DNA from: an uncultured Candidatus Saccharibacteria bacterium
Lineage (GTDB): Bacteria > Patescibacteriota > WWE3 > 2-01-FULL-39-13
NCBI GenBank assembly: GCA_965230915.1
Contig: OZ246395.1
Coordinates: forward strand, 858,431-922,430
Direction of reading: 5' to 3'
Length of the DNA: 64,000 nucleotides
A program made the position numbers and the translations under genes. The notes beneath the pieces were generated by a model that ran no database searches, was not told the DNA's origin, and was given only the letters and a program-made list of their open reading frames with translations. Below, one piece after another: positions 1 through 64,000 of this stretch; positions within the stretch are counted from its first letter, which is position 1; each line of letters opens with the position of its first letter.

Positions 1-3000
1 AGCAGGATCTGTAATACCAGTTATAGTTCTGGTTGCTTCTGCCCATACATCTGCTGCGGTTAATGTCGACCGACTTGAAACTGCAGCATCCAAGTTATCA
101 CAAACCCTCTTTCCGACAGACCCAGAGGTGTTTAATATCGAACATGCAGAATCCCAAATAGCAGATCTTGAAGCAGAGGTGAGTGCTACTTCACCAGTAA
201 TTGTCCTTGTTCCATATTCCCATACCTGCTGAGCTGTAATATCGTTTAATCCGTCGATATCTGCTTGTGTAGCAAGACTCCCGCTATCTAGATCAGCTGT
301 TGTTAGTGATCTTAATGCATAACTCCAGATATCAGCAGCTGAAGCGCCACCTCCGCCCCCGGTAGAAGACGATGTCGCGGCAAGAATAGCAAATCTGTTA
401 CCATTTGCAGGGGAAAAAGGCAGAGCAGGATCCAAAGTAATTGTTTTACTGGCTCCAGCATAATCAGAAATTCTTCTTACCACTCCCGTATTCTGACCCT
501 CGGTAAAAATTATTACCCCATCATTATAAAAATTGTCGGTAGCCGAAGTTAAATTTGTATTAAATGAAGTTGTTGTAGCAGATGGATCAGATACATTTGC
601 GTAATTTGCAACAAGCGAATCCTGTAATAACTGTCCGAAAGAGCCATCTGTATCGGCAAAATTCGAATATTGTGCAGCCCATACTCCTTCAGCTGTTAGA
701 CCTGTAGATAACCAAGGAGACACAGGCTGACCATCTGCATAAAAGTCGAGCGTTCCAGTATCAACTGACCCCGATAAAATAGATACATCATCTATATAAA
801 CATATGGCGGTTCATATATTACATAATCACCAACAGTGGTCGCTGCAAATGTAGTGCTTCTTAAAAATGGAACAACCGTACCTTTTAAATATAGGATTTG
901 GGATGTATTTCTTACAATATCAAATATTTTTCCATTAGAATCTTTTAATTTATAACCAACCCATTGATTCGGCGTCCAAGATTTATCAACATCTTCGAAC
1001 ATGGGGGGTAGATAGTTTCCGATAGGAAGAGCAATAACTTCGTTTGTTCCAGAGTCGCTGGCAACAAAATTATTTTTAACAGAAATTACTAACTCCGCTA
1101 AAGCCGATTCGGTCGGTGTTCCTGATACAACAAACTGCTGCCATGTACCGGGGTCGTCGCTGGCGGTCCATGTTAAATTATCACCTGTCATCCCAAGTCC
1201 TGATAGTGTAACTGTTGGCAAATTAGAAGAACCATACGCATCATTTACGTAAATATATCCTGTAACAGCGAGTGGCTTTGTTGCAACTCCAACGACTTTA
1301 GCAGTGTAATCCAAAGTAACATCAGCGCTTGTAGGTTCCATTCTCCAGCTATAACCGCCACTCGTTCTTACAGTTGTATCAGATAAGGATTGCCCCGTGG
1401 TTCGCATGTTTCCGAATGTTGTAAAGTTAACAATGTCTTTAGTATTAGTAGAATAAGTACCTCTAATATCAGTCCCGGGGATTGTTGTTCCAAAATAGTG
1501 CTCAGGTATGCGTGACATATTTGTATATCCAGCAGTACCAAATAGCACAGGGCTTAAAAACTGAGTACCAGAACCAGTAAATTGTGCCAACGATTCTGCC
1601 TCAAATGTTGCAGTATTCGGAGATGTATTTATATCTGATTCGTTCCATAATCCGCGACCAAACACGCTGCCGTCATCAGTAATTGCAATCGAAGATGCAG
1701 TCTGAGCAAAACGTATTCCGGACCCATATTCTGAACCGACTGTAACAACATCAGACGATGTGTGCCCGTCAAATACGTTATCTGACATATTAAAGAAAGA
1801 ATTCCCATACAATCTAATACCATAGTTATTTATAGAAAATATATTGTTCGATATAGTTACTTTCGCAACTCCAGAACTAAAGTTTAATGCCCCGCTCGTA
1901 CCGGAACCGGCAACCCCGTTATTGTAAAATTCGCTATTCGAAACAGTATATAGACGACCCGAAAAGAACGCAGCAGCACCATTAGCTGCAGCAGGAGGGA
2001 CTGTAACATAGGCATTACGATTTCCCATAAAAATACTTCCGTCGATTCCAACATTTTGCGATGTACTTGCATTGTATCCGCTACCTATATTCGCAGCGGC
2101 AAAGTTTGTAGTAACAAAGTATGCCCCGACATAATTAGTTCCTTCTGTTTTGCCTGAAACTGTATATGCGCGATCATAAAAGTTATAAAAGACGGAGTTA
2201 GAAACTCGTTGCGTTGGTTTTACAGCCGCTGAAGTATACGGATTTCCGACAATTGAGAAATTGCTGTATTGATTCTCCATAGACACATCCGAAAAATCTA
2301 GCGTGGCTAAACCTGAGAGGCCAACAGCTACAGGCCCAAAACCAAGCCCGGCATTAATAGGTGCACCGGTTGTCGCCCCTGTATAAGAGATATTTTCAGT
2401 CGACCATATATGTGTATTTCTCTTTAAATTCAGGACAGGCGAATAGGTCGGATTATCCTCCGACTCTCTTTTCGCTTTATGATGATATGTGAAATTATTT
2501 GACCAACCTGTAAGTGTGGCGAGCGCAGCATTTTCTAAAAATCCCGACCCAGATTTTATTCTTGCCGATGGAGTATATTTATCACCGGTATTATCGACCC
2601 ATACACGCGTTCTTTGAGGGTATGTAATTACACGAATCCGTTCGTTTCCGGTGTCAGCGCCATTTGTAAAAATTATTGAAGGATTACCAAAAGCATAGTC
2701 GGCCCATACCCATCCCTCGCGAGGGTTCATTGCAGAATCAAAACTCGCCCTAAATATATTTGTCCCCGCAACACCTGAACCCGAGCAAGTGACAGTCTCT
2801 CCGCCTGTCCATGCACTGGATGGTGGAGTAAACGAACCGTAATTACAGCCGGCAGAAGTATCGATATCATCATCAAATATTGCAAATTCATCGATGCTTC
2901 CATCAAACGCGGCATCATATGTATACCTGTTTCCGATAATAACTAACCCTGCATTAGCTCCTCTTGTTCCAACGGTCGAAGCTTGCCCAGTTGTAAATGG

Positions 3001-6000
3001 AGTTCCATCAAGCCATGCACGTTTAGCATTGGCAGTTTCATCCCATGCTAATCTGAAGTGATACCATTGTCCCGCAGTTGGAGAAAAGCTCTGCCTTAAT
3101 AGTGTCCCTTGAGCTGCTGCTGCATAGATCGCAGCCTCTAAATAACCGTCGGGAGTATGTCTTATAAAAAGTCTGTTCGTATCTCCAAGGTTGGCATAGT
3201 CTACAAGGTACGCACCTTTGGGGTTAGAAGGAGAACCTGAATAATTCGCTTTAAACCAGAAATCAATTGTTCCGTTTTGACGTGCACTGGCGGTTCCGCT
3301 CTGACCTTCAATATTATATCTAGTAGCGATACTGCTACTTGTAATTGCATATGTAGGATAAACCAAAACAGCGCTGCCAATACCATTTACACCAGTCCAG
3401 GATCCGTTATTTCTTAAGTAATTATCCTGGAGCAAAAGCATTCTATCCCCGAACTTAGTTGCGGTTGGAGACCCCGATGGAATCCTTAAGCTTATCTCAT
3501 CATCAGGGGAAGTATATGTAGTACCGGGGGTTGCAGTCCCTGAAGATCCGGTTGCACTGCCTGTAACTGTATATTTACTTTGCGTCGGATCCCATTCAAA
3601 ATCCCAAAGTTCATATTTTGTGTCTCCGTTAGAGGTCGTAATTCCCACAGCACTATCTAGTCCCTTATAGCTTCTAATTCCGGTGGAACTTAAATATATT
3701 TTGTCGCCAATTTCCGGAGGAGTTACCCCGTTTCTCCCACCTTTATGCTTAAGGGTGAAGTTGATATAGCTGCTTGTAAAAGGTGTGCCTGGGGTAGCGG
3801 TGCCAATCGAACCTTGAGTTGAACCTACAACATTCCAAGTTCCCGTATCTGTGAATGTGTCCGAAAAGCCTGTGTCTGTTGAAACTGTGTCGAATAAGGC
3901 TTTCATTCCTTGGGACGCAGTTGCAGAACCTGTATAAAGTCCGAATCGGCCTGCGGTATATGTTGCATTTGTTTCAGTTTCATCCCACGAACCCGGCTCA
4001 CCTGAAGAACAATCTGAAGTCGCCCAGAACTTTGCATTAAGAGTTGTTCCACTAACTTGAGCCTTCAAACAGTACCAGGTGTCTTCACTAAAAGCTTTTG
4101 TGGTCGCTGAACCAATTAAAGTCGGAACACCAGCCAAAGTCGTATACCAGCCGATTGTATTAGCCGCATTCGTTTTTGTTATTAAGGCGGCATAACCATT
4201 TCCGTCAAGGTTCTGCCTCATCATTACTCCAACACGTCTAGATGTTGCATCCGCAACCATATCCATTTTTACGAGCGCACTTATTGTGTAATCGGTGCCA
4301 GTTAGCGAACCATTATGCAAAACAAGGTGCTGAACGTTGGTTGCATTAACATTTAATGTTCCACTATCAATATGCCAAATATATGGAGCTGAAGGTAAAG
4401 CCTGAGCACTTGTATATTTTTGGGTTTCTATCCAGCCAGGAGAGTTTCCATATTCAAGAGTCCAAGTTTCATTTGGATCATAAGAAGCTCCCGGAGTGAC
4501 CTCAGATAGTTTTGCCTCTTGTACGCCTGATGAAACAGCAATAGCCCCCGATGATAATCTTTCTATACCGCTCATTCCTATAGGTGTTGTTTGATTAGCC
4601 GGAGAAGTAGTCCACGATGAAAAACTGGAAATTCTTGCTCTGACCCAATACGCATTAACACTGTTAATCGTGGTTTTTGCCGGAGTGCCTGTTAAGTTAG
4701 AAGGCGTCCAGCTAAGTATTTTTCTACCGGTATTCGAACTAAAAACCGATGTGGGATCAACAGAAACCCAATGTCCGCCATTTAATCTTGAGACTCTGGC
4801 GTTCTGAGCCGTTGTATATCCCGATGGAAGCGGCTCCGCAAAAGTCAAAACAGTCGCAGTTGGAGCTGTTGTTCCAAGTCTTCTATATATAGGACTCGAA
4901 TCATCATCGTCAATCATTACGATTTGGTCTAAACCGAAGTTTGCTCCACCTTCAGGGATTGTTATTGTGTAAGAGTTTCTGGTTATATCAGCAGACAACG
5001 GCATCGAGTAATCGGTTCTAGGCTGATATATATACGAATCTCTAGGTGTAAAACTAATCCAGTTAGAACCATTCCAGAATTCCCATACATAACTTGCAGA
5101 TGCAGACATTAATGTTCCAATATTAAATTCCAGCGAATAGAACATACTGTTGCCTTGATCTGCAAAGTACACTGCATCATTTACTTCAGAATTTGCGCTA
5201 TCACCAAAAATCGTCCATGCAGTACTATTCGCATAGTTAGAAGAATAGCTTACAGATCCACCGTTATAGTTGGCATTGTAAATATTTGTTAGAGGAACCG
5301 TACCGATTTCGGAAACCTCCATATTTGGAGCCGGTAAATCATTTTTACCTCCAGCGGTCACACCTCCGGTCCAGAGTGGCATTTGGGCAGCATCATCAAC
5401 GCTTCCCATTTCTAAAGTAGAAATATTATTATCTGGTGGCAGGTTTGTTCCACCGCCGACTGCAATTTCATCTGTGGGCTGCCAGTTTCCAACGACATTG
5501 TCTTCCACATCAACCCAAGTATTGCCTGCATCTGTAAGGTTGTTCCCCAAATAACCGGTATCAATGTTGCCATCGATATCAACGGCCAAATCGCTCTTGC
5601 TTGTTCTAAAATCGCTCGACCCATCTGCATACAAACTAACTCTTCCGGTACGAAAGTTTGTCTGCGTAGAAGCAGCGATAATACCCGTCATTGTAAAAAC
5701 CCCGGCTCTACGATCTGACCCTGTTGGAAGTTCGGTAGTTATGCCTTTTGCGATATAAGCGCCTTGCGCTGTTGTATAACCGGTAACGGCAGCGGCAGTT
5801 AAAGTGATTGATGTCCCGCTTTGAATAGCGGCAATCACACGGGTTATTGCGACAGAATTATTATCATCAAGAATTATAGTATCTCCAACCGCAAACCCTG
5901 TTGTTGATGTAACAGTAAGTGTCGTGGAAGCGGCAGAATCTACAGTAAGAGTAGTCGAAGCTGCCGGGCTTACATTATCAAAATGTATATCCGAATAAGA

Positions 6001-8484
6001 AGAAGCTGGCAAAGCCGCCCCCGGTTTACCGAATGCGACAGAAGCATTAGACTCTACGACAATTTTGCCCGGGATATTTATTCGATAATGTTTGTTGGCT
6101 GAATTATCTATTCCTAGCTGCGAACCGGGGGTAACTAACGCCGAAACCCATCCGCCGTTAGATGTATATGCCGCAAAGTCGGTTCGGCTACCCGCACCAT
6201 CGCCGACCGCACCTGATACATTGCCAGTATATATAAGACCTGCGTCCCAATTACGGTCAATCGTAACAACGTGGCTCTCTTTAGTCGCCCAATTTATATC
6301 ATTTGATAAATTCGAAGAATCATTAGTATCCGGATCGGATTTTCCATTACCAACAATAACCATATCTCCATCTGCGGGCGCAGTAGTATTGGCATCTCCA
6401 TATGCTACAAAGTAAATATGTCTATTAGATAAAAATGGATATCTCGTTGAAGAAGTTGCAACTGCCTCTGATTTGGCATAAGCAAGAACAACACTCGTAG
6501 TACGAGCCAACAAAGTTGAACCTGTAGGGTTTTGAGCGTGATTTATAGAGGTCCACTTTAAAACATTTCCGTTTGAAGGTGTCCCGGTATTAGAAAGGGT
6601 AACCGAAACTTCAGCTATTTTTGCCGATTGATCGGTAGTGTAAGTTCCGTTTCCAGGACTGCTGTTTAATGTTATTGGTTGACCGACACCACAAGAGCCG
6701 GAAAAACTTGAAATCGTTCTAGTTATTATTGGGGAGTTATTATCATAAATGGCTACAGTTCCGCCTGTTGCAAACTTTGTATTGTCCTCGACGCAAATTA
6801 CAGCCGTAGCATCTGTGTTTGCCTGAACAGTCTGATGTGCACCCTGAATTATTCTTTGCTTCCAAATTGATCTAGCCACGCTGGCATTTTTAGAAGTTGT
6901 ATAACCGGTAACCATTGCAGAAGTTGTAACAATGGCAGGGCCGTCCGAACAGCTCGCATGTGATGAAGTCACAGATGCAATAGTTCTTTGTATTGTAGCT
7001 GTATCTGAATCCCAAATATCAATATATTGATTAGCCGCAAAACCGGTAGTAGAAGCTACACAAATTACCGTTGTTGCGGTTGAATTAGCAGTAAGAGTAG
7101 TTAAAGTTGCCCCATCATCAACCCAAGAAGCACCTGTCGCACCGTCAGTAGCGGTTGTCAGTTTTCTTGCTTGAGTTCCTGATACCGAGCCTACAATGGT
7201 CCAATCGCTTGTGGCCGATGAATAGGTCGCGGTCCAGTGCTCATTTTCAGTCCTTCTTGCTGTAGGCAATCCAACTCCCGCGGAAGAATTAGCGACGACC
7301 ATTCCACCTAATAAAGATGCTGAACCGCCAAGCACACTATTTGAAGTCAACGCAGGCGGCATATTCATAGTAGAGGCACTTGTAGCATCAATATCAATTA
7401 CGCCGAGTGTTCTAACAGTTCCATTTACCGAAGCAAAACCATTAGACTGAGGCGATTCGCCCCATACTCCAAGAGCAGTCGTCGCCGGAGCAGTCGCTCC
7501 CATATTTATAATGCGTATTCCATAATGCTTAGTCGTCGAAACGCCCGGATCAACAGCCAAAGGCGGATCAAATCTAAAATCTAGAGTTGCTCTACCAAAA
7601 TTACCCGGCTGGGAATTTTCGCCAGATGTAGCCTGATTAAATTGCCATACAGTTCTTCTTTCGACAACAGTATCCGAAGGGTAAGTATAAGCACCCTGTG
7701 TGCCTGTTACATAATTCGAACACGATGAAGTACAGCTCGCGGATGGAAACCTTAGAAGCTCAACCACAATATCGCTGTTTGAAAGCGAAGTCGATGTAAT
7801 GTTTTCCATGATTATCTGAACACCGGCTATATTGCCGTCATCTGAAGGCGTAAAACCAATAAATTGTGCCGCCGCATAAGTTGCTGTCGCCGCCATAGGA
7901 ACGTATCCGACTGCCAAGCCTCCGGCAGAACCATCGGTCGTACCACCCGGGTGAATTGGGTTAAAGGTTCCCGATTCGGCATCACCGTTAACACCATCGC
8001 CCGAATATGCCATCGCTGTATACCAGTCACCATCAGTAGATAGGGTCGTACTTTGCTTTGATATTTTAACCGCACCTGTAAACGTCGCCGCAAAAGGCTT
8101 TGGCGCAAATAATTTTGACGATACAAATATAAAAATTGCAACAAAAGCTGGAGCTAAAAATACAATCGCCAAGACAAGAGGTAAATGCCTTCGGACATAC
8201 AAAACAATCTTTGCCGGAGTTAGATTTTTTATATCTCTATAAAAATTTTTAATGAGTTTTTTGTAATCGGTAGTTCTGAAAGTTCTGTATAAATTTTTAG
8301 AAAATATAATTATTTCCTTCTTCGAAAACCTGACATTCTTGATTTTTTTAATAAGGAAAATGATTGATGGAATTATTCCCGAAGTCTTTTCTTTTATAGT
8401 TTTAGGTAAGTTCGCTAATAAGGTCTGCCACACAACCATCTTTCGACGGTAAACTGACTTTCGCCTGGGCAGATTAGTTCGCAT
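1..8484 (-). CDS. Giant cell-surface protein, partial (start at 8484, continues past window start; >2820 codons in window). N-terminal TM anchor, parallel beta-helix-like repeats, LamG/concanavalin-like motif, repeated ~65-aa T/S-rich modules
   Basis: Manual translation of the minus strand from ATG (rc of cat at 8482-8484) stays open to position 1 with protein-like composition. The ORF track shows no >=60-aa ORF in this frame and only short ORFs in the other frames, as expected if one frame runs off the edge. TM helix LVLAIVFLAPAFVAIFIFV near the N-terminus; ISNNIFSINNYGIRLYGNSFFNMSDNVF is a PbH1-like beta-helix repeat; GSIDEFAIFDDDID is a LamG-like motif. Confidence 0.85.
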   Translation of the reverse strand, partial: MRTNLPRRKSVYRRKMVVWQTLLANLPKTIKEKTSGIIPSIIFLIKKIKNVRFSKKEIIIFSKNLYRTFRTTDYKKLIKNFYRDIKNLTPAKIVLYVRRHLPLVLAIVFLAPAFVAIFIFVSSKLFAPKPFAATFTGAVKISKQSTTLSTDGDWYTAMAYSGDGVNGDAESGTFNPIHPGGTTDGSAGGLAVGYVPMAATATYAAAQFIGFTPSDDGNIAGVQIIMENITSTSLSNSDIVVELLRFPSASCTSSCSNYVTGTQGAYTYPSDTVVERRTVWQFNQATSGENSQPGNFGRATLDFRFDPPLAVDPGVSTTKHYGIRIINMGATAPATTALGVWGESPQSNGFASVNGTVRTLGVIDIDATSASTMNMPPALTSNSVLGGSASLLGGMVVANSSAGVGLPTARRTENEHWTATYSSATSDWTIVGSVSGTQARKLTTATDGATGASWVDDGATLTTLTANSTATTVICVASTTGFAANQYIDIWDSDTATIQRTIASVTSSHASCSDGPAIVTTSAMVTGYTTSKNASVARSIWKQRIIQGAHQTVQANTDATAVICVEDNTKFATGGTVAIYDNNSPIITRTISSFSGSCGVGQPITLNSSPGNGTYTTDQSAKIAEVSVTLSNTGTPSNGNVLKWTSINHAQNPTGSTLLARTTSVVLAYAKSEAVATSSTRYPFLSNRHIYFVAYGDANTTAPADGDMVIVGNGKSDPDTNDSSNLSNDINWATKESHVVTIDRNWDAGLIYTGNVSGAVGDGAGSRTDFAAYTSNGGWVSALVTPGSQLGIDNSANKHYRINIPGKIVVESNASVAFGKPGAALPASSYSDIHFDNVSPAASTTLTVDSAASTTLTVTSTTGFAVGDTIILDDNNSVAITRVIAAIQSGTSITLTAAAVTGYTTAQGAYIAKGITTELPTGSDRRAGVFTMTGIIAASTQTNFRTGRVSLYADGSSDFRTSKSDLAVDIDGNIDTGYLGNNLTDAGNTWVDVEDNVVGNWQPTDEIAVGGGTNLPPDNNISTLEMGSVDDAAQMPLWTGGVTAGGKNDLPAPNMEVSEIGTVPLTNIYNANYNGGSVSYSSNYANSTAWTIFGDSANSEVNDAVYFADQGNSMFYSLEFNIGTLMSASASYVWEFWNGSNWISFTPRDSYIYQPRTDYSMPLSADITRNSYTITIPEGGANFGLDQIVMIDDDDSSPIYRRLGTTAPTATVLTFAEPLPSGYTTAQNARVSRLNGGHWVSVDPTSVFSSNTGRKILSWTPSNLTGTPAKTTINSVNAYWVRARISSFSSWTTSPANQTTPIGMSGIERLSSGAIAVSSGVQEAKLSEVTPGASYDPNETWTLEYGNSPGWIETQKYTSAQALPSAPYIWHIDSGTLNVNATNVQHLVLHNGSLTGTDYTISALVKMDMVADATSRRVGVMMRQNLDGNGYAALITKTNAANTIGWYTTLAGVPTLIGSATTKAFSEDTWYCLKAQVSGTTLNAKFWATSDCSSGEPGSWDETETNATYTAGRFGLYTGSATASQGMKALFDTVSTDTGFSDTFTDTGTWNVVGSTQGSIGTATPGTPFTSSYINFTLKHKGGRNGVTPPEIGDKIYLSSTGIRSYKGLDSAVGITTSNGDTKYELWDFEWDPTQSKYTVTGSATGSSGTATPGTTYTSPDDEISLRIPSGSPTATKFGDRMLLLQDNYLRNNGSWTGVNGIGSAVLVYPTYAITSSSIATRYNIEGQSGTASARQNGTIDFWFKANYSGSPSNPKGAYLVDYANLGDTNRLFIRHTPDGYLEAAIYAAAAQGTLLRQSFSPTAGQWYHFRLAWDETANAKRAWLDGTPFTTGQASTVGTRGANAGLVIIGNRYTYDAAFDGSIDEFAIFDDDIDTSAGCNYGSFTPPSSAWTGGETVTCSGSGVAGTNIFRASFDSAMNPREGWVWADYAFGNPSIIFTNGADTGNERIRVITYPQRTRVWVDNTGDKYTPSARIKSGSGFLENAALATLTGWSNNFTYHHKAKRESEDNPTYSPVLNLKRNTHIWSTENISYTGATTGAPINAGLGFGPVAVGLSGLATLDFSDVSMENQYSNFSIVGNPYTSAAVKPTQRVSNSVFYNFYDRAYTVSGKTEGTNYVGAYFVTTNFAAANIGSGYNASTSQNVGIDGSIFMGNRNAYVTVPPAAANGAAAFFSGRLYTVSNSEFYNNGVAGSGTSGALNFSSGVAKVTISNNIFSINNYGIRLYGNSFFNMSDNVFDGHTSSDVVTVGSEYGSGIRFAQTASSIAITDDGSVFGRGLWNESDINTSPNTATFEAESLAQFTGSGTQFLSPVLFGTAGYTNMSRIPEHYFGTTIPGTDIRGTYSTNTKDIVNFTTFGNMRTTGQSLSDTTVRTSGGYSWRMEPTSADVTLDYTAKVVGVATKPLAVTGYIYVNDAYGSSNLPTVTLSGLGMTGDNLTWTASDDPGTWQQFVVSGTPTESALAELVISVKNNFVASDSGTNEVIALPIGNYLPPMFEDVDKSWTPNQWVGYKLKDSNGKIFDIVRNTSQILYLKGTVVPFLRSTTFAATTVGDYVIYEPPYVYIDDVSILSGSVDTGTLDFYADGQPVSPWLSTGLTAEGVWAAQYSNFADTDGSFGQLLQDSLVANYANVSDPSATTTSFNTNLTSATDNFYNDGVIIFTEGQNTGVVRRISDYAGASKTITLDPALPFSPANGNRFAILAATSSSTGGGGGASAADIWSYALRSLTTADLDSGSLATQADIDGLNDITAQQVWEYGTRTITGEVALTSASRSAIWDSACSILNTSGSVGKRVCDNLDAAVSSRSTLTAADVWAEATRTITGITDPA

Positions 8485-8525
8485 ATTTTTTGTTGTATTG
8501 CAGGCTTCTTTCTATATTTAACACA

Positions 8526-8553
8526 ATAAAAGAGTTTGGTGGAACTCTTTTAA
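8526..8553 (-). terminator. Rho-independent terminator-like hairpin between the receiver gene and the giant gene
   Basis: AAAAGAGTT-TGGTGG-AACTCTTTT stem-loop. The minus-sense RNA is followed by UUUUAUUGUGUU. Confidence 0.5.
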
Positions 8554-8847
8554 TATATATAAGTTAGACTTAGAAAACAGCCAAATTTAACCTAGAATAG
8601 GTTTTCTCCTGTTAAATATTATCACGTTTAATATCGATTTTGTTGCCTTTTATTACTCTGAAATTTATTGTAACTTGGTGTTTTTTTATCAAATAATTCT
8701 AGTCGGAAACATAGCAAACTGGAGACCAGACCTAATCAATAAAAATATTGGCCACAATAGCTGCCGCGACTTGGACGTAATAAGAATTATGATAACTCGA
8801 TTAATATGAGCTCTCCATAAAAGTGAGACTATGCAGCCCTCACTGTC

Positions 8848-9240
8848 TTAAGGTTGTGCGTTTGAGCGATCCTCTGTCAACAAGTCTTCTATCTTATCAA
8901 GCAATTCCGCGATGGAAATATTGCTCTTAATAAAGTAAAAAGCGGGACGCTCTATTAGAACCGTACTCAAAATGTTTTCATCAGGCTCTAGATTCGTTAG
9001 CATTATAACTTTCGTCTGATTACCGTTTGGCTGCTTTCTCACATCGCCTAAAACGGTAACTCCACTAATGCCTGGTAGCATAATATCTAGAATTATGAGA
9101 TCCGGTTTTTCAAGCTGAGCTAGCTGAAGGCCAATTTCTCCGTCATTTGCTTCAATAACATCGTAACCGGATTCGGTAAGTTTATCTCTAAGTAATCTTG
9201 CATAGGATTTTTCATCCTCGATTATAAGAATTTTTTTCAT
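8848..9240 (-). CDS. Stand-alone response regulator receiver (REC-only, CheY-like)
   Basis: KILIIEDE...DLIILDIMLPGISG receiver motifs and no output domain. Paralog of 12685..13056 (shared C-terminal IMLTNLEP...IE.PA.YF.KS). Followed by hairpin GTGAGGGCTGCATAGTCTCAC + UUUUAU. Confidence 0.85.
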   Translation of the reverse strand: MKKILIIEDEKSYARLLRDKLTESGYDVIEANDGEIGLQLAQLEKPDLIILDIMLPGISGVTVLGDVRKQPNGNQTKVIMLTNLEPDENILSTVLIERPAFYFIKSNISIAELLDKIEDLLTEDRSNAQP

Positions 9241-9244
9241 TTTT

Positions 9245-9628
9245 TTATAAACTATTTGTATACTTTTTTACCTTATTAACAACACTTGAAAGAGATTCAT
9301 CAGATTTTATTATATAGCCGTCTATGCCTATTTTCTGAACCTTTTTAATATCGTCGTCCTGCCCTAAATTTGAAAGCGCTACTACTTTTAAGTCTTTAAA
9401 TTCATTATTTTCTCTGATTTGTTTTAACACTCCGAAGCCATCCATTACCGGCATTATCAAATCAAGTAAAACTAAATCTGGCTTTAGACGCTGCAAACTT
9501 TCTAACAGCTCTGCACCATTACTCACTGATATAATCTTAAATTTTTCCTTTTCCAACGTCGATTGCAAAATTCTCTTATAGGCAACTTCGTCTTCAGCTA
9601 TAAGTATAAGTTTATTACGCATTCTCAC
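9245..9628 (-). CDS. Stand-alone response regulator receiver (REC-only)
   Basis: LILIAEDE...DLVLLDLIMPVMDG; 14-nt overlap with the upstream kinase gene, so operonic. Confidence 0.85.
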   Translation of the reverse strand: MRMRNKLILIAEDEVAYKRILQSTLEKEKFKIISVSNGAELLESLQRLKPDLVLLDLIMPVMDGFGVLKQIRENNEFKDLKVVALSNLGQDDDIKKVQKIGIDGYIIKSDESLSSVVNKVKKYTNSL

Positions 9629-12221
9629 CCTCCTTGCTTATAGGGATAGTAAAAGAAAAGGTCGAACCTTTGCCTTCTACGCTTTCGACACTAATATTCC
9701 CACCCCACGCTTCGATATATGCCTTCGCTACGTATAAACCCAAGCCTGATCCAGTTGTGTTTTGCTTAATTGCTTGTTCAGACCTGTAAAATTTCTTGTA
9801 AATCTTTTTTAAGTCATCAGATGAAATACCAATGCCGTGATCTTTAATGCTAATTTTCAAAAAATTTCCAGATACTTCTGTAAAAAGTTCAACAGTGTTT
9901 GAGGCACTACTATATTGAATAGCATTCATAACAAGATTCTCAATAACTTCTTGTAAGCGCATAGGATCAAGAAAGATTTTTGTATCTGAAATCTCTTTAG
10001 TAACAACAATGTTCATATCAGATTTTTTAGCTATTATGGACAATTGCCCTAATACTGTTTTCATAAATTCTGGCAAATCAACATTCTGAGGAGTGCTTAC
10101 TGCTTTTCCTTGGTCAAGTCGAGAAATTACTAATAAGTCCTTAACGAGCGAAAGCAGCCTATCGTTGCTTTTCTTTATTTCGTTGAAATATTCTTTCCCT
10201 ATTTTTGGTAATTTATTGAAATATTTTTCGGTACTAATAGCTTCTATATACCATTTTGCGATTCCTAAGGGCGTTCTTAATTGATGAGAAGCAAGCGATA
10301 CAAATTCACTTTTTGCACGATCTATCTCTTTTTCACGAGTAACATCATCGAACACACAAATTACAAAAAGTAACTTATTATCCCTACCGAGAACCGGAAC
10401 CCCTATAACGTGTAAATTTAATTTCTTACCTTTAGCATTTCTTACAAAAAGGTCATCTTTTTCTATAGATTTACTTGTATTTAAAACTATATTTACAGGT
10501 AATTCTTCTTCAGGATATTCTTGATCATCCTCACGTATAATTTTGTAGATCTTTGTATAATTGCCGGATTTTGCGGATTCTTTCACCCCTTGGCCAAGAA
10601 GCTCTTCTCCTCTAGGATTTATAATAAGAACTTTGCCCGATGTCCCTTCTACCATAAAGACACCTACAGGCAAATGCTCAAGTAGACCCTCTAGTTTGAA
10701 TTTTTCTTCTTCAATTCTTAACTTAGCTGCTTTTAGATCCTCAACTACTGCAACCATTTCCATACGTGCTTGTTCCTGTTCCTTATTCGACAATTCTAAG
10801 TCTTTTGTTCTTAAAATAAGTTCATCCTGATATTTCTTTCTTTCTGTAACATTTCGAACACTACAGTTAATAATATCCTTCATGCCAACCCTTATAGTGT
10901 TGCATACAACTTCAGTCGTAAGCCTTTGCCCAGATTTTGTTACCAAATGAATATTTTCATAATCGATATGCCCATTTTTGACTAATTTCTCCATTAAATT
11001 CTTTGCCTTTTCTCTATCCTGAAACCAATTGATAGTAATTGGATTCTTGCCAATCAGCTCAGCTTTTGAATATCCAAGCAATTTTTCGAAATACGGATTT
11101 ACATCAATAATTTTGAAATCAGCTGTATCCAAAAGTACTAGTCCGTCCCTAGCCGTTTCGAAAAGACTTTGATATTTTATTTCTGCTTCAGTCACTTTAT
11201 CATCTGATCTTTTAGCCTGAATATATAAGATAAAAAATAATAATAAGCTGAAAATTATACCGCTCGTTAATAATGACGACGATAAAATATCTCCGGAAGC
11301 ATATTCTCCAAATCCATTTGTAGACATATATTTCACGGTCCAAATATGATCCCCGACCCTTAGTGTCTTTATATCAGAGAATTCAGGATTATCACTCACA
11401 CCAACACTGTCTGGCCTATTACTTTCAAAAACAGGCTTAAAATTATGAAGTCCATCTTTATATTCACCATCGTAAACAGCCAATGATAGTCCATTAGCTT
11501 CCGATTGAGATATGATTCCTGTAAGGATATTTTCGGTAAGTAGAACAACATTCACAAATCCACTTACAAATTTAACCCTCTCCTCTGGCTGGGTATCTGA
11601 TACGTCTTTACTATATATAGGGATCGTCATAATAAACCCATCTTTATCATACGGGTGAATATTAATAATATTCGTTGTCGCGGGAATATTATTTTCAGCT
11701 GCTCTTTTTAAGGTTTCTTCTCTATCTTTATCCGTATATAAATCAAACCCATACATCTTCTCTACTTCAGGCGTTTCGGGAACAATATATTTAACCACTG
11801 CCGAAATAGAATTATTAGTATCAGGATATATTTTAAAATCTGGATAGCCACGCCCGTTTATCGAACGATCGTTACGAAACTCATTTGCAAATTGCAATTT
11901 ATTTTGTGCCGGAACGAGTTCGATATAGGAAACAAATTTAATGTCAGGATAGTCTGTGATTTTAGAAATACCGACAAAAGTTCGCCATTCATCTCTATTA
12001 ACTTGTGAACTCGCCTGAAAAAAAGCTTGTGTGGAATATAAAATGTTTTCATAAAACTTAGTCCTATTTTCAAGTGTATATTGAATAATATTTACTTTTG
12101 TATGAAACTCATCCAATCTTCTTTTTGCTGTTATATCAGTAATTTGTAAGTATACAAACAACGTGATACATAGTGAACAAATAAGAACTAAGATGGCAGG
12201 AATTAGTTTTTTGCTTCGCAT
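9615..12221 (-). CDS. Sensor histidine kinase: N-terminal TM, CHASE-like periplasmic sensor, second TM, PAS domains, HisKA, HATPase_c
   Basis: H-box FVSLASHQLRTPL and ATPase G-boxes GSGLGLYVAKAYIEAWGGNISVES...GKGSTFSF. Two hydrophobic segments flank a ~300-aa extracytoplasmic domain. Confidence 0.9.
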   Translation of the reverse strand: MRSKKLIPAILVLICSLCITLFVYLQITDITAKRRLDEFHTKVNIIQYTLENRTKFYENILYSTQAFFQASSQVNRDEWRTFVGISKITDYPDIKFVSYIELVPAQNKLQFANEFRNDRSINGRGYPDFKIYPDTNNSISAVVKYIVPETPEVEKMYGFDLYTDKDREETLKRAAENNIPATTNIINIHPYDKDGFIMTIPIYSKDVSDTQPEERVKFVSGFVNVVLLTENILTGIISQSEANGLSLAVYDGEYKDGLHNFKPVFESNRPDSVGVSDNPEFSDIKTLRVGDHIWTVKYMSTNGFGEYASGDILSSSLLTSGIIFSLLLFFILYIQAKRSDDKVTEAEIKYQSLFETARDGLVLLDTADFKIIDVNPYFEKLLGYSKAELIGKNPITINWFQDREKAKNLMEKLVKNGHIDYENIHLVTKSGQRLTTEVVCNTIRVGMKDIINCSVRNVTERKKYQDELILRTKDLELSNKEQEQARMEMVAVVEDLKAAKLRIEEEKFKLEGLLEHLPVGVFMVEGTSGKVLIINPRGEELLGQGVKESAKSGNYTKIYKIIREDDQEYPEEELPVNIVLNTSKSIEKDDLFVRNAKGKKLNLHVIGVPVLGRDNKLLFVICVFDDVTREKEIDRAKSEFVSLASHQLRTPLGIAKWYIEAISTEKYFNKLPKIGKEYFNEIKKSNDRLLSLVKDLLVISRLDQGKAVSTPQNVDLPEFMKTVLGQLSIIAKKSDMNIVVTKEISDTKIFLDPMRLQEVIENLVMNAIQYSSASNTVELFTEVSGNFLKISIKDHGIGISSDDLKKIYKKFYRSEQAIKQNTTGSGLGLYVAKAYIEAWGGNISVESVEGKGSTFSFTIPISKEGENA

Positions 12222-12313
12222 TTTAAATGTTTCTAATCTGTAACATACCTCCTTTTAAGTATATTGAATCTGCCATCGATGTCAAAATAGTATCTGGTTG
12301 TTAATACTTACTG

Positions 12314-12330
12314 TTGACTCATAGTCAACA
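12314..12330. promoter_or_regulatory. Perfect inverted repeat GTTGACTcatAGTCAAC in the divergent promoter region between the kinase operon and the XRE gene
   Basis: 7-bp arms with a 3-bp spacer, read directly; position fits an XRE-type operator. Confidence 0.45.
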
Positions 12331-12365
12331 TCTTCCTACAATCACACCATACTATTTATCAACTA

Positions 12366-12593
12366 ATGAAATTCGGAGACAGGCTGAAAGCAAAAAGGAA
12401 TAAATTAAATATTACCTCTCAAAATTTGGCAGATCTCTGTGGAATATCACGCAGCTATATAACACTTATCGAAAATAACAAGCGACTCCCCGGAAAAAGT
12501 GTAATTCCAAAACTTGCGAAAGCTTTAGACCTAGAAGTAACTGTAATAATAAATTGGTACCTTGAGACAGTAAGAGAAAGTTTGTCTAAATAA
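12366..12593 (+). CDS. XRE-family helix-turn-helix transcriptional regulator
   Basis: ITSQNLADLCGISRSYITLIENNKRLP is a canonical Cro/C1-type HTH. Confidence 0.8.
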   Translation: MKFGDRLKAKRNKLNITSQNLADLCGISRSYITLIENNKRLPGKSVIPKLAKALDLEVTVIINWYLETVRESLSK

Positions 12594-12684
12594 ATAAACT
12601 GTATTCATTGACTGCCATATAGAATTCCTCTATCTTATAACTTATATAGTTACATATTTGTAACAATATTTATAAACAACCTTT

Positions 12685-13056
12685 ATGACAAAAATTCTTA
12701 TAGTAGAAGATGAATTAGCCTATTTAAAACTACTAGAAAGCCAATTGTCCAAGGCAGGATATAAAATAGTTACTGCCGAGAATGGAAAAGTAGGATTAGA
12801 AAAATTCAAAAAAGAAAATCCCGACTTAGTTTTGCTAGATATAAAAATGCCAATTATGGACGGCATTGCAATGCTCGATGAAGTAAGGAAATTCGAAGGA
12901 ACCACAGACACTAAAGTTATAATGCTTACGAATCTGGAACCAAACGACCAGATAATTTCCGAAATTGTGATAGAACAACCCGCCTATTATTTTGTAAAAA
13001 GCGACATTAATATTTCAGATCTACTTAAAAAAATAAAGGAGCTAACTAAAAGTTAA
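12685..13056 (+). CDS. Stand-alone response regulator receiver (REC-only), paralog of 8848..9240
   Basis: KILIVEDE...DLVLLDIKMPIMDG. Preceded by palindrome GTTACATATTTGTAAC (12641-12656). Confidence 0.85.
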   Translation: MTKILIVEDELAYLKLLESQLSKAGYKIVTAENGKVGLEKFKKENPDLVLLDIKMPIMDGIAMLDEVRKFEGTTDTKVIMLTNLEPNDQIISEIVIEQPAYYFVKSDINISDLLKKIKELTKS

Positions 13057-13121
13057 TTACCTGTTATTTTAATGGGGCTTTTACGCTTAATTAAGGTTAC
13101 ATAACAGTAACATTACTAACG

Positions 13122-16100
13122 ATGGATTATTTTTCGGCAGAACAAACTGCAAAATTATTAGGAATCACAACGGATAAATTGAGCATTTTGGAACGTCAAG
13201 GCATCCTACATCCGTTAAAAACTGCAAACGGTAATATTCAATATCCAAAATCAGACATAGTGCAAATCAAATCTCACAATAGACATTCAATTTCTGAAGA
13301 AGCTGAGTTAATGGGCTCTGTTATACAAAAAGATCTTGTTAAATCAACATCTCTAATGAAGAAATCATTATATGTGGCAGGGAGTTTTATAGCTGTTTAT
13401 ATCTTATTAGTAATAATTTTTATTATTTCATTTAGTAGTAACCCGATCCAAACCGCCAAATGGCTTGGAATAATAAGAAATTCAGAAGCCACATCTACTT
13501 TAGCTCTGAATTCTAACGGCGGCAACGTTCTTGGAGCAAGTACTATAGAGAACGAAAAAGATTCCGTAGTACAAACAATTTTACAGCCAGTAGGCAAAGT
13601 CTCTTTAAAATTAGTCAAAAATATAAAACCCGATGCTTACGCGGAAGTTTCAGAAGTTACAATTCTCGACCCTAATGATGTTTTAAAATTAAATACAGAC
13701 GGGAATATGGTGCCTGAAAAACCAATAGATATCGCCGATAGCTCATTACTAAAAGTTAGAGAAAGCGATCTTGTCGAAAATTTAAACTCACAATATGTTC
13801 AAGGAAGACAACCTGGAACAAACCCCGGCGATTTAGCTATTGTTGGAGATAATAGCCAAGAAGTGGCTGCACCTATTATAGTGCAAGACAATACTTTGGC
13901 AGAAAAAATATCCGAACTCACCAATGATAATTTTTCGGGTAACGCAGCGATCTCGAATAGTAATCTGGCAAACTCAAGTATTACAATAAATACTTCAGGA
14001 CCGATTTCAGGTGGAGATACCATTGCCCTAGGAGGGGCCATAGACATTGACTGCCCTACATGTATAACCGATGATTCCGACTTTGTGACAGAAGGCAGCA
14101 CTAATACCTTCATAAATAAAAGTATAAACGCGACCGACAATACCATAACAGGTCTTAATTCGATTAATCTGGAGGCCGGCGATTATTCAAGTAAAATCAC
14201 AAGCGGAACATATTCAATAAATATAACCGGCACGGTTGATACAGCAATAAATTTTTCAGGACAACTTTTAGGAGACGTAACGGGAACCCAAACCGCAACA
14301 AGTGTAGAAAAAATAAAAGGACAATCCCTCGGGAATGTTTTACCGACATCGGGAAATATTCTTATCGGAAACGGTAGCGAATGGAACTCAGAGCTTTTAA
14401 GCGGAGATGCGACCATCGATGCGTCCGGCGTTATAACTTTAAAAAATACTGGAACCGCTGGCATTTTTGGCTCATCTAATTCAATTCCAATCATCACAAC
14501 CGACGCACAAGGTAGAGTTCTATCTGCATCAACTACATTAATCACAGGTTTAGGTCCATCAAGTCTTTCATCGGGTGATTATTCGTCCGTTATCAATTCA
14601 GGAATTTATAATATAGATATTTCGGGAAACGCTTCAACCGCTACTTCAGCCACTTCTGCAAATACAGCTACAACCGCAAATTCCGCGACTAATTTTACAG
14701 GGAACTTATTGGGCGATGTAACAGGTACACAAAGTTCAACAATCGTCGAAAAAATAAATGGCGAAAATTTAGGAATAGTTACACCTACTTCCGGAAATTT
14801 GTTAATTGGTAGTGGAACCGAATGGGTAACAAAATCTTTAAGCGGAGATGCAACAGTAAACTCTTCCGGTCTAGTTTCATTAGTAAACACAGGCACGGCA
14901 GGAACGTATGGCTCATCTAGCGAAATACCAGTTATTATAACCGATTCAAAAGGAAGAGTTACCGGAGTTGCTAATACATCAATAGCAAACTTAAGCGTTT
15001 CGAATTTTATATCTCAAAACATTTCGCAATGGACAAATGATTCATCTTTTATTACCAACTCATCCATTAATAACTTAACAAATAAAACTATCTCGGGAAT
15101 TACAAATACATTATCTGATATATCAAACTCTTCGCTTTCGAATTCTTCAATAACATTTGCGGGCAATGTCGGTTCTGGCAATATTTCACTTGGAAGCACA
15201 ATAAATATTCTTGGCGGAGGAATAAATTCAACATCTTATTCATCTGGAACGTTAACAATTACCGGCACCGAAGCCGATACTTTAAGTTCTGTTACCGGTC
15301 GTGGATCTTCAACAAACAATACACTCACTTTAAACGGAGGAATTAATACAACTACAACAACAAACTTAAATCTAGATACCGGAACCACAGGTTCAATATT
15401 AATAGGCACAGGTTTTAATTCCAAAAATATAGGAGTCGGAAACACATTCGGATCAACCAGCTTAAATCTTTTTTCAGGTACGGGAAATATAAATTTAGTG
15501 GCAGGTCCGACGAGTTCAAGTGAAAAAGTACAAATCGGGAATAGCGCATCGGCTACTCCCGACATACTTGTATTAGATAATGGAACAGCCGACCCATCAG
15601 GCATAAATGGTGCTATGTACTACAATACTGCTACAAATAAATTTAGGTGCTATCAAAATGGTTGGACTAATTGTATCAGTAATGTTGGAGCTGATATTCA
15701 AAACGCAGTTTCATATGACACCTCACAAGACTTAACAAATATTGGATCCGCACAAGTCACAGTCACGTCGGTAACGGTAACTCCAACGACGGCAACCGGA
15801 GATGTTTATGTTAGAGCAAAAGCTGAAATATTAAGCAGTAATGGAACAGATCAAACTCTAGTACTTTCGATAGAAGATAACGCAACTTGTACGGGATCAA
15901 CACTTACATCAAACCCGATAACAATAACTTCTGCTTCGGGAACAGTTATTGGAGATTTTGAATTGTCTGCAGTCGAAGTCGATGCTGGAACATCGCCGCA
16001 GTCTTATTCTTTATGCGCGTCTACAGCAACAGGAGATACCGACATCAGACTTTATCAAATGTTTGCAACTGTAATTGATACCGGATCGGACTTAGCAGAA

Positions 16101-16787
16101 ATTTACACAACAAAAGATGAAGATTTAGAAACCGGGGATATAGTTTCAATTGACCCTGACTTATCGACAGGTGTAATGAAAAGCTCCAAACCTTACGATA
16201 AAAGTGTTATTGGAATAGTCTCCACAAGTCCCGGAGTCGTAATCGGTTCAGTACAAAAAGAAGGCGTCAAAGCCATGCCTATTGCTTTAAGTGGACGCGT
16301 ACCGACCAAAGTGTCGACAGAAAACGGATCAATATACCCAGGAGACTACCTTACAACTTCATCTATTCCCGGTGTCGCTATGAAATCTACGAAAGCTGGT
16401 CCGATTATTGGAACCGCAATAAATTCATTCGATGACGATAAAGTTGGAAAAATTTTAGTCTTTGTTAAAAATGGATCTTCAAATATAGATTCGGGCGAGA
16501 ATGAATTTGTTAATTCCTTCGGAAAAACCACAGTTAAATCAGGTGAGTCCGAAGCTCAGATTGATTTCTCTGACGAATACAAAAAACAATTAGCAGATAC
16601 AAAAGTAAGTCCATTCATAAATATAAGCCCGAGTCTGAATGATGAAGATGAAATTGAGGACTTACCTCAATATGCCGTATTCGACATCTCTAAAGAAGGT
16701 TTTAAAATAAAAATTTCTAAGACAACAGGGTTTGATATTGATTTTTCGTGGGTCGCTGTTTCACCAAATTCCAAAAACCATGAGTGA
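13122..16787 (+). CDS. 1221-aa membrane-anchored protein: N-terminal MerR-type HTH, single TM, large S/T/N/G-rich extracellular region with a tandem ~135-aa repeat and a conserved C-terminal domain
   Basis: AEQTAKLLGITTDKLSILERQGILHPLKTANGNIQY matches the MerR HTH pattern. TM segment SLYVAGSFIAVYILLVIIFIISF. Internal tandem duplication ~14170-14990. Upstream palindrome GTTACataacaGTAAC at 13091-13106. Confidence 0.8.
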   Translation: MDYFSAEQTAKLLGITTDKLSILERQGILHPLKTANGNIQYPKSDIVQIKSHNRHSISEEAELMGSVIQKDLVKSTSLMKKSLYVAGSFIAVYILLVIIFIISFSSNPIQTAKWLGIIRNSEATSTLALNSNGGNVLGASTIENEKDSVVQTILQPVGKVSLKLVKNIKPDAYAEVSEVTILDPNDVLKLNTDGNMVPEKPIDIADSSLLKVRESDLVENLNSQYVQGRQPGTNPGDLAIVGDNSQEVAAPIIVQDNTLAEKISELTNDNFSGNAAISNSNLANSSITINTSGPISGGDTIALGGAIDIDCPTCITDDSDFVTEGSTNTFINKSINATDNTITGLNSINLEAGDYSSKITSGTYSINITGTVDTAINFSGQLLGDVTGTQTATSVEKIKGQSLGNVLPTSGNILIGNGSEWNSELLSGDATIDASGVITLKNTGTAGIFGSSNSIPIITTDAQGRVLSASTTLITGLGPSSLSSGDYSSVINSGIYNIDISGNASTATSATSANTATTANSATNFTGNLLGDVTGTQSSTIVEKINGENLGIVTPTSGNLLIGSGTEWVTKSLSGDATVNSSGLVSLVNTGTAGTYGSSSEIPVIITDSKGRVTGVANTSIANLSVSNFISQNISQWTNDSSFITNSSINNLTNKTISGITNTLSDISNSSLSNSSITFAGNVGSGNISLGSTINILGGGINSTSYSSGTLTITGTEADTLSSVTGRGSSTNNTLTLNGGINTTTTTNLNLDTGTTGSILIGTGFNSKNIGVGNTFGSTSLNLFSGTGNINLVAGPTSSSEKVQIGNSASATPDILVLDNGTADPSGINGAMYYNTATNKFRCYQNGWTNCISNVGADIQNAVSYDTSQDLTNIGSAQVTVTSVTVTPTTATGDVYVRAKAEILSSNGTDQTLVLSIEDNATCTGSTLTSNPITITSASGTVIGDFELSAVEVDAGTSPQSYSLCASTATGDTDIRLYQMFATVIDTGSDLAEIYTTKDEDLETGDIVSIDPDLSTGVMKSSKPYDKSVIGIVSTSPGVVIGSVQKEGVKAMPIALSGRVPTKVSTENGSIYPGDYLTTSSIPGVAMKSTKAGPIIGTAINSFDDDKVGKILVFVKNGSSNIDSGENEFVNSFGKTTVKSGESEAQIDFSDEYKKQLADTKVSPFINISPSLNDEDEIEDLPQYAVFDISKEGFKIKISKTTGFDIDFSWVAVSPNSKNHE
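14170..14990 (+). repeat. In-frame tandem duplication (~135 aa x2) inside the 1221-aa gene
   Basis: SGDYSSKITSGTYSINITG...GDVTGTQTATSVEKIKGQSLGNV...TGTAGIFGSSNSIPIITTDAQGRV repeats as SGDYSSVINSGIYNIDISG...GDVTGTQSSTIVEKINGENLGIV...TGTAGTYGSSSEIPVIITDSKGRV. Confidence 0.8.
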
Positions 16788-17865
16788 GAATAATTTTTAT
16801 GATGATGGCCCGGACTTCGGCCCAGATTCACTTGTAAATGAAATAAATTCTTTGGCACATAAATATTATCCCGCCGAAAACCCAAGCGAAATTCCTGAAA
16901 ATAACTTCACTCATCTGACTAGAAATATATACATTCAAGCCGGAGTTCCAGTCTTGGCTTTAACTTACTTAATGTTATTTAGCAATTCGCAAAACACGAG
17001 TGCTCAAAGCACTGTTGAAATTCATGTGGAACCCTCAACAATTGCGAATGCTGCGTGCTATCCGGATGAACTAGAATTCCAAATTACAAATGTAAATGAA
17101 GATAATGCTCCCGGAACAATTTGGGTCAGCTGGAACGACGAAACTTTACAAATTGAAATCTTTGCAGTAGATCAAAACGGTACTGCAATATATCACGTTA
17201 CTGATCCCGACTTGCTCGATGGAATATTGGAAGACTCATGGACAGAAATATTTGCACAATGGATAGGACAATTTGTAGTCAAAGGGTGTGCCACTCCAAC
17301 ACCAACATTCACTGCAACCTCAACGGAAACTCCAACACAAACCTATACAGCTACGGCAACTGAAACATCTACCGAGATGGCTACTTCGACTTCCACGTCT
17401 ACATCTACAGCAACGGCTACTTCGACCTCGACCCCAACTTTTACTGAGACACCTAACCCAACAGCGACAGCAACAGATACGTCAACAGCGACCCAAACTC
17501 CTAGCCCAAGTACAACATCAACTCCCAGCACAACCTCAACGCCAATTCCAAGCTCGACTTCTACATCAACGGAGACTCCAACTGTAACTTCTACAAATAC
17601 ACCAAATGCTACGACAACAGAAACTCCAACTCAAACCTTTACCAGTACTCCATCACCGACACAAACACGCACCAATACCCCTACTAATACTCCTGTTGAA
17701 TTGGTAGAAACTAACACTCCTACTTTTACGCCAGATCCATCGCCTACAGCCCCAACCCATACTGGCTCCCCCACACCAACAGATATAACGCCAAAACCTA
17801 CGGCGACAATAGAACCGACAGCTACGAAACCTAAAATATATGCCCCTGAAATCGAAAAAAACTAG
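16780..17865 (+). CDS. Secreted/surface protein with a long Thr/Pro/Ser-rich mucin-like C-terminal linker (start placed at the ATG overlapping the upstream stop in ATGAGTGA)
   Basis: Hydrophobic N-terminal segment VPVLALTYLMLF; ~170-aa TPT/TST low-complexity tract (17290-17800). The track start at 16732 overlaps the upstream gene, and the internal ATG at 16780 gives a 4-8-nt overlap typical of coupled genes. Confidence 0.65.
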   Translation: MSENNFYDDGPDFGPDSLVNEINSLAHKYYPAENPSEIPENNFTHLTRNIYIQAGVPVLALTYLMLFSNSQNTSAQSTVEIHVEPSTIANAACYPDELEFQITNVNEDNAPGTIWVSWNDETLQIEIFAVDQNGTAIYHVTDPDLLDGILEDSWTEIFAQWIGQFVVKGCATPTPTFTATSTETPTQTYTATATETSTEMATSTSTSTSTATATSTSTPTFTETPNPTATATDTSTATQTPSPSTTSTPSTTSTPIPSSTSTSTETPTVTSTNTPNATTTETPTQTFTSTPSPTQTRTNTPTNTPVELVETNTPTFTPDPSPTAPTHTGSPTPTDITPKPTATIEPTATKPKIYAPEIEKN

Positions 17866-17942
17866 TTGAGGGAGAAAAGGTAGTTAATAACGCTTGATAA
17901 AGGATACTGGTTAAAGTGGTTAATCTGTGAAAATTATATGTC

Positions 17943-17982
17943 TCCGCGGGCTGGACGTTATCAGAACTGAGGTTTTAGAATT
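17943..17982. repeat. att-like direct repeat, copy 1: the 14-nt 3' end of tRNA-Asn (TCCGCGGGCTGGAC) plus 26 nt identical to copy 2. Left boundary of the tRNA-Asn island
   Basis: 40/40 identity with 18645-18684. The first 14-15 nt equal the 3' acceptor/T-arm end of the tRNA at 19228-19302. Confidence 0.85.
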
Positions 17983-17984
17983 TA

Positions 17985-18046
17985 TTGAAGTTGTTTCGAC
18001 TTGACCTTCCCAAATCTCATCAGACACTAAGTGTAACAACTTGCAA
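17985..18046 (-). ncRNA. Type III hammerhead ribozyme (HHR-1), immediately 3' of gene 18131..18532
   Basis: Minus-sense 5'-UUGCAAGUUGUU^ACAC-UUA-GUGU-CUGAUGA-GAUUUG-GGAAGGU-CAAGUC-GAAA-CAACUUCAA. Conserved CUGAUGA and GAAA cores. Stem I is 4 bp with a triloop, stem II 6 bp with loop GGAAGGU, stem III 7 bp including A15.1:U16.1. Cleavage triplet GUU. Two paralogs covary. Confidence 0.85.
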
Positions 18047-18130
18047 GAATAAAGTATGACTGAGATTTCGGTATTTGAAACCGATTGAAGTGTAGCGCTA
18101 GGCTAAACTCTATTAATCTCAAGCAATACT

Positions 18131-18532
18131 CTACCCTTGCCTCTTGTGTGCTACTTTAAACTTGACCATACCGGCGCTCGTCATGAGCATCCATGATCCT
18201 GGGATAAACTGCACCCAGCCGTCGATCTCAATCTCATCGCCACCATTCCCTCGGTAAACCGAAGCTATTATGTTCAGGACTTTATCCCTGAACTCATCAG
18301 CAACAGTTTCCACAACCTCGCCAGGATTCGTCTGAATCTCGACATACAAATGTGCCGCATCTGGATCCACACTCAAAATCTCTAATCCAAACGCATTCAC
18401 GATTATATCGTCACTTGGCAAGCCATAATCCGTACCCGCCATAACCTTTACTTCACGGCGAATTTTATCTGTGGAATCAATCAAAAATGTCTTAACTCCA
18501 AGATCCATAGCTAACAGTTTAATCAGTGGCAT
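18131..18532 (-). CDS. Hypothetical 133-aa protein, GC-richer cassette gene P1
   Basis: Own promoter (TTTAAA-17-TATAAT) and SD AAGGAG 9 nt before the ATG; followed by HHR-1. No recognisable domain. Confidence 0.7.
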   Translation of the reverse strand: MPLIKLLAMDLGVKTFLIDSTDKIRREVKVMAGTDYGLPSDDIIVNAFGLEILSVDPDAAHLYVEIQTNPGEVVETVADEFRDKVLNIIASVYRGNGGDEIEIDGWVQFIPGSWMLMTSAGMVKFKVAHKRQG

Positions 18533-18585
18533 GGCTTTCGACTCCTTTTGCCATTTCTAAAACATACCTATTCGGAATTAATAGG

Positions 18586-18623
18586 ATTGTGCATGATTAT
18601 ACTATAAATACAGGTCGATTTAA
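18586..18623 (-). promoter_or_regulatory. Sigma70-type promoter of cassette P1 (TTTAAA-17-TATAAT) with upstream CCCATAGTATTT motif
   Basis: rc of 18586-18591 is TATAAT, rc of 18609-18614 is TTTAAA, spacer 17. Motif CCCCATAGTATTT directly upstream, next to the att repeat. Confidence 0.6.
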
Positions 18624-18644
18624 ATACTATGGGGCATAAATGGG

Positions 18645-18684
18645 TCCGCGGGCTGGACGTTATCAGAACTGAGGTTTTAGAATT
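18645..18684. repeat. att-like direct repeat, copy 2 (identical 40 nt), separating cassettes P1 and P2
   Basis: TCCGCGGGCTGGACGTTATCAGAACTGAGGTTTTAGAATT is identical to 17943-17982, 703 bp away. Confidence 0.85.
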
Positions 18685-18694
18685 AGTTAATTGG

Positions 18695-18760
18695 AAATAA
18701 AAAAACCGCCTCATGATTTTGATTGTCGTAATGACTTTCGCGTCATAAAGCGGGTTAATC
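18695..18760 (-). terminator. Terminator-like structured region 3' of cassette gene P2 (nested hairpins, then UUUUUUUAUUU), where P1 has a hammerhead instead
   Basis: Minus-sense CCGCUUUAUGACGCGAAAGUCAUUACGAC...CAUGAGGCGGUUUUUUUAUUU; the inner AUGAC-GCGAAA-GUCAU hairpin sits inside a longer imperfect stem. Confidence 0.4.
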
Positions 18761-18785
18761 TAAACAGGTTAAGGGTTAGATTCCC

Positions 18786-19139
18786 TTACTTGAGGAGCTT
18801 TAGCTCAGATAGAGGGGGATATGCTGATCCCCAAAAGAAATACTTATCCGAAAATCCAGAACCACTCAATAGTAAGTAGCTAACCGAGGCCATAGGTGTC
18901 GAAGTAAATCGATATTGGTTCCTATCAATTTCCGTCAAGCCAACTCGCCCGTTTCCCCAGACCATAACGCCTGCTAACAGCTGAGGTAAGTATGTTTTCC
19001 GATGTTCTCCTAAATAGGAGTACACTGGGAACATCATTTGGATCAACTCTTCATCCGAGTTGCTAAATACAGGAATCCGCCCCTCTGCTAGAGTCTTTGC
19101 CCAACCACTTACGATAGCATTTAAATCGTCGGTGATCAT
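18786..19139 (-). CDS. Hypothetical 117-aa protein, cassette gene P2, first gene after tRNA-Asn
   Basis: ORF directly downstream of a consensus promoter abutting the tRNA; visibly higher G+C than flanks; no recognisable domain. Confidence 0.65.
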   Translation of the reverse strand: MITDDLNAIVSGWAKTLAEGRIPVFSNSDEELIQMMFPVYSYLGEHRKTYLPQLLAGVMVWGNGRVGLTEIDRNQYRFTSTPMASVSYLLLSGSGFSDKYFFWGSAYPPLSELKLLK

Positions 19140-19186
19140 TATGTCCTCTTTCTTTGTGGATGAACCTTCTAATGAGAATTTGTGAG

Positions 19187-19215
19187 ATTTTAACAGTTTA
19201 CGACAAGCCTGTCAA
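19187..19215 (-). promoter_or_regulatory. Consensus sigma70 promoter (TTGACA-17-TAAAAT) immediately 3' of tRNA-Asn, reading into P2
   Basis: rc of 19210-19215 is TTGACA, rc of 19187-19192 is TAAAAT, spacer 17. Preceded by CCTATAGTG. Confidence 0.65.
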
Positions 19216-19227
19216 CACTATAGGATA

Positions 19228-19302
19228 CGTGGCTCCGCGGGCTGGACTCGAACCAGCAACCTCGAAGTTAACAGCTTCTTGCTCCACCATTGAGCTACCG
19301 CG
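19228..19302 (-). tRNA. tRNA-Asn (anticodon GTT), CCA encoded
   Basis: rc gives TCCGCGG-TA-GCTC-AATGGTG-GAGC-A-AGAAG-CTGTTAA-CTTCG-AGGTT-GCTGG-TTCGAGT-CCAGC-CCGCGGA-G-CCA, a cloverleaf with 7-bp acceptor stem, U33 and anticodon GUU. Confidence 0.9.
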
Positions 19303-19319
19303 GAATATTGGTGCTGCAG

Positions 19320-19348
19320 AGATTTTACTATAGAAACCAGGATTTTCC
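19320..19348 (-). promoter_or_regulatory. Promoter of tRNA-Asn (TTGGAA-17-TAAAAT)
   Basis: Minus-sense CGTTGGAAAATCCTGGTTTCTATAGTAAAATCTCTGCAGC, ending ~15 nt before the tRNA 5' end. Confidence 0.6.
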
Positions 19349-19413
19349 AACGAGAATAAAGCTATTTTGAACATCTTAATGAACAAATCTTCAAATTAAT
19401 ATATCCTTAATTT

Positions 19414-19950
19414 ATGTTCTTTAGACGAACAAAAAATCGAAATACCGGTTCATACATCCGCGACGGCGTATTTGCTGCAAATGACGGCATTATTACCACC
19501 TTTGCAGTTATAGCCGGGTCACAAGGTGCGGGCATTACAGCCGCAGTTGTCATTATTTTAGGCTTTGCAAACCTTTTCGCCGACGGCTTTTCTATGGCCA
19601 GTGGAAACTACCAAGGTATAGAAAGCGAAGAAGCGTACAACAGAGCAAAACACCTCTTTATTCCTCGCGAATCAGAGCCGGCACTTTTGCTACACCCGAT
19701 AATTACCTTCTTATCTTTTATAGTAGCCGGGCTAGCACCACTTTTGCCATATATTTTAGGGCTAGAAAATGAATTCGAGCTTTCTATGGCACTTGTCGCA
19801 GTTTCACTTTTTGCAGTCGGATGTGTTCGAGGATACTATTCAAACAAGGCATTTTTCAGATGCGGATTAGAAAGCCTGGCCATCGGAGGAATTGCAGCAG
19901 CAACTGCTTATTTCATAGGTTACTTTATAGAAACCTACGTTATTAAATAA
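19414..19950 (+). CDS. VIT1/CCC1-family (DUF125) membrane protein, putative Fe/Mn transporter
   Basis: ANDGIITTFAVIAGSQGAG signature plus multiple TM segments. Confidence 0.75.
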   Translation: MFFRRTKNRNTGSYIRDGVFAANDGIITTFAVIAGSQGAGITAAVVIILGFANLFADGFSMASGNYQGIESEEAYNRAKHLFIPRESEPALLLHPIITFLSFIVAGLAPLLPYILGLENEFELSMALVAVSLFAVGCVRGYYSNKAFFRCGLESLAIGGIAAATAYFIGYFIETYVIK

Positions 19951-19955
19951 TCAAA

Positions 19956-20330
19956 TTACCAAGATTTTAAAAAACTTTCTTTAGAATAATCAGTCTTAGA
20001 ATCTTCAAAATAACTATCTTTATTGTTTGCTAAAAAATTGTCCACAGCGCTTTTGTTAAAAACTCTAAATAAAATTGCAATCGGAGTTAGGAACACATAA
20101 AAAACTATAGACAGAATAACTTTCGACATTACCTTGCCCATTGCTTCAGAAAATTGCAGCCAGTAGGTCGAAATTACTCGATTTAATTTAAAATAAATTA
20201 TGTCGTTAATTAAAAGCCAAGCAGCGACTAATATAAAAATTTTGTTTTCTGTAAAGTAAAATAAAACCAAAAAAAATAGTAGAAGCGCATTTATTGTTTT
20301 ATAAACCTCTGAGTCAGAAAGTTTTTTCAT
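19956..20330 (-). CDS. Small polytopic membrane protein (SxtJ-like partner of the carbamoyltransferase). Start moved to the internal ATG MKKLSD...
   Basis: The track ORF starts at a TTG that overlaps the DUF5989 gene; the internal ATG at 20328-20330 sits 2 nt after the DUF5989 stop. 3-4 hydrophobic helices. Confidence 0.6.
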   Translation of the reverse strand: MKKLSDSEVYKTINALLLFFLVLFYFTENKIFILVAAWLLINDIIYFKLNRVISTYWLQFSEAMGKVMSKVILSIVFYVFLTPIAILFRVFNKSAVDNFLANNKDSYFEDSKTDYSKESFLKSW

Positions 20331-20331
20331 T

Positions 20332-20484
20332 TTAAAACAATGTATAAATAAATGGCGAAAGTGCGGTGCCTGAAGTTGACACAATTAACAACCCAACTAT
20401 TAATAAAATAATAATGATTGGCAACAACCACCATTTTTTATTTTGTATTAAAAAGTCGAATAAATCTTTTAAAGTTTCTAGCAT
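20332..20484 (-). CDS. DUF5989-family (SxtK-like) 50-aa membrane mini-protein; absent from the ORF track because it is <60 aa
   Basis: Manual translation gives MLETLKDLFDFLIQNKKWWLLPIIIILLIVGLLIVSTSGTALSPFIYTLF*. The KKWWLLPI...PFIYTLF pattern is typical of small proteins found next to NodU/CmcH carbamoyltransferases. 2-nt gap to the upstream stop. Confidence 0.7.
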   Translation of the reverse strand: MLETLKDLFDFLIQNKKWWLLPIIIILLIVGLLIVSTSGTALSPFIYTLF

Positions 20485-20485
20485 A

Positions 20486-22351
20486 TTAATCAGTTCCTGC
20501 CCTACTAATCATATCGTATTTTTCGACAAATTCTGGCTGCGAATTTTTGTCGAAAAAAAAGTTTCCCATCACTAAATAGTCCATATCAGTTTTCATAAAG
20601 CACAAATATGCTTCATGTGGAGAACAAACGATAGGCTCTCCCCGAACGTTAAAACTTGTATTTACGATTACTCCATAGCCGGTCTTCTCTTTAAATGCAC
20701 TTATTAGCTCCCAATATTTTGGATTTGTATCTTTATTTACCGTTTGTAAACGAGCCGAATAATCTAAATGCGTAATTGCCGGTAAATTCGACCTTTGAAA
20801 ATATAATTTCGGTTGAACATCTAATGCATGATAATTTTGGGGCAACGGTTTGCGAAGTTCTTTGACAATATCAGCGACCAACAGCATATATGGCGATGTA
20901 ATATTTATATCAAAATATTTTTGCGTATCCTCTTGCAGAACCGACGGAGCAAATGGACGAAACCCTTCGCGAAATTTTATTTTTAAGTTTAGCTTTTTTT
21001 GCATTTCAGGATTTCTGGCATCACCTAAAATGCTGCGATTGCCAAGTGCACGAGGTCCCCATTCCATTCTGCCTTGAAACCAACCAACGACATTTCCTTC
21101 AGATAAAAGCTCGGCTGCTTTTTTGGTTAAATCATTAAAATTTTCATAGTATTTAAATTGAGCGTTAAAATTTTTTGCAACGCTTTTAATTTGTGAATCA
21201 CTAAATTCCGGGCCCAAATAACTGCCTTGCATCGAATCATTTTCATTTACTTTTCTATTGCCACCAAAATATAGATAGTATGCTGCGAGCGCGGCGCCTA
21301 AAGCTCCTCCAGCGTCGCCGGCGGCGGGTTGAATCCAGATATTTTTAAATAATTTTTCTTTTACAATTTTGCTGGTAGAAACACAATTTAGGGCGACGCC
21401 TCCCGCTAAACATAAATTTTCTGAACCGGTTAAAGCTTTTGTAGTACGTGCCATTTTTACAACGACTTCATCTGTAATTTGCTGAATAGCCAGAGCTAAA
21501 TTACAATGGCACTGTTCCAAATTTTGTTCAGGATCACGAGTTTTAAATCCAAATAATTTCTGCCATTTATCTTCGTTTATCATTCGTTCACCAATACAAT
21601 AATCAAAATATTCTTGATTTAAGTATATTGATCCATCACTCTTTATATCTACAATTTCTTGTTTAATAATTTCTTTATACTTTTTGATATCGGGCGATTG
21701 AGGATTTCCATATGGAGCCAAACCCATTAATTTATATTCACCCGAATTTACTTTGAATCCAAGAAAATATGTGAATGACGAATATAAAAACCCTAAAGAA
21801 TTTGGGAAATTCATTTCCTTTATATTTGTTATCTTATTGCTGACACCGTGTGAAATAGAAGCCGTTGCCCATTCACCAACGCCATCAATTGTTAAAATTG
21901 CAGCTTCTTCAAAAGGTGATGGATAAAATGCACTCGCAGCGTGCGACAGGTGATGGTCAGAAAATAAAATTTTATTTAACTTTGCGTCACTATCAATTTT
22001 TTTCAGTTCCTTTTTTATTTCTTCTTTTAAAAATAATTTTTCTTTAATCCAAACCGGAATTGCATTTAAAAATGAAACTAATCCACGCGGGGCAAAAATA
22101 TAATATGTTTCAATTAATCTTTCGAATTTTTTGAATGGCTTATCATAAAAAACAACGTTATCTATTTCGTTTAAACTAATATCGGCAAATTCCAAACAAA
22201 ATTTAATTGCATTAGTAGGAAATAATGCGTCTTGTTTTTTTCGTGTAAATCTTTCTTCTTGTGCCGCCGCAATAATTTCCCCATTTTTTATAAGTGCCGC
22301 TGCTGAATCGTGGTAAAAGGCTGAAATTCCAAGTATATATTTATCGTTCAT
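20486..22351 (-). CDS. Carbamoyltransferase, NodU/CmcH family (621 aa)
   Basis: YILGISAFYHDSAAALIKNGEIIAAAQEERFTRKK N-terminus and HHLSHAASAF motif. Confidence 0.85.
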   Translation of the reverse strand: MNDKYILGISAFYHDSAAALIKNGEIIAAAQEERFTRKKQDALFPTNAIKFCLEFADISLNEIDNVVFYDKPFKKFERLIETYYIFAPRGLVSFLNAIPVWIKEKLFLKEEIKKELKKIDSDAKLNKILFSDHHLSHAASAFYPSPFEEAAILTIDGVGEWATASISHGVSNKITNIKEMNFPNSLGFLYSSFTYFLGFKVNSGEYKLMGLAPYGNPQSPDIKKYKEIIKQEIVDIKSDGSIYLNQEYFDYCIGERMINEDKWQKLFGFKTRDPEQNLEQCHCNLALAIQQITDEVVVKMARTTKALTGSENLCLAGGVALNCVSTSKIVKEKLFKNIWIQPAAGDAGGALGAALAAYYLYFGGNRKVNENDSMQGSYLGPEFSDSQIKSVAKNFNAQFKYYENFNDLTKKAAELLSEGNVVGWFQGRMEWGPRALGNRSILGDARNPEMQKKLNLKIKFREGFRPFAPSVLQEDTQKYFDINITSPYMLLVADIVKELRKPLPQNYHALDVQPKLYFQRSNLPAITHLDYSARLQTVNKDTNPKYWELISAFKEKTGYGVIVNTSFNVRGEPIVCSPHEAYLCFMKTDMDYLVMGNFFFDKNSQPEFVEKYDMISRAGTD

Positions 22352-22395
22352 TACAAAGTATTTATATAGTGAAGAAGTTTTTTGAGCAATAGAAT

Positions 22396-23607
22396 CTATT
22401 TAGAAAATACTTTGTTTTGTATTATCTTTGAAACAAATTCGTGGCCAAGTTTATTCCAATGCGCATCTTTTATATAATAAAATTTTTGCCAATCACTTTC
22501 ATTCATGAAATCTTCGGACAAATTTATAATATGACTTTCTTCATAACCTGCAGAAATAATTGCGTTTTTGAAAGTATTAAGTGGGAGGTCTCCATCAATA
22601 TCTGAACCTTCATAAGGCGCTTTATAACTATCTTCTTTTATTTTTAAATTTAACCTAGAAGGAATCACCACAAAATACATATCGATACCTTTTTCATCTG
22701 AAATCTTTTTTGCTTCAATTAAAACCTGCTTTAATTTTTCGTATACTGCATCGCGGTCCGGCTGAAAAGTTTTATTTACATCATCAAAACTTGTGTATTT
22801 ATTATTTGAAATATTTTTATCGTACAAAATTATTTCCTTAGTCTCATAACAGTTTTTATATACACGTACACCTTTATTGTCTGACTCAACTCGGACTACG
22901 TTTGCTCGCGCTTTTAAATAAGTCCCAAAAGAAGAATGTTCTATAAGTGGAACAACCGTACTTTCTACTAGTGGCCTTAATAAACTAGAGATAGGGGAAT
23001 TATCTGAGAAATAACTTTTATCACCCGGACAATTTTTAGACCATTCGCCAGGCATCATAGTTACAATATGCGACGGATAAAAACTCCATACAACTTTTTT
23101 TGGACTTAGCAATTCTACGTCTCGTTTAAAAGCTGCTAATTGTACATCGAAAGGACCACCCCAAATTCCAGCATTATTCATATTTAAAAGTGCAGGAAAA
23201 CTTTCATTATCATTTACCCCAAACCCAAATGTAAATGAATCACCAACAGCTAAAGGTCTACCAACTTCTGAGTCTATAGAGGTTTTACGCAAACCGTATT
23301 GATCAATATGATAAATATATTCCCATTCGGGGCCGCAATGAACCACATAACTATTCTGAGGATAACTATTATAGACAAGTGAATAACCGAATGAAGAGAT
23401 CAGAGTATTCTGTTCTACATCGCCACATTTTTCTTTCATTAAATTATCTTTTGTTGCGTTTATATTGTAGAAAATGGTTTCTGAAATAAACCAAGTCACT
23501 AAAATAGTAATAATTAAAATTGAAATTTTTCCAAAAATTGATTTTGAGGAAGATTTTTTAGGATTCTCGGAATTTATAAATTGAGCATTTTCTTGATCGA
23601 ATTCCAC
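22396..23607 (-). CDS. Membrane-anchored SGNH/GDSL-family hydrolase-like protein (AlgX/AlgJ-like, possible polysaccharide O-acetylation or esterase role)
   Basis: N-terminal TM; block I AVGDSFTFGFG; block V DAHWNKLGH (DxxH). Confidence 0.6.
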   Translation of the reverse strand: MEFDQENAQFINSENPKKSSSKSIFGKISILIITILVTWFISETIFYNINATKDNLMKEKCGDVEQNTLISSFGYSLVYNSYPQNSYVVHCGPEWEYIYHIDQYGLRKTSIDSEVGRPLAVGDSFTFGFGVNDNESFPALLNMNNAGIWGGPFDVQLAAFKRDVELLSPKKVVWSFYPSHIVTMMPGEWSKNCPGDKSYFSDNSPISSLLRPLVESTVVPLIEHSSFGTYLKARANVVRVESDNKGVRVYKNCYETKEIILYDKNISNNKYTSFDDVNKTFQPDRDAVYEKLKQVLIEAKKISDEKGIDMYFVVIPSRLNLKIKEDSYKAPYEGSDIDGDLPLNTFKNAIISAGYEESHIINLSEDFMNESDWQKFYYIKDAHWNKLGHEFVSKIIQNKVFSK

Positions 23608-23623
23608 TTTTCAAGTCTAGATT

Positions 23624-23935
23624 TTAGAAAGCATATTTGCAAACACCCATTTGGTCGGGATAAGTCGGTTCGGGATAAACACATTTTTGTCCAATCGGAC
23701 AACTTTTACCTGTGAAACCTCCACATTTAATTTCTGATGGCATTAGCACATTTTTATCTGCAAAATTTAGCTGATAGAAAAAAATAACGATAATTCCGAG
23801 GGTCATCAATATTCCTAATAACAACAAAAAGGATTGTGTAGCGTTGTAGGTTTCTTTAGCCATATTATAGGATTCCCAATGAATAATTTGTTCGCGTCTA
23901 TATTTATTGTATAGCGGTATTAATATAAGCGTCAA
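23624..23935 (-). CDS. Small membrane protein with Cys-rich C-terminus (likely starts at internal MAKETY..., ~80 aa)
   Basis: One TM helix (LLLLGILMTLGIIVIFF) then CGGFTGKSCPIGQKCVYPEPTYPDQMGVC with 5 Cys. Confidence 0.45.
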   Translation of the reverse strand: MTLILIPLYNKYRREQIIHWESYNMAKETYNATQSFLLLLGILMTLGIIVIFFYQLNFADKNVLMPSEIKCGGFTGKSCPIGQKCVYPEPTYPDQMGVCKYAF

Positions 23936-23948
23936 TAAAACAGAAAAA

Positions 23949-23973
23949 GGCGGAGTTAATCTCCGCCTTTTTT
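23949..23973 (-). terminator. rpoD terminator (GGCGGAG-TTAAT-CTCCGCC flanked by A/T tracts, bidirectional type)
   Basis: Hairpin directly after the rpoD stop; minus-sense U-tract UUUUUCUGUUUUAUU. Confidence 0.75.
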
Positions 23974-23976
23974 AGA

Positions 23977-25260
23977 TTAGTTTAAGTAATCTCTTAGCTT
24001 TCTACTTCGAGATGGATGTCTTAGCTTTCTTAAGGCCTTCGCTTCGATCTGTCTGATACGTTCGCGTGTAACACCAAATACTTTTCCGACTTCTTCTAAG
24101 GTTCTTGGCTTATGATCTTTTAGACCAAAGCGCAATTCTAAAACTTTGCGTTCGCGTTCACTTAAAGTATCTAAAACACCTTCAATATGGCCTTTTAGTA
24201 ATTCATATGAAGCCATATCTTCTGGAGTTTCAGCATCTTCATCGTGAATGAATTCAGCAAGTTCCGTATCTCCTTCTGTACCAACTTTAGCTTGCAAGCT
24301 TGATGGTTCTTGAGAAATTTTTAGAATTTCTTCGACTTTTGCAGGTTCAATTTTTAGAACACGACCAATTTCTTTCGCGGTTGGCTCTCTTTCGTATTTT
24401 TGCTCAAGTTCACGTTGTACACGTTTTAACTTATTGATTGTTTCAATCATATGAACAGGAATACGAATTGTTCTAGCCTGATCAGCAATTGCGCGTGTAA
24501 TGGCTTGTCGAATCCACCATGTTGCATATGTTGAGAATTTAAATCCTCTTCTCCAATCAAACTTGTCGACAGCACGCATTAAACCGATATTCCCTTCTTG
24601 AATTAAATCAGAGAAAGTTAACCCACGATTCATATAACGTTTTGCGATAGAAACAACAAGTCTCAAGTTTGAATTGATCAACTTTTCGCGAGCTTTTTTC
24701 ATTTTGAAAGTCTTGCCGTTTTTTGTGAAATCTTCTAATTGCTGTTTCGCTTCTTCGACTCTATCTTTTTGCTGCTTATCGGTCATTTCGTTTTCGATCA
24801 TTAACTTCGCAATGTGTTTATAAGTTGGATGTTTTAATCCCTGCTTAGTTAATGTTTCCATGGCTTCTTTGTAACCTATGGCTTCGATCATTTTTGCAAG
24901 TTCGATTTCTTCTTTACCTGTTAACAAAGTTTCGCGTCCAATTTCTCGTAAATACATGCGAACTGGATCTCCAGTTATTGCGCGGTCTAATGTTGACTGT
25001 AAAGTCGTATCGTTTAATTCTTTTTCTAAATCAGCTAGTTCTTGATCAGAAACAAGTTCTACTTGCTCGACATCAGTAACTTCGATTTTTTCGTCGGCAA
25101 AAGTTGAATATAATGCATCAAGCAAATCAACATCTTCTTCAGCCTCTGGAACTGCGGCCATAACTTCTTTATAGGTTACATAACCTTTACTTCGACCTTT
25201 GGTCACAAGGTTTTTGATTTTTGGATTGCCTTCTAGGCGTTTCTGAATTTCTTCTGACAT
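23977..25260 (-). CDS. rpoD: RNA polymerase sigma-70 factor RpoD
   Basis: Regions 2-4 conserved: [37 protein letters not shown]...[25 protein letters not shown]; C-terminal HTH. Confidence 0.95.
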
Positions 25261-25266
25261 GAATTA

Positions 25267-27111
25267 TTATGAAGATAGCTCTGCAAGTTCGTGAGTATAT
25301 ACTTTGACCTGATCCTGGTAAGCATCTAGCTTACTATTGTCGGACATGGCTTCTGCTTGTTTAATGGCTTTTGATAGTTCTTTAAGCTTTCGTTTTAGAA
25401 AGTCCACTTTTAGCCTACGTATAACAGAAGCGATTTCAGCGTCAAAATCCTCACTTTCCTCCAGATCATCTTCGGAATCAATTAAACGATTCTCGCCCAA
25501 TCTCGCATCGGCGAGGTAAATCTTTTCAAATAAGCTGTGTAGTTCGGGCTGATTATCCGATAGTTTATCATAAAAAGCCTTGATATCAACGCTTTTTTTA
25601 CTATCAGCAGCCTTTTTCAGGTCTACAAAGAGTGCCTTTGTATGATCATTAGTAAACAGCTCATCTTCTATAGAATTTGTATAAAATGGCAGGTTGGTCT
25701 TATTCCCTTTTAATAATAGGGAAAGTAAATATACCTCTAGTTGAGGATATTCAGATAGGCCAATTATGTTCTTATTAACGAGGCTATCCCCTTTTTCGTC
25801 ACGTTTTTGCTCAAATTGCTCAAAACTGGTGGCTTTTACCTTTTGTAACTGGGTTTTAACCTCATTTTCGTCCATATCAAAAGCATCGACAAATTTCTTG
25901 ATATATTCGGATTTAACCACCTCATCATCGATTCCTTTTATCATTTGTAAAAGAAATTGCCCCGCGTCTTTCTTGCCGAAAATATCTTCCATATTGTATT
26001 TCTTACTAGCATATATAAAGTAGTAATCCCATAAAGGAACGGCGTCCTTTACTATTTTTTTGAGGGCCTTCGGATCTTTTTTAATAAGCTCATCAGGATC
26101 TTTTACATCGGCTGGCATTATCGCAATTTTTAGATTAAGACCAGCGTTTTTGATAATGTCTATTCCGCGAATTGATGCGTCGGCGCCAGCGACATCATTA
26201 TCAAAAATTAAAATAGCAGCTGGCGCATAGCGTTTTAGTAAATCAATTTGGCCTAAAGTTAATGCTGTTCCTTTTGACGCAACTATATTTTGATAACCAG
26301 CCTGATATGGAGAAATCATATCGAATTCACCTTCGACAATAATTGCTTCCTTTTCTGAGCGGATATGTGCTTTTGCATGATTTAACCCAAACAAAAATTT
26401 TTCTTTATGAAATAGTGGAGTCTCAGGCGTATTTATATATTTCGGTTCCTGATCCGGAAAAAGTGCACGACCTGCAAAACCGACGACGCGGTCCATATGG
26501 TCATAAAGCGGAAACATTAATCTTCCACGAAACATATCGTAAGCATCAGTTCCACTTTTACGTTTTTTACCAAGTCCAGCTCTCTCAATTTCATCGGCTG
26601 TATAACCTGACTTTATTAAAAAATTCGATAAACTATCCCAAGAATTTGGAGCATAACCTAAGCTGAATTCTTTTGCGGTTTCTTTTTTAATTCCGCGCTT
26701 TTTAAGATATTCCCGCGCAGCTTCACCGAATTTATGTTCCATTAAAAGTTTCGAATAAAATTTTTCTGCGATTTTATTCATTTCTAAAATTTTCTCGTTG
26801 AGACCTTTTTCTTTCTTATCAAATTTCGATAGGTCCAATTTCACCCCAGCTTTATCAGCAAGAATTTTTAAAGCTTCGTTAAAATCGACGCCTTCATAAT
26901 CCATAATAAAGTTAAAAATGTCTCCACTTTTAGCACAGCCGAAACATCGGTATCTTTGAATATCTTCTGAAACTATAAATGAGGGAGTTTTTTCGTTATG
27001 AAATGGGCATCTACCTTTGTGATTCTTTCCAGCCTTTTTAAGTGGTACATACTGGCCAATCAGATCTACAATATTCAATTTTTCTTTTATCTGGGTGACT
27101 GCGTCGGACAT
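25267..27111 (-). CDS. dnaG: DNA primase DnaG
   Basis: Zinc-ribbon CPFHNEKTPSF...CFGC, TOPRIM region; upstream of rpoD as in the classic operon. Confidence 0.95.
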   Translation of the reverse strand: MSDAVTQIKEKLNIVDLIGQYVPLKKAGKNHKGRCPFHNEKTPSFIVSEDIQRYRCFGCAKSGDIFNFIMDYEGVDFNEALKILADKAGVKLDLSKFDKKEKGLNEKILEMNKIAEKFYSKLLMEHKFGEAAREYLKKRGIKKETAKEFSLGYAPNSWDSLSNFLIKSGYTADEIERAGLGKKRKSGTDAYDMFRGRLMFPLYDHMDRVVGFAGRALFPDQEPKYINTPETPLFHKEKFLFGLNHAKAHIRSEKEAIIVEGEFDMISPYQAGYQNIVASKGTALTLGQIDLLKRYAPAAILIFDNDVAGADASIRGIDIIKNAGLNLKIAIMPADVKDPDELIKKDPKALKKIVKDAVPLWDYYFIYASKKYNMEDIFGKKDAGQFLLQMIKGIDDEVVKSEYIKKFVDAFDMDENEVKTQLQKVKATSFEQFEQKRDEKGDSLVNKNIIGLSEYPQLEVYLLSLLLKGNKTNLPFYTNSIEDELFTNDHTKALFVDLKKAADSKKSVDIKAFYDKLSDNQPELHSLFEKIYLADARLGENRLIDSEDDLEESEDFDAEIASVIRRLKVDFLKRKLKELSKAIKQAEAMSDNSKLDAYQDQVKVYTHELAELSS

Positions 27112-27180
27112 ATTAAAAATTCAAAATGAAAATATTAGTTTCACTATAGCAGAATATTTTATTTATAAATTTAATACTGT

Positions 27181-27230
27181 GCTTAGCAACCATTAGTTTA
27201 TCCAATTTGGATTCTTTATGGTTGCTAAGC
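27181..27230. repeat. Perfect 13-bp inverted repeat (GCTTAGCAACCAT...ATGGTTGCTAAGC) between islet gene A and dnaG; insulating hairpin/terminator
   Basis: Read directly; 24-nt loop; no strong U-tract. Confidence 0.5.
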
Positions 27231-27253
27231 AACGCAATGTTCGATAACTTTTC

Positions 27254-27871
27254 TTACCGAATAATAAAACCGCCGAAATCAGTGTACCTGAGTGGCTGGC
27301 TTTCCTCACTACCAGCGGGAACCATTACGCGACAGTGGCGTAATCGAGTAAGTACAAGAACTTCTCCCCAGAAGGTTTGTAAATACAGCATTTCCTCGGT
27401 ATGGCGATAAAGCACATGTCTTCCAGTAGTCATGTCTAGCATACTGCAAACTTCAATCTGTCCCGATAGACTGTCTGAATAGGTTATGGTCGCCCCCATT
27501 GTTTCTTCTTTGCCATACCATTTTTCTGGTTTCTCTATCGCTTCGTTTATTGCAAACTCAGAAATATGGTCAGACTGCTCATTCCAGAGTGGCAGGCCGC
27601 GAGACTCATCTGGAATTGTCTCGTATCTGACTAATTGCCCCTTGAGGTCTGTGACTTCACGCACAACTCTGAAGTAAGGCTGAACTCGACCAGTTAGGAT
27701 TTCCTGCATGTTCCTGCCATAAGACTTCACGTACGGCGACATCTCTAAAACAAACTGATCCCGGTCAGAGTTTAATTTCCGGCTTATGGTTACTTCTGTT
27801 CCATCGTTTGTCTGTCCAACCAAGAACCCGTTAGACATCCTAAGTGCTACGGAAAGTAACAAAGGATACAT
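27254..27871 (-). CDS. Hypothetical protein, GC-richer islet gene A (start at internal ATG MYPLLL...)
   Basis: Extended -10 TGGTATAAT (rc of 27924-27932) places the transcript start downstream of the track TTG start at 27922. N-terminal hydrophobic segment; no recognisable domain. Confidence 0.6.
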   Translation of the reverse strand: MYPLLLSVALRMSNGFLVGQTNDGTEVTISRKLNSDRDQFVLEMSPYVKSYGRNMQEILTGRVQPYFRVVREVTDLKGQLVRYETIPDESRGLPLWNEQSDHISEFAINEAIEKPEKWYGKEETMGATITYSDSLSGQIEVCSMLDMTTGRHVLYRHTEEMLYLQTFWGEVLVLTRLRHCRVMVPAGSEESQPLRYTDFGGFIIR

Positions 27872-28022
27872 AAAAACCCGTCTCTTTCTTCTATTGAACA
27901 CTGTGCAGCAATTCTGCGGCAATATTATACCACCCCATAGTATCTACTGCCCTTTTAATAACCTATCTAGTGCTTTTTTATATTTTCACCGGACAATAAA
28001 ACTGTTACCATTAAATTACAAA

Positions 28023-28721
28023 ATGAAAAAAAGAAATTTAATACTAACCATAGTACTTTTCATTCTCTTTCTTATCGGAACCTATTCCAGTCAATTCTTA
28101 TATAAAAATTTTTCTAACCAAGCTGCATTAGATATAGATGGATTAACCGGAGAATATGACCCTCTTCATACAACAGCCATTTTTAATAATGAAATGGTTT
28201 TCGTACCATCGCAACAATTTGCAGACGCGCATGTATTGGGCGATGACGACTCAGAAGATATAGAAGATCCAGATTATAAACGCATTGAAGTCGATTTAAC
28301 TAATCAAAAATTATATGCATTCGAAGGCGATAAAAAAGTTATGGAATTTTTAGTATCAACAGGAAAATGGGGAAAAACTCCAACGGGTGAATTTAGAATT
28401 TGGACAAAACTTCGCTACACAAGAATGTCAGGAGGAAGCAAAGAGCTACGAACCTATTACAATTTACCGAATGTTCCATTTACAATGTTTTTTTCTAATG
28501 CTGAAATTCCTGCATCTCGCGGATTTGGAATTCACGGAACTTATTGGCACGATAACTTCGGACACCCTATGAGTCACGGATGTGTAAATATGAAAACCGA
28601 AGAAGTTGAACAATTATACTATTGGGCAAACCCTGAACTTGGGGAAGAAAAATCTATTCGGGCAACGAAAGATAATCCTGGAACAAAAATTATTATCTAC
28701 GGAAAAGCTCCCAATTATTAA
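28023..28721 (+). CDS. L,D-transpeptidase (YkuD domain) with N-terminal signal/TM
   Basis: GIHGTYWHDNFGHPMSHGCVNM catalytic His/Cys motif. Start placed at MKKRNLILTIVLFILFLIG because the upstream track start overlaps the convergent gene. Confidence 0.8.
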   Translation: MKKRNLILTIVLFILFLIGTYSSQFLYKNFSNQAALDIDGLTGEYDPLHTTAIFNNEMVFVPSQQFADAHVLGDDDSEDIEDPDYKRIEVDLTNQKLYAFEGDKKVMEFLVSTGKWGKTPTGEFRIWTKLRYTRMSGGSKELRTYYNLPNVPFTMFFSNAEIPASRGFGIHGTYWHDNFGHPMSHGCVNMKTEEVEQLYYWANPELGEEKSIRATKDNPGTKIIIYGKAPNY

Positions 28722-28791
28722 AAATTTGAAGGTATAGCAGAAGACAAACTTAACATTGTATGCACAATGAAAGCTCGCCTTCTGCGTCAAC

Positions 28792-29613
28792 CTAGTTACT
28801 AAACAAGTATGGAATCAACAACTGTCGTTGTGGCGCGGGTTCATCCAAAAATCGGATTACTTTGGAGTTTCCAATTTTCAGAGAATAGATGTCGACTGCT
28901 TTATCGATCGTCATAGGAATACTTACAGCAGTCGCACCGCCGTCGGCGTTAAGCGCGAAGCCACTGATCAGATTTCCATTCTGCTCGATGCTCCAGCCGG
29001 AAACTTCTTGCGCAGTGAAATCTATTTCACCTGAGACCTTGAGTTCAAATGAAGTAAAAACTTTCGAATCTACGATCTCGATGAAATCACGATCGCCAAA
29101 ATACTGAGCGGTTGGCAGAATTCTGAATTCGCCGTCCTGCAGTTGAAAGTTAGGCTCTTTGCCTTTCCCAAACGAGAAATGGTTGAGGTCAATAAGGCCA
29201 ATCTGACCGGCTTCGCCTGTTACAGTGTATTGAACCGCAAACAAAATACGCGTTCCTTGGGCCGTAATGGTATAAGGATTATCGAACCTCAAATCAATCT
29301 GTGATGTACGCAGATTTTGATCGATAGACCCACCCGCAAATCCGAGTATAGATGCTGCAGTCATTGTTATATTACTGAACTGCAAAATCTTAGGATCTGC
29401 TCTCAAACCGACCTCAATATTAGTGACTTCGTAATCACTTATATCGGATGCGTAAATGGGAATGGTAACAAGCGTGCCTGGAGCACCCTTGAACGGACTA
29501 ACCGTGACGACAACGTCTGAAAGTTGGGCATTAACAATTGACCAACCTACAAGCATCGCAACTACTGCCAAAAGTAGCGGAATTACAAGCATAATCCAGC
29601 GGCGGATATACAT
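28792..29613 (-). CDS. Secreted hypothetical protein (signal peptide, beta-rich), islet gene B
   Basis: MYIRRWIMLVIPLLLAVVAMLVGWSIVNAQ signal; strong SD GGAGGA 7 nt before the ATG; upstream CCCATAGTTAT motif. Confidence 0.65.
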   Translation of the reverse strand: MYIRRWIMLVIPLLLAVVAMLVGWSIVNAQLSDVVVTVSPFKGAPGTLVTIPIYASDISDYEVTNIEVGLRADPKILQFSNITMTAASILGFAGGSIDQNLRTSQIDLRFDNPYTITAQGTRILFAVQYTVTGEAGQIGLIDLNHFSFGKGKEPNFQLQDGEFRILPTAQYFGDRDFIEIVDSKVFTSFELKVSGEIDFTAQEVSGWSIEQNGNLISGFALNADGGATAVSIPMTIDKAVDIYSLKIGNSKVIRFLDEPAPQRQLLIPYLFSN

Positions 29614-29854
29614 CGGGTTCCTCCATATATAAACAAAACCATCTCGGGGTAACTAGGTTATCAATGTTCTAACGAACAAGATAATTCTACATTTTTATAA
29701 GCGCTTTGGCTATAACTATGGGTTTCGTATTTAATTTTGATAATTGGGAAAAATTGAATTTTCCAGGACGTCACTAATTGTTTCTTTAAAGGCTTTTGGC
29801 CCTTCATTGCAATTGCAATGAGAAACATTTAGTGACGCCTGGTCTTGCACGAAC

Positions 29855-30478
29855 TTAGAGAGCTAACGTGACAAAGTCGTAGTTGGTTTTGCCAGCCTCA
29901 GAATATCCACTTTGGATATCTTTGGTGCCGGCTTTGACCACAAGGCGCTTCACAACATCGAACTCGACGACAGAGTCGCGAGTTTCGGTCTCGAGCGGAA
30001 GCTCGATCGTCACGATCTCACCGACCATGATGCGGCCGGAATAGGCGACTTGCTTCATGAACTTGCGCTGGCTTTCCTTCAGCAAGTAATACTTGCTGCC
30101 GCCATCGTCACGGTACTCTGACCATTCGGAATCCGGAATTAACGCTATTACACCTAGCTGAGTCTTCAAACGAGCGTCTTCCCAGCGGGCAGAACCGCCT
30201 TTCGGGAAATCAGCAAACACATGCCCAACGGGGCGCTGCGGCTTTACGTTATCCGGGTCGGCAACGATAATACCGACGCGCGTAAACGCTAGGTCGTAAG
30301 TCAAATCCCCCGTCGGAATATAGCACGGCAACATTTCGATGCGCCGGCGGCGATCTGCCTCCTCGTACATCTTAATTGTGACCGGCATAAGTTTCGGCTC
30401 GCCAGCTTTCACAGGCACAGTCAATTCGACGCCGACCAACAACTCTTCCTCAGTGTACATACGCATAAGACCTGTCAT
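29855..30478 (-). CDS. Hypothetical protein, GC-rich islet gene C (start at internal ATG MTGLMRMY)
   Basis: Promoter TTGGAA-16-TATAAT (-10 is rc of 30534-30539) lies inside the longer track ORF, so M20 is used with purine-rich RBS AGAAAGAGAGAC. Visibly GC-rich. Confidence 0.6.
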   Translation of the reverse strand: MTGLMRMYTEEELLVGVELTVPVKAGEPKLMPVTIKMYEEADRRRRIEMLPCYIPTGDLTYDLAFTRVGIIVADPDNVKPQRPVGHVFADFPKGGSARWEDARLKTQLGVIALIPDSEWSEYRDDGGSKYYLLKESQRKFMKQVAYSGRIMVGEIVTIELPLETETRDSVVEFDVVKRLVVKAGTKDIQSGYSEAGKTNYDFVTLAL

Positions 30479-30533
30479 TTTTGTCTCTCTTTCTATAGTG
30501 TGCAATATATCCTGCCTTTGCAAGAATGGCTGC

Positions 30534-30576
30534 ATTATACCTCATTTTAGGGGATTTTCCAAATACTATGGGATGG
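30534..30576 (-). promoter_or_regulatory. Promoter of islet gene C: CCATCCCATAGTATT-TTGGAAAATCC-...-TATAAT-GCAGCC, sharing TTGGAAAATCC and GCAGC with the tRNA-Asn promoter
   Basis: Direct comparison with 19320-19348 (minus sense). Confidence 0.55.
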
Positions 30577-30652
30577 AACCAGGGGAATATTAGCCTGTAA
30601 CAGCGCAATTGCTGCACCATCGGCTCCAGGCATATGTTGTAATAAAAATTAT

Positions 30653-31855
30653 CTACAAATCCTCAATAGCTGAAACCTCGATATTTAAACCCCTAGAGGC
30701 GACCATACTTTTTGCTTCATCAATTCTATCTTTTGGTACAAAAATAATTCGAATCCCTTCGATCGGAACACCATCTTTTAAACAAATCTCAGATTTATAG
30801 TCACTCTGTGGAATAATAACTTCAGAGGTAATTCCAGAATATTCTCCGGTAGTTTTATCTTGCTGTCTCCAGCTAACATCGCTGCCTGTCTGGATATCAG
30901 CCCCCACAAAATATAAAACAGGAAAGCTTTCTCTGATAAGCTGTTCGTGTTCTTTTTCTTTGTCATTTTTATCCGGTTTTTGTAAAAAAGCTAAGGTGTC
31001 TTGTAAATCTCTGATTTTTATTTGTATCGACTCGTAAAAAACATTTTCTTCACCCATTTTTTGTGCGCGTTCAGTAAACTCTCTTAAATCCCTTCTAATT
31101 GATTCTTCTGAAACACCCCCGTCACCTCTTTTAGCATATCCTACTGCATCTTTATAGTCATTCAACTTAGCTAAACTTATGTATTTATTATTTAAATTTG
31201 CACTCCCAAAAACGCCTTCCCCGGAAGCGATCGGCATTTTGTCACGAAGAAATTCTTGAGGCCTTAAACCATGATCAAGAACACCTTGTAATGATGCGCT
31301 GGTTGAACCATGCGCGCCAAAAACCCCATTTTCAAAGATGGATAAAGCTAAGTCTGGGTTATCAGCATACAACTCTGCATATAGCTGGCGATCTTCAAGA
31401 AAATCTGTATAGTTCCATTTACCTAATCTTTCTTCAGGGCTTACAGAACGGCCCAATAATTCGCCATCAAAGACAATTTTATTTATAGCTTCCAGTCTTC
31501 TTCTTTTCTCTTCTTCATTAATCGGTAAATATTCAAGTTTAGCCAAACAACTTTGATAAGAATTAAATAAATTTTGATAACCCCAACCAGCAATGAACTG
31601 GTCAACTTCTGAAAGATTGCTCATAAACTCATCTTTTAGGCCTTCTTCGTCTGGCTGTTCTGTTGATTGTGGAACTTCTTGAGGTTGTGGCTTTTGCTCT
31701 TGGGTTATCGAATAGATACCACTATGGGTATTAATTAGGTTTGGATTAATACTAAAATAGCCCTTTTCATCGCCGGCTTGATCGGACAATTTAAATTCTT
31801 CAGGTGTAGGATCATTTATGCCTTCTATAGCATAAATCGAGTCTGAGCTTGGCAT
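30653..31855 (-). CDS. Hypothetical 400-aa protein abutting the left att repeat of the tRNA-Arg island
   Basis: Long ORF, AT-rich like the host; no recognisable motifs; ATG 27 nt downstream (minus sense) of the att fragment, with no SD. Confidence 0.65.
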   Translation of the reverse strand: MPSSDSIYAIEGINDPTPEEFKLSDQAGDEKGYFSINPNLINTHSGIYSITQEQKPQPQEVPQSTEQPDEEGLKDEFMSNLSEVDQFIAGWGYQNLFNSYQSCLAKLEYLPINEEEKRRRLEAINKIVFDGELLGRSVSPEERLGKWNYTDFLEDRQLYAELYADNPDLALSIFENGVFGAHGSTSASLQGVLDHGLRPQEFLRDKMPIASGEGVFGSANLNNKYISLAKLNDYKDAVGYAKRGDGGVSEESIRRDLREFTERAQKMGEENVFYESIQIKIRDLQDTLAFLQKPDKNDKEKEHEQLIRESFPVLYFVGADIQTGSDVSWRQQDKTTGEYSGITSEVIIPQSDYKSEICLKDGVPIEGIRIIFVPKDRIDEAKSMVASRGLNIEVSAIEDL

Positions 31856-31881
31856 TACTTAAATAATATCATTAGAAGTTA

Positions 31882-31894
31882 TGGTGCACCCAAG
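31882..31894. repeat. att-like direct repeat: 13-nt copy of the tRNA-Arg 3' end (TGGTGCACCCAAG); left boundary of the tRNA-Arg island
   Basis: Identical to 34142-34154 (the 3' end of the tRNA at 34142-34218). Confidence 0.7.
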
Positions 31895-31944
31895 TGATGT
31901 TAATTGGAATCGGGTTTTTGAATTTATATTGAAATTTTAGGAAA

Positions 31945-31998
31945 GTAGTTTCGACTTGATCTTCCCAAGTCTCATCAGGGACTATGTCCGACTAGAAC
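31945..31998 (-). ncRNA. Type III hammerhead ribozyme (HHR-2), 3' of gene 32105..32845
   Basis: Minus-sense 5'-GUUCUAGUC^GGAC-AUA-GUCC-CUGAUGA-GACUUG-GGAAGAU-CAAGUC-GAAA-CUACU. Canonical GUC cleavage triplet. Stem I and II covary with HHR-1 and HHR-3. Confidence 0.85.
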
Positions 31999-32104
31999 AC
32001 CGGAAAGAGAGGTTGAAGAAAAAATTGCAACGATTACTCGCGCAGCTTCAACATCTTCCGATGTTCGGTTGATCTACAAAATTCAAAATGAAATTCGCCG
32101 AAAA

Positions 32105-32845
32105 CTAGGCAGACTTCTCAATCCTCTTGAGTGCCAAAGCCTTCTGGCCAAATGGATTGACTTCCAACTGCTCATTATACTTGGGCAAGGCGTTTATTAG
32201 AGGCAAATGCTGATCCTCCATATATCCAAGCCCTATAAAACGATCCGCCAAAGCCTCATCGCGAAGATACATTCCCCGAGAATGAATCGCCTGCCTAAAC
32301 AGGGCAATATCATCATGACTGAGAGCTTCAACATCTGAATTCTCGAGGAGAAATCCCCACTTTTTAGCGAAACCTTGAAGGCCTTTTGCATCCATAGACG
32401 AAATCGCCTGATGTGAGTATTTAACTCTTAGGCCGGCCACGAAATCAGCGAATGGCATGTACCAAAACTCTTCAGTTCGTAAACGAACTTCTTCTGGTTC
32501 CCATTCATAACCTGTGGCAAAAATACCTAGAGCCACAACTCGATCATTCAGTTCTTCAGTCCACCCGCGGTGGCGGATAGTTTCGCGAAGATAAGGCGTG
32601 TCCTCGATCCCCGAAATATCTTCCTCCGTCACATCAAAGAGCCAACCCTGCAGGTACTGCAATAGGCTGACCTCCGTTGTTCCGAACATCATTAATCCGG
32701 TCAGCCCACCATTGGCAGAGTGCGCCTTGTTCGTTGGCCGAGCAGGTATACTGGGAACTGCTTCCTGTGCGACTTGCTCTTCGACCTTTGAAAAAGGAAA
32801 CAAATTAACAACAAACGATACGAAGGTGTTGATAATGTTTTGCAT
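32105..32845 (-). CDS. Hypothetical 246-aa protein, GC-rich cassette gene P3
   Basis: SD AGGAGA 10 nt before the ATG; followed by HHR-2. Confidence 0.7.
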   Translation of the reverse strand: MQNIINTFVSFVVNLFPFSKVEEQVAQEAVPSIPARPTNKAHSANGGLTGLMMFGTTEVSLLQYLQGWLFDVTEEDISGIEDTPYLRETIRHRGWTEELNDRVVALGIFATGYEWEPEEVRLRTEEFWYMPFADFVAGLRVKYSHQAISSMDAKGLQGFAKKWGFLLENSDVEALSHDDIALFRQAIHSRGMYLRDEALADRFIGLGYMEDQHLPLINALPKYNEQLEVNPFGQKALALKRIEKSA

Positions 32846-32881
32846 GGTAGAAGTTTCTCCTGCTTACTGAAAGTTTTTATA

Positions 32882-32925
32882 TTGCTCGAAGTAACTTTCG
32901 ATTACTCAAAAACTAATTCGAGCAA
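32882..32925. repeat. Inverted repeat TTGCTCGAA-(26 nt)-TTCGAGCAA between cassettes P4 and P3
   Basis: Perfect 9-bp arms read directly; lies between HHR-3 and the P3 start. Confidence 0.45.
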
Positions 32926-32953
32926 TATATTTGTAGATCAATTTTTAATGTAC

Positions 32954-33010
32954 AAAACTGTTTTCGATCTGAGCTTCCCAGATCTCATCAGGCGCTATGC
33001 GCGAACAGCG
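32954..33010 (-). ncRNA. Type III hammerhead ribozyme (HHR-3), ~270 nt 3' of gene 33281..33838
   Basis: Minus-sense 5'-CGCUGUUC^GCGC-AUA-GCGC-CUGAUGA-GAUCUG-GGAAGCU-CAGAUC-GAAA-ACAGUUUU. Stem I GCGC/GCGC and stem II GAUCUG/CAGAUC; both covary against the paralogs. Confidence 0.85.
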
Positions 33011-33280
33011 GGCAAAAGTGAAGCGGAAAGCAAAAGATTAGATAATGATCGAAATGATCATCAAATTCTCATGCTTTAAAAACATGCTTCACTGCCCGTC
33101 TGGCAAACTTTGAAACGAATCCAATGTAGAATTCCCTGAGCTAGTATTTGACACTTTAAGCTATTCCTAGGTAAGTATCTTTCGATCTTACACACTATCA
33201 ATAGCGCCGTACCTTGCGGTCTTGGCAGTCTTGAGCTTTTCATCGGGCTCGTGTTGGATTTACAAACTTCTTACTACCAC

Positions 33281-33838
33281 CTACTTGGGTTCGTATATCC
33301 ACTCGATGTGGTCGAATACGAATGGGCGCGGCGCTTCAACAGAGACGATGGCTTTTAGGCCAGCCTCTTCGATTTTCGCCTTTGGATTGGCGAAGGAGAT
33401 GATCTCCTGCAAAGCGCTTTCCCTCGTCCCATCACGGCCTTCCTGGTGATACCAGACAGGAATTTCCTTCGTCTGAGGACCACTCGGCATAGCCGAAGGA
33501 ACAGAAACCACGACACCCATCCGCGGAAGCGGAACTAGATCTCTCGCGAAATCAGCGGAGGTAAAACCTTCCCATGGAAGTCGTACTAAATCCTTCACAC
33601 CTTCCTGCCAAACCACTACTTTCAGTAGTGCCGATGCCAACGGCGCCGGTACATTCTGAAACAACAAAACTGCATCCTTCTCGACAGCCTTTTTTGCCAA
33701 ATCCAAAAGGACTGGCTTTGTCTCCTCGCCCGTTGCGGGGAAGGTGACATTGATGGTTTCGACAACCTCAACTTGGAGTGTGCCGAAGTCTGGGGCGTGC
33801 CGACCAATAACAATAGCGCGAATCGTTGCATTTTGCAT
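33281..33838 (-). CDS. Hypothetical 185-aa protein, GC-rich cassette gene P4
   Basis: RBS GAAAGGG; ~250-nt leader from a consensus promoter next to tRNA-Arg; followed by HHR-3. Confidence 0.7.
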   Translation of the reverse strand: MQNATIRAIVIGRHAPDFGTLQVEVVETINVTFPATGEETKPVLLDLAKKAVEKDAVLLFQNVPAPLASALLKVVVWQEGVKDLVRLPWEGFTSADFARDLVPLPRMGVVVSVPSAMPSGPQTKEIPVWYHQEGRDGTRESALQEIISFANPKAKIEEAGLKAIVSVEAPRPFVFDHIEWIYEPK

Positions 33839-34095
33839 GGTGCTTTCAACCCTTTCAAGATTGAAACTTACATCAGTTTCTAAGCTCCCATTGGAGTTAG
33901 CTTCAGATCACCTGAAGAAACAACCTACGTTTTTCCATCGTAAGCTGATTCCTCAGGCAATCTTCAATTAGTTTGCCAAATTTTTAATGTACTTTTTGAG
34001 ACTTTTTGTGGGGTATAGCCTTTAGGGCCTTGCCGTTAAAAAAGCTCAGAAATCAATGGACTTTTTGATATCCGAACCTTTCAACTTAATGGCTA

Positions 34096-34124
34096 CATTA
34101 TATTACGAAAAGGCTAGCCTGTCA
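34096..34124 (-). promoter_or_regulatory. Perfect consensus sigma70 promoter (TTGACA-17-TATAAT) immediately 3' of tRNA-Arg, reading into the island
   Basis: rc of 34119-34124 is TTGACA, rc of 34096-34101 is TATAAT; preceded by CCTATAGTA. Confidence 0.7.
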
Positions 34125-34141
34125 ATACTATAGGCTAGTGT

Positions 34142-34218
34142 GGTGCACCCAAGAGGATTCGAACCTCTGGCCTCAACTTCCGCAAAGTTGCGCTCTATCC
34201 AGCTGAGCTATGGGTGCT
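34142..34218 (-). tRNA. tRNA-Arg (anticodon GCG), CCA encoded
   Basis: rc gives GCACCCA-TA-GCTC-AGCTGGATA-GAGC-G-CAACT-TTGCGGA-AGTTG-AGGCC-AGAGG-TTCGAAT-CCTCT-TGGGTGC-A-CCA. Arg-type D and T arms; anticodon loop UUGCGGA. Confidence 0.85.
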
Positions 34219-34288
34219 TAATGGTAGCGGGAATACAAAACATCAATATTATATACAAAAACCGCGCTATTTGCTTAAATTAATCTAT

Positions 34289-34780
34289 ATGAGAAAAGTA
34301 GTTCTAGCGGTAATCGGTATAATCCTCTTTGCAATTTTGCTATTTGTCGGCCAGGTAGTCTGGGGATTTTACACAGCTGTTCAAGATTACAATTCACCTG
34401 TAAACCCCCAAACTACTACTGAAACTGATCCTGACAAATTATTAGAAGAAGCAAGCCCTCAACAAAGATCAAAATATGCGACTATTAAATCTCAAATTTC
34501 TTCGATTTCTCGCATGATGGCGATTTATTATGTCGAGCATCAAACTTATCCGCCATGCGACGCTACTGCAATCGACATAGCGGGATTAAGTGCAAAAACA
34601 AATGCTAGTGGGCAATGTATTTTGACAGATCAATTGGGCACCGAATATATCTATTCAAATAAAGGTGAGTGCGCAAAATTATCCACAAAATCTAACCTAA
34701 GCGACAATATGTATATAAATGAAAATGTGGCTAAACCAATAGGCAATAAAGATTTTGCGAATATGGATCTTTGTGAATAG
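34289..34780 (+). CDS. Secreted/membrane-anchored hypothetical protein with several Cys (start at MRKVVLAV... since the track start overlaps the tRNA)
   Basis: N-terminal hydrophobic helix VLAVIGIILFAILLFVGQVVWGF; Cys in C-terminal half. Confidence 0.55.
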   Translation: MRKVVLAVIGIILFAILLFVGQVVWGFYTAVQDYNSPVNPQTTTETDPDKLLEEASPQQRSKYATIKSQISSISRMMAIYYVEHQTYPPCDATAIDIAGLSAKTNASGQCILTDQLGTEYIYSNKGECAKLSTKSNLSDNMYINENVAKPIGNKDFANMDLCE

Positions 34781-34781
34781 T

Positions 34782-36203
34782 TTAGTTTTCTACCCTTTGA
34801 AAAAGTATTCTTGAAGGTTTAACTTCGACATTATCAAAAGTTGATCTGATTTCTTGCGCTGCTTCTGGAATAATTGGCCCAGCCAAAACAGCAATCGTCA
34901 AAATTCTATTAATAACATCTCGTAAAATAATATCCTTGTCTTCTCCTGTTTTTTTCCATGGTTCCTGCGCACTTAAATATTCGTTTGCTTCGACGACTAG
35001 TCTATGTATTTCAGCAATTACATCTTGAAGTCTGAAATTTTCGTAAGCATCTTTTAACTCGGCGTATTGAGCTATCAAATCTTTGAATGGAACATCGAAT
35101 AAAGCATTTTCAAAAGTTCTACCTTCAGCTAATTTTGAAACTCTTGATACAAGATTTCCGAGTCCATTTGCTAAATCAGCATTATATTTTTCTGTAAACC
35201 ATTTAAAGCTGACATCACTGTCATCACTGTATGGCATGCTGGCTGCAATTAAATAACGTGTACCGTCGATTCCATATTTATCCATTAATTCTTGTGGTGA
35301 AATCACATTTCCCAAAGATTTACCCATTTTCTTGCCTTCAACATTGTAATGACCATGAACGTAAACTTTTTTTGGAAGCGGCAAATCGAGCGCCAACAAC
35401 AATGATGGCCAAATTACCGTGTGAAACCAATTGATTCCCTTTCCAACAAAATGAACATCTGCCGGCCAGAAATCTTCTTTATCCCAAATTTTTGTAGCCG
35501 AGTAGTAGTTCATTAAGGCTTCGGTCCAAACATAAGTTGTGTGTGATGGATCCCAAGGCAATGGAATTCCCCACGCAATATTTTTTCGAGAAATTGATAA
35601 GTTGCGAACTTCGTCTTGTAAACGAGCCAGCATTTCGTTTTTCTTATTTTCAGGAACAACCGGAAATTCCCCGCTTTCGATTAATCTCTTAACCTCTGGA
35701 ATATATTTTGAAATATTAAAGAAATAACTTTCTTCTTCTCGATAAACGATCTGATCTGGTCGGTGCTCAGGACATTTTCCGTCTACTAAATCTTTATCTG
35801 CTTTGAATTCTTCGCAGCCAATACAGTACATACCTTTATATAAGTCTTTATATATATCCCCTTTGTCGTAAAGTTTTTCCAAAAGTTCTGAAGCTACTTT
35901 TTTGTGACCATCAGAAGAAGTTCGCATAAATTGATCGTTTGATATATTTAATTTTTCCCAGTATTCCTGCCATTTTTTAGCTAAATCATCAACAAAAACC
36001 TGCGGGGTTAAACCTGCTTTTTCTGCTGATAAGGCAACTTTTTCACCATGTTCGTCGGTTCCGGTTAGAAAAAACACATCACGTCCTAAGGCCCTTTGGT
36101 ATCTGGCGACAATGTCTGCAAAGACAGTCGTTCCCGTATGCCCAATATGGGGAACATCATTTGCGTAATAAATTGGAGTTGTTATGTAAAATTTGGTTGC
36201 CAT
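34782..36203 (-). CDS. metG: Methionyl-tRNA synthetase (short form)
   Basis: FYITTPIYYANDVPHIGH (HIGH) and KMGKSLGNV (KMSKS) motifs; length fits minimal MetRS. Confidence 0.85.
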   Translation of the reverse strand: MATKFYITTPIYYANDVPHIGHTGTTVFADIVARYQRALGRDVFFLTGTDEHGEKVALSAEKAGLTPQVFVDDLAKKWQEYWEKLNISNDQFMRTSSDGHKKVASELLEKLYDKGDIYKDLYKGMYCIGCEEFKADKDLVDGKCPEHRPDQIVYREEESYFFNISKYIPEVKRLIESGEFPVVPENKKNEMLARLQDEVRNLSISRKNIAWGIPLPWDPSHTTYVWTEALMNYYSATKIWDKEDFWPADVHFVGKGINWFHTVIWPSLLLALDLPLPKKVYVHGHYNVEGKKMGKSLGNVISPQELMDKYGIDGTRYLIAASMPYSDDSDVSFKWFTEKYNADLANGLGNLVSRVSKLAEGRTFENALFDVPFKDLIAQYAELKDAYENFRLQDVIAEIHRLVVEANEYLSAQEPWKKTGEDKDIILRDVINRILTIAVLAGPIIPEAAQEIRSTFDNVEVKPSRILFQRVEN

Positions 36204-36262
36204 TGCGCTAATTATACGCTATCGACTATTTTTTTCAAAAAGACATATACAGTAAAGAAAAT

Positions 36263-36958
36263 CTACTGCTGCGGCATTTGTGGGTTCTGAGGCATCTGAC
36301 TTGGATCAGCAAAAGGGTTAACCCCCAATTGTGTGTTGTACCCAGGATTAACTCCAGGCCTTAATGCATTAGGATAATTAATATCAGTTTTTACATTCAT
36401 AGAAGACTGCTTTAAATTCTTAAATACTTCATAAGGATCTTTTACACTATCTAATTCGTAAGGCTTGGCATATGTGCCACCTTTAGAAGTAGTTCCATAA
36501 GTGCCTGCCGTAGAAATCAAAATTGATCCCGTACCTTGAGCAAAAATCATATCAAAAAAGTCGATGTTTACTGATGCATTTGAAATTTGGTCGAAATCTA
36601 CCATATTAAAATCACGACCTATTAATCCTTGCTGAATCAGAACCCTTTTATCAGTTATTGCGTAATGGGTGTGACGGTGAACAAGTAACCTGTAGATAGG
36701 ACCCGAAAACATCATTAAAGGGCCGATATAAATATGCGGTATAAAAAGCACATACCAGAAGCTTGATATATCGGTGGTTTGCCAGTCTACGGAACCTACA
36801 AAAGCCCCTCCGAATGCACCAAATATTATAACTGACCAAAAAAGTCCAAAAATAAAAGTACCGCACCCGGCTAAGTTAAATACAAAGGGTAAAAATGCTG
36901 GTCGGCCTTCCCACAATACTTTTTCATTTGGATCTATTACTTTTGCTAATTCGTTCAT
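36263..36958 (-). CDS. Membrane protein with bacterial PH (bPH_2/YdbS-like) domain and Pro/Gln-rich C-terminus
   Basis: Two TM helices, then YAITDKRVLIQQGLIGRDFNMVDFDQISNASV typical of bPH_2. Confidence 0.6.
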   Translation of the reverse strand: MNELAKVIDPNEKVLWEGRPAFLPFVFNLAGCGTFIFGLFWSVIIFGAFGGAFVGSVDWQTTDISSFWYVLFIPHIYIGPLMMFSGPIYRLLVHRHTHYAITDKRVLIQQGLIGRDFNMVDFDQISNASVNIDFFDMIFAQGTGSILISTAGTYGTTSKGGTYAKPYELDSVKDPYEVFKNLKQSSMNVKTDINYPNALRPGVNPGYNTQLGVNPFADPSQMPQNPQMPQQ

Positions 36959-36968
36959 TGTGTAAATT

Positions 36969-37265
36969 TTATATTAAATTGAAGAATTTCTGTATTAGCA
37001 AAATAACAACAGCTAAAAGGCCAATAATAATAGATTTCTTAAATTGCCTTCTATACATATCTCGCGGAGTTTCAAAACTTCGCAACTTTGAAAAGCTGTA
37101 AAAAACGATTGAAGCAATTAGGGTCGCAATTATTCCGATTAAAACGATCATTAGTACGACCCAAAAAATGTTTGGCTCTATATTTAAAAGCAAATATAAA
37201 GTTGCTGTAAGCAAAGCTAAAGTTATCGCAATGATTGTAATAATAAAATTACCTCGTGAGGTCAT
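36969..37265 (-). CDS. Small 2-TM membrane protein
   Basis: 98-aa ORF with two long hydrophobic helices. Confidence 0.5.
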   Translation of the reverse strand: MTSRGNFIITIIAITLALLTATLYLLLNIEPNIFWVVLMIVLIGIIATLIASIVFYSFSKLRSFETPRDMYRRQFKKSIIIGLLAVVILLIQKFFNLI

Positions 37266-37337
37266 AAGAGAATTTTAGCATTCTGCCGGAATCGTATCCT
37301 CTAGACATTTTCGGGTTTTTGAGGGATATTACCGTCT

Positions 37338-38471
37338 ATGGATCCTACCCTATTATTCATACTCTCAATATTCGTCACTGTCGCCCTATTCGGGTTTTTG
37401 ATCTATTTCATCAGCACTCAATTTAAAAAGCTTTCTGAAAAAGAAGTAGATAGCAAAAAAGATGAGATGCTAAACGAATTCTTGCGAGGCATGCAAACTA
37501 ATTTGAACGACCGTTTGCAAGGCGTTCAAGGCACAATGGACGAACGTTTGAAACATGTTACAGACCAACTTTATACAACCACAGATGTGTTAAATAAACG
37601 TGTCGATGAATCCTCAAGAAATATGAATGATAGGCTAGATAATGCAGCTAGAGTAATTCAAGGCGTACAAAAAGAGCTTGGATCAATGAGTGAAATTGGA
37701 CGTGGCATGAAAGATTTACAGGACTTCTTAAAATCTCCTAAATTACGTGGAAATATTGGTGAAGAAGTTCTAAAAGATATTCTGCAACAAATGTTACCCG
37801 CAGAAAATTTTGCACTTCAACATACGTTTAGAACTGGCGATCGTGTTGATGCCATATTAAAGGTTCATGAAGGTCTAATTTGTGTAGACTCAAAATTTCC
37901 ATTAGAAAATTTTAATGCGATGATTCAATCTGAAACCGCAGAAGAGCGCGAGTCTTCAAGAAAAGAATTTACAAAAAATGTAAAAAAACATATCGATGAT
38001 ATTTCCAAAAAATATATTTTGCCGGACGAAGGCACCGTCGATTTTGCTTTAATGTATATTCCGAGCGAAGCAATTTATTATGAAGTTGTTGTTAACAATG
38101 ATGAACTCGGAAAACACGCTCGTAATAAACGAGTCATTCCAGTTTCCCCGAATGTTATTTATTCTTATTTTAAAGCGATATTAATTGGACTTGAAGGTAA
38201 AAAAATTGAATCACGCGCAAAAGAAATTTTGTCGACTCTTCGAAGTATTAAAGAGGATTCAAATAGATTTAGCGAATCGTTACGCGTTATGTCTAAGCAT
38301 TTAACAAATGCAAAAAATTCCGCAGACGAAGTTAATAAAACATTTGAGAAATTAGATAATCGTATCGGATCACTAAACAAAATTGGTGAACTTGCTGCCG
38401 ATGTTAAAGAATCGTCAGAAATTATTTCTGATGTTGCCGAATCAGATGATGGCGTTCAAAGATTAATCTGA
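37338..38471 (+). CDS. rmuC: DNA recombination protein RmuC
   Basis: N-terminal TM plus coiled coil; conserved RmuC core GEEVLKDILQQMLP...RTGDRVDAILKVHEGLICVDSKFPLENF. Confidence 0.8.
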   Translation: MDPTLLFILSIFVTVALFGFLIYFISTQFKKLSEKEVDSKKDEMLNEFLRGMQTNLNDRLQGVQGTMDERLKHVTDQLYTTTDVLNKRVDESSRNMNDRLDNAARVIQGVQKELGSMSEIGRGMKDLQDFLKSPKLRGNIGEEVLKDILQQMLPAENFALQHTFRTGDRVDAILKVHEGLICVDSKFPLENFNAMIQSETAEERESSRKEFTKNVKKHIDDISKKYILPDEGTVDFALMYIPSEAIYYEVVVNNDELGKHARNKRVIPVSPNVIYSYFKAILIGLEGKKIESRAKEILSTLRSIKEDSNRFSESLRVMSKHLTNAKNSADEVNKTFEKLDNRIGSLNKIGELAADVKESSEIISDVAESDDGVQRLI

Positions 38472-38566
38472 GATGCCTTCGCATAGCTACGGCTACCTTT
38501 TTAAAACAATTGATGATATAGATATATAAAGTTCAATTGTTTTAAAAAGTAGATTAAACTATTCAT

Positions 38567-39397
38567 ATGGATATTTCAAAATTACAAAATAAAAATGGCT
38601 TTATAAAAATTGCAGCCATGGACCACCGCGATTCTCTTAAAAAATTAATTCCCGAAGAAAAATTACCAGATTTTAAAGAACTATTAACCAAAACATTTGC
38701 TCCATACAGTACTGCTATTTTAGTTGACCCGGAATATGGAATACCAGCAATTAGAGCAGCCGAAGAAGCAAAAATTGCGGTAATGTTAACACGCGAGAAA
38801 ACCGGATATGTTGATAACCCAGATGGACGCGTTACAGAATTATATACAGATTATGATTCGAAAATTTTAAAAGAAATGGGAGCCGATGCAGTTAAAATTC
38901 TCTTATACTACAGCTCGAAATCCCCGAATAAGAGTGCACAACTTGATGTTATAAAAAAAGTCAGGGAAGAAACTATTGCTGAAAATTTGCCATTTTTGAT
39001 CGAACCAATTACGTACGAGGTAAAAGGCCAGTCATACAATAAAGCTGACGAAACAATTAATGCTGTGAAAGATTTAACAGGCTTTTGCGATATTTTGAAA
39101 TTAGAATTTCCTATCGAGGTCGCAGAAGACGGATCAAATATAGAAGAAGCCAAAGAAATATTACAAAAAATTAAAGATACGACTACAGTTCCTTGGGTTT
39201 TATTAAGTCGGGGAATGAAATACGAAAATTACAAAAAAGCGCTAGAACTATGCAAAGAATATGGATGCGTCGGTTTTGCCGTAGGGCGAGCGGTATGGCA
39301 AGAAGTTAATGATCAACCAAACTGGGTTGCTATCGAAAATTTTGTAAAAACAACAGCAACCGAACGTATGAAAGAGTTAAGCGGAATTTATTCATGA
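38567..39397 (+). CDS. Class I aldolase (LacD/DhnA-like fructose/tagatose-bisphosphate aldolase family)
   Basis: IAAMDHRDSLKKL resembles the LacD/DhnA N-terminal motif; TIM-barrel size; adjacent to pgk. Confidence 0.55.
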   Translation: MDISKLQNKNGFIKIAAMDHRDSLKKLIPEEKLPDFKELLTKTFAPYSTAILVDPEYGIPAIRAAEEAKIAVMLTREKTGYVDNPDGRVTELYTDYDSKILKEMGADAVKILLYYSSKSPNKSAQLDVIKKVREETIAENLPFLIEPITYEVKGQSYNKADETINAVKDLTGFCDILKLEFPIEVAEDGSNIEEAKEILQKIKDTTTVPWVLLSRGMKYENYKKALELCKEYGCVGFAVGRAVWQEVNDQPNWVAIENFVKTTATERMKELSGIYS

Positions 39398-40599
39398 TAC
39401 TAACACATAAAAAACAACTCAGACAATTAAAAGATTTTGATATTAACGGCAAAACAATTTTGTACCGTTCTCCATATGACATTGGGGCGAAAGAAGTTGA
39501 TGGAGAATTTGTAATAAAAGATGATTCGCGAATTGTCGCAACACTTCCAACTTTAAATTATTTGCTTGAACAAAACTGTAAAATTGTAATTATTACTTAT
39601 GTTAAAAGACCTGAAGGGTATGATCCATCAATGTCGACTGCTCCACACGCAATTGCGCTATCAAAATTATTAGATCATCCAGTAAAACACATTTCAGATT
39701 GTATCGGAGAAAAACGCAAAGAAGCAATCTCTAAAATGCAGCCAAAAGATATTTTAATGTTAGAAAATGTTCGTTTTTATGCTGAAGAAGATGAAGCCGA
39801 TGTTGATTTTGCTAAAAGATTAACAGAAGATTGTGACTTTATTGTATTTGACGGATTTCCACAAGCCCATCGCGTAAATGCTTCTACAACTGGAATTTTA
39901 GAATACTTGCCATCGTGCGCAGGGTTTTATTTTGAATCAGAATATACCGCGCTGCATAATTTATTAGACAAATATAAACATCCATTCACTTTAGTGATTG
40001 GCGGAGCGAAAGTCTCAGATAAAACCGAAGCGATTTATAACTTATATTCTAGTGTCGATGAAATCTTAGTCGGAGGAGGACCAGCAAATGTTTTTTTAAG
40101 CGCACGGGGGATTGATATGTCCGCTTCATTAACTGAGAATTTTCAAATAGATGAAACAAAAATCGAAAAAATAAAAGTTCCAGATGATTTAGTTATCGGA
40201 AACGGCCTAGAAAATCCGACCGAATCAGAAATATTTTCTACGCAAAGTTCAATTGTTCCAAGCGGATGGGCTGCTTTAGATATCGGACCGGAAACCGCAA
40301 ATGAATATGCTGAAATAATAAAAAAATCAAAAACTGTTTTTTGGGCAGGCCCAATGGGAATGTTCGAAAACGATTTATTTGCAGGAGGGTCTAAGGTAAT
40401 CGCACAAGCAATGTGTGAGACTTCAGCTCAAACAATAGTTGGCGGGGGCGACACAATCGAAGCACTAAATAAATTTGGAGACACATCAAAAATTGATCAT
40501 GTAAGCTTAGCAGGTGGAGCAACCCTAGATTTTCTTGCAGGCAAAACCCTTGCAGTTATAGAATTACTACAAGGCGATAATAAAATCGCCTCACAATAA
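39394..40599 (+). CDS. pgk: Phosphoglycerate kinase
   Basis: LVIGGAKVSDKTEAIYNL and VGGGDTIEALNKFG PGK signatures. Confidence 0.9.
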   Translation: MILTHKKQLRQLKDFDINGKTILYRSPYDIGAKEVDGEFVIKDDSRIVATLPTLNYLLEQNCKIVIITYVKRPEGYDPSMSTAPHAIALSKLLDHPVKHISDCIGEKRKEAISKMQPKDILMLENVRFYAEEDEADVDFAKRLTEDCDFIVFDGFPQAHRVNASTTGILEYLPSCAGFYFESEYTALHNLLDKYKHPFTLVIGGAKVSDKTEAIYNLYSSVDEILVGGGPANVFLSARGIDMSASLTENFQIDETKIEKIKVPDDLVIGNGLENPTESEIFSTQSSIVPSGWAALDIGPETANEYAEIIKKSKTVFWAGPMGMFENDLFAGGSKVIAQAMCETSAQTIVGGGDTIEALNKFGDTSKIDHVSLAGGATLDFLAGKTLAVIELLQGDNKIASQ

Positions 40600-40600
40600 T

Positions 40601-41422
40601 ATGAACATAGTAATCGATATGGGTGGCACAAATACAAGAATAGGTTTTACAAAAGATTCGGTTGAATTCGAAGCGATTGAACGTTTCCCTACGCCACAAA
40701 CTCAAGAAGATACTCACGCAAAAATTACGCAAACGCTTAATAAAATCGATGAAAATATAAATTCCGTAATACTAGGCGTCGCTGGAGTTGTAGATTATAC
40801 GAGCAACAGAATTGTGAACGCGACAAACATTGCTTGGATCGAAAACATGACCCCCGAAGAAGTAACCGGAATCAAAAATGTGAGGGTCACTCCATTTAAT
40901 GACGCTGAACTTGCCGGGCTTGCCGAATCGTATCAACCTTACGCCACAAATTATCGACATGTTGTTTATATAACACTCAGCACCGGAGTCGGTGGCACTC
41001 TTATAAAAGGCAAAAAGCCTGCTCGCGCAAATTTCACCTATGAGCCAGGTCATATGATCATAGATAAATCTTTTATTATTGATAATCCGCCAGATAAAAT
41101 TCAAGGATCATTCGAAAACTTATGTTCGGGAACTGCATTCATGAAACGATATAACCTACCGCCGGAAAGCTGTAACAAACAAGATATTTGGAACGAATAT
41201 GGAACAAATGTTGCATGCGGATTACACAATCTAATTCTGCTTTGGCAACCTGATGCAATCGTTATTGGCGGAAGCATGACCAAACAATGGGACAAATTCT
41301 ATAATGCACTTATACAAAAATTAAATTCATTCCCAACCTATGCTATGCGACCAAAAATTATTAGGTCAGAGCTTGATGATACTAATGGTTTACAAGGTGG
41401 ATTGAAAATTTTAAATGGATAA
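40601..41422 (+). CDS. ROK-family sugar kinase (glucokinase-like)
   Basis: N-terminal IDMGGTNTRIG ATPase motif; ~270 aa. Confidence 0.55.
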   Translation: MNIVIDMGGTNTRIGFTKDSVEFEAIERFPTPQTQEDTHAKITQTLNKIDENINSVILGVAGVVDYTSNRIVNATNIAWIENMTPEEVTGIKNVRVTPFNDAELAGLAESYQPYATNYRHVVYITLSTGVGGTLIKGKKPARANFTYEPGHMIIDKSFIIDNPPDKIQGSFENLCSGTAFMKRYNLPPESCNKQDIWNEYGTNVACGLHNLILLWQPDAIVIGGSMTKQWDKFYNALIQKLNSFPTYAMRPKIIRSELDDTNGLQGGLKILNG

Positions 41423-41915
41423 TCTACATGCAAAATACAATTTACCTTTTACAATCTGCTTCTGCACAAATGGCAATAAAGTTTTGATGTTATATAGAAA
41501 TAAAAGGCCAAACGCAAATAAATGGAATGGCGTAGGGGGAAAACTAGACGAAGGTGAAAGCCCCGAAGAATGCATAATTAGAGAAGTTGAAGAAGAAACT
41601 GGTATAAAACTATTAACAAATGAAGTCTCGTTTCGAGGAATAGTCACATTCTCAAATGGTGGAGGGATGTATGCATACGTTGCAGATCTGAATAGCGATG
41701 GATCTGTATTTGAAGATCAATTAGAAACCCGTGAAGGTCAACTCGAATGGAAAGATATCGAATGGGCACGTGATTTAGAAAATACTGAAGTTGTTTCCAA
41801 TATACCCTACTTCTTACCACTGATGCTAAACCAAACTGTAGCTGAATATAAATGCGTTTATGATGAAGATGGTAAGTTAGAAGATTTTACAGTTTCAGAA
41901 TTAGATTTTAGATAA
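41415..41915 (+). CDS. NUDIX hydrolase
   Basis: Nudix box GGKLDEGESPEECIIREVEEETGI. Confidence 0.85.
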   Translation: MDNLHAKYNLPFTICFCTNGNKVLMLYRNKRPNANKWNGVGGKLDEGESPEECIIREVEEETGIKLLTNEVSFRGIVTFSNGGGMYAYVADLNSDGSVFEDQLETREGQLEWKDIEWARDLENTEVVSNIPYFLPLMLNQTVAEYKCVYDEDGKLEDFTVSELDFR

Positions 41916-41916
41916 T

Positions 41917-43020
41917 TTAATTATCGGCTGAAGTCTCGTACAATGCTCTCGCCGTATCCCAGAAATATGGATTATTGTTGTGTTCTTTTTCCCATAACCA
42001 CCATTCAGCTCCCCATAAATACAAACGCTTAAAACCGGCACTTTGCGCATAACTTAATGTGGCATAAAAATCAGACTTCGACATTGTTTTGTTTTTTTCT
42101 TCTTCAGATAAAACAGAGTTTATACCAGGTCCCCATGGTTCAGCTTGAAGTTCAGTCACAAAAACTTTTTCATATGGAATTCCAAGTGTTGCAGCTTTTA
42201 TTTTGTAAGACCAGAAAGGTAGTGGATATTGAAAGTAAATAAATTTACCGCCAAAAATTCCCCAGAAGTCGTACCAGATTCGACGATACATCGAAATTGA
42301 AAGGTAGTCACCGGTGTGATAGCTCGGATACCAAAGTCCGCCTTCTCCACTATCTTGAATAAGAATTGGTCGCGAATCTAAGTTTCTAACAATTTGTACC
42401 TCATGGTCGACTTCGGCTTTCTGAATATCTTTTTGGCATTCTCCAAATGGAAAATATGGCTCATTTTCAACCTGCCAAATTTCGATATTATCGTACTGCT
42501 TTAATTCGGTCACAGTTTGCTCAATGTATTCATACAGCTCTAATTGGCGAGTTTCACGATCAGGAATATCTTTCCACCATTGAGGTTCAAAACACTCTGG
42601 CCAGCGCGGAGCTTTACGCCCAAATGCCAAAATAACTTTAGCGTTACGTTTCTGCGCTTCTTCGACCTGCCATTTAATCATTGAGTAATCGTATTTATCT
42701 CGGCTCGGCTCGACTTCGTCCCAATAAGCAGTTAAGCGCAAATTTCGGACCTTTAAGTCATCTAACATCTTTATATAGGTATCGCGCCAGTCCATACCTA
42801 GTTCTTCGGCATATTTATTGCTAAAGGTTGTTCCATATTTAATATCAGTTTGTACTTTTGGAAAGAAAAAGAAAAGAAAAATAGTGGGGATAATAGCCAG
42901 GATCAAGATTACACCTATTATGATCTTAACTATACCTAGGCTTAGAATTTGTTTAATTAAATTCCACAGATTTCTAAACTGATCAGAAACAGTGGCAGGT
43001 TTTTTTCTAAAGAATTTCAT
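41917..43020 (-). CDS. Membrane-anchored TIM-barrel glycoside hydrolase (GH5-like)
   Basis: N-terminal TM; WQVENEPY (NEP acid/base motif); Trp/Tyr-rich barrel. Confidence 0.55.
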   Translation of the reverse strand: MKFFRKKPATVSDQFRNLWNLIKQILSLGIVKIIIGVILILAIIPTIFLFFFFPKVQTDIKYGTTFSNKYAEELGMDWRDTYIKMLDDLKVRNLRLTAYWDEVEPSRDKYDYSMIKWQVEEAQKRNAKVILAFGRKAPRWPECFEPQWWKDIPDRETRQLELYEYIEQTVTELKQYDNIEIWQVENEPYFPFGECQKDIQKAEVDHEVQIVRNLDSRPILIQDSGEGGLWYPSYHTGDYLSISMYRRIWYDFWGIFGGKFIYFQYPLPFWSYKIKAATLGIPYEKVFVTELQAEPWGPGINSVLSEEEKNKTMSKSDFYATLSYAQSAGFKRLYLWGAEWWLWEKEHNNNPYFWDTARALYETSADN

Positions 43021-43065
43021 GTGCTTAAAACATTATATTGGCTTTTTGAGAAACTTAAAAGCGGG

Positions 43066-44277
43066 CTAACTCGCATCGGCTACAGCGTTTTCTTTGCAAA
43101 TCTCGCCATAGTAATAACCTGATGGTCTTATTTCTCTGTCGAGGTTATGGTGACGTTTAATATGAACCAACCCAAATCTTGGCCAGAAACCGTGGTGCCA
43201 CTCATAATTATCAATAAGTGACCAATAGAAATATCCTTTTAATGGAACACCTTTCTCTATCGCTCTATGTGCTGCTGTTAACATATCCCTTAAAAATTCT
43301 TCTCTTAAAGCATCTTTGGAATCGGCGATTCCATTTTCAGTTATATATATGGGAACTTTATACTTTCTTAAAGTTAACAAAACGTCTTCCAGCCCAAGGG
43401 CATTAACCCACCATGTCAGGTCGCTTAATTTATCATTTGGATTATCTACTTTTAGATGCTTTAACCTATTGGTGAAATAATAATTTAATCCGATAAAATC
43501 ATTTTTCTTACCCAATGGCCATAAGAAAAATTCATTATTTAGGAAATATAAAATCCTACATGCAATTTTGTCGATCCAATGAAATTTATGTGTTCTAGAT
43601 TCATACCAAGCAATGTGCTTCACAATTCCGACTTTATATTTTTTATTTACTGATTTAATCGCATCATAAGCTTTACGATGAGAAAGCATCATTATTATTT
43701 GTGCAAAGAATGAATAGAATGGGTTAGTTTTATTCGGAGGCCACATTCCGCGCACATATGATTGCAAAACTAAAACCTGCGGTTCATTGATGGTCATATA
43801 AAAATCGATAGAATCTCCAAATTCTTTAGCACATTTTTTTGCGTATTTTGCAAAATAGTCAGGAGCCATTGGACTTATCCAACCGCCCTTTTTTGCAAAC
43901 CACAATGGATTTGTAAAATGATGTAATGTTACAAAAGTTTTTAAACCACGATCACGCGCAGCTTGAATCATTTTTTTATAGTGCTCGATTTCTTTTTCGT
44001 CGAACTTTCCTTCTTCTGGTTCGATACGTGCCCACTCTACAGAAAATCGTGTTGCGTTGTTATTTAGTTGTTTTGCAATATCAAAATCCTCTTCATAACG
44101 ATTATATGAATCGCAAGCTAAACCTGATGGCTCAAGTGGATATTCACGATTGTTAGTTTCATAGTCTTTACTGTATTCCCATTCCCACCAGTCTGAATTT
44201 TTGTTATTTCCTTCTATTTGATGTGCAGATGTTGCAGCTCCCCAGAAAAATCCCTCTGGAAATGTTAATTTTGGCAT
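43066..44277 (-). CDS. Glycoside hydrolase family 1 (beta-glucosidase / 6-phospho-beta-glucosidase)
   Basis: FPEGFFWGAATSAHQIEG, TINEP and YITENG signatures. Confidence 0.9.
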   Translation of the reverse strand: MPKLTFPEGFFWGAATSAHQIEGNNKNSDWWEWEYSKDYETNNREYPLEPSGLACDSYNRYEEDFDIAKQLNNNATRFSVEWARIEPEEGKFDEKEIEHYKKMIQAARDRGLKTFVTLHHFTNPLWFAKKGGWISPMAPDYFAKYAKKCAKEFGDSIDFYMTINEPQVLVLQSYVRGMWPPNKTNPFYSFFAQIIMMLSHRKAYDAIKSVNKKYKVGIVKHIAWYESRTHKFHWIDKIACRILYFLNNEFFLWPLGKKNDFIGLNYYFTNRLKHLKVDNPNDKLSDLTWWVNALGLEDVLLTLRKYKVPIYITENGIADSKDALREEFLRDMLTAAHRAIEKGVPLKGYFYWSLIDNYEWHHGFWPRFGLVHIKRHHNLDREIRPSGYYYGEICKENAVADAS

Positions 44278-45467
44278 TAGATTTCTTTTAATACTTCTTT
44301 ATAAACTTCTTCGACCTGCTGGGCTTTTGTGCTCCAACTATATAGGTCTTTTATGATAACTTTAGTAGATTCATAGTTAGATGGCCTTTTGTTAACCTCG
44401 ACTATTTTTTCTGCAATTGAATCGGCGCTTATTTTATCTAGAAAAACTAAGTTTGGCATTTCGTGTGCAACCTCAAAACCACTTGCGATAACTTTGCATC
44501 CTGATGATAAAGCTTCTAAAACAACTTTTGGCAAACCTTCATATGAAGATGGCAATGCAAAAATTCCGGCAGATCTGAAATATTTATCTATATCAAAATA
44601 AGAAACCTTCCCTATATATTTAATACGATCTTCTAGTGCATATTTTTTTATCATTTCTTCTACCTTATGCTTAAAATTAGGATCCCATTCTCCACACAAC
44701 ACTAATTTATATTCGGTTGGTAACTTTGCAATCGCCTCGACTAAGACATCTATATTCTTTCGTTTACTTAGCCTTCCGATATTTAACGTGACAACTGAAT
44801 CTGCGCTAAACCCAAAGTCTACCTTTTCACCGTGATCAGTAAAACGTTCGGCATCAACACCACTTTCTACAACATGAATATATTTGCTGTTTATATTATA
44901 AAATTCTTCTAATTCTTCAGCCAAACCTTTGCTTACTACAATAATTTCCTTGCAAACTTTTGTCATTAAATAATCAGAAAATTTATGGATCGGATATTCT
45001 ACAAATTTTGTTAAGAATGAAATTCTCGTATTTTGTTCTTTTATTGCGCGCTCTCTACCTTTTGCAACAATATGAAAATGACCGACTACAGGAGTTTTAT
45101 CAATAAATCCAAAAATATATTTATATAATAAAAACCAAACTCCTAAATGTCCATGATTATGAACAATATCAATTTTATTTTTTAGTTTTAGATAGAAATA
45201 ATATGGAACAACAAAAAGTGATGTTGTAAAAAAGGGGCCAATTCCACCAATCGCCCGTGGAAGATTAAACACTTCTATAAAATGTTCTTTTATGAAAATT
45301 CTTAACCGACCTGCTTTTAAGTTTTTGCCGTTTAAATTTCCGCACAAAACAAAAACAAAATGTCCGAGTTTAGTTTGTGCCTTCGAAAGCTCAAAAGGAG
45401 CCGGCGCCAAACCTTCAGTTATAACATTTTGATCGGGCCAATCATAAACAATTCTTAATATATTCAT
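44277..45467 (-). CDS. Glycosyltransferase family 4 (GT-B)
   Basis: C-terminal EGLPKVVLEALSSGCKVIAS (E-x7-E region). Confidence 0.8.
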   Translation of the reverse strand: MNILRIVYDWPDQNVITEGLAPAPFELSKAQTKLGHFVFVLCGNLNGKNLKAGRLRIFIKEHFIEVFNLPRAIGGIGPFFTTSLFVVPYYFYLKLKNKIDIVHNHGHLGVWFLLYKYIFGFIDKTPVVGHFHIVAKGRERAIKEQNTRISFLTKFVEYPIHKFSDYLMTKVCKEIIVVSKGLAEELEEFYNINSKYIHVVESGVDAERFTDHGEKVDFGFSADSVVTLNIGRLSKRKNIDVLVEAIAKLPTEYKLVLCGEWDPNFKHKVEEMIKKYALEDRIKYIGKVSYFDIDKYFRSAGIFALPSSYEGLPKVVLEALSSGCKVIASGFEVAHEMPNLVFLDKISADSIAEKIVEVNKRPSNYESTKVIIKDLYSWSTKAQQVEEVYKEVLKEI

Positions 45468-46402
45468 TTTTGGTTAACCTCATCCTCTGGAATATTAAAC
45501 ATAATCAAAAATCCGCCAATCAAGCTCATAAGCAGCCTTACTACATGAAGCATAACAGAAACAACTATAGAAAATTCCGGGGTTACTCCAGCGTTTTGGA
45601 ATAAAAATGCAAAAACTGTTTCTTGGGTTCCGAATCCATTAAAAGATGGTATTAACGCAGATAATGATGCGATCGGCATAAATGCGATTACACTCCATAA
45701 AGGTAATTCAATATCTATTCCTAAAAATAAAAGATATACACCCAAAAACGAAATTGCCTGAACTACAAAAGATAAGACAACAATTTGAATAGCTTCTTTT
45801 TTATTTTGTAAAAGCAATGTTGTTGCTTCTTCGAACTTCTGAAAGAATTTTATTTTTTTAGAAAGCAATCTTAATACCGGAAAATACAAAAAGAATCCTA
45901 CAAACAAAAGTACGATCGCAGCTATTACCCAAAGTGGACCAAATAAAGAAGCAATTCCAAAAAAACCTAAAATTAATAAGGCGATTAATCCGCCGAATCG
46001 ATCCATAAAAACACTAAAAAAACCTATCGATTTATCTTGGATAATGGACCCCACTGCGATTGCTTTATAAACATCTCCACCCATTTGTGTCGGCAAAAAA
46101 TTATTGTAAAAATATCCTTTTATATAGATATAAAAAAGTTTAAATCGGCTAACATCTTTGCCCGAAGTTTTTAATATTAAACCCCATCTTAGCGCCGAGA
46201 CATAAGTACCAAGAATCGAAGCCGCCAATGCAGATACTAAAAACCACAAATCAAATTGCTTCAAGTTCTCAATTATTAAAGGAATATCTTGTGTACTTAC
46301 TAAATACCAGATTAATAGTGCGCTAATTAATACTCGCACACCAATTTTTATATATTTATTGGAATTATAAATTTCTTTACCTCGAGAAATTACCTGTTTC
46401 AT
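45464..46402 (-). CDS. Flippase-like polytopic membrane protein (UPF0104 / LPG-synthase TM family)
   Basis: ~8 TM helices; WFLVSALAASILGTYVSALRWGLIL pattern; operonic with GT2. Confidence 0.55.
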   Translation of the reverse strand: MKQVISRGKEIYNSNKYIKIGVRVLISALLIWYLVSTQDIPLIIENLKQFDLWFLVSALAASILGTYVSALRWGLILKTSGKDVSRFKLFYIYIKGYFYNNFLPTQMGGDVYKAIAVGSIIQDKSIGFFSVFMDRFGGLIALLILGFFGIASLFGPLWVIAAIVLLFVGFFLYFPVLRLLSKKIKFFQKFEEATTLLLQNKKEAIQIVVLSFVVQAISFLGVYLLFLGIDIELPLWSVIAFMPIASLSALIPSFNGFGTQETVFAFLFQNAGVTPEFSIVVSVMLHVVRLLMSLIGGFLIMFNIPEDEVNQK

Positions 46403-47385
46403 GAAATCTTTTCAGATATAATGTATGCCTTGCGTCCGCTTGATTCGAAGTAAATGCGCATTAACAATTCACCTAGAAGTCCGGTCATGATTAATTGAAT
46501 CCCAACAATTACAAAGATTAATCCGGTCATAAAAAGAGGGCGATTTCCAATATCTTCATTTGAAAATATTTTTAAAAGGAGCATGTATATAACGATTGTA
46601 TCGCCAATTAAGAATGTAATTATTCCGGTTGTTCCGAAAATTCTTCCCGGCATCATAGTGAAAGGTTTTGTTGCAAATGACAACATAAATTTCATCGACA
46701 ATAGATCCAAGAAAACAGTGAAAGTTCGCATTAATGATCCATATGCTGGGGTTCCATAAGTTCTTTCTTGATACTTAACTGGAATCTCTTTTATTTTCTT
46801 TGTGTATAAACTTGAATATGCAGGTAAAAATCTGTGCATATCTCCGTAAATTTTTAAATTTTCGATTACAAACCTTCGGAAGCCTTTTAATCCAGAACCT
46901 GTGTCTTTAACTGCAACCCCAGAAATTTTTTCGATCATTCCATTTGCAATATTTGAAGGGACTCTTCGAATCAAAGAACCTTTTAATGATTCTTTCCAAC
47001 GACCTTCGCGGTATGTATTTACTAAATCAGCTCCTTTATCGAGTTCAGCAACAACATCTAAAATAGACTCTGCTGGAATTTCTAAATCAGATGAAAATGT
47101 AATTACATATTTTCCTTTTGATTCGTCAAATCCGCTTTGGTAAGCGCCGCCCATTCCATAATTTCTTGAATGTTTAATGGCTTTAAATTCTTTGAACTTC
47201 ATTGCCATTTGTTGCAAAACTTCCCATGTTCTATCTTTTGTAGACCCGTCATCGATAGCAATAACTTCATAAGATCTTCCACTTTTATCAAGAACAGCTA
47301 ACAATTCGGTCGGAAACCTTTCAATATTTTTTTCTTCGTTATAGCAGGGGATAATTACGGAAATTTCTGGATGTTCTTCTGGCAT
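46399..47385 (-). CDS. Glycosyltransferase family 2 with C-terminal TM helices (polyprenyl-phosphate sugar transferase-like; start at MPEEHPEIS)
   Basis: ISVIIPCYNEEKNI and AIDDGSTKD motifs; the track start overlaps the upstream gene, and the internal ATG abuts it. Confidence 0.8.
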   Translation of the reverse strand: MPEEHPEISVIIPCYNEEKNIERFPTELLAVLDKSGRSYEVIAIDDGSTKDRTWEVLQQMAMKFKEFKAIKHSRNYGMGGAYQSGFDESKGKYVITFSSDLEIPAESILDVVAELDKGADLVNTYREGRWKESLKGSLIRRVPSNIANGMIEKISGVAVKDTGSGLKGFRRFVIENLKIYGDMHRFLPAYSSLYTKKIKEIPVKYQERTYGTPAYGSLMRTFTVFLDLLSMKFMLSFATKPFTMMPGRIFGTTGIITFLIGDTIVIYMLLLKIFSNEDIGNRPLFMTGLIFVIVGIQLIMTGLLGELLMRIYFESSGRKAYIISEKIS

Positions 47386-47387
47386 AA

Positions 47388-48359
47388 TTAGTACTCTCCT
47401 TTGCGGTACCATTCGGGCTGAGATAAAAACCAACTATAGTAGATTTTAACCATTTCATCTAATTTTGTCGACGGATTGTAGCCTAATAAATCGCGTGCTT
47501 TCGATATATCTGCGAACGTAATATCCATTTGGCCAGCTCGTGGCTCTTCTACTGTTTTTATTTTTTTACCTGTAACTTTTTCGAATGTATCAATCATTTC
47601 AACGATTGAAACCGGGTTGGCGTTACCTAAATTAATAATTTCATACTTAAATGGCTTTTTTATCGCAGCTTCGATTGCTTCCATCATATTACCTATATAA
47701 GTGTAGTCACGCTTTGATGATTCAGGGTTTTGATAAATGCCAAAATCAGTTCCATATTCTGCCGCGCGTGCTAGTTTTGGAAACGCCATATCAGGTCGCA
47801 ACTTTGGACCAATTGGATTAAAAAATCTCAAAACTGTTACGCCCATGTTTGTATTTAGCGAATATGTATAAAGCAAAACCTCTCCGCCTTTTTTACTTGC
47901 GGGATAAGGTGCAGCTGGATAACTTGTATCCATATCTTCTTTGAATGGAGTTTTGTTGTTGTTTCCATAGACTGAAGAAGTTGAAGCGAAAATAAAATTT
48001 TTCACATTATTTTGCGAAGCAAACTCGGCTAAGTTATTTGTTCCCACATAATTTGCTTCAGCATAAATTGAAGGGCGTTTTACAGACGGGGTAACCCCAG
48101 CCCAAGCTGCTAAATGTACAACCGATTCAATGGCTTCAGTTTTAAATAACTCTTCGATAATATTTCTATCTGTGATATCTGCTCTATACAATTTAAATTT
48201 GGGATTATTGGCAAAACTTTCGATATTAAATTCTTTAATCTTTGGGGAATAATAATCGTTAAAATTATCGAGGCCAACAACCTCATAGCCTTTTTGCAAC
48301 AGATACTCACACAAATTCGAACCAATAAAACCCGCTGCACCCGTGACTAGAATTTTCAT
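47388..48359 (-). CDS. NAD-dependent epimerase/dehydratase (SDR; UDP-sugar 4-epimerase-like)
   Basis: MKILVTGAAGFIGSNL Rossmann motif; YxxxK region. Confidence 0.8.
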   Translation of the reverse strand: MKILVTGAAGFIGSNLCEYLLQKGYEVVGLDNFNDYYSPKIKEFNIESFANNPKFKLYRADITDRNIIEELFKTEAIESVVHLAAWAGVTPSVKRPSIYAEANYVGTNNLAEFASQNNVKNFIFASTSSVYGNNNKTPFKEDMDTSYPAAPYPASKKGGEVLLYTYSLNTNMGVTVLRFFNPIGPKLRPDMAFPKLARAAEYGTDFGIYQNPESSKRDYTYIGNMMEAIEAAIKKPFKYEIINLGNANPVSIVEMIDTFEKVTGKKIKTVEEPRAGQMDITFADISKARDLLGYNPSTKLDEMVKIYYSWFLSQPEWYRKGEY

Positions 48360-48424
48360 ATATCAATATATATACCAAATTTGGTTTAAGCACTAGTGCT
48401 AGTGTTAGCGTATAATCCAGCTAT

Positions 48425-49174
48425 ATGGCTGAAATCAAAATAAATGATTCCTTTGACGAAATATTCAAAGATAAAAATAATATTTTAGTTGTAACAGCAC
48501 ATCCTGATGACAACGAAATAATATGTGGAGGATTAGTCGCAAGGCTTATCGATAAAGGCAAAAAAATTCGTTTAATTGTAACAACCACTGGCGGAAAAGG
48601 ATTCCAAAATAGAACTGACATAACCGAAGATGAATTCGCAAAGTTAAGATTTACAGAACAAATAAATGCTGGCTTAGAATTGGGAATTTCTAAAGATCAA
48701 AACTTCAACCTAGGTATTCCAGATGGCGAAATGGAAAATTCTCTTTCTAACATAGAAAAGCTAGTAAAACATATAAGAGAATTTAAACCAGACATAATCA
48801 TTACACATAACCCACAAGATATGATTAATAGTTTCTCTGAGGATATTAAATGGGTAAATCACCGCGACCATAGGAACACAGCCATGACAGTTTTAGATGC
48901 TGCTTATCCGTATTCTCGCGACAGAGGCTTTTTCCCAGAACATTTTTCAAAACATGGACTAACACCGCATCAAGTCGGAACATTCTTATTCTCGGATTAC
49001 TTTATGAATCCAAAAGTAAGTTATTTCGATATCACCAATTATAGGTCTCAAAAAGAAGCTTCGCTGCGCAGTCATAAAAATGCATTAGGTGACGAAATTG
49101 ATGCTTTTATGGAAGAAGGTATAATGGGTGACGGTAAAACATACGAGCGTTTATTATTAGTTAAAACAGATTAA
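48425..49174 (+). CDS. PIG-L/LmbE-family N-acetylglucosaminyl deacetylase
   Basis: VVTAHPDDNEIICGG motif. Confidence 0.8.
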   Translation: MAEIKINDSFDEIFKDKNNILVVTAHPDDNEIICGGLVARLIDKGKKIRLIVTTTGGKGFQNRTDITEDEFAKLRFTEQINAGLELGISKDQNFNLGIPDGEMENSLSNIEKLVKHIREFKPDIIITHNPQDMINSFSEDIKWVNHRDHRNTAMTVLDAAYPYSRDRGFFPEHFSKHGLTPHQVGTFLFSDYFMNPKVSYFDITNYRSQKEASLRSHKNALGDEIDAFMEEGIMGDGKTYERLLLVKTD

Positions 49175-49179
49175 TTTAT

Positions 49180-49845
49180 ATGGCAAATTTGGAAGAAGCA
49201 AAAGTATTATTAGAAGAAGGTTGGAAAGCCCGAGAAAACTTAGATTTACCTACGGCTAGAGTTAAACTTCAAGAATCTCAACGAGTTTTCGAAGAGGCTG
49301 GGGAATTTAGACTTGTAACTGAATCACTAAATCATCAGGCCTATACAGAAAAATTAGACGCAACTCAGCATGCAGCTTTGGCATTGGAACTAGCTATGGA
49401 ATCGGAACAGGTCGCCCTAGAAAATGGCACCGAGCTAGTTTTAATTTACCGCGCAGTAATGTCATGTGCAGAAACCGCAGGACTATATGAAATCGGGTTA
49501 CAATACGCAAATAAAATGCTCCCACTTTTAGAAAAACCCGTATTACAAGGAGATTTATACTCACATATCGCAACATTTGAAATGCGAACCGGTAATTTAG
49601 AACAAGCCAAGCAAACAATCGAAAAAGGCTTGGCGCTTCTTCAGGAAGGCTGGGAAACCGAGCGCGAACCACACAGAACTATTTGGCTTCTTCGCGCACA
49701 CATGGCAAAAGCCCTTATCACTTACAATAGCGGAAACCGCGACGAGGCAGTTAGCATACTGCAAAAAGCAAAAGAAAGCGTTAAAGACCGCGAAGATCTT
49801 AAGCCAAGAGTGCAGCAAATCGAAATGCTTTTGAAATACTTATAA
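49180..49845 (+). CDS. Hypothetical all-helical (TPR-like) protein
   Basis: 221-aa ORF, helix-forming composition, no catalytic motif seen. Confidence 0.5.
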   Translation: MANLEEAKVLLEEGWKARENLDLPTARVKLQESQRVFEEAGEFRLVTESLNHQAYTEKLDATQHAALALELAMESEQVALENGTELVLIYRAVMSCAETAGLYEIGLQYANKMLPLLEKPVLQGDLYSHIATFEMRTGNLEQAKQTIEKGLALLQEGWETEREPHRTIWLLRAHMAKALITYNSGNRDEAVSILQKAKESVKDREDLKPRVQQIEMLLKYL

Positions 49846-49886
49846 GCCACTATTTTCATGGATTTAAAAGTGCTAATATTTTTATA

Positions 49887-50831
49887 ATGAATCTTATTGA
49901 GTGGGTTAAAAATAATAAATTTACAACTGTATTACTTTTAATTGTTTTATACTTCGTATTTCTCAGAAATAACATCAACTTACCTAGAATGATAGTGAAC
50001 CAAGAAGGTGTGGATACATTTAGTTATTCAACAATGCCTTCTCCTGCTATTAATATGCAGATGGGCAAAATGGCTGTGCCAACAATGGGAATGCCGGCTC
50101 AAGATATGTACTATGGAGAAAGCGTTACAACTGGATCTACAAGAATGGTTGTTACAGAAAACTTCGTTTCTCTTCAGGTTGCTGATGTTCCAGCTTCAAT
50201 CGATGGCATAAATTCACAAGTCGAAAAACTAGGCGGGTTTATGGTTTCTTCAAATGTTTCAAGACCAGAAGAATCGGCAAGCGGATCAATAACTGTTAGA
50301 GTTCCAAAAGATAAATCTGAAATGTTCTTAACTTCTATTAGAACTAACGCAATTAAAGTAGTAACCGAAAGCATTCAAGGCCGAGATGTTACAGATCAAT
50401 ATAAAGATATTGAAAGCCGCTTAAATACACTCCAGTCAAATAAATCCAGATTAGAAACCATAATGGCCGAAGCTAACACGGCTGAAGAACTATTAAAAGT
50501 TCAGAACTACATATTTCAATTACAGGATCAGATTGATTCATTGGTCGGCCAGCGTGACTACTTAAAGAGCACTACAGATACTGTAAAAATCACCGTTTAT
50601 TTAGCAACTGACGAATTCGCCTTGCCATACGTTCCGAGTACAAGCTGGAGACCCGATGTTGTCTTTAAACAAGCCGTAAGATCATTAATAATGGATATTC
50701 GCGGCTTAGCAAATAAAATAATATGGTTAGCCGTTTATGCTGTAATCTGGATCCCTGCTCTATTATTGGTTCTCTGGGGGATAAAAACCTGGAAACACCG
50801 AAAAGCTAAATCCGCTGTCAGAAAAAAATAG
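49887..50831 (+). CDS. DUF4349-like membrane-anchored protein (N- and C-terminal TM, central coiled coil)
   Basis: Architecture and LNTLQSNKSRLETIMAEANTAEELLKVQNYIFQLQDQIDSL coiled coil. Confidence 0.5.
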   Translation: MNLIEWVKNNKFTTVLLLIVLYFVFLRNNINLPRMIVNQEGVDTFSYSTMPSPAINMQMGKMAVPTMGMPAQDMYYGESVTTGSTRMVVTENFVSLQVADVPASIDGINSQVEKLGGFMVSSNVSRPEESASGSITVRVPKDKSEMFLTSIRTNAIKVVTESIQGRDVTDQYKDIESRLNTLQSNKSRLETIMAEANTAEELLKVQNYIFQLQDQIDSLVGQRDYLKSTTDTVKITVYLATDEFALPYVPSTSWRPDVVFKQAVRSLIMDIRGLANKIIWLAVYAVIWIPALLLVLWGIKTWKHRKAKSAVRKK

Positions 50832-50919
50832 CCAATAGAAATTTCCAATAAGTCATTTATAATTACGCCAAGCTAGGTACAAGTTTTGCTTTTACTTCTA
50901 AAGAAAGGAGGAAACGCCT

Positions 50920-51141
50920 TTGAGACTGACAGCGGTGCGCAATCCAATAGATCAAACGGCGAAGTTTGATCGAGTAGTTTTGCCAATCCGTCCAGGCCAA
51001 ATCGGCATTGGGCGAGATCGTTGGTTTCTTGACCCAGAGACCGGAGAGTATGTTTTTATCTCTGGGGAAGAGCTTCCAACGGTTACTGCAATTCCTGAAG
51101 TAACACCGTTCACTCCAGGTTATATTGTTCGTGTGTTTTAA
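50920..51141 (+). CDS. Small (73-aa) GC-rich hypothetical protein with TTG start and perfect SD
   Basis: AAAGGAGG 9 nt upstream of the TTG; G+C visibly above flanks; followed by hairpin 51247-51289. Confidence 0.55.
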   Translation: MRLTAVRNPIDQTAKFDRVVLPIRPGQIGIGRDRWFLDPETGEYVFISGEELPTVTAIPEVTPFTPGYIVRVF

Positions 51142-51246
51142 ATTAGCTGGGCTACGACGACCTTAGCAAAAAGGACTAGTCGAGCCTAATCTGGAAACGA
51201 GTTTGAAGTGTGAAGACTTTGTGTTGTACCTATTACCTAGCCAACA

Positions 51247-51289
51247 GGGCTGGAATTTATTGATGATTTTTATCAAGAAATTCCAGCCC
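51247..51289. terminator. Perfect 12-bp inverted repeat GGGCTGGAATTT...AAATTCCAGCCC between convergent genes (bidirectional terminator-like)
   Basis: Read directly; no clear U-tract on either strand. Confidence 0.45.
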
Positions 51290-51298
51290 GAGATTTAC

Positions 51299-51718
51299 CT
51301 ACGATTGTTCTTCCCACCATCTTTTTATAATTAACCCAGCAGCAATTGCATGATCGGCTTTTCTGGATTTTTGGGAAATCCCAGCATCAATTGCAATATC
51401 TAAACTTTCTTTTGAAGTTGAAGATTCGTCTACAAATTGAATTTTTACAGTATCAAAAATATTTTGTCGGAGTTTTTGAGCAAAATGACGAATTTGTTTG
51501 GAGTGCCCTGCTTCTTTTCCATCTCGGTAAGGCATTCCGATTACAACCAGATCAACACCTTCGATATCAACAATTTTTGCAATTTCTTTTATCGCATCAT
51601 CTTCAACTTTATGATTTGGAATATTCGGAAGTATTTTTAAAGGCTGTACAGTCGAGGCAATTCCCAATGCAAGGCCAATATTGTGTTGACCATAGTCGAC
51701 ACCTAAAATTCTACTCAT
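51299..51718 (-). CDS. ruvX: Holliday-junction resolvase-like YqgF/RuvX (pre-16S rRNA nuclease)
   Basis: MSRILGVDYGQHNIGLALG N-terminal motif; ~139 aa. Confidence 0.85.
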   Translation of the reverse strand: MSRILGVDYGQHNIGLALGIASTVQPLKILPNIPNHKVEDDAIKEIAKIVDIEGVDLVVIGMPYRDGKEAGHSKQIRHFAQKLRQNIFDTVKIQFVDESSTSKESLDIAIDAGISQKSRKADHAIAAGLIIKRWWEEQS

Positions 51719-51742
51719 TGGCAGATTATACTCAAAACTAAG

Positions 51743-52336
51743 TTAAAATATCTCGACGTTTTTTGAATAAAAATCAGAAGTTATTATATATAAAACTCCA
51801 TCTTTATTTATTATGACCTCGTCAATATTATCAGGAAGTGGAGCGGTCTTGCCTTCTTTAATAGTCCCTTTAACTCTTAAACCTTTCACATCTGAAATCG
51901 TGTATTCTTCGGTCGTGTAGTTATAATAATCTCGAACCAATGAATTTACAATTTCAGTAGGCGTTTTTAATTGGCTATTATCATAATTTTTCTTAATCAC
52001 ATTAATTTCTTCAAGAGAACCGCCACTATCACAGCTTATGCCACTTGATTCACCTTTTATAATTACATATACACTAGCAGCATCAGTATTTTCGTTTTTG
52101 TTTTCACATAAGATAGCTTCCTCTTGTGAATCTAATTTAAAAGAAAATCCATACTCTTCATTTACATATCTGTTTTCATCTTTTTTGCTAGACATCATAG
52201 CCAGTTCATCCATCTTTGGTTTTAAATACATGAAGAAAAAAGAAGTAGCAACGACACCAACGATCAAGAAAACTAAAGGAAGCAATATGTTTTTTGTATT
52301 CATAAAGTTAATTAAATAACTACTTGTTAACTTCAA
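51743..52336 (-). CDS. Membrane-anchored hypothetical protein
   Basis: TM near N-terminus; no motifs. Confidence 0.5.
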   Translation of the reverse strand: MKLTSSYLINFMNTKNILLPLVFLIVGVVATSFFFMYLKPKMDELAMMSSKKDENRYVNEEYGFSFKLDSQEEAILCENKNENTDAASVYVIIKGESSGISCDSGGSLEEINVIKKNYDNSQLKTPTEIVNSLVRDYYNYTTEEYTISDVKGLRVKGTIKEGKTAPLPDNIDEVIINKDGVLYIITSDFYSKNVEIF

Positions 52337-53930
52337 TATATATATTTTCCGGTCTTTGAGGCATTCGCAAAAAGACTCCTGGTAAATTTGGGGAAACCGA
52401 AATTTCGAATCCGGTCACATCATTTAGATTATCCAAATAACTTTGTGCTTGATCAATCGACATTCCAGATAAATCATCTTTAATTTTTGCTTCGTCTAAA
52501 CGTGGAGTAATCGAGCTGTTTAATTTAACCTGCAGGTTCACATCTGTTCCGTTACTTACACTTGTAGCTGCGACTTCATATTCTGGCGCATCGTCGTTTA
52601 GGTTAAACGATTCTGGCACAACTGTTTTTACAACTTCTTTCATTAGTGAATCTAGAGAAGCATCATCATAAGCTAAAACTTTTCCTGACATTGTCATGTT
52701 TAATGTGACTTCTTCGGCTTCTTCATCTATTTGATTTGAATAAGTTGCATTTGTTGTAGCAAATTCGATCGACGATTCTTGCATGACCTGCCCGGCAACA
52801 AGCTTTTGAGATAAAGCTCGTTTAACCTTATCTTTCATGAAATCTTCTGTTGTGCGTTTTAAGGAATCTAAATCTGCTTGAGCAACTACCTGCACTTCTT
52901 TTGAAGATCCACCAGTAATATCTTCGTCTTTATTTTCTGCAACGACTTCGTCTGTATCGTAGTCATCAACTTCAAAAGTTTCATCGTCATCTAGGTTGTA
53001 ATCGTCACCGTATGTGGAAGCTTCGATTTCGACTGTTTTGCTATTGAACTTTTTCTCATTAGTTCCGCTATCAACCGAATATCCATCAATTTCGACTTTG
53101 TCTGTTGTTACGTAAATTAAATTATCTTTGTCTGATGAAATCAATTTAAGCTGCTTTCCTTTGTTTACAGTTACTTTTTTATCTGTCTTGTTTGTAATAG
53201 TTACTTTTCCGCTAGCTTTGTCTCCCACTTCTTTTTTCCCTGTTGTAGCGATTTTTTGTGAATCTGTTTCGGATGTTTCTACCGAAAAAGCAGGAATCGC
53301 TTTTGCGTCTACCGATATTTCCGACTGATTTGTTGAAGCTTTAACATCTACTAATTTAATTAGACCTTTTGTATCAACATTAATTTTTACGGTAGCAGTT
53401 GGAACATAATAAAAAAACGCCCAAACAGTTGTACCAAGTAAACCCAAAACTAAAGCTGCAATAATTCCAAACTTAACCATTTTATTTTTCTTTGTAACTG
53501 GCTTTGTATCGTCGTCATCATAAATCGAAGTACTTTCTACTTCAACAGGTTCATCACCTTCTTCTATTGATGTGTAGGTAGATTTATCGGCCGGTTTAAA
53601 TTTATTAAAAAATCCCATTACTCCACCAAGAGCTGAAGCTTTTGCAATATTTTGATTCGAGCTTTCTAGGTTAACTTCTTCGTCGTTGTATTCTAAATAA
53701 TCTCCATTTACAGCTTCTATGTAATCTTTGTGTTTTGGATTTTCCACTTCGAACTTGAGTGTTTTGCCTTTATCTTCGGCTAATTTTTTTAAAGTCTTTA
53801 GGTTAAGTGAATTTTTGTAAACTTCGGACTCAGGGGAAAACTTCAATACAAGATCTTTAGATTCATCGGAATCAATAAGTCTCATTAAAGAATATAAATT
53901 TTGATTTGAATTAATGGTATATTTACTCAT
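52320..53930 (-). CDS. 536-aa single-pass membrane hypothetical protein (acidic N-terminal region, Lys/Thr-rich extracellular region)
   Basis: TM VKFGIIAALVLGLLGTTVWAFFYYV; overlaps the FtsA/PilM-like gene by 8 nt, so operonic. Confidence 0.6.
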   Translation of the reverse strand: MSKYTINSNQNLYSLMRLIDSDESKDLVLKFSPESEVYKNSLNLKTLKKLAEDKGKTLKFEVENPKHKDYIEAVNGDYLEYNDEEVNLESSNQNIAKASALGGVMGFFNKFKPADKSTYTSIEEGDEPVEVESTSIYDDDDTKPVTKKNKMVKFGIIAALVLGLLGTTVWAFFYYVPTATVKINVDTKGLIKLVDVKASTNQSEISVDAKAIPAFSVETSETDSQKIATTGKKEVGDKASGKVTITNKTDKKVTVNKGKQLKLISSDKDNLIYVTTDKVEIDGYSVDSGTNEKKFNSKTVEIEASTYGDDYNLDDDETFEVDDYDTDEVVAENKDEDITGGSSKEVQVVAQADLDSLKRTTEDFMKDKVKRALSQKLVAGQVMQESSIEFATTNATYSNQIDEEAEEVTLNMTMSGKVLAYDDASLDSLMKEVVKTVVPESFNLNDDAPEYEVAATSVSNGTDVNLQVKLNSSITPRLDEAKIKDDLSGMSIDQAQSYLDNLNDVTGFEISVSPNLPGVFLRMPQRPENIYIEVNK

Positions 53931-55107
53931 CTTCCGATTCCAATTCTAACTTTATAACTGCCAAACTTGCCGGTGGAAACATTCTCGGACCATTTAGTGC
54001 TCCTAAATCGTCTGACAAATAATTACCCCAAGATTCTTTCGAAGTTGTATGAACTTCTAATTCTCCTGCAAACGGTAAGGCTTTTTTCCAGTCATCTTCA
54101 TACAAAAGTTCTTGAATAACCGGCATTGCTGCGCTTCCACCTGTTAAATAAATTGATTTTGGAAAACTTTTAATTCCTGATATCGAAGACAGTGCAGTAA
54201 TTAATGCTGTTCTCCAATCCTTTCCGGCTTCGTAAATATAGTCGCTAATTTTGTCGACTTCCTCATCAGAAAGTTTTCCGGCAGAATAGTCTTCCTTTTT
54301 ATCGTTTGCATGACTGCGATCTAGACGAGCGCTATCAATTAAATGTTCAGTAAAGTATGATCCTCCCAAATCAAATGATCTTGTTTGAATAATATTTTTT
54401 CCGAATATCACAGCAACATCGGTGTGATCTTTTCCGATATCAATTAACAAAAAGTTTTTATCTTTTTCTGCGAGTAACTTCGACTGCGAATAAACCGTCG
54501 TTGTTACCGTTACGGTTGAAAATTTTAACTCATCTAAATTTTTTGTCACCCACTTATAATATTCGCGTTCGGCGTATGAACAATAAACAGTAATTTGAAT
54601 TTGCCGACCGGTTAAGCCTTCTGCGGCATCGACTTGGCTGTCATCAACATGAATTGAAGTTATAACAACATCTAGTGGTTCAAAATCTACGGATTCGGCA
54701 AAAAACATTTCCCATCTTTGTTTAGCTTGGGCATACGCGCTGTCTCGAATTTTTTCATACAGTTGATTCATTTCTTTTTCAGAAATTACTTCATGTGGAT
54801 TATCCCGCTCTGATTTTGCAATTAGTATAAAGCCCATAACTTTAGGCCCGCTGAGACCAATTATTACTTCATCGGCTTCGAGTCCGGTTTGGTCAAAACA
54901 CTCTGTAACTACAGATTTTAGAGCTTCACTTCGAAGTGGAGCATTATGGCTATCACGAGTAGAAATACCTTTAACTTTTAATTCTTCTTGTGTTTTTTTG
55001 ACGAGTAAAGCTTTTGCTGAAGTAGCGGTTAAATCTAGAACTACAAAGTTATCCGAATTCTGAGGGGAAGATTTAGGTTTTTTTGCAAAGAAGTTGGGCA
55101 GTTTCAC
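53923..55107 (-). CDS. FtsA/PilM-family actin-like ATPase
   Basis: NFVVLDLTATSAKALLV phosphate-1 region and SIYLTGGSAAMPVI adenosine motif. Confidence 0.65.
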   Translation of the reverse strand: MKLPNFFAKKPKSSPQNSDNFVVLDLTATSAKALLVKKTQEELKVKGISTRDSHNAPLRSEALKSVVTECFDQTGLEADEVIIGLSGPKVMGFILIAKSERDNPHEVISEKEMNQLYEKIRDSAYAQAKQRWEMFFAESVDFEPLDVVITSIHVDDSQVDAAEGLTGRQIQITVYCSYAEREYYKWVTKNLDELKFSTVTVTTTVYSQSKLLAEKDKNFLLIDIGKDHTDVAVIFGKNIIQTRSFDLGGSYFTEHLIDSARLDRSHANDKKEDYSAGKLSDEEVDKISDYIYEAGKDWRTALITALSSISGIKSFPKSIYLTGGSAAMPVIQELLYEDDWKKALPFAGELEVHTTSKESWGNYLSDDLGALNGPRMFPPASLAVIKLELESEDE

Positions 55108-55116
55108 ATCCCGATT

Positions 55117-55602
55117 TTACCATATTACAAACATGGCCCATATAAACATTATTATGGTGATCATAAGTTTTGCCAGCAAGCCTATAAAATATCCCAGAGT
55201 CGTTCCTACCCCTGATTTTAATGCAATCTTTAAATCAGGATTCACTATTAACTCTAAAGCAATTGCTCCAGCTATCGGGCCAATAATAATTCCAATTGGG
55301 CCAAAGAAAAGGCCGACTATTCCGCCGATTGCTGCGCCGAACATTCCCCATTTTGTTCCGCCATATTTTTTTGCACCCAAGATCATCGCTAGGTTATCGA
55401 TCCAAAGTGAAAGAAAGGCTATTACACCAGCAATTATTAATGCGGTTGTTGAAGGATCAGTAAACCCCGTTGACCAGGCATACATGAAAACTGCAACGAA
55501 AACTAAAATTACGCCGGGAAAATTTAGGAATGAGATTCCGATTCCGGCAACTGCGAGTATTGTTAAGAAAATTTTGAGTAGATCAGGGTCCAATTCAGAC
55601 AT
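55117..55602 (-). CDS. DUF456-family membrane protein
   Basis: Gly-rich repeats AKKYGGTKWGMFGAAIGGIVGLFFGPIGIIIGPIAGAI. Confidence 0.65.
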   Translation of the reverse strand: MSELDPDLLKIFLTILAVAGIGISFLNFPGVILVFVAVFMYAWSTGFTDPSTTALIIAGVIAFLSLWIDNLAMILGAKKYGGTKWGMFGAAIGGIVGLFFGPIGIIIGPIAGAIALELIVNPDLKIALKSGVGTTLGYFIGLLAKLMITIIMFIWAMFVIW

Positions 55603-55645
55603 AAACTTATCATACTAACAATAAAAATTAATGTAAAATTAATAC

Positions 55646-55864
55646 ATGATAGAAAACCTCGAAATGGTCTTAATAGGCTTTTTATTTCTGACTATAGGAA
55701 TTGGTCTTTCATTTAGCACATGGTTCGCAACACTAATTTTAGATCTAACTATGGGTAGTTCTATATATTGGCCAGAATCCTTGAAGTTTAAAAGAACAAA
55801 AAAGTTGAGGATAATAGGTATTGCGGTATTTTTAGCTGGAATATATTTAATATACAAAAGCTAA
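55646..55864 (+). CDS. Small 2-TM membrane protein
   Basis: 72-aa ORF with two hydrophobic helices in an otherwise gene-free gap. Confidence 0.4.
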   Translation: MIENLEMVLIGFLFLTIGIGLSFSTWFATLILDLTMGSSIYWPESLKFKRTKKLRIIGIAVFLAGIYLIYKS

Positions 55865-55871
55865 ATTAGAA

Positions 55872-57704
55872 TTACTCCAATACAGCCTTAATTCTTCTAA
55901 CACCTTTACCGACAGCTTCCTCTTTTTGAATCTTAAAGTGGCCGAGTTCGCTGGTATTTTCAACATGTGGGCCTCCACAAAATTCTTTTGACCAGGCGTT
56001 TTCTAAAGTCTCGCCCACAAAATAAATTTTTACCATATCAGGATATTTTTCTTTAAAAAAGTGTAATGCTCCACTTTGCTCTGCTTCTGTTTTGGGCAAA
56101 GTTACATTTTGAACTGGTAAACTTTCAGAAATTTTTTCGTTAACAATGTCTTCGACGCGCTGAACTTGTTCAGCCGTTAATTTATCATCGTGAGAAAAAT
56201 CAAAACGTAATCTTTCCGGTGTGATATTACTTCCCATTTGTTGAACGTGTGATCCCAATATTTCGCGCAAGGCTTTGTGCAATAAATGTGTTGCAGTATG
56301 CAAACGTGTCGTTTCTTCTGAATGGTCGCCTAATCCGCCTTTGAATTTTTGCCCTGCGCCTGCTCGTGACAATTCTTGGTGAGCTTTAACGTGTTCTTCA
56401 AAATTTGTAAAATCGACTTCTAAATTTTGTTCTTCTGCAATTGATGCAATTAAATCTTGGCTTGCTCCGGTTGATTGGTAAATATCAAACGGACTATTAA
56501 TTTTTGTTTCGCCTTTTTTAACGTAATTTTGTGTTATGAATTTTCGGGCATTGTCTGAAATTTGTTTCCAAAGATCGTGTTCAGCCGTAAACATTTCCTG
56601 AACTTTTGAAGCCTCGCCCATTTCAGGATAAACATCTTTATACATTTCAAAAACTTCCGGAATTGCTTCAACTACTCGTTTTGAATCGATGCTTAATTTC
56701 CAAACACAATCATTTAATGCAGTTCGAACAAGTCTGCGAACGACATAGCCCTGGTCTTTGTTTGCAGGGTAAACTCCTTCAGACATTAACATTGTCGAAG
56801 ATTTAATGTGCTCAGCAGCTCGGCGCAATGCAAATTTTTGTTCGTCGTCGTTAGTGTCGATTTTTCCGTTTGAAAAACTTATTAATTTATTAATTATCGG
56901 CAAAAACAAATCGGTTTCATAAACAGAATCGACTTTATTTAAAACAACGGTAAATCTTTCAAGACCGGCTCCGGTATCAACACTCAAAAATGGGAGTTCA
57001 TGCAATTGGCCTTCGTTATCGCGGTTGTATTGCATAAAAACGCCGGCGTTCCAAATCTCTAAATATCTTGGGTTATCTGTTAAACCCGGGGTTTCTTCTT
57101 CGGGACCAAAATCAGGGCCACGATCATATAAAACTTCAGTACAAGGTCCGCATGGGCCAGGGCCGCTTAAACCTGCGGGTGCCCACCAGTTTTCGCTAGC
57201 AGGTAAACGAGAAATTCTAGATTCTGGAATTCCCATTTTTTGCCAAGCCATAAAAGTTTCTGTGTCTTCAGGTGCTTCGTCGTTTCCGCCAAAGATAGTC
57301 GGGATTAATTTTTCGGCTTTTAACCCAAATCCGTATTCTTCGTTTGTTAATAAATCGAAAGCAAATTCGACAGCTTTGGTTTTTCCGTAATCGCCGATCG
57401 ACCAGCTTCCAAGCATCTCAAAAAATACTAAATGGTATTTGGATTTCCCGACGATATCTAAATCTCCGGTACGAATACATTTCTGTACCGAACACAACCT
57501 TTTTGATCCGAAATCAGTTTGTGGGCTTTTCTCCCCCAAAAAGTATGGAGTAAACTGCACCATCCCTGAATTTGTAAAAAGTAATGTCGGGTGTCTTTCC
57601 GGAACTAAATTGCTTGAATGAACTTCTACATGTGCTTCGTTTCGTTCAGCCAATTTTGTTGTGAAGTAATTTATAAACCTGCTTCGTATTTCGCTTGAAT
57701 TCAT
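55872..57704 (-). CDS. alaS: Alanyl-tRNA synthetase, short form (catalytic + editing domains, no C-Ala/DHHA1 domain)
   Basis: N-terminal IRSRFINYF...HPTLLFTNSGMVQF; editing HTATHLLHKALREILGSHVQQMGSNI and CGGPHV. 610 aa against ~870 in typical bacteria. Confidence 0.85.
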   Translation of the reverse strand: MNSSEIRSRFINYFTTKLAERNEAHVEVHSSNLVPERHPTLLFTNSGMVQFTPYFLGEKSPQTDFGSKRLCSVQKCIRTGDLDIVGKSKYHLVFFEMLGSWSIGDYGKTKAVEFAFDLLTNEEYGFGLKAEKLIPTIFGGNDEAPEDTETFMAWQKMGIPESRISRLPASENWWAPAGLSGPGPCGPCTEVLYDRGPDFGPEEETPGLTDNPRYLEIWNAGVFMQYNRDNEGQLHELPFLSVDTGAGLERFTVVLNKVDSVYETDLFLPIINKLISFSNGKIDTNDDEQKFALRRAAEHIKSSTMLMSEGVYPANKDQGYVVRRLVRTALNDCVWKLSIDSKRVVEAIPEVFEMYKDVYPEMGEASKVQEMFTAEHDLWKQISDNARKFITQNYVKKGETKINSPFDIYQSTGASQDLIASIAEEQNLEVDFTNFEEHVKAHQELSRAGAGQKFKGGLGDHSEETTRLHTATHLLHKALREILGSHVQQMGSNITPERLRFDFSHDDKLTAEQVQRVEDIVNEKISESLPVQNVTLPKTEAEQSGALHFFKEKYPDMVKIYFVGETLENAWSKEFCGGPHVENTSELGHFKIQKEEAVGKGVRRIKAVLE

Positions 57705-57939
57705 GGGGTTATTTTACGATAAATTTGTTTATCTGACCAGAAATCAAGTAAAATTAAAAAATATGGATCGTTACACAATTGGAAGAATTATAGCTTTGGG
57801 AATTGCCATAGCTTCAATCATTATGGGATTTGTTGCGCGCCGTAAAGGTGAAAATACAACGTTTCCACCCCCAAGTTTTATGATTGGGACGGGCACCATA
57901 ATAGCAGCTAACCTTATATACTTAATGCTTACAGATTAA
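57703..57939 (+). CDS. Small membrane protein (hypothetical)
   Basis: 78-aa ORF with two hydrophobic helices; 2-nt overlap with the alaS start. Confidence 0.35.
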   Translation: MGLFYDKFVYLTRNQVKLKNMDRYTIGRIIALGIAIASIIMGFVARRKGENTTFPPPSFMIGTGTIIAANLIYLMLTD

Positions 57940-57988
57940 CAGCTATAGCGATTGGCTATTCAAAGGGATTCACATCAAAAGTTAAATT

Positions 57989-58528
57989 TTATGTAAGAGT
58001 GCGTACTTCGTCGATCGATTTATTATATTTTTCAGAATATAAGACGGTTATACCTTTTAGCGATCGTTCTTCCCAATTAAGGCCAAGTTCTTGAACCAGA
58101 TTTTTTATGTCTTCTTCCGATTCAGATTTAGATTCGACCTCGACATAAGTTTCCATAAAAGGGCGAGTATCAATCATTATATAGACATTTCCTTTTTGCC
58201 AAGTTTCACGTAACGATTCTTGAGTTGAAGTTAAATTTAATCCGGAGTTTTTTAAGATATTTACTGTGTCGTCAAAATTACTGACTTCGACCTCGGTTTC
58301 GTCAGGAAAACCATCTGCATTTGGAACGCCCTTGTGAGTCAACATTATCTTTCCAAATTCCTTTCGAACACGTGTATTTCGACCTTTCATTTGAGGATTG
58401 GTACTTTGGTGAAAAACACAGCGTACCATTTTGAATTCTTCATGAACTAATTCAGCTCCAATTTCTTTTAGCTTTTCGCGGATTTCATCTTTATTTATAT
58501 TTAGGAATTTGTATTCGACTTCAATCAT
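57989..58528 (-). CDS. CYTH-domain protein (CyaB/thiamine triphosphatase-like)
   Basis: N-terminal EVEYKF motif and size. Confidence 0.7.
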   Translation of the reverse strand: MIEVEYKFLNINKDEIREKLKEIGAELVHEEFKMVRCVFHQSTNPQMKGRNTRVRKEFGKIMLTHKGVPNADGFPDETEVEVSNFDDTVNILKNSGLNLTSTQESLRETWQKGNVYIMIDTRPFMETYVEVESKSESEEDIKNLVQELGLNWEERSLKGITVLYSEKYNKSIDEVRTLT

Positions 58529-58638
58529 GGCTCGATTTTATATTAAATATTAATGTAATAAAGGTGTTAAAGTTTAAGGATTTATTAAGATAAATTTTTT
58601 CAACGGTTGTAATCAAAGTCTCTCATCGTTCTAAAATA

Positions 58639-59562
58639 CTAAACACCTGCTGCGTCTAGCATAAATTGTGGAATCTCCCTAGATTTATTTGTTGCTTTAG
58701 AATACTCGTCAATCCAATTTATACCGTCATCGTCTCGGGGATCAAATTTATTTTCAGATTTTTTATATACACCACTTTTGACATTATCTTCTATAATAAA
58801 TGGCAACGACTCAAGCTCTCTTCCTAACTTTTCATCGTAAGAATAAGGCTGAGAATAAAAATAGATTAGTAATGCGGTTGCTAAGTCACATCGGGGATCC
58901 TTTACAATATACTCAAGGTTTTCTAAACCGTCATCCCAATTGTATTTTTTTGCATAATTAAATAAGACCTTATGGTCATCTAGTTTTTTATCTAGTGTTT
59001 TATTTACCTTTTGTGGGATTTTATCTGCTAATTCTTTTAAGTACTTAACGTAATTTGAAAGCCACTCTTCAAAACTTTCGGCAATTTTAACCGGAGGAAT
59101 TTTTGCGGTGCCAGGATTTCCACGAATGTAATCTTTCATATAAAATACTTTTCCAGATGTTAGATTTAACAATAGATATTTATCCTGACGTGTACCGGTA
59201 TTTTCATCTACGACACACATAGCAAAAAGCACATAATCGTTTTTCTGAATCCAATCTATATCTTTATTCTCACGCTTGAGAATTTTTGAGTGAAGTAATG
59301 AAAAATGAGCGTCCAGAAAGCCAAACCATTCCGCTCTTTCAAAAACAGGGCCTTGTGGAATATTTAGGCCGTGTAGATACCTAACCGTACCCCATTCCAT
59401 AAAACTTTTAATTTCGTCCAGAATTTCAACATCCAAACTTGCCCATAATTCATCAAGATCTGAGAGCTTTTCGACTCTCAAATTCGCATTATTTTCTCTA
59501 TAGTATTTATTTAGTTTACTAAATAATTTATCAAGCTGGGAAGTGTAAATTGATGTATCCAT
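58639..59562 (-). CDS. Hypothetical 307-aa protein
   Basis: Clean ORF, no motifs recognised. Confidence 0.55.
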   Translation of the reverse strand: MDTSIYTSQLDKLFSKLNKYYRENNANLRVEKLSDLDELWASLDVEILDEIKSFMEWGTVRYLHGLNIPQGPVFERAEWFGFLDAHFSLLHSKILKRENKDIDWIQKNDYVLFAMCVVDENTGTRQDKYLLLNLTSGKVFYMKDYIRGNPGTAKIPPVKIAESFEEWLSNYVKYLKELADKIPQKVNKTLDKKLDDHKVLFNYAKKYNWDDGLENLEYIVKDPRCDLATALLIYFYSQPYSYDEKLGRELESLPFIIEDNVKSGVYKKSENKFDPRDDDGINWIDEYSKATNKSREIPQFMLDAAGV

Positions 59563-59576
59563 AATCGGATTATATA

Positions 59577-60668
59577 TTAATTATGAAGTTCTATCATGGT
59601 TGACTTATCCTTAATATCTTGTGGAACCATATTAATATCAGCGGTAGTAATAAGAGTTTGTCGGTTTTCTAAAATCGTCTTGACCGCCGCACGATACTCT
59701 TCATCTAACTCAGAAAAAATATCGTCTAGTAATAATATAGGATTTTCGCCCGACTCTTCTTGAATATATTGAATTTCTAAAATTTTTAGCGCCAAAACTC
59801 CTGTGCGTTGCTGACCACGCGAACCGTATCCTTTTAAATCATAGTGATGTTTATTGTTCATAATAAAATCGTAATCATCGCGGTGCGGACCAATCTGGGT
59901 TGTTCCATAAAACAGTTCGCGCTGCTTTATGCCTCGTAATCGTCCTTCGTTTAGTTCACTTTTTAAATATATAAGTGACAGAAAAGCATCTTTATATAAT
60001 TGACTGCTTATTTTTTCTAAATGTGTCTCGGCAAAAGCGAAAAATTTGTTACGGTAATTTTGTACAACCTGACCTGAATCTAATAATTGTGTGTCCCAAA
60101 TATCAAATTGAGCTTGGTGCAATTCTTTTAAAATCTGCCCTTTAATACTTTCAAGAAATTTGTTGCGTTGCTTTAGAACACGATTGTATTTACTCAAACT
60201 AACACGATATTCACGATGAACCTGCGATAATATTCGGTCTAAATAATCGCGCCGGCGCGACGGAGACCCGGCAACTAAACGAATATCTTCAGGTGCAAAC
60301 ATTACGCTTTTAATTCGGCCAACAAAATCAGTTGAAGTTTTTTGAGCGTTATTAATTCTATAAATTTTTTGAACACGTCGGCTTTCAGATTTGCGCGCAA
60401 TAACCACTTCCAATTTATCGTTTTCGTCGGTGTATCCAATTACTCTGGCGATTTGAGAATCTAAGTTTATTAACTCTTGTTCTAAACTTGCGCGCGGAGA
60501 TTTTCCGGTACTCAAAACCATTACCGATTCTAAAATATTGGTTTTGCCTACTCCATTTGACCCAACAATCACAGTCGTCCCATTTGGAAATTCAAAACTG
60601 GCATTTGGATAATTTCTAAAATTGGCGAATTCAACTTTTGAGATTTGCATATAGTAAGTCTTTTTCAT
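59577..60668 (-). CDS. recF: DNA replication/repair protein RecF (true start possibly MQISK at ~60650)
   Basis: Walker A GSNGVGKTNILES; conserved SMC-like C-terminal LLLDDIFSELD. Confidence 0.9.
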   Translation of the reverse strand: MKKTYYMQISKVEFANFRNYPNASFEFPNGTTVIVGSNGVGKTNILESVMVLSTGKSPRASLEQELINLDSQIARVIGYTDENDKLEVVIARKSESRRVQKIYRINNAQKTSTDFVGRIKSVMFAPEDIRLVAGSPSRRRDYLDRILSQVHREYRVSLSKYNRVLKQRNKFLESIKGQILKELHQAQFDIWDTQLLDSGQVVQNYRNKFFAFAETHLEKISSQLYKDAFLSLIYLKSELNEGRLRGIKQRELFYGTTQIGPHRDDYDFIMNNKHHYDLKGYGSRGQQRTGVLALKILEIQYIQEESGENPILLLDDIFSELDEEYRAAVKTILENRQTLITTADINMVPQDIKDKSTMIELHN

Positions 60669-60727
60669 ATTAAGGCTTTAAATTAGAAAAAACTACTGAG
60701 CATTTTTATCTTTTTAGATCTATAATA

Positions 60728-61051
60728 ATGGCAAGAATCGTTTTGTATCAAACCATTAGAATAAGAGGCAAACGTATGTTACCAGTAGATCTATCCGTAG
60801 AAGATATAACCATACGGGTATTATCAGGACAAACAAAGTTGATCCATTTCGGACGCACCACGCACGAAGGCGAGGCAGCGATACTTTTAACTTTCTGCCC
60901 TGAGAGCAAATATGAGAAGAGCAGTTTTATTGTGCAAGGGACGAAAGTCTTCAACCTAAGCGGTAAAAAACCTGGGTTTGTAATGGGGTTTCTCACAAAA
61001 ACAGGTTCCCATGTAACAATAGAACCAGCAAAAGCTCCAAACATAAATTAG
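60728..61051 (+). CDS. Small hypothetical protein (107 aa), first gene of GC-richer islet; probably leaderless
   Basis: TATAAT at 60716-60721 lies only 6 nt before the ATG. The overlapping antisense ORF 60748..61044 cannot be excluded. Confidence 0.4.
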   Translation: MARIVLYQTIRIRGKRMLPVDLSVEDITIRVLSGQTKLIHFGRTTHEGEAAILLTFCPESKYEKSSFIVQGTKVFNLSGKKPGFVMGFLTKTGSHVTIEPAKAPNIN

Positions 61052-61223
61052 CCTTTGGCAATTGCCGCAGGCTAAGGTTTTATAACTCCGACGGGAACGT
61101 GGAAGCTAGAATGGCTCGCCATTCTACCCTGAAATCTTGCTTCCACAGTTTTACCCACTTTTACCTATAGTTATTGTATAATTTTGCCACGCTAAGATTC
61201 GCACACTGAAAGGAGCCTTTATA

Positions 61224-61529
61224 ATGATCCTAAGACTTGAGGTTGAACTGCTCGTTGTTGAATTCAATCCAGATAAAATTGGCCTACCTCGAATATGGTC
61301 CGGATACCGTCCAGATATCTGGACAAGCAACCAAAATCCAAGTGCCGCCAGGCTATCTTGGCGCTGGGGACACAAAGACAGATGGGGAGCGATTGTTGAG
61401 ATTGCAAACGACAGGGTCCTTTTCATAGACCAAAGTCACAGACGCATAAGAATACTGACTAAAGACAATGTCGACATCACTCCTCCAAGTACACCCGCAG
61501 AAAAACGGGCTCGCCAACAAGGCCCATAG
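61224..61529 (+). CDS. Small hypothetical protein (101 aa), GC-rich islet
   Basis: Promoter CCTATAGTTATTGTATAAT (TGnTATAAT-like) and SD GAAAGGAG 9 nt before the ATG. Confidence 0.6.
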   Translation: MILRLEVELLVVEFNPDKIGLPRIWSGYRPDIWTSNQNPSAARLSWRWGHKDRWGAIVEIANDRVLFIDQSHRRIRILTKDNVDITPPSTPAEKRARQQGP

Positions 61530-61618
61530 TGTATTGACCCGCTTAATATAATGTTGTATATTAACGCCAAGTTTTAGGCAGTTAATCGAGTTTTTAGGCT
61601 TAGAAAGGCGATTTAGCC

Positions 61619-61837
61619 ATGTTTGGTAAAAAGAATAGTAAGGGAACCACAAGTTCCCATGTGGAGAAGAACAGCATTTGTCCAAAAAACCCTGGGAATC
61701 CCCAAGGAAGCCATATCTTTGGCGACGGCGTACCAGAGACTCATGACAACACCGCGGTCTATGTGTTCACCTGCGAAAACTGCGGGGGAACGTACACGGA
61801 ACACGCACAGGTTCGGCCTGATCCGAATACGGTATAG
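61619..61837 (+). CDS. Small hypothetical protein (72 aa) with CxxC pair, GC-rich islet
   Basis: ...FTCENCGG...; terminator hairpin immediately downstream favours this frame over the overlapping 61623..61922. Confidence 0.5.
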   Translation: MFGKKNSKGTTSSHVEKNSICPKNPGNPQGSHIFGDGVPETHDNTAVYVFTCENCGGTYTEHAQVRPDPNTV

Positions 61838-61858
61838 AGTTTATCTCTGTACCAAAAG

Positions 61859-61896
61859 CCGGAGTGCTAATCTCAAAAAGATTCAGCACTCCGGCC
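61859..61896 (+). terminator. Long hairpin terminator after the 72-aa gene
   Basis: GCCGGAGTGCTAATC-tcaaaaa-GATTCAGCACTCCGGC, ~15-bp stem with one bulge, then CTAACTTTAAATTCTT. Confidence 0.55.
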
Positions 61897-61984
61897 TAAC
61901 TTTAAATTCTTCGAATTTATAATATAATACTGCAAGGTTATAGGTCTTATTGAGCGAAATGCATTTAGAAAGGGTAGGCTTACA

Positions 61985-62329
61985 GTGCAAAATACAAACA
62001 AACCGTTGTTGAGCATGCGTATTGGCAGAAACTTCGTAATCGTATGGGAAGCTGCCATGGGGCAACCTACCATATGGCCCATGGTTGCACAGTACGAAGA
62101 CGGAACTGTAAAATCTGCTATAAATTTTGTCTGGTCGGTAGACCTAGAGGCCGCCAGTATCAACTTAGCATCTGTTACGTTTCACGAAGACGAAATCGTC
62201 TCGTTCGATGAAGAAGGGATCGGTCGTATCTGGATATATACCGAAGAAATCGAGGATGTAACTCCTACGACCCAGATTCGTTCCTATTCTGACCTCAAAG
62301 GCCAGGATTTCTCGTATCTTTCGTCGTAA
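61985..62329 (+). CDS. Small hypothetical protein (114 aa, GTG start), GC-rich islet
   Basis: RBS AAGGG ~10 nt before the GTG; canonical terminator follows. Confidence 0.55.
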   Translation: MQNTNKPLLSMRIGRNFVIVWEAAMGQPTIWPMVAQYEDGTVKSAINFVWSVDLEAASINLASVTFHEDEIVSFDEEGIGRIWIYTEEIEDVTPTTQIRSYSDLKGQDFSYLSS

Positions 62330-62351
62330 CAAAGGAAAGGTTAAGACCCTT

Positions 62352-62396
62352 GGAAGTCTGAATGGTTAACGCCACAAATTCAGACTTCCGTTTTTT
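62352..62396 (+). terminator. Canonical rho-independent terminator
   Basis: GGAAGTCTGAAT-(14 nt)-ATTCAGACTTCC followed by GTTTTTT. Confidence 0.8.
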
Positions 62397-62434
62397 AAAA
62401 CTCATAACTTAAATCTTCTGTTAAAATCAAAATA

Positions 62435-63091
62435 ATGATAACCAGAGACGAAAAGTCTGCGGCACTTGAAAAAATCGCAGCACAGGTTAGAATATGTGAG
62501 AAATGCAGGTTATGTAAGACCGCTACTAATGGAGTCCCCGGAGAAGGAAATCCCTATTCAGAGATTATATTTGTTGGAGAAGCACCAGGTGCCAACGAAG
62601 ACCAACAGGGTAGACCATTCGTAGGAAGAGCAGGAATGCTGTTAGAATTCATGCTCAATCAAATTGGATATAAAAGAGAAGACGTTTGGATAGGGAATAT
62701 TGTTAAGCATCGTCCACCAGAAAACAGAGATCCCCTTCCCGATGAAATCGAGGCTTGTAAGCCTTATCTGACAAATCAGATAGAAATAATTTCTCCTAAA
62801 TTAATCGTTACTCTAGGTAGATTTTCGATGAATTATTTTTTGCCAGACGCCAAAATCACACAGGCACATGGTCAACCTTACAATCTTGGGAACTTCTATA
62901 TTTATCCCGTTTATCACCCTGCAGCAGGACTTAGAAATCCGCAAATGAAGACTACTTTAATTGCCGATTTTCTAAAAATACCTGAAGTCTTAAAAGAAAT
63001 TAGTCTTAAAAAAACTCATTTGGCGGAAGAAAAGATTGCGCAGAATATTCCACCAAAGAATGAAAAAGACACACAAGTAAAATTAATTTAG
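62435..63091 (+). CDS. Uracil-DNA glycosylase, family 4
   Basis: [23 protein letters not shown] motif A and C-terminal HPAAGLRN region. Confidence 0.85.
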
Positions 63092-63124
63092 AAACTGGAG
63101 AACAGGAGTTCTCCAAAAAATATA

Positions 63125-64000
63125 ATGAACGAAGAAAACAATAATGATAAACCAGTAATTGAAATTACCCGACCAGGAGGTTGGTTTTTTAATCGCCAGG
63201 ATAAGTCAAGCAAAAAACAAAGTAAAACAAATGAATTAGCTACAAAAAAGCCCGAGCCAAAAGCCGAGGATTTTATGAAGCAAAATGAAAATAAAGAAAA
63301 CAGAAAAGGCCAGCCAAATAGAAATAGAGGCCGAGGTGAAAACAGAAATCGCAGACCACAGCGAGATAATTCTCAAAATAGAAATCAAAATGCAAATACA
63401 AGCATGGCACCATTAAAGCCACTTCAATTGCCACCTTTTAATAAAGAAGGTATGGCTCCTCTTAAAATAATTCCAATTGGAGGAACAACCACCGTACAAA
63501 AAAATATGTACGTTTACGAATGTGGTAATGACATCATAGTTATGGATTGCGGAGTCGGATTCCCGGATATATTCACACCAGGGGTCGACGTCATCATTCC
63601 AGACTTTACATACGTCTTAGAAAACCGCGAAAGAGTTCGAGGAGTTGTTATAACTCACGGTCATGACGACCACCGAAGCTCTCTTCCATATTTGCTAAAG
63701 GAATATGCATTTGATGTATACGCTATGCCTTTTGTTAAAGCATTAATTGAAAATGCATTAGAAGAACATACAAATTTAAAGACACACACAATTCATGCAA
63801 TGGATCCTGATAAATCTTTGCAGCTTGGAGTTTTTAAATTGACCCCATTCAGAGTTAATCACTCAATCCCGGACACAATGGGATTTGCGATCGACACTCC
63901 ACAGGGACGTGTATTTCATAATGCAGACTATAAATTCGATTGGACTCCGGTTATGGATAAACCATTCGATGTACAAAAAGCTGCTAGATTAGCGAGCGAA
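63125..64000 (+). CDS. rnj: Ribonuclease J (metallo-beta-lactamase/beta-CASP), 5' partial; continues past window end
   Basis: Manual translation from the ATG at 63125 is open to the window end. Lys/Arg/Asn-rich N-terminal extension, then GVVITHGHDDH beta-lactamase motif, VNHSIPDTMGFAI and HNADYKFDWTP, as in RNase J. Absent from the track because it has no stop in the window. Confidence 0.75.
   Translation, partial: MNEENNNDKPVIEITRPGGWFFNRQDKSSKKQSKTNELATKKPEPKAEDFMKQNENKENRKGQPNRNRGRGENRNRRPQRDNSQNRNQNANTSMAPLKPLQLPPFNKEGMAPLKIIPIGGTTTVQKNMYVYECGNDIIVMDCGVGFPDIFTPGVDVIIPDFTYVLENRERVRGVVITHGHDDHRSSLPYLLKEYAFDVYAMPFVKALIENALEEHTNLKTHTIHAMDPDKSLQLGVFKLTPFRVNHSIPDTMGFAIDTPQGRVFHNADYKFDWTPVMDKPFDVQKAARLASE

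Follow-up and report, generated by a model that had tools for sequence, protein, structure and literature searches.

The open reading frame at 13122..16787 (plus strand; ATG start, 1221 aa) lies in a 64-kb window, the whole stretch of DNA analyzed here. It encodes a giant membrane protein that we regard, with reasonable confidence, as a regulated, type-II membrane-anchored adhesin resembling a phage tail fiber, which carries an accessory cytoplasmic helix–turn–helix (HTH) and belongs to a kinase/receiver/XRE regulon. The first-pass annotation gave the reading frame exactly as it was found, and an identical protein is recorded in an NCBI assembly. The protein consists of a cytoplasmic MerR-type winged HTH (wHTH), a single transmembrane (TM) helix and a giant repeat-rich ectodomain, an architecture proposed in the first pass and now supported by predicted fold, homologue conservation and hydropathy. 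It belongs to a broad and uncharacterized family, in which all named members are from candidate-phyla-radiation lineages: one homologue is assigned to a 'Patescibacteria group bacterium', and members of a sister group (subfamily B) to Levybacteria and Daviesbacteria. From these names and from contigs of about 1 Mb, and hence only indirectly, the host is assigned as probably a Patescibacteria-type, likely ultra-small, bacterium. Because housekeeping genes adjoin the fiber loci in the neighborhoods inspected and the ectodomain has no PHROG match, the context of the gene is cellular rather than that of a prophage.

The N-terminal domain (residues 1–55; 13122..13286, plus strand) is of the MerR/excisionase type. 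Pfam MerR_1 matches residues 5–50 just below its cutoff (E=5.7e-4; 20.4 bits against 21.6 bits), and HTH_17 and MerR match more weakly. A profile built from 25 homologous N-termini retrieves the MerR-type wHTH of RacA from PDB sequences (E=0.007), along with GlnR, TnrA, SoxR, CueR and MtaN. AF2 models residues 1–50 as a beta-alpha-alpha-beta-hairpin-alpha fold with pLDDT >90, for which the best Foldseek matches are nearly all MerR-family or Xis wHTH proteins (BldC, rmsd 1.5 A over 50 residues, probability 1.0). Fold and conservation thus bear out the MerR-type assignment of the first-pass annotation despite the sub-threshold Pfam score. The start codon does not lie downstream of the HTH, as had been considered, because the domain is kept in frame in about 27 homologues.

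Comparison across the family suggests that the HTH is an accessory cytoplasmic module, present in 0 to 3 copies. It has been lost or truncated repeatedly (P0016, P0021, P0029, P0088, P0092, P0096, P0116, P0134 and P0025, the last by deletion of the wing), with the linker, the TM helix, the P-x-Q-T-A motif and the fiber remaining. In the subfamily of the fiber, the recognition helix is highly conserved as L-x-x-L-E-K-Q-G and lacks the Arg/Arg/Trp(Tyr) residues found in subfamily B and in canonical MerR proteins; the domain is near neutral, with a mean net charge of +1.5. Tandem copies with a canonical T-[VIL]-R-R-W helix are kept in subfamily B: the inspected sequences have two, and as many as 3 profile matches precede the TM helix in a single protein. 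Members of this subfamily are automatically annotated as MerR or excisionase DNA-binding proteins. Repeated loss and a recognition helix degenerate relative to subfamily B would fit a cytoplasmic cap, vestigial or purely structural, that descends from DNA-binding ancestors such as subfamily B and has no signaling role, the protein being simply an anchored adhesin. This reading is unlikely: the HTH is retained, confidently modeled and clearly conserved in most members, and such conservation among homologues only 26–45% identical in this domain therefore indicates purifying selection for some function.

The HTH is joined to the membrane by a juxtamembrane helical linker (residues 56–81; 13287..13364, plus strand), defined by homologue conservation and the AF2 model. 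Its consensus is LSEEAAxVGxQIQRE, with A61 invariant and Q69 nearly invariant, and it is kept even in relatives that have lost the HTH. The single TM helix predicted in the first pass was recovered at about residues 82–105 (13365..13436, plus strand; hydropathy maximum 2.8), where it would act as a signal anchor with N-in/C-out topology; no second segment passes in a hydropathy scan of the whole protein. In the AF2 model, the TM helix is part of a long helix spanning residues 57–106. Immediately beyond it lies a conserved motif, P-x-Q-T-A-x-W-L-G (residues 108–116; 13443..13469, plus strand). The strong conservation of this motif, placed precisely at the outer end of the TM helix, together with that of the juxtamembrane helix, could suggest proteolytic release as in Notch, MyRF or RsiV, in which engagement of the fiber would lead to a cut near the motif, then to intramembrane cleavage and an HTH freed in the cytoplasm. 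MyRF, a membrane-bound transcription factor that uses a phage-fiber chaperone domain, offers a precedent (mentioned in PMC10769870). Such release is nevertheless very improbable here: HTH-less paralogues conserve the motif just as well (and it also occurs in subfamily B), no site-2 protease gene was found in any inspected neighborhood, and the predicted autocleavage site described below lies at the far extracellular end instead of near the membrane.

The ectodomain is rich in Ser (13.8%), Thr (12.4%), Gly (10.1%) and Asn (8.9%), and its modules are all of extracellular type. A conserved membrane-proximal base domain (residues 136–330; 13527..14111, plus strand) is found by phmmer at the same position in most family members. 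It is followed by two tandem repeat copies at residues 378–488 (14253..14585, plus strand) and 525–635 (14694..15026, plus strand). The copies are 57% identical (E=8e-40), so that the duplication reported earlier is real, although the offset is 147 aa and not 135; no duplication is detectable at the DNA level. Sequence relatives of the repeats include those in Bdellovibrio 'tail fiber domain-containing' proteins, and the ectodomain also matches Bdellovibrio 'beta strand repeat-containing' proteins. Collagen and Peptidase_S74 domains are present in homologues of the fiber. Residues 859–985 (15696..16076, plus strand) are modeled by AF2 as a TNF-like jelly-roll of the lectin type (pLDDT ~80–89), for which Foldseek returns the trimeric lectins PLTL and BC2L-C-nt, the Pgp3 C-domain, the lambda gpJ tip and many phage tail-fiber proteins. 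The jelly-roll is the probable tip of the mature fiber.

The C-terminal domain singled out in the first-pass annotation corresponds to residues 986–1125 (16077..16496, plus strand), a predicted intramolecular chaperone of the phi29 gp12 type (Peptidase_G2-like). A profile of 17 sequences matches gp12 residues 688–768 (E=6.6e-5) and aligns to the cleaved gp12 fragment 3gqh from its first residue. D990, A992 and E993, which are invariant in the aligned homologues, fall at the start position of that fragment, placing the predicted autocleavage at S989|D990 (16086–16091). In the 1221-aa fiber itself, the domain reaches no Pfam threshold and has an AF2 pLDDT of only 22–33; the relative P0044 gives a weak Peptidase_G2 match. 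Both the conservation claimed for this domain (kept in 22/52 matches) and its suggested affinity to phage tail fibers hold, the latter through homology to the gp12 autochaperone and the jelly-roll just before it. With its lectin-type domains and intramolecular chaperone, the ectodomain looks like an adhesin fiber and not like a ligand-sensor domain.

The chain ends in a beta-sandwich resembling H-type lectins (residues 1130–1217; 16509..16772, plus strand; AF2 pLDDT 58–86). Pfam H_lectin is sub-threshold in 11/11 aligned homologues (best E=3.3e-5; E=0.035 for the 1221-aa fiber). This domain lies C-terminal to the predicted cut and would be lost along with the chaperone, an odd arrangement for an adhesin.

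The fiber gene sits in a signaling locus whose composition (an XRE regulator, three stand-alone receivers and a CHASE-PAS kinase) was described correctly in the first pass. A stand-alone receiver of 123 aa (12685..13056, plus strand) is encoded directly upstream of the fiber and is preceded by a 75-aa XRE (HTH_3) protein (12366..12593, plus strand). The CHASE-PAS-HisKA-HATPase histidine kinase is encoded on the minus strand (9615..12221), with two further stand-alone receivers downstream of it on the same strand (9245..9628 and 8848..9240; together 8848..9628). XRE orthologues (51–56% identity) occur in 5 other loci (L001, L002/3, L004, L005 and L011; L002 and L003 carry the same protein and are counted together), and PAS or GAF kinases adjoin the receiver in L001, L002 and L013. 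Orthologues of the receiver (46–67% identity) lie directly upstream of the fiber on the same strand in 8/8 HTH-bearing loci, namely the window and L001, L002/3, L004, L005, L006, L008 and L013.

Since the receiver is thus better conserved than the HTH, the HTH and linker could form a docking module for it: the kinase would phosphorylate the receiver, and the phospho-receiver would bind the tail of the fiber. Signaling could run inside-out, through clustering or deployment of the fiber, or outside-in, with the fiber sequestering the receiver. A recognition helix that is conserved yet lacks a DNA-contact signature is consistent with such docking, and protein-binding MerR-like folds exist (the CbpM–CbpA complex, 3ucs, is among the fold matches). 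RodZ, which likewise joins an HTH to a TM helix and uses the HTH to bind MreB instead of DNA, is a further precedent. HTH-less fibers have a receiver of a different subgroup directly upstream (34–37% identity; 2/2 paralogue loci), a further point in favor. However, because receiver and fiber remain adjacent without any HTH, adjacency alone does not implicate the HTH, and plain co-regulation explains it. Stand-alone receivers are also dense in these loci generally (three in the window, five in L011). We therefore hold receiver docking to be rather unlikely.

Co-regulation is indicated by a palindrome with the cross-genome consensus GTTACAAATTTGTAAC. Only two perfect copies occur in the 64-kb window, against 0.33 expected: GTTACATATTTGTAAC at 12649–12664, 20 nt upstream of the receiver ATG, and GTTACATAACAGTAAC at 13096–13111, 10 nt upstream of the fiber ATG. 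Both GTTAC palindromes of the first-pass annotation therefore exist, at coordinates that had been 5–8 nt off, and their conservation in other genomes shows that they are not due to chance. A copy with one mismatch, GTTTCTAATCTGTAAC (12229..12244), precedes the start codon of the minus-strand kinase gene by 7 nt. The palindrome occupies the same position before the fiber gene in L001, L002, L004 and L006. Seven loci hold 11 perfect copies in addition to the 2 in the window (L002 and L003 again taken as carrying the same protein). All copies inspected are intergenic, and they lie 7–35 nt before a start codon, except for one in L011 (at 3271), which is 20 nt and 117 nt from its two starts.

Before the fiber, receiver and kinase genes, the palindromes are located just downstream of promoter-like -10 boxes: the receiver copy follows the pair TTGACT-N17-TATCTT, and the kinase gene has the pair TTGACA-N16-TATACT at 12285–12258 on the minus strand. 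In 8/9 aligned regions, TTGAC-N17-TAnnnT is followed by the palindrome 6–7 nt further on. Judged from these alignments, this is the position of a repressor roadblock and not that of MerR proteins, which bind within a 19–20-nt spacer. Because the arms are invariant, the 6-nt center is variable and the mismatches of one-mismatch variants are uncompensated, the palindrome is better explained as a protein operator than as an RNA hairpin.

Across about 10 loci, co-occurrence indicates that the palindrome tracks the co-conserved XRE protein and not the HTH of the fiber. For instance, L004 has a wing-deleted HTH yet carries two perfect palindromes, L011 has palindromes and no HTH, and L013 has an HTH but neither an XRE gene nor a palindrome. 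In L005, the sole palindrome lies beside the XRE gene and not at the fiber gene. L006 has the operator, with upstream sequence too short to show an XRE gene, and L012 has one-mismatch operators, with no XRE gene within 14 kb. From this pairing, the XRE protein, not the fiber, most probably binds the palindrome.

These data bear on the proposal of the first-pass annotation that the protein is a regulator like ToxR or CadC, whose ectodomain would sense contact or the host surface and whose tethered HTH would bind the GTTAC palindromes or other DNA and control transcription directly. The domain architecture and the context that prompted this proposal stand, and subfamily B shows that related HTHs can keep a canonical recognition helix. 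The TnrA/GlnR box is TGTNA-N7-TNACA; TGTTAC-N6-GTAACA resembles it, and the profile matches include GlnR and TnrA. Recognition helix and operator show high conservation, and do so in the same loci. In combining a TM helix with a DNA-binding fold, the protein also fits the working definition of a transmembrane transcription regulator (TTR; PMC10269533). Against this stand the distribution and un-MerR-like position of the operator with its 17-nt promoter spacers, a recognition helix without basic and aromatic residues, loss or degradation of the HTH in several lineages while the rest of the protein persists, and the adhesin-like ectodomain; moreover, a trimeric fiber is mismatched to the dimeric DNA binding of MerR proteins. 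Direct regulation of this kind is possible but doubtful.

In the adhesin reading that we favor, the protein would be a type-II (N-in/C-out), trimer-forming, membrane-anchored fiber built like a phage tail fiber. The gp12-type chaperone would nucleate trimerization from the C-terminus and then cleave itself off at S989|D990, leaving a fiber of ~900 residues with the jelly-roll as distal tip and one TM helix as membrane root. Its likely task would be glycan binding on a host or partner cell or another surface. The fiber gene would be the conserved output of a small regulon comprising the sensor kinase, the single-domain receiver and the XRE repressor, the last most probably occupying the shared 16-bp operator that overlaps the predicted transcription starts of the fiber, receiver and kinase genes. 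The HTH would most likely tie the base of the fiber to a cytoplasmic partner, which could be DNA (as in TTRs) or the receiver encoded directly upstream, and thereby feed the status of the fiber back into the same circuit.

Known systems share parts of this design. In the eukaryotic factor MyRF, one trimeric polypeptide contains a DNA-binding domain together with a TM helix and an intramolecular chaperone of phage tail-fiber type. There, chaperone and DNA-binding domain share one side of the membrane, and cleavage of the chaperone releases the factor; the chaperone of the fiber is extracellular, at the end of the chain away from the HTH, and cannot set it free. Only the parts are alike, and the DNA-binding domains are not homologous; the S74 link of MyRF has been pointed out previously (PMC10769870). 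TTRs such as ToxR, CadC and TcpP, among which single-pass proteins are the commonest type (Demey et al., 2023, PMC10269533), likewise have an N-terminal cytoplasmic domain of DNA-binding type, one TM helix and a C-terminal extracytoplasmic domain. ToxR and CadC, however, carry an OmpR/PhoB-type wHTH and a compact periplasmic sensor, whereas the fiber has a MerR/excisionase-type wHTH with an atypical recognition helix, only putative DNA binding and an adhesin fiber of ~1100 aa. RacA, BldC, GlnR/TnrA and Xis, the best profile and fold matches for residues 1–55, share a minimal wHTH without a MerR effector domain; they are soluble DNA binders with basic recognition helices, unlike that of the fiber. 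The helix after the wHTH forms an antiparallel coiled-coil dimer in small MerR-like proteins but runs into the membrane here.

In the phi29 gp12 pre-neck appendage, the chaperone domain is cut off once the trimer has folded (PMC3357383, PMC4690869). The profile match, sub-threshold for Pfam in the 1221-aa fiber, spans the cleavage site and the first half of the autochaperone, with the Asp and Glu invariant. The fiber differs from gp12 in that its chaperone is followed by the H-lectin-like domain instead of the chain end and its stalk consists of fiber repeats where gp12 has a pectate-lyase-like beta-helix. Among cellular systems, the mosaic adhesive trimer (MAT) fibers of Bdellovibrio bacteriovorus come closest (Caulton et al., 2024, PMC10769870). 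MATs and the fiber are surface fibers of cells, not of viruses, that resemble phage tail fibers, with repeat units homologous by sequence, a conserved base domain beside the anchor (with no detectable sequence similarity between the two base domains), modular tips that include TNF-like and lectin folds, and a C-terminal intramolecular chaperone in many members. The chaperone is of the phi29 gp12 (G2) type in the fiber and S74 in MATs, although the relatives P0016 and P0017 use S74. MATs have a cleavable signal peptide and their surface attachment is unknown (PMC10769870), whereas the 1221-aa fiber has a signal-anchor TM helix after a cytoplasmic wHTH, an apparent Patescibacterium host and a gene placed in a two-component/XRE locus.

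The open reading frame proposed by the first-pass annotation at 13122..16787 (+) is present, starts with ATG and encodes a fibre protein of 1221 aa. The identical protein turned up once in a search of the whole database, on a 945-kb contig of an NCBI assembly, along with 51 further relatives. About 27 of these 51 begin with the same module: an HTH (consensus xxSxxQAAKLLGISxxxLxxLEKQGxLH...G...YSxxEIxxIKSxRG), a helix (consensus LSEEAAxVGxQIQRE), a single hydrophobic segment and the post-TM motif P-L-Q-T-A-x-W-L-G. Because these relatives open with the HTH, the domain is neither a chance match, as it might have been, nor a product of a start codon placed too far upstream, and the claim of an N-terminal HTH is borne out. 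The fibre HTH itself stays below the Pfam gathering thresholds, with MerR_1 matching residues 5–50 (E=5.7e-4, 20.4 bits, cutoff 21.6), MerR reaching 14.2 bits (cutoff 28.2) and HTH_17 also a weaker match; Pfam matched nothing in the protein outside this domain. NCBIfam gave only a weak HspR match and PHROGs only a weak excisionase match on the same residues as MerR_1. Since that excisionase match on the HTH was all that PHROGs returned, a prophage origin was rejected.

The fold of this domain can be assigned more closely from profiles and models. A profile of 25 N-termini matched RacA (E=0.007) and GlnR (0.015) among PDB sequences and, more weakly, TnrA, SoxR, CueR and MtaN; whole-protein phmmer against the PDB gave nothing useful, and a protein homologue search with the N-terminal alignment profile gave one match only. 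Supplied with the N-terminal alignment, AF2 predicts a beta-alpha-alpha-beta-hairpin-alpha fold for residues 1–50 (pLDDT 91–95), followed by one long helix (residues 57–106) that contains the TM segment. Nearly all Foldseek matches of the HTH in the PDB are MerR-family or Xis domains, and the matches include HiNmlR, BldC, SoxR, RacA, GlnR, CueR, MtaN, TnrA, Pukovnik Xis and CarH, with a Foldseek probability of 0.97–1.0 for HiNmlR, BldC, SoxR, RacA, CueR and MtaN and an rmsd of 1.5 A over 50–51 residues for BldC. As modeled, the N-terminus of the fibre protein is a winged HTH (wHTH) of the MerR fold.

Hydropathy places one TM segment at about residues 82–105 and no second, in line with the single helix first proposed. 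Because there is no signal peptide ahead of the HTH and extracellular-type sequence continues throughout beyond the TM helix, the predicted topology is N-in/C-out. The fibre protein thus unites, in a single chain, a domain of the DNA-binding type with at least one TM region, which is the definition of the transmembrane transcription regulators (TTRs), a known and widespread class (PMC10269533). A true ToxR-like regulator would share this layout, and we regard such a role for the HTH as rather unlikely. The OmpR/PhoB-type wHTH of ToxR and CadC proper was not found, the fold and profile matches being to MerR/Xis only; the MerR-type coiled-coil dimerization helix is absent, as the helix at residues 57–106 turns into the TM segment; and the fibre protein has no effector-binding domain of MerR regulators.

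The wider family bears on whether the HTH could bind DNA. Searched with HMMER against 1.84 billion cluster representatives (clusters at 50 % identity), the N-terminal profile matched 670 clusters at E<=1e-3 and at least 168 at E<=1e-10. Many of these belong to a sister subfamily, B, in which a tandem HTH (ISEAAKILGVSIDTVRRWDKKGILHS.RPDGKNRYFS) precedes a TM helix at residues ~130–260 (mostly 165–200); the inspected sequences have two HTH copies, and as many as 3 matches to the profile lie ahead of the TM helix in one protein. The helix is followed by the motif P-x-Q-T-A-K-W-F-G and the same base domain as in the fibre protein’s own subfamily, A, and then by ectodomains of about 100 to 4471 aa, many subfamily B proteins being ~300 aa long with an SH3_3 ectodomain. 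The sources name them “MerR family transcriptional regulator” (Candidatus Levybacteria, Daviesbacteria) or “excisionase family DNA binding protein.” The recognition helix reads S/T-x-D/E-x-L-x-x-L-E-K-Q-G in subfamily A, whereas it reads S-I-D-T-V-R-R-W-D in subfamily B. Absent from subfamily A are the basic and aromatic residues (R..R-Y/W) that we take to be the canonical MerR DNA contacts at these positions, and the mean net charge of the HTH is +1.5 in subfamily A versus +3.1 in subfamily B. The ancestors of the HTH probably bound DNA. In subfamily A, a protein partner is a serious alternative to DNA, with the upstream receiver as the obvious candidate. RodZ is a precedent for an HTH fold that binds protein, and so is CbpM, which is among the Foldseek matches of the fibre HTH and uses an HTH-type fold for protein binding. 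Several lineages have lost the HTH and kept the linker; such losses would suit a vestigial HTH, and the module kept by the relatives would suit a working one. We consider the vestigial reading quite improbable.

Beyond the membrane, serine, threonine, glycine and asparagine account for 45 % of the ectodomain. Comparison with the homologues by phmmer, segment by segment, divides it into a base domain (residues 136–330) that holds the same position in most homologues, fibre repeats (330–830), a domain at 830–985, the conserved domain already quoted in the first-pass annotation (985–1110) and an end domain (1110–1221). The beta-rich repeats are homologous, repeat by repeat, to those in proteins of Bdellovibrio and Bacteroidota that the sources name “tail fiber domain-containing” or “beta strand repeat-containing.” A tandem duplication reported here is real (residues 378–488 against 525–635, 57 % identity, E=8e-40), with an offset of 147 aa instead of 135; it is visible in the protein only, Tandem Repeats Finder having found no repeat at the DNA level. 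Hallmarks of trimeric fibres occur among the homologues, many of which have Collagen repeats and some Peptidase_S74.

In an AF2 model of residues 831–1221, residues 859–985 were modeled confidently. Foldseek matched them to the trimeric TNF-like lectins PLTL of Photorhabdus and the BC2L-C N-domain of Burkholderia (E=5e-5 to 2e-4, probability 1.0, target-normalised TM-score 0.62–0.70), and also to the C-domain of Chlamydia Pgp3 and the tip of phage lambda gpJ. A viral structure library added many Caudovirales proteins, among them collagen-repeat, neck appendage, minor tail, side tail fibre and host specificity J proteins. In the model, this segment is a jelly-roll superposable on trimeric TNF-like lectins. 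For the end domain, the candidate family is Pfam H_lectin (PF09458), which matched 11 of 11 aligned homologues below the 24-bit cutoff (best E=3.3e-5) and the fibre protein itself, likewise below that cutoff, at 14.7 bits (E=0.035).

The quoted domain gave no usable AF2 model (pLDDT 22–33), and its relationship emerged from a 17-sequence profile. This profile matched residues 688–768 of the phi29 pre-neck appendage gp12 (6qz9, E=6.6e-5), as well as 3gqh (E=3.6e-4) and 3suc (E=0.002), and thereby upheld the suspected likeness to phage tail fibres. The separately crystallised, cleaved autochaperone fragment 3gqh is aligned from its residue 1, and D990, A992 and E993, invariant in 17 of 17 sequences, align with the D-F-A-E that opens it. 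One relative (P0044) matched PF11962 at 21.9 bits (cutoff 25), and the fibre protein alone had no Pfam Peptidase_G2 match. At the level of sequence profiles, the domain is homologous to the C-terminal autochaperone of phi29 gp12. An Asp and a Glu at the gp12 cleavage site were reportedly identified as catalytic by Xiang et al. in 2009. Because the invariant D/E residues align with that site, autocleavage of the fibre protein is predicted at the S989/D990 junction. In phi29, the C-terminal domain of gp12 acts as an intramolecular chaperone and is cut off once the trimer has folded (PMC3357383, PMC4690869). The Collagen and S74 domains of the homologues, the TNF-like lectin fold matches and the gp12-type chaperone suggest that the fibre is a homotrimer, and the build of the ectodomain is that of a phage-tail-fibre-like adhesin. 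The H-lectin-like domain (nt 16509–16772) lies C-terminal to the predicted cut (nt 16086–16091), and so cleavage, if it takes place, would separate it from the fibre along with the chaperone, except where the cut fragment remains bound.

The XRE regulator, three receivers and CHASE-PAS kinase described around the fibre gene were all found. Upstream lie an XRE HTH_3 gene (12366..12593) and a gene for a stand-alone receiver of 123 aa (12685..13056), and the CHASE-PAS histidine kinase and two more receivers are encoded divergently. Related loci from other genomes (L001–L015) gave a comparative sample of ~10 loci. Genome-contig scans yielded 0 loci with a single protein and 1 with an alignment, and a metagenome scan yielded 4. 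L007 is too short to inform, L010 is a weak 38 % match over 50 residues, and L009 was dismissed as a false lead, a nucleotidyltransferase-substrate-binding-like protein sharing “LEKQGLIH.” The contig L006 (CAZVON010000045.1, 5.9 kb) is filed as an uncultured Gammaproteobacteria MAG and is probably mis-binned, since its kinase-receiver-HTH-fibre cluster and operator resemble Patescibacteria-type loci. Wherever a related locus includes upstream sequence (L001, L002/L003, L004, L005, L006, L008 and L013), an orthologous receiver (46–67 % identity) is encoded immediately before the fibre gene and on its strand, and a PAS or GAF kinase directly precedes this receiver in L001, L002 and L013. By tblastn, an XRE orthologue (51–56 % identity) was found in L001, L002/3, L004, L005 and L011. 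The downstream neighbors of the fibre homologues vary between loci. In the window, the fibre gene shares its 3' end with the start of a 377-aa ORF (16732..17865, +; TTG start, a later ATG being possible). The product matches no Pfam family, carries a single hydrophobic segment and a long tail rich in Thr, Pro and Ser, and may be a wall-spanning protein. Rfam found two tRNAs in the window and nothing more.

The constant company of the receiver is one argument for the HTH as a receiver-docking tail, a role that we judge unlikely. The HTH-less paralogues P0016 (L011) and P0021 (L012), whose cytoplasmic tail is short and whose TM/P-x-Q-T-A module is the same, also have a receiver of another subgroup (34–37 % identity) directly upstream, with a kinase and further receivers downstream. 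The pairing of receiver and fibre is therefore independent of the HTH, and adjacency was rejected as proof of an HTH-receiver interaction. A 205-aa protein of the representative library (P0085) has a receiver-like start (MKKILVVEDELAYLKLL...) that runs into the HTH-TM module; faulty assembly is one explanation, a natural receiver-fibre fusion or deletion the other. A second pair of a receiver and then a giant surface protein flanks the same signaling cluster of the window, where a stand-alone receiver (8848..9240) is followed on the same strand by an ORF of >2828 aa (1..8484, −) that runs off the window start and has an N-terminal TM segment and Laminin_G_3; no GTTAC palindrome lies between the two. 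For subfamily B, a receiver association was rejected, none being present near the genes in two loci (L014 and L015). These Daviesbacteria-type tandem-HTH/TM/SH3_3 loci share a neighborhood unlike that of subfamily A, with a divergent HTH_17 gene, then a 142-aa gene (in L015 with a detected PIN domain), and also a MerR gene of 101 aa.

The two GTTAC palindromes of the first-pass annotation exist, displaced by 5–8 nt from where it had put them, at 12649–12664 and 13096–13111. Each has a 6-nt centre, and the window holds no other (0.33 expected); a one-mismatch copy (12229–12244) lies 7 nt before the kinase start codon. A further one-mismatch palindrome, GTTACTTTATAGAAAC at 19919–19934, lies inside the 3' end of ORF 19414..19950 and is probably due to chance (4 matches at <=1 mismatch against 1.2 expected). 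The 16-mer consensus GTTACAAATTTGTAAC recurs in other genomes, both before the fibre gene (L001, L002, L004 and L006) and before signaling genes, between XRE and kinase in L001, XRE and PAS in L002 and XRE and receiver in L004. One-mismatch operators precede the operons ending in HTH-less fibre genes in L011 and L012, where an operator also precedes a receiver gene. At L002, a one-mismatch operator (GTTACAAATTAGTAAA, 13763–13778) follows a sortase gene upstream of an unannotated 483-aa gene, which may be a further regulon member. Because the arms are invariant, the centre varies and the one-mismatch variants lack compensation, the pattern argues for a site of protein recognition on DNA, and a 5' UTR RNA hairpin was rejected. 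Nine aligned regions share the order TTGAC-N17-TAnnnT, 6–7 nt, palindrome, 5–20 nt, ATG, so that the operator overlaps the predicted transcription start. Judged by these predicted promoters, its position is of the repressor type and not of the MerR type, in which the operator lies inside a −35/−10 spacer of 19–20 bp; the spacers here are 17 nt. The XRE gene has a predicted promoter, TTGACT-N17-TACAAT, whose −35 box falls within a 19-bp palindrome (TGTTGACTCATAGTCAACA, 12312–12330). This TTGAC-N5-GTCAA palindrome was rejected as a conserved second operator, being absent from related loci; the sole other TTGAC-N(3-7)-GTCAA match is on the unrelated contig L010.

Which protein binds the operator can be approached from four informative loci, L006 and L008 having been left out of this count for too little upstream sequence. 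L004 has a fibre HTH (P0025) without helix 1 and wing, L011 has a fibre without the HTH, and both have operators (two perfect ones in L004) and an XRE gene. L005 has no operator at its fibre gene (whose HTH is divergent) or at the receiver gene, and its sole operator lies 8 kb away, between the XRE gene and a gene for a small secreted protein. There, in the region 15778..16090, a perfect GTTACAAACTAGTAAC stands 18 nt upstream of a 92-aa gene adjoining the XRE gene, and the encoded N-terminus is signal-peptide-like. Conversely, L013 has an HTH-bearing fibre, no XRE gene within 13 kb and no operator. This small-sample co-occurrence points to XRE as the candidate operator binder, and the comparison leans against the nearby palindromes as the predicted site of the fibre HTH itself.

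Taken as a whole, it is fairly probable that the fibre is an anchored, self-trimerising adhesin, which gp12-type autocleavage would mature and whose tip would be the TNF-like lectin-type domain. The XRE operator would control its expression, likewise that of the kinase and receiver genes, and an accessory cytoplasmic wHTH would connect the base of the fibre with either DNA or the receiver. The weights given to other readings refer to the role of the HTH alone and are compatible with an adhesin. A bolder proposal, to which we give little credence, is that the adhesin doubles as a contact sensor, so that engagement of host-cell glycans alters a MerR-fold tail bound to DNA or to the upstream receiver. 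If so, ultra-small episymbiotic bacteria would have a contact-to-transcription circuit not described before, composed of fibre, receiver, kinase and XRE repressor. It would be a prokaryotic counterpart, made of phage tail-fibre parts, of Notch- or MyRF-type membrane-bound signaling, and the wider family (one TM helix, 0–3 copies of the HTH and an ectodomain that can reach 4471 aa) would be general surface-coupled regulators in the candidate-phyla-radiation lineages of its named members. That the HTH acts after proteolytic release seems very improbable; the cut predicted here lies in the ectodomain.

Literature searches aimed at this architecture found no paper describing the HTH-fibre fusion, its family, the receiver/XRE synteny or the operator, the nearest find being a general survey of transmembrane transcription regulators, and the databases name family members hypothetical or MerR-family proteins. 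Those Patescibacteria that have been cultivated are attached to other microbes, and little is known of how they recognize and hold their hosts, pili being the only well-studied factor (PMC12206443). The locus offers a candidate host-recognition fibre made of phage tail-fibre modules, within a conserved kinase/receiver/XRE-repressor regulon with a 16-bp operator, and autoproteolytic maturation at S989|D990 is an explicit prediction. An adhesin fibre fused to a cytoplasmic DNA-binding fold is unusual, and it recurs in sequence clusters that number in the hundreds and whose named members belong to the candidate phyla radiation. If the HTH tail signals, it would represent a new coupling of surface contact to gene expression; if the tail is silent, the family still shows the cellular adoption of phage fibre modules. 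Tail-fibre-like adhesins of cells are already known, and the closest analogues are the MAT fibres of Bdellovibrio, likewise tipped with TNF-like and lectin domains and equipped with S74 chaperones (PMC10769870). The Bdellovibrio proteins align with the fibre protein in the repeats alone, and the two differ at the base: MAT fibres have a cleavable signal peptide and a MAT-type base domain, whereas the fibre protein has 80 aa of cytoplasmic sequence followed by a signal-anchor TM helix.

Follow-up and report, generated by a model that had tools for sequence, protein, structure and literature searches.

Mobile DNA in Patescibacteria (CPR) is barely charted, and the tiny genomes of these bacteria make gene gain hard to explain. 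The host considered here belongs to this group and has a genome of ∼0.95 Mb (945 kb). Within a 64,000-nt stretch of it (the window), two promoter-ORF cassettes lie behind a tRNA-Asn gene, and each ends in the same 40-nt sequence carrying a piece of the tRNA 3′ end, which raises the question of how they arrived and whether they can move. The explanation that we consider likely, taken as a whole, is that this 1.29-kb segment consists of two distinct miniature integrative elements, both recombinase-less, inserted in tandem at the tRNA-Asn 3′ end. The locus would then show how single genes can be added to tRNA 3′ ends in a compact and repeatable manner, by units of 0.6 to 2.3 kb that carry their own promoter and 3′-end signal and no recombinase. 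It also ties a poorly detected hammerhead class to a precise position, against the attachment arm of a serine recombinase; the role of bacterial self-cleaving ribozymes, and their clustering with mobile genes, is a long-standing question that this arrangement makes testable.

Layout of the tRNA-Asn island

Most elements of a preliminary description of the locus were recovered (Table 1). Both ORFs were found, the two copies of the 40-nt repeat are 100% identical, the promoters TTGACA-17-TAAAAT and TTTAAA-17-TATAAT are the two best sigma-70 matches of the region, the terminator-like structure 3′ of P2 is a long hairpin followed by a U-run, and the proposed ribozyme HHR-1 is a canonical type III hammerhead. 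The tRNA-Asn is present, 2 nt away from the coordinates first given; the repeats are spaced by 702 nt, not 703; and the 14 tRNA-identical nucleotides, described as the first bases of the repeat, are its last when read in the tRNA direction. Past the distal repeat, where AT-rich host DNA had been described, there is instead a 77-nt spacer, beyond which the 3′ end of a convergent Thr/Pro-rich gene is reached (44 to 48% GC). The higher GC content attributed to the cassettes is a weak signal: the island has 42.0% GC (44 to 45% in its ORFs) versus 37.8% in the window, and its value is reached or exceeded by 19% of windows of its size. The case for a foreign origin, built on GC content and Escherichia coli-like promoters, is also weak, such promoters being native in these genomes. 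The window was correctly described as devoid of a recombinase, since none appeared among the scanned ORFs of at least 110 aa (Pfam) or by tblastn with the L060 recombinase presented below; the units are therefore at most non-autonomous derivatives.

Table 1. Features of the tRNA-Asn island and of its sister island at tRNA-Arg (positions in the window)
Feature	Position	Strand	Evidence or remark
tRNA-Asn(GTT)	19304..19230	minus	Intact, CCA encoded; attL-type junction; ARAGORN; Rfam RF00005, 64.3 bits
Cassette 2 left end, CGTAT-CCTATAGT	19187..19229	minus	Putative P′ half-site relic, then promoter; aligned with L060 site GCCATTTATCCCCTATCAG
Cassette 2 promoter, TTGACA-17-TAAAAT	19215..19187	minus	TG-extended; 11/12 matches
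P2	18786..19139	minus	117-aa orphan ORF; AGAGG Shine-Dalgarno
Cassette 2 intrinsic terminator	18691..18762	minus	Long hairpin + U7; folding
Repeat copy 2, middle junction	18645..18684	minus	26-nt arm AATTCTAAAACCTCAGTTCTGATAAC + 14-nt tRNA core
Cassette 1 left end, CCCATTTATGCCCCATAGT	18596..18644	minus	Putative P′ relic, then promoter
Cassette 1 promoter, TTTAAA-17-TATAAT	18624..18596	minus	10/12 matches
P1	18131..18532	minus	133 aa; AAGGAG Shine-Dalgarno; predicted tautomerase-superfamily fold
Strong 3′ UTR hairpin, P1 stop codon to hammerhead	18045..18135	minus	−26.9 kcal/mol, z = −5.14
HHR-1	17986..18043	minus	Type III hammerhead
Repeat copy 1, distal attR-type junction	17943..17982	minus	Same arm + core
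Sister island	31882..34217	minus	Same design
tRNA-Arg(GCG)	34217..34141	minus	
Arg-island left end, CCTATAGTATTGACAGGCT		minus	With promoter, behind tRNA-Arg
ORF185	33838..33281	minus	
HHR-a	33011..32954	minus	
ORF246	32845..32105	minus	
HHR-b	31998..31941	minus	Followed by homologous arm
tRNA-Arg 3′ copy, CTTGGGTGCACCA	31894..31882	minus	13 nt

The core that tRNA-Asn shares with both repeats (GTCCAGCCCGCGGA, 19247..19234 in the tRNA) occurs at exactly three sites in the 64 kb, i.e., the tRNA and the two repeats, and the 26-nt non-tRNA part of the repeat at exactly two; neither turned up in 100 shuffles. The tRNA match ends before GCCA, and three of the four next bases still agree. Alternative junctions, circles, and empty sites were not observed. 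Exact look-up of P1 matched no contig, and that of P2 retrieved only a 1.1-kb Logan contig, identical to the window and ending in the repeat, which is uninformative on excision.

The repeat arm and its counterparts in other elements

The origin of the non-tRNA arm is suggested by L060, a metagenome contig in which 90-nt perfect direct repeats with CCTCAGTTCTGATAAC-GTCCAACCCGCGGAGCCA flank 7.35 kb. The first gene of this element encodes a 515-aa large serine recombinase (LSR) with Resolvase, Recombinase, and Zn_ribbon_recom domains, ∼25% identical to phage serine integrases over 92% of its length, and the next one a 69-aa MerR/HTH_17 protein. The last 19 codons of the LSR run antisense across core and arm, and its C terminus reads WLRGLDVIRTEVEKFVQVG before the stop codon. 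Arm plus core of the window match L060 at 34 of 36 nt and also, antisense, at the protein level. Both window arms still translate to the LSR tail (LRGLDVIRTEV...) without a frameshift: copy 2 reads WVRGLDVIRTEVLELVNWK up to its stop codon, as a serine-recombinase tail relic, and copy 1 reads LRGLDVIRTEVLEFIEVVST, with the stop codon inside the hammerhead. The arms of the related genomes L021 and L018 read likewise, the frames being intact in four genomes. Judged by these alignments, the repeat arm is what is left of a recombinase gene's 3′ end.

The recombinase-side site of L060, GCCATTTATCCCCTATCAG, served as the reference for aligning the left ends. The L060 attachment site contains perfect 9-bp inverted repeats (GTTCTGATA and TATCAGAAC) 29 nt apart and centered on GCGGAG, which coincides with the shortest block common to all junctions; crossover would probably occur in CGGAG. 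The antisense codons of the cassette 1 left end (CCCATTTATGCCCCATAGT) specify G-H-K-W versus G-D-K-W in the L060 recombinase. By this comparison, CCYATAGT at the left ends is what survives of the other (P′) half-site. Junctions of the forms target::P′ and P::target-flank are found as tRNA::CCTATAGT, middle arm-core::CCCATAGT, and distal arm-core::flank, and the same form occurs at tRNA-Arg. No inverted repeat spans the window junctions. They retain the P arm and, on the P′ side, its inner bases without the outer inverted-repeat motif, and the mini-cassettes may therefore be poor or dead substrates.

Only one LSR-bearing example, L060, was found; with the contig beginning within the repeat, a tRNA is not visible there. 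Relatives of its recombinase were not detected in viral contigs, and ∼5 of 44 metagenome matches to a 17-mer share sequence beyond it, the remainder being chance. The recombinase behind the window cassettes is most likely an LSR rather than a classic tRNA-targeting tyrosine integrase. An L060-type enzyme that did recognize tRNA 3′ ends with attP in its own gene would be an uncommon kind of serine integrase, and its target would be defined and conserved.

Comparison of related tRNA-Asn loci, which the preliminary description had suggested, revealed that L018, L021, and L013 keep the VIT1/tRNA-Asn neighborhood, with other cargo following the tRNA; the genes called next to it have no recorded Pfam family, and synteny is lost in two more distant VIT1 relatives (L069 and L071). 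The cargo of L018 and of L021 runs up to the same arm (CCTCAGTTCTGATAAC), which a tRNA-like core follows. In L018, two opposite-strand genes come first and a decayed hammerhead second; the arm follows, and then 18 nt copied from the 3′ end of the resident tRNA. In L021, a 95-aa Zn-ribbon ORF precedes a hammerhead with a mutated core and then arm plus core, and further cassettes with CGGAGCC(A) junctions lie downstream, one of these junctions being followed by TACTAT-CCTATAGT. L013 has a 244-aa ORF behind CCCATAGTGTTGAC, and its cargo ends in only a degenerate tRNA 3′ copy, without an arm. The distal core is identical to the resident tRNA variant in two cases (the window and L018) but not in L021. 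Since the hammerhead has decayed in L021 and L018 while arm and core persist, the ribozyme is not essential to the junction.

Elsewhere in the window, a sister island lies at tRNA-Arg. Its left end is identical to that of the Asn island at 19 of 21 positions, and its arm scores 35 in similarity to the Asn arm (shuffle mean, 20.3; SD, 3.8) and translates antisense to DVNWNRVFEFILKF followed by a stop codon. ORF246 is bracketed by two hammerheads, which delimit a 1,013-nt unit; a decayed att junction was not found after HHR-a. Relatives, L060, and the tRNA-Arg island thus support the site-specific integration at a tRNA 3′ end that had been proposed from the sequence of the island. Its corollary, an enzyme supplied in trans, also gains support from the comparative evidence, from which we infer mobility in trans itself.

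The hammerhead and the cassette cargo

HHR-1 ends 3 nt short of the distal repeat. Its stem I (4 bp) is closed by a UUA loop and its stem II (6 bp) by a GGAAGGU loop, and cleavage is predicted after U18035. The core (CUGAUGA, GAAA, A15.1-U16.1, H17 = U) is invariant in 15 Patescibacteria copies, across which loops I and II are also conserved. In the alignment of these copies, 11 of 17 pairs change on both sides, across all three stems; 92.9% of cells are paired, compared with 31 to 38% in slid controls, and 64 cells show double changes, compared with 21 in shuffles. Such strong covariation indicates that the hammerhead family is genuine. HHR-1 scored 73.8 bits with model R1 and 27.3 bits with RF00008 (E = 2.4e-4, in a search of 111 nt only), below the gathering threshold of 48.5; Rfam searches at gathering threshold across the window and at an E value of ≤10 over 1.6 kb returned no ribozyme. 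The family resembles the type III hammerheads of RF00008 in its full catalytic core, three helices, open stem III, and covariation in all stems, but it differs in a stem I of only 4 bp with an NUA triloop, in a conserved GGAAGNU loop II, in being missed by normal scans, and in sitting against a recombination site. At other Patescibacteria loci, the hammerhead likewise ends promoter-ORF units; two occur in tandem at L007, and L002 and L006 combine the same CTATAGTATTGACA left end with a hammerhead. In other genomes, neither a tRNA nor an LSR-tail relic accompanies most of the hammerheads, and hammerhead and arm patterns yielded nothing, or one chance match, in viral contigs.

The cargo of cassette 1, P1, is a tautomerase-fold protein according to structure prediction. 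Its AF2 model (pLDDT, 94.2) contains two beta-alpha-beta units, and the top Foldseek matches are 4-OT, the cis-CaaD-like Cg10062, MIF, and CHMI (probability, 1.00; E ∼3e-5). Pro2, the N-terminal Pro1 after Met removal, is nearly invariant in a 23-sequence alignment. Among the 25 distant homologues found, those in L073 and L016 adjoin neither tRNAs nor hammerheads. The P1 alignment is too divergent to fish for related loci. Neither P1 nor P2 matched Pfam or PHROG, and a word-indexed protein search returned self hits only, for P2 among 5.8 billion clusters. The single-sequence AF2 model of P2 (pLDDT, 41) is unusable, leaving this protein with no family and no confident fold.

The 3′ ends of the two cassettes are built differently. 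The terminator hairpin after P2 (−25.4 kcal/mol, z = −3.55) was matched in stability by none of 200 shuffles; a simple scan missed it because its loop exceeds 8 nt. Cassette 1 has no terminator, and a strong hairpin separates the P1 stop codon from the hammerhead.

Origin of the array

Both cassettes would descend from LSR-encoding integrative elements, of a family in which attP, with a tRNA-like core, extends over the 3′ end of the LSR gene, and would probably still be handled in trans. Each mini-element would start with a P′ remnant (GCCA-N5-8-CCYATAGT) fused to a strong sigma-70 promoter, continue with one cargo ORF (P1 in cassette 1, the orphan P2 in cassette 2) and an mRNA 3′-end signal (type III hammerhead and intrinsic terminator, respectively), and finish with the P arm (CCTCAGTTCTGATAAC plus upstream bases) and the tRNA-like core. 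Stacking would generate an attL-like tRNA::P′, a middle attP-like P::core::P′, and an attR-like P::core::host flank junction. An LSR encoded elsewhere in the genome, or by an incoming element, may move the cassettes. Canonical LSRs recombine only attP with attB, so stacking of a second element would depend either on relaxed specificity, of the kind reported for Ccr recombinases, or on homologous recombination via the repeats. The ribozyme may act in mRNA 3′-end formation: a cut 96 nt past the P1 stop codon would leave a hairpin-protected mRNA, uncoupled from read-through across the att site.

Of the two origins first envisaged, successive insertions of related elements and a tandemly duplicated cassette, the comparative evidence supports the former. 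Identical 40-nt repeats at such a short distance could also follow from local duplication of one cassette and subsequent divergence, yet blastn found nothing in common between the cassettes except the repeat, and neither ORFs nor promoters nor 3′ signals are related; the cassettes are thus separate elements, and duplication can practically be dismissed. A different objection is that the units are fossil scars, i.e., immobile leftovers of LSR elements that lost the recombinase by deletion, with cargo turned over by homologous recombination or transformation anchored on the tRNA and on hammerhead-arm-core. This we regard as unlikely while taking it seriously. The lack of the outer P′ motif at the window junctions and the decay of hammerheads and cores in L021, L018, and L013 would fit it, attP × attL reactions are not canonical for serine integrases, and a module at the same syntenic locus in relatives could reflect vertical descent. 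Decay alone, however, sits poorly with two repeats that are still fully identical, with arm frames intact in four genomes, and with a shared left end (19/21) and homologous arm at two tRNAs, each with a core matched to its own tRNA; the recurrence of left-end motif and hammerhead with unrelated cargo elsewhere suggests a propagating lineage rather than independent decay.

That the repeats are attL and attR of a phage-type tyrosine integrase encoded elsewhere in the genome is improbable, even though textbooks give direct repeats of a tRNA 3′ end as the hallmark of such islets, and these are found here (14 nt twice at Asn, 13 nt at Arg). Tyrosine recombinases accompany 910 of the 937 tRNA-island elements in the tycheposon preprint (bioRxiv 10.1101/2020.12.28.424599), and the window covers 64 kb of the 945-kb genome. 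The sole autonomous element found with arm and core nevertheless encodes an LSR whose stop region is the arm, and no tyrosine recombinase (Phage_integrase) appears among the genes called next to the tRNA in L021, L018, and L013 or among the scanned ORFs of the window and L060. We give still less credence to a device acting at the RNA level, in which hammerhead and tRNA-like segment would yield retrozyme- or viroid-like unit-length or circular RNAs, or a tRNA-mimic tag, and the repeats would not be recombination sites. The ORF246 hammerheads would indeed release the 1,013-nt unit with 5′-OH and 2′,3′-cyclic phosphate ends, cassette 1 is devoid of a terminator, and the hammerhead loops are conserved. 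Against it, the hammerhead-to-core segment does not fold stably (z = +1.45), the core varies with the resident tRNA, the opposite strand of the arm is recombinase coding sequence, the repeat of cassette 2 is accompanied by a terminator and no ribozyme, and the repeat persists in L021 and L018 despite a decayed hammerhead.

Three narrower candidates were rejected: a fixed-length target-site duplication by a transposase, on account of blocks of 13 nt (Arg) and 14 to 18 nt (Asn) with differing tRNA start positions; a tRNA-like end serving as primer-binding site or tRNA mimic, given the coding origin of the arm and the unfolded segment; and a retrozyme or viroid-like element, given the single hammerhead in the Asn island, the failure to find a reverse transcriptase, and repeats that are DNA att relics.

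An extension of the mini-element reading, bold and tentative enough that we would sooner bet against it, is that Patescibacteria possess an integron-like system based on an LSR instead of IntI, in which self-promoted single-gene cassettes would dock at tRNA 3′ ends, to be captured, stacked, and shuffled there. The hammerhead, antisense to the recombinase 3′ end, would be a functional cassette part that cuts run-around transcripts of excised 0.6- to 1-kb circles (or array read-through) to unit-length mRNAs. Bacterial hammerheads would then have a defined role in the life cycle of mobile cassettes. Like integron cassettes, the present units are small, mostly single-ORF, head-to-tail, and site-terminated, with unrelated cargo and, presumably, the recombinase in trans; in contrast, the array has no IntI, attI, or attC hairpin, its cassettes have their own promoters, it is anchored at a tRNA, and its site derives from a serine-recombinase attP.

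Other known systems share parts of this design. SCCmec and ψSCC composite arrays, located at the 3′ end of rlmH (orfX) and moved by the large serine recombinases CcrAB and CcrC, are similar in their serine-recombinase basis, in tandem stacking at the 3′ end of a conserved housekeeping gene, in short target-end direct repeats bounding the units, and in the presence of recombinase-less units within arrays. The present system differs from SCCmec in its tRNA target, in single-gene units of 0.6 to 2.3 kb (two genes in the Arg island), in an attP overlapping the recombinase stop codon, in the hammerhead of the right end, in the CPR host, and in having no helper element in the 64-kb window. CIMEs are cis-mobilizable elements of many kilobases derived from ICEs that use tyrosine integrases, as in Streptococcus thermophilus ICESt1/CIME. 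They too are non-autonomous, att-flanked, without recombination genes, thought to be mobilized in trans, and in tandem with, or derived from, autonomous elements; both cassettes are att-flanked and devoid of recombination genes, which is what defines CIMEs and ψSCC. We know of no ribozyme or cassette-like single-gene architecture described for CIMEs. An attP inside the integrase gene is known from temperate phages (Mx8 intP), where the enzymes are tyrosine recombinases and integration changes the enzyme C terminus. There, crossover falls in the 3′-terminal coding part of the recombinase gene, as it probably does in the present system; but here the enzyme is an LSR, and its displaced tail survives as the arm of recombinase-less cassettes.

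In the tycheposons of Prochlorococcus, older elements move outward as new ones integrate, time and again, at the same tRNA; partial tRNA copies and degenerate remnants stay behind, and a minority of the elements use large serine recombinases (bioRxiv 10.1101/2020.12.28.424599). Streamlined hosts, outward-pushed older elements, and partial tRNA copies are common to both systems. Tycheposons are defined by an integrase and often carry replication modules, whereas the present units carry neither and display a conserved promoter-ORF-ribozyme-arm layout in Patescibacteria.

The tRNA-Asn and tRNA-Arg islands and their relatives

ARAGORN, Rfam and repeat and promoter searches agreed with the preliminary description that, on the minus strand, tRNA-Asn is followed by two promoter-ORF cassettes bounded by 40-nt repeats. 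The idea that these repeats copy the tRNA 3′ end holds for 14 identical nucleotides (GTCCAGCCCGCGGA; tRNA-Asn 19247..19234), but in the tRNA direction they are the last, not the first, of each repeat. The window contains the 14-mer three times and the 26-nt arm that completes the repeat twice; both were absent from 100 shuffles. The repeats are spaced by 702 nt rather than the claimed 703 bp, the GC contrast of the cassettes, described as visibly GC-richer than their flanks, is weak, and the sequence past the distal repeat is a convergent gene instead of AT-rich host-like DNA. This gene (16732-17865, plus strand; GC 44-48%, strongly negative GC skew) encodes a Thr/Pro-rich protein of degenerate 12-nt-phased repeats (families D1 and D2) with no Pfam match.

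Features of the two islands of the window and of the intron in relative L013
Feature	Position	Strand	Remarks
tRNA-Asn(GTT)	19304..19230	minus	ARAGORN; Rfam 64.3 bits
Unit 2 promoter, TTGACA-17-TAAAAT	19215..19187	minus	11/12 matches
P2 (unit 2)	19139..18786	minus	117 aa
Long hairpin + U7 (unit 2)		minus	3′ of P2; folding z = -3.55
40-nt repeat, end of unit 2	18684..18645	minus	
Unit 1 promoter, TTTAAA-17-TATAAT	18624..18596	minus	
P1 (unit 1)	18532..18131	minus	133 aa
Structured 3′ UTR (unit 1)		minus	after P1; folding z = -5.1
Hammerhead HHR-1 (unit 1)	18043..17986	minus	
Identical 40-nt repeat, end of unit 1	17982..17943	minus	
tRNA-Arg(GCG)	34217..34141	minus	
Hammerhead HHR-a	33011..32954	minus	downstream of tRNA-Arg(GCG)
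Hammerhead HHR-b	31998..31941	minus	downstream of tRNA-Arg(GCG)
tRNA-Arg 3′-end copy	31894..31882		13 nt, 3′ of arm
Group I intron (L013)	1192-1413	minus	inside tRNA-Asn at ~1440..1150

The sister island behind tRNA-Arg is arranged as left end, promoter, ORF185, HHR-a, ORF246, HHR-b, arm and the duplicated tRNA-Arg 3′ end (CTTGGGTGCACCA). Its left end (CCTATAGTATTGACAGGCT) has a single mismatch to the sequence following tRNA-Asn (CCTATAGTGTTGACAGGCT), and its arm resembles the Asn arm (local score 35 vs 20.3 ± 3.8 in shuffles). With similar ends and tRNA-specific copies, the two islands thus indicate that the duplicated core tracks the resident tRNA, the element ends being common. An exact 14-nt repeat, GTACATTAAAAATT (33979-33992 and 32940-32953), flanks ORF185 and HHR-a, its second copy beginning 8 nt past HHR-a; either a nested cassette or chance in AT-rich DNA may explain it. 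The search of the Arg island found no arm or core relic 3′ of HHR-a.

Homologues of the flanking gene VIT1 carry the names Woesebacteria, Microgenomates or Patescibacteria, and its adjacency to tRNA-Asn is kept in three relatives, L013, L018 and L021 (VIT1 71%, 68% and 58% identical to the window, respectively). Comparing these tRNA-Asn loci, a check proposed in the preliminary description, revealed unrelated cargo and conserved ends across these genomes. In L013, a group I intron scoring above the gathering threshold (Rfam RF00028, 60.6 bits) splits the anticodon loop of tRNA-Asn(GTT), which is why ARAGORN misses the gene; directly after the tRNA come CCCATAGTGTTGAC-N17-TATAAT, a different 244-aa ORF and a degenerate copy of the tRNA 3′ end. 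A 106-aa HNH-like ORF lies between VIT1 and this tRNA. L018 carries a 1.2-kb insert with two genes on the opposite strand, followed by a hammerhead with stem II deleted (about 560-600), the arm CCTCAGTTCTGATAAC and 18 nt identical to the 3′ end of the L018 tRNA. In L021, a promoter precedes a 95-aa Zn-ribbon ORF and a hammerhead (8057-8114) whose core changed from CUGAUGA to UCGAAGA, after which come an arm as in L018 and GTCCAAATCGCGGAGCCA; the additional small ORFs beyond are set apart from one another by GCGGAGCC and CGGAGCCA remnants, with TACTAT-CCTATAGT 3′ of one remnant. The core equals the local tRNA sequence in the window and L018, whereas that of L021 differs from it, and CGGAG(CC) is the minimal sequence that every junction shares. 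The hammerheads beside the conserved arm are decayed in L021 and L018, yet arm and core are intact in both.

The hammerhead family

A descriptor scan of the window retrieved three near-identical hammerhead motifs, HHR-1, HHR-a and HHR-b, and scanning one genome per species for exact pattern matches added 12 copies in 11 loci. Nine of these bear the label Saccharibacteria or Saccharimonadia, and the remaining ones come from MAGs: one of the Patescibacteria group, one of candidate division WWE3 and one labelled Pseudomonadales. In the alignment of all 15, the catalytic core does not vary, nor do the two loops, and all three stems covary: paired cells amount to 92.9% (31-38% with slid partners), both sides change in 64 cells vs 21 in shuffles, and none of 500 shuffles attained the observed covariation score. 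Judged by this covariation, the hammerhead claimed at HHR-1 is real and a member of a family. A covariance model (R1) recovered all 15 copies at 66-81 bits and no additional hammerhead in the window. Ordinary Rfam scans miss the family, RF00008 scoring HHR-1 at just 27.3 bits in a 111-nt slice. At 1480-2860 of L007, another of the loci, two small ORFs for membrane proteins lie 713 bp apart; each has a promoter of its own and ends in a hammerhead. At 50 nt past the second, GCGCCCGGGCACCA followed by TAACT resembles a tRNA 3′ end, and no tRNA lies within the 8-kb locus.

Origin of the cassette ends

Scanning metagenomes with an arm/core 17-mer yielded mostly chance matches; the informative one was L060, a contig of 7,594 nt with perfect 90-nt direct repeats (1-90 and 7353-7442) containing CCTCAGTTCTGATAAC-GTCCAACCCGCGGAGCCA. 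The first repeat adjoins a gene for a 515-aa large serine recombinase (LSR; Resolvase, 2e-34; Recombinase, 2e-16; Zn_ribbon_recom, 5e-7), ~25% identical to phage serine integrases over 92% of its length and followed by a 69-aa MerR/HTH_17 protein. The final 19 LSR codons run antisense through core and arm (...GDKWLRGLDVIRTEVEKFVQVG, then stop). Around a GCGGAG centre, the L060 site carries two 9-bp inverted repeats that match perfectly, GTTCTGATA and TATCAGAAC, with 29 nt between them. Antisense translation of the other arms likewise reads as an LSR tail up to the stop, with no frameshifts, in the distal (LRGLDVIRTEVLEFIEVVST) and middle (WVRGLDVIRTEVLELVNWK) repeats and the Arg island (DVNWNRVFEFILKF) of the window, and in L021 (WLRDLDVIRTEVVEFIKVVST) and L018 (WLRGLDVIRTEVMRFTEIVST). 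An alignment also pairs the left-end motif with the LSR-side half-site (window middle, CCATTTATGCCCCATAGT; L060, CCATTTATCCCCTATCAG), the codons reading GHKW and GDKW, respectively. Together, the antisense tails and half-site alignment show at the sequence level that the cassette ends derive from a serine-recombinase attP: the repeats correspond to its P arm plus core, and the left ends to truncated P′ half-sites joined to a promoter.

The preliminary description also stated that no integrase or recombinase lies in or near the island within the window. None of the scanned ORFs of at least 110 aa is a recombinase, and tblastn with the L060 LSR matched L060 only. These ORFs are all housekeeping (including sigma-70, DnaG, MetRS, AlaRS, RmuC, RecF-like, RuvX and glycosyltransferases) or unknown. 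The first complete one listed starts no earlier than 8848, which suggests that a single very large gene in 1-8800 runs off the start of the window.

In three metagenome contigs (L027, 175-191; L044, 7492-7508; L046, 927-943), (CT)CAGTTCTGATAACGTCCACG precedes different sequence, e.g., ...ATACTCCGCAAG, and may represent relics of the arm joined to other cores. A promoter comes directly afterwards in L027 and L044, and L044 has a same-strand tRNA-Ser 3.4 kb upstream.

Proposed mobility, known systems and cargo

Established here are how the junctions are built, the ribozyme family, the variation of cargo between conserved ends and the lack of a nearby recombinase. We infer that the cassettes are non-autonomous derivatives which an L060-type enzyme, expected to end in ...WLRGLDVIRTEV..., moves, or once moved, with crossover probably near CGGAG. 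The hammerhead is predicted to cleave after U18035, leaving a hairpin-ended mRNA that would be shielded from read-through across the att site; in cassette 2, the terminator would play the same role. Difficulties for this mechanism are the single recombinase-bearing example, L060, the loss of the outer P′ repeat in the mini-cassettes and the mismatch of the L021 core to its local tRNA, and stacking requires non-canonical site pairs or homologous recombination.

SCC/psiSCC arrays of serine recombinases include recombinase-less units, and psiSCC and the window cassettes are alike in lacking a recombinase and being tied to serine recombinases. Tycheposons offer a precedent for insertions that stack in tandem at tRNAs and are partly degenerate (bioRxiv 10.1101/2020.12.28.424599). 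What appears new is the combination of 0.6-2.3-kb self-promoted cassettes, hammerhead-plus-LSR-relic right ends and tRNA 3′-end docking in Patescibacteria, of which targeted full-text literature searches found no description. In such right ends, a hammerhead abuts a remnant of the 3′ end of the LSR itself; the main value of the combination is that bacterial hammerhead function becomes testable.

As for cargo, P2 is an orphan for which no confident fold was obtained. For P1, 25 distant homologues of ~130 aa are known here, Pro2 is almost invariant, and the AF2 model (pLDDT 94.2) matched the tautomerase-superfamily structures 4-OT, Cg10062, MIF and CHMI in Foldseek (probability 1.00). One homologue (39% identical) is part of an array in L016 (1300-3200) in which small promoter-ORF units follow CCCATAGCATTGAC, an arrangement found around none of the other homologues examined. 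These cassette-like units lack a hammerhead; a long hairpin (CTAGCGGCTTAGCTATCT...AGATAGCTAAGCC) and a terminator (CACACTACTyTTCGCAGGTTTTTTTATTTTAAT), both of them repeated, form their ends.

Follow-up and report, generated by a model that had tools for sequence, protein, structure and literature searches.

How do single genes with promoters of their own come to lie at the 3' ends of tRNA genes with no integrase beside them, and what does the self-cleaving ribozyme that follows most of them do there? These questions are raised by the 64 kb stretch analyzed here (the window), part of a contig of ~945 kb from the chromosome of an uncultured Candidatus Saccharibacteria bacterium, a WWE3-like member of the Patescibacteria (candidate phyla radiation). 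The original prediction was a family of ribozyme-terminated cassettes forming an integron-type platform. The reading that we favor, with moderate confidence, is that of tRNA-integrated islets mobilized in trans, in which the hammerhead would be an RNA processing module and not a recombination site. It keeps the small integrase-less units bounded by tRNA repeats, and abandons the likeness to integrons and the ribozyme as a site of recombination.

Islets at Two tRNA Genes

All the islet features lie on the minus strand. The tRNA-Asn(GTT) gene (19230..19304; ARAGORN, Rfam tRNA 64.3 bits) is intact, with encoded CCA, and forms the proximal (attL-side) boundary of two tandem units. Unit A (18660..19229, ~0.57–0.59 kb) has no hammerhead and contains a promoter (TTGACA-17-TAAAAT at 19215-19187, 11/12 sigma-70-like positions, with CCTATAGTG ahead), the ORF P117 (19139-18786), for which we found no match in Pfam, PHROGs or PADLOC, and, as anticipated for one cassette, a terminator instead of the ribozyme (around 18756-18699, a stable hairpin followed by U7, z = -3.7). 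A repeat search located next an internal att-like repeat (18645..18684), composed of a copy of the tRNA-Asn 3' end (18645-18659, 14/15 nt matching and the discriminator base different, blastn-short E = 5.8e-4) and a 26-nt arm, AATTCTAAAACCTCAGTTCTGATAAC. Unit B (0.70 kb) has its promoter at 18596..18633 (CCCCATAGTA, then TTTAAA-17-TATAAT, 10/12 at 18624-18596), followed by the orphan ORF P133 (18131..18532, the P1 of the original prediction), with an AAGGAG Shine-Dalgarno, and the hammerhead HHR1. P133 matched only itself among 5.8 billion clusters and had no family match. The outer boundary of the array is a distal att-like repeat (17942..17982) with the tRNA-Asn 3' core (17942-17956, 15/15 nt, E = 1.5e-4) and the same arm, so that 40 nt are identical at 17943-17982 and 18645-18684, with a spacing of 702.

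The second islet is a single unit of 2.26 kb with two genes, bounded proximally by an intact tRNA-Arg(GCG) (34141..34217, from the tRNA gene search). Its promoter (34097..34134; CCTATAGTA, then TTGACA-17-TATAAT) matches 12/12 positions at 34125-34097, and the leader that follows is 74% identical to those of two loci elsewhere, L027 and L042. The 14-mer GTACATTAAAAATT (two exact matches in the window vs. 0.16 expected) flanks the segment from P185 to HHR3, one copy where the P185 5'UTR begins (33979..33992) and the other directly 3' of HHR3 (32940..32953). P185 (33281..33838) is one of the six proteins of a small family without known function; its AlphaFold2 model (pLDDT 79) gave no significant fold match in the PDB. 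Its distant homologues are found on contigs of phage-like look, with dense small ORFs on the same strand, DUF551 and GIY-YIG. HHR3 lies between P185 and P246 and is preceded by a possible small protein, ORF55 (33076..33243), a weak candidate with a start that comparison by eye found conserved in L042. P246 (32105..32845) is an orphan ORF that matched only itself among 1.84 billion cluster representatives. No promoter was predicted between HHR3 and its start, hence P185-HHR3-P246-HHR2 looks like one transcript, and the expectation of a sigma-70 promoter for each cassette was borne out by three units and failed for P246. The islet ends in a distal att-like repeat (31882..31925), in which an arm that resembles that of the Asn array, AAATTCAAAAACCCGATTCCAATTAAC, precedes a 13-nt copy of the tRNA-Arg 3' end (31882-31894, E = 2e-3).

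Together with a site at 30562-34 (10/12), the three promoters above are the strong sigma-70-like sites. The motif CCYATAGT, described as a feature of the cassettes, occurs 11 times in the window vs. 2.1 expected, and also ahead of resident genes and of genes of a relative. It is thus a promoter-upstream motif of the whole lineage and not specific to the cassettes. The predicted GC enrichment of the cassettes has the right direction (0.41, 0.41 and 0.45 vs. 0.36–0.37 in housekeeping genes) and a modest size, at most 1.6 sd of 700-bp windows.

The bounds of the units agree with the proposal of tRNA-3'-end repeats at two tRNAs: there are two repeats of the tRNA-Asn 3' end and one of that of tRNA-Arg, delimiting units of ~0.59, 0.70 and 2.26 kb. 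The left end CCTATAGTrTTGACAGGCT and the right arm AAATTCnAAAACC...TAAC are common to the two islets. The att repeat is located ~35–60 nt beyond the ribozyme, outside it. Locus L039, from a relative (MetRS 85% identical), is syntenic with the window along MetRS, tRNA-Arg (11490-11566), P201~P207, the same hairpin, P271~P273, YkuD, DnaG and RpoD, and its tRNA-Arg site is empty, with no islet, hammerhead or repeat. These comparisons indicate that both islets are insertions at tRNA 3' ends. We found no integrase or recombinase domain in the window ORFs scanned (nearly all of those of at least 120 aa, except for a 2,837-aa ORF running off the left edge), and no helper integrase in these 64 kb of the contig.

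Without a recombinase, the islets must presumably have been mobilized in trans by an integrase encoded elsewhere. Site-specific recombination would have inserted two units in tandem at the 3' end of tRNA-Asn and one unit with two genes at that of tRNA-Arg, each time rebuilding the tRNA and leaving the displaced 3' end as the distal direct repeat. There are precedents in the cis-mobilizable elements of streptococci and the cargo-only satellites of Prochlorococcus tycheposons, att-flanked elements without integrase that are mobilized in trans. Like our islets, they accrete in tandem at tRNA 3' ends and have tRNA-end direct repeats and no recombinase. The Asn units are far smaller (0.57–0.70 kb, one gene), their host is a Patescibacterium, ribozymes stand at distal ends of units, and no helper element was identified in the window.

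Alternatively, the islets could be what is left of larger integrative elements or prophages that had an integrase of their own next to the tRNA and lost, by deletion, all except a few moron-like genes, the hammerheads being incidental processing signals of phage type. Elements with an integrase classically integrate at tRNA 3' ends, hammerheads of bacteria are frequently located close to integrases and prophages (PMC3088659), and the contigs with distant P185 homologues are phage-like (DUF551, GIY-YIG). We regard this origin as possible but unlikely, because the identical 40-nt repeats and the intact promoters, ORFs and ribozymes point to recent, complete units rather than debris. Two complete units are found in tandem, both ends are common to islets at two different tRNAs, we detected neither phage genes nor fragments of an integrase, and the hammerhead subfamily did not occur in any of 2.9 million viral contigs.

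A Subfamily of Hammerheads in Patescibacteria

The three hammerheads claimed for the window could be confirmed. The pattern CTGATGAGNNNTGGGAAGNTCANNNCGAAA has exactly three matches, all on the minus strand, vs. 0 expected, and a purpose-built covariance model (R1) recovered the same three, at 70–75 bits, and no other in the window. They are HHR1 (17986..18044, 70.8 bits), HHR2 (31941..31999, 70.2 bits) and HHR3 (32954..33012, 75.3 bits), with predicted cleavage at 18035/18034 (after U17), 31990/31989 (after C17) and 33003/33002 (after C17). All are type III with a complete catalytic core: C3-A9, G12-A14 and A15.1-U16.1 are present in 3/3, position H17 is U, C and C, the NUH cleavage triplets are GUU, GUC and UUC, and stems I, II and III covary.

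Across 23 distinct homologues from other Patescibacteria the stem positions pair in 98%, double (compensatory) changes affect 10/16 stem pairs, U16.1 does not vary and no G occurs at H17. This conservation indicates that the ribozyme is real and under selection. The subfamily appears at 30 further loci and, judging from the named organisms, is restricted to Patescibacteria except for one MAG labelled Pseudomonadales. In most loci a same-strand ORF ends ~15–440 nt before the hammerhead (no credible one was identified for L004 and L027), and the usual setting is the intergenic space ahead of another same-strand gene. The layout of promoter, small ORF and hammerhead is indeed that of a family, recurring in L002, L008, L010 and L022. 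Accumulation at tRNAs is not a trait of this family: tRNA-derived repeats were found only in the window, plus one tRNA-like fragment in L008. Outside the window the hammerheads reside in housekeeping neighborhoods, far from tRNAs and integrases, and the same ribozyme also follows purC-like, typA and RpoA-CTD-like genes.

The hammerhead was thought to stand where integron cassettes carry attC. Integron cassettes and islets do have in common arrayed single-gene modules, a structured 3' element and, in one polymorphism, short flanking repeats. In contrast to integrons, we found no IntI (nor other recombinase), attI or Pc, and own promoters are the rule among the units. The 3' element is a catalytic RNA, its conservation is that of RNA pairing, and the repeats are outside it. 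These differences leave the integron-type platform unsupported. The hammerhead as an equivalent of att or attC is not supported either: it follows housekeeping genes far from tRNAs and integrases, no recombinases recur around the 22 other loci, and some copies are directly followed by terminators.

Modularity of the Hammerhead Units

The hammerhead-tipped gene unit as a discrete module, also proposed earlier, has one example, the presence/absence polymorphism between L027 and L042, in both of which the promoter-leader-P185 module is away from any tRNA. L027 equals L042 plus a 252-nt unit (SD, 30-aa sORF and hammerhead) flanked by GTACATTGAAAG and GTACATTAAAAT, i.e., GTACATTRAAA direct repeats. 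HHR3 with its downstream core motif is 93% identical to the L027 hammerhead, vs. 77% for the neighboring P185 region, and the order differs, sORF and then P185 in L027, P185 and then P246 in the window. Besides, unrelated loci share hammerhead modules (52 and 152 nt) at 100% identity, which breaks off sharply where stem III ends. The identical modules and the L027/L042 insertion suggest that the hammerhead module itself may be mobile, which a purely RNA-level explanation does not predict.

All this would fit true mobile cassettes, units of 5'UTR, ORF, hammerhead and short core that move at GTACATTAAAA-like cores or at the tRNA 3' end, with the hammerhead as an attC-like signal, with or without an RNA role. 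So would the exact 14-mer on both sides of P185...HHR3 and the recurrence of promoter-ORF-hammerhead units amid housekeeping genes, e.g., in L002, between rpsG and radC and upstream of fusA. We give this explanation little credence, since recombinases are missing near the units in the window and do not recur around the 22 other loci, the repeated cores are outside the ribozyme, and flanking direct repeats are no general feature of hammerhead units. We found one polymorphic site only, for which loss of the segment between two copies of a functional 5'UTR motif is an equally good explanation, and selection on the ribozyme is expected to give high identity at the junction.

A Predicted Role in RNA Processing

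Returning to islets mobilized in trans, their cargo would be orphan genes strongly transcribed from near-consensus sigma-70 promoters; a type III hammerhead comes after three of the four islet genes. We infer that the ribozyme most likely acts on RNA and not on DNA because its positions fit: it follows same-strand ORFs, precedes P246, for which no promoter was predicted, and recurs in housekeeping neighborhoods without recurrent recombinases. Cleaving co-transcriptionally in vivo at its own 5' edge, it would free an upstream mRNA that has a structured 3'UTR and ends in a 2',3'-cyclic phosphate. The RNA from downstream (that of P246, that of the host gene P400 or antisense read-through) would become a separate 5'-OH molecule carrying the ribozyme body. 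It could thus be a 3'-UTR or intercistronic processing and insulating module travelling with accessory genes and affecting their expression. An intrinsic terminator lies directly 3' of three distinct hammerheads (four loci, L006/L021, L016 and L018), which means that the ribozyme does not simply replace a terminator and that its effect on RNA stability could go either way. The two tiny integrase-less islets with orphan genes offer a clean natural setting for testing the function of bacterial hammerheads.

Synthetic biology uses RiboJ, a derivative of a type III hammerhead, as an insulator. Placed between transcription units, it cuts at its 5' edge, so that the downstream mRNA has a defined, ribozyme-bearing 5'-OH end uncoupled from the upstream context. 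Here the hammerhead is natural, the role is predicted, and the upstream 3' end may matter as much as the downstream 5' end. In bacteria, hammerheads have been suggested to process 3'-UTRs and polycistrons, yet such roles are unproven (PMC6765202), and those on either side of single genes, which vary in identity, were proposed to divide long transcripts into pieces of gene length (PMC3088659). The clusters that Perreault et al. (2011; PMC3088659) described in prophage-like regions resemble the islets in having several hammerheads around single varied genes in horizontally acquired DNA. They differ in that the islets have no phage genes or integrase nearby (in the scanned ORFs), form units of 0.6–2.3 kb at tRNAs or amid housekeeping genes, and carry type III hammerheads, mostly type II there, of a subfamily absent from viral contigs.

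It was also speculated that a unit excises as a DNA circle whose rolling transcript is cut to unit length by the single hammerhead, in the manner of viroids or satellites. The 703-bp unit, with one promoter, no terminator, one hammerhead and recombinable 40-nt repeats, makes this a formal possibility, and retrozymes and viroid-like circular RNAs do resemble it in their type III hammerhead and in their small unit size (~0.6–1 kb). However, the same ribozyme serves plainly chromosomal genes (e.g., purC-like, typA), the terminators mentioned above directly follow three distinct hammerheads, unit A ends in a terminator, and neither a replication function nor a ligase accompanies the units, which makes such a cycle extremely improbable. 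The DNA of the units codes for proteins, is part of a bacterial chromosome and has a single ribozyme per unit, and the units lack the LTRs, PBS and reverse transcriptase of retrozymes; the tRNA fragment is in sense orientation and hence is not a primer-binding site.

Compared with the type III hammerheads of Rfam (RF00008, Hammerhead_3, clan CL00010), those of the window have the same CUGAUGA...GAAA core, an open helix III with helices I and II closed, and a similar stem-I loop (NUA closed by C-G). HHR2 and HHR3 score 28.3 and 20.6 bits, under the gathering score of 48.5, HHR1 was not reported by the Rfam search, and stem I has only 4 bp. The Patescibacteria subfamily is further set apart by a nearly invariant loop II, UGGGAAGNUCA, and by one high-GC clade in which a covarying domain of ~100 nt is fused to the hammerhead on its upstream side.

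Gene islets at two tRNA genes

The window is a bacterial chromosome segment with rpoD, dnaG, metG, pgk, alaS and recF, and the closest named relatives of its MetRS belong to candidate division WWE3 and other Patescibacteria. Two tRNA genes, both on the minus strand, are followed by small gene units. Behind tRNA-Asn(GTT) (19230-19304) there are two of them in tandem, both also on the minus strand. Unit A consists of a promoter (19215-19187, 11/12), the ORF P117 and a stable hairpin followed by U7. Unit B has a promoter at 18624-18596, an AAGGAG Shine-Dalgarno, the ORF P133 and a hammerhead (HHR1, 17986-18044). Between the units lies a 40-nt repeat (18645-18684) made of a 15-nt copy of the tRNA-Asn 3' end (14/15 nt, 18645-18659) and a 26-nt arm. 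An identical repeat is found at the distal end (17943-17982, spacing 702), where the tRNA 3' copy (17942-17956) matches at 15/15 nt. Behind tRNA-Arg(GCG) (34141-34217) the order, again on the minus strand, is a perfect TTGACA-17-TATAAT promoter, a leader, P185, a possible 55-aa ORF, a hammerhead (HHR3, 32954-33012), P246 and another hammerhead (HHR2, 31941-31999). At the distal end of this islet, an arm similar to that of the Asn islet precedes 13 nt copied from the 3' end of tRNA-Arg (31882-31894). Both loci are organized as tRNA islets: an intact tRNA forms one boundary and its 3' end recurs as a direct repeat at the opposite one, with two extra copies at tRNA-Asn and one at tRNA-Arg.

The Asn and Arg islets share the left end CCTATAGTrTTGACAGGCT, directly after CCA, and a right end in which the hammerhead (or terminator) is followed by AAATTCnAAAACC...TAAC ahead of the tRNA core, the shared arm being AAATTCNAAAACC...TAAC. 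To judge from these common ends, they are one family. The predicted empty Asn site would join the tRNA directly to ACATATAATTTTC, and the predicted circle junction would read ...GATAAC-GTCCAGCCCGCGGAG-CCAYNTAT.... The GC content of the islets is moderately raised (0.41-0.45 vs 0.36-0.37 in housekeeping genes).

We have compared the Arg islet with a syntenic relative (L039, MetRS 85% identical), where the order is MetRS, tRNA-Arg(GCG), P201, a long hairpin, P271, YkuD, DnaG and RpoD. P201 and P271 are the counterparts of P207 (30% identity) and P273 (38%) of the window, and the hairpin is homologous. In L039 the tRNA-Arg leads directly into these orthologues, and L039 lacks hammerheads as well as a repeat of the tRNA-Arg end. 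This unoccupied site, a comparison that covers the tRNA-Arg locus and one relative, indicates that 34140-31895 is an insertion into the 3' end of tRNA-Arg. P400, the ORF directly past the Arg repeat, is likewise missing from L039 and has host-like GC. The hairpin itself (29760-29842, minus, after P207) is long and very stable (-42.6 kcal/mol, z = -7.2), has no U-run behind it, and is conserved after the orthologue at L039:12310-12375 though the two proteins have diverged to just the identity mentioned. Upstream of the P207 promoter, at 30573-30630 (minus), the sequence GCGCTGTTACAGGC...CTGGTTCCATCC has a faint likeness to the anticodon and T-arm part of a tRNA-Asn-like gene; it may derive from a decayed tRNA, or the likeness may be due to chance.

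No integrase, resolvase or transposase domain was detected in the islet ORFs or in the other window ORFs scanned (nearly all of those of at least 120 aa, the giant ORF at the left edge excluded), in agreement with the original prediction that no integrase is encoded in cis; the elements contain no cognate integrase. Searches of viral contigs for the attP-type junctions expected of a helper element, and for the left end common to both islets, gave no matches. tRNA-integrated islets can be as small as one gene without a recombinase.

The hammerheads, tRNA repeats and gene units described originally were all recovered, with two corrections. One concerns the promoters, which had been ascribed to every cassette: three of the four units have near-consensus ones and P246 has none of its own predicted. 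Since P246 lacks one, P185-HHR3-P246-HHR2, and probably also P400, look like one transcript predicted to be cut into pieces. The other correction concerns a promoter-linked motif and is presented in the last section. The 55-aa ORF (33076-33243, minus), located between P185 and HHR3, has its start and first ~20 residues conserved, with conservative substitutions, in another contig (L042:1757-1828). It may be a real small protein, and in that case HHR3 would follow a small ORF, as happens in the contig L027.

Pfam, PHROGs, PADLOC and NCBIfam assigned no function to P117, P133, P185, P246, P400 or P207. P133 and P246 are complete orphans with no homologues. P185 has five relatives and a confident AlphaFold2 model, for which no significant fold match was obtained. 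PDB sequence searches and tblastn against phage genomes gave no matches.

A hammerhead subfamily of Patescibacteria

At gathering thresholds, Rfam reported only the two tRNAs in the window. In permissive scans two window copies matched Hammerhead_3 (RF00008) below threshold, with no other credible match; the scores were 28.3 and 20.6 bits, with the third copy unreported, against a gathering score of 48.5 bits that is a curated cut-off and not a structural criterion. The catalytic core (C3 U4 G5 A6 N7 G8 A9, G12 A13 A14, A15.1-U16.1, H17 not G) is present in the 3/3 window copies and in 23/23 aligned homologues. In these 23 distinct sequences U16.1 is invariant, alignment column 10 is only U, C or A and H17 is never G. 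Their stem cells are paired in 98.1% of cases, 10 of the 16 pairs show double-sided changes, and the covariation score is 0.613, vs 0.04-0.13 when the partners were slid and 0.187 when shuffled. Three covarying helices thus surround the core and helix III is open, as in type III hammerheads. The window copies, each with a full type III core, differ from one another by compensatory changes in all three stems. Their predicted cleavage sites are 18035/18034 (HHR1), 31990/31989 (HHR2) and 33003/33002 (HHR3). A 30-nt pattern derived from them had 3 matches in the window vs 0 in 100 shuffles, and scanning the window with R1, a covariance model built from the homologue alignment, retrieved these three copies only. 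Judged by its pairing, the predicted ribozyme is a structurally valid hammerhead subfamily below the curated Rfam threshold.

The signature of the subfamily is a 4-bp stem I closed by a NUA loop and a nearly invariant loop II (UGGGAAGNUCA). We found the variant in 12 genome loci and 18 metagenome loci, and in none of the 2.9 million viral contigs searched. The named hosts are Saccharibacteria, WWE3, CPR3 or "Patescibacteria group", the one exception being L007, a MAG labelled Pseudomonadales. Since the Rfam thresholds miss this Patescibacteria-specific type III subfamily, hammerheads are probably under-counted in this very large uncultured radiation.

Genomic context of the hammerheads

In the other loci the ribozyme was always 3' of a same-strand ORF, in most of them ~15-440 nt past the stop codon (at L004 and L027 the automated search yielded no credible upstream ORF), and usually in the spacer ahead of another same-strand gene. 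Some upstream genes code for small membrane or orphan proteins and have their own strong promoters, reproducing the promoter-ORF-hammerhead layout of the window (L002, L008, L010 and L022). The L002 unit is located between rpsG and radC, upstream of fusA, and contains an identical CCTATAGTATTGACA. In a Saccharibacteria MAG (L008:1500-2850) there are two tandem units of promoter, membrane ORF and hammerhead that end, as in the Arg islet, with the arm and a tRNA-3'-like GCGCCCGGGCACCA-TAAC. No intact tRNA precedes them, and in its place are found DnaA-box-like TTATCCACA repeats together with a divergent mraZ-rsmH. Elsewhere the upstream genes are housekeeping ones (SAICAR synthetase, TypA, an RpoA-CTD protein). 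EF-G, TypA, TsaD, aminoacyl-tRNA synthetases and ATP synthase were the families that recurred among the 128 neighbouring proteins of 22 loci; no recombinase family did so. tRNA genes were seldom near hammerheads, and tRNA-derived repeats after the ribozyme appeared only in the window, together with the one tRNA-like fragment in L008. Four loci with a same-strand tRNA upstream (L013, L014, L021 and L030) had no such repeat after the hammerhead.

A canonical intrinsic terminator (GC hairpin and U-run) is found 5-20 nt after the hammerhead at L006:5780-5867, L016:4937-5030 and L018:2203-2300, i.e., for three distinct hammerheads in four loci, L021 being a duplicate of L006. If the ribozyme cleaves as predicted, the mRNA would lose its terminator hairpin, an unusual arrangement for a self-cleaving ribozyme. 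We favour a job at the RNA level, in which the ribozyme would uncouple the upstream mRNA from the downstream RNA, on account of the position downstream of ORFs, the housekeeping contexts, the lack of a recurrent recombinase, the rarity of tRNAs, the terminators after the ribozyme and the promoterless P246. The same points argue against the ribozyme being a DNA recombination site. Gene uncoupling has been proposed, and never proven, for clustered bacterial hammerheads (PMC3088659, PMC6765202), and their role is still described as largely elusive (PMC6765202). The locus described here is an unusually simple context for bacterial hammerhead function, with one promoter, one orphan gene and one ribozyme, beside a sister unit with a terminator in the place of the ribozyme and an operon with a ribozyme between two cistrons. 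This simplicity makes the long-open question of what bacterial hammerheads do directly testable.

One more context was considered and discarded. L023:690-2324 (the same sequence in L025, L026 and L029) contains a DDE-transposase IS with 23-nt inverted repeats at 690-712 and 2186-2208. A hammerhead follows 58 nt past the right inverted repeat, so the ribozyme is not part of the IS.

Recurrence of hammerhead modules

In higher-GC Patescibacteria MAGs (L012, L013, L014, L024, L030 and L031) the hammerhead forms the 3' terminus of a module of ~150-170 nt without any ORF (e.g., L031:7715-7880). The module follows closely on the stop codons of unrelated genes, starting with ACGGCCCCATAGTCT, and contains covarying hairpins, one of them with a conserved ACCC loop cap; stem III of the hammerhead marks its exact end. 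L024 and L031 have 152 nt at 100% identity with unrelated flanks, and on one contig L020 and L031 have in common only the 52-nt ribozyme, also 100% identical. The promoter-leader-P185 module recurs on two short contigs, L027 and L042, neither beside a tRNA. L042 reads leader-GTACATTAAAAATTGAC-P185, and L027 is identical except for an insert of 252 nt between GTACATTGAAAG and GTACATTAAAAT, in which a Shine-Dalgarno, a hydrophobic ORF of 30 aa and a hammerhead are found. The hammerhead and core of L027 are 93% identical to HHR3 and its core, the adjacent P185 region 77%, and in the window an exact 14-mer, GTACATTAAAAATT, flanks the segment from P185 to HHR3. Comparing L027, L042 and the window indicates that gene order around a conserved junction differs between genomes. 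Taken together, these observations suggest that hammerhead modules have been copied recently.

These data could reflect a hitherto unrecognised mobile gene-cassette system of Patescibacteria, in which the moving piece would be a unit of 5'UTR, small ORF and hammerhead, or just the 52-152-nt hammerhead module. Its mobilisation between sites of the chromosome would require the ribozyme region. Short cores such as GTACATTAAAA would be among the targets, as would tRNA 3' ends; an RNA or single-stranded DNA intermediate is conceivable, and the recombinase would not be in cis. We consider this rather improbable. Flanking direct repeats turned out not to be general across hammerhead units, the lone polymorphism between L027 and L042 could have arisen if a UTR motif was present twice and the DNA between its copies was deleted, and no enzyme is in sight. 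If true, the cassette reading would connect bacterial DNA mobility with a self-cleaving ribozyme.

Comparison with known systems

The units can be set against known mobile systems. Integrons encode the tyrosine recombinase IntI with adjacent attI and Pc, whereas no tyrosine recombinase was found in the scanned ORFs of the 64 kb and none recurred at 22 other hammerhead loci. Their attC is an imperfect palindrome with R''/L''-L'/R' cores, while the 3' element of the islets is a three-way-junction ribozyme conserved for RNA pairing. Integron cassettes are mostly promoterless, unlike three of the four units here. Viroid-like RNAs and retrozymes have circular RNA intermediates, hammerheads in the repeats that flank the unit, and PBS/PPT or RNA replication, whereas here each unit has one hammerhead. 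The tRNA fragment was also discarded as a retroelement primer-binding site because, being in sense orientation, it is not complementary to the tRNA.

Of the original interpretation, the tandem tRNA islets devoid of integrase and the recurring ribozyme-ended gene unit are real. The likeness to integrons and the viroid-like rolling transcription found no support, nor did the hammerhead in the position of attC, i.e., as a recombination site, given the housekeeping neighbourhoods and the 22 loci without a recurrent recombinase. The finding combines known kinds, trans-mobilised tRNA-integrated islets and bacterial hammerheads bracketing accessory genes. What is new is the lineage, the unusually small scale and the distinct ribozyme subfamily.

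The CCYATAGT motif and other features of the window

CCYATAGT has 11 sites in the window vs 2.1 expected, a five-fold enrichment (18626, 19217, 27934, 29715, 30565, 31721, 34127, 55691, 55748, 61164 and 61523). It is usually located directly 5' of the -35 hexamer, and the same applies to the relatives L002 and L039. The motif CCCATAGTATTT, which had been read as a promoter motif tied to the att repeat, is not specific to the cassettes and by its distribution appears as a general promoter-upstream element of the lineage. We rejected it as an element end or att feature, as it also precedes the -35 of resident genes such as P273, of L039 genes such as the P273 orthologue, and of an unrelated small-ORF cluster at 60.7-62.4 kb. 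Probably the motif belongs to this lineage and acts upstream of promoters or binds a regulator. The reverse complement of CCTATAGTG (CCYATAGT) resembles the initiation region of phage T7/SP6-type promoters, which we judged a likely coincidence.

The cluster (60700-62400, plus), between recF and a uracil-DNA glycosylase gene, comprises four small ORFs of higher GC (0.43), each with its own promoter, two of the four promoters having CCYATAGT. It includes some hairpin terminators, with no hammerhead and no tRNA, and looks like another patch of accessory single-gene units. GC is also raised (0.43) in two long ORFs that probably encode surface proteins. One (1-8511, minus) is giant, exceeding 2,837 aa and continuing past the left edge of the window; the other (16732-17865, plus) codes for 377 aa, and the C-terminal half of its product is a long repetitive stretch rich in Thr/Pro (repeat family D1).
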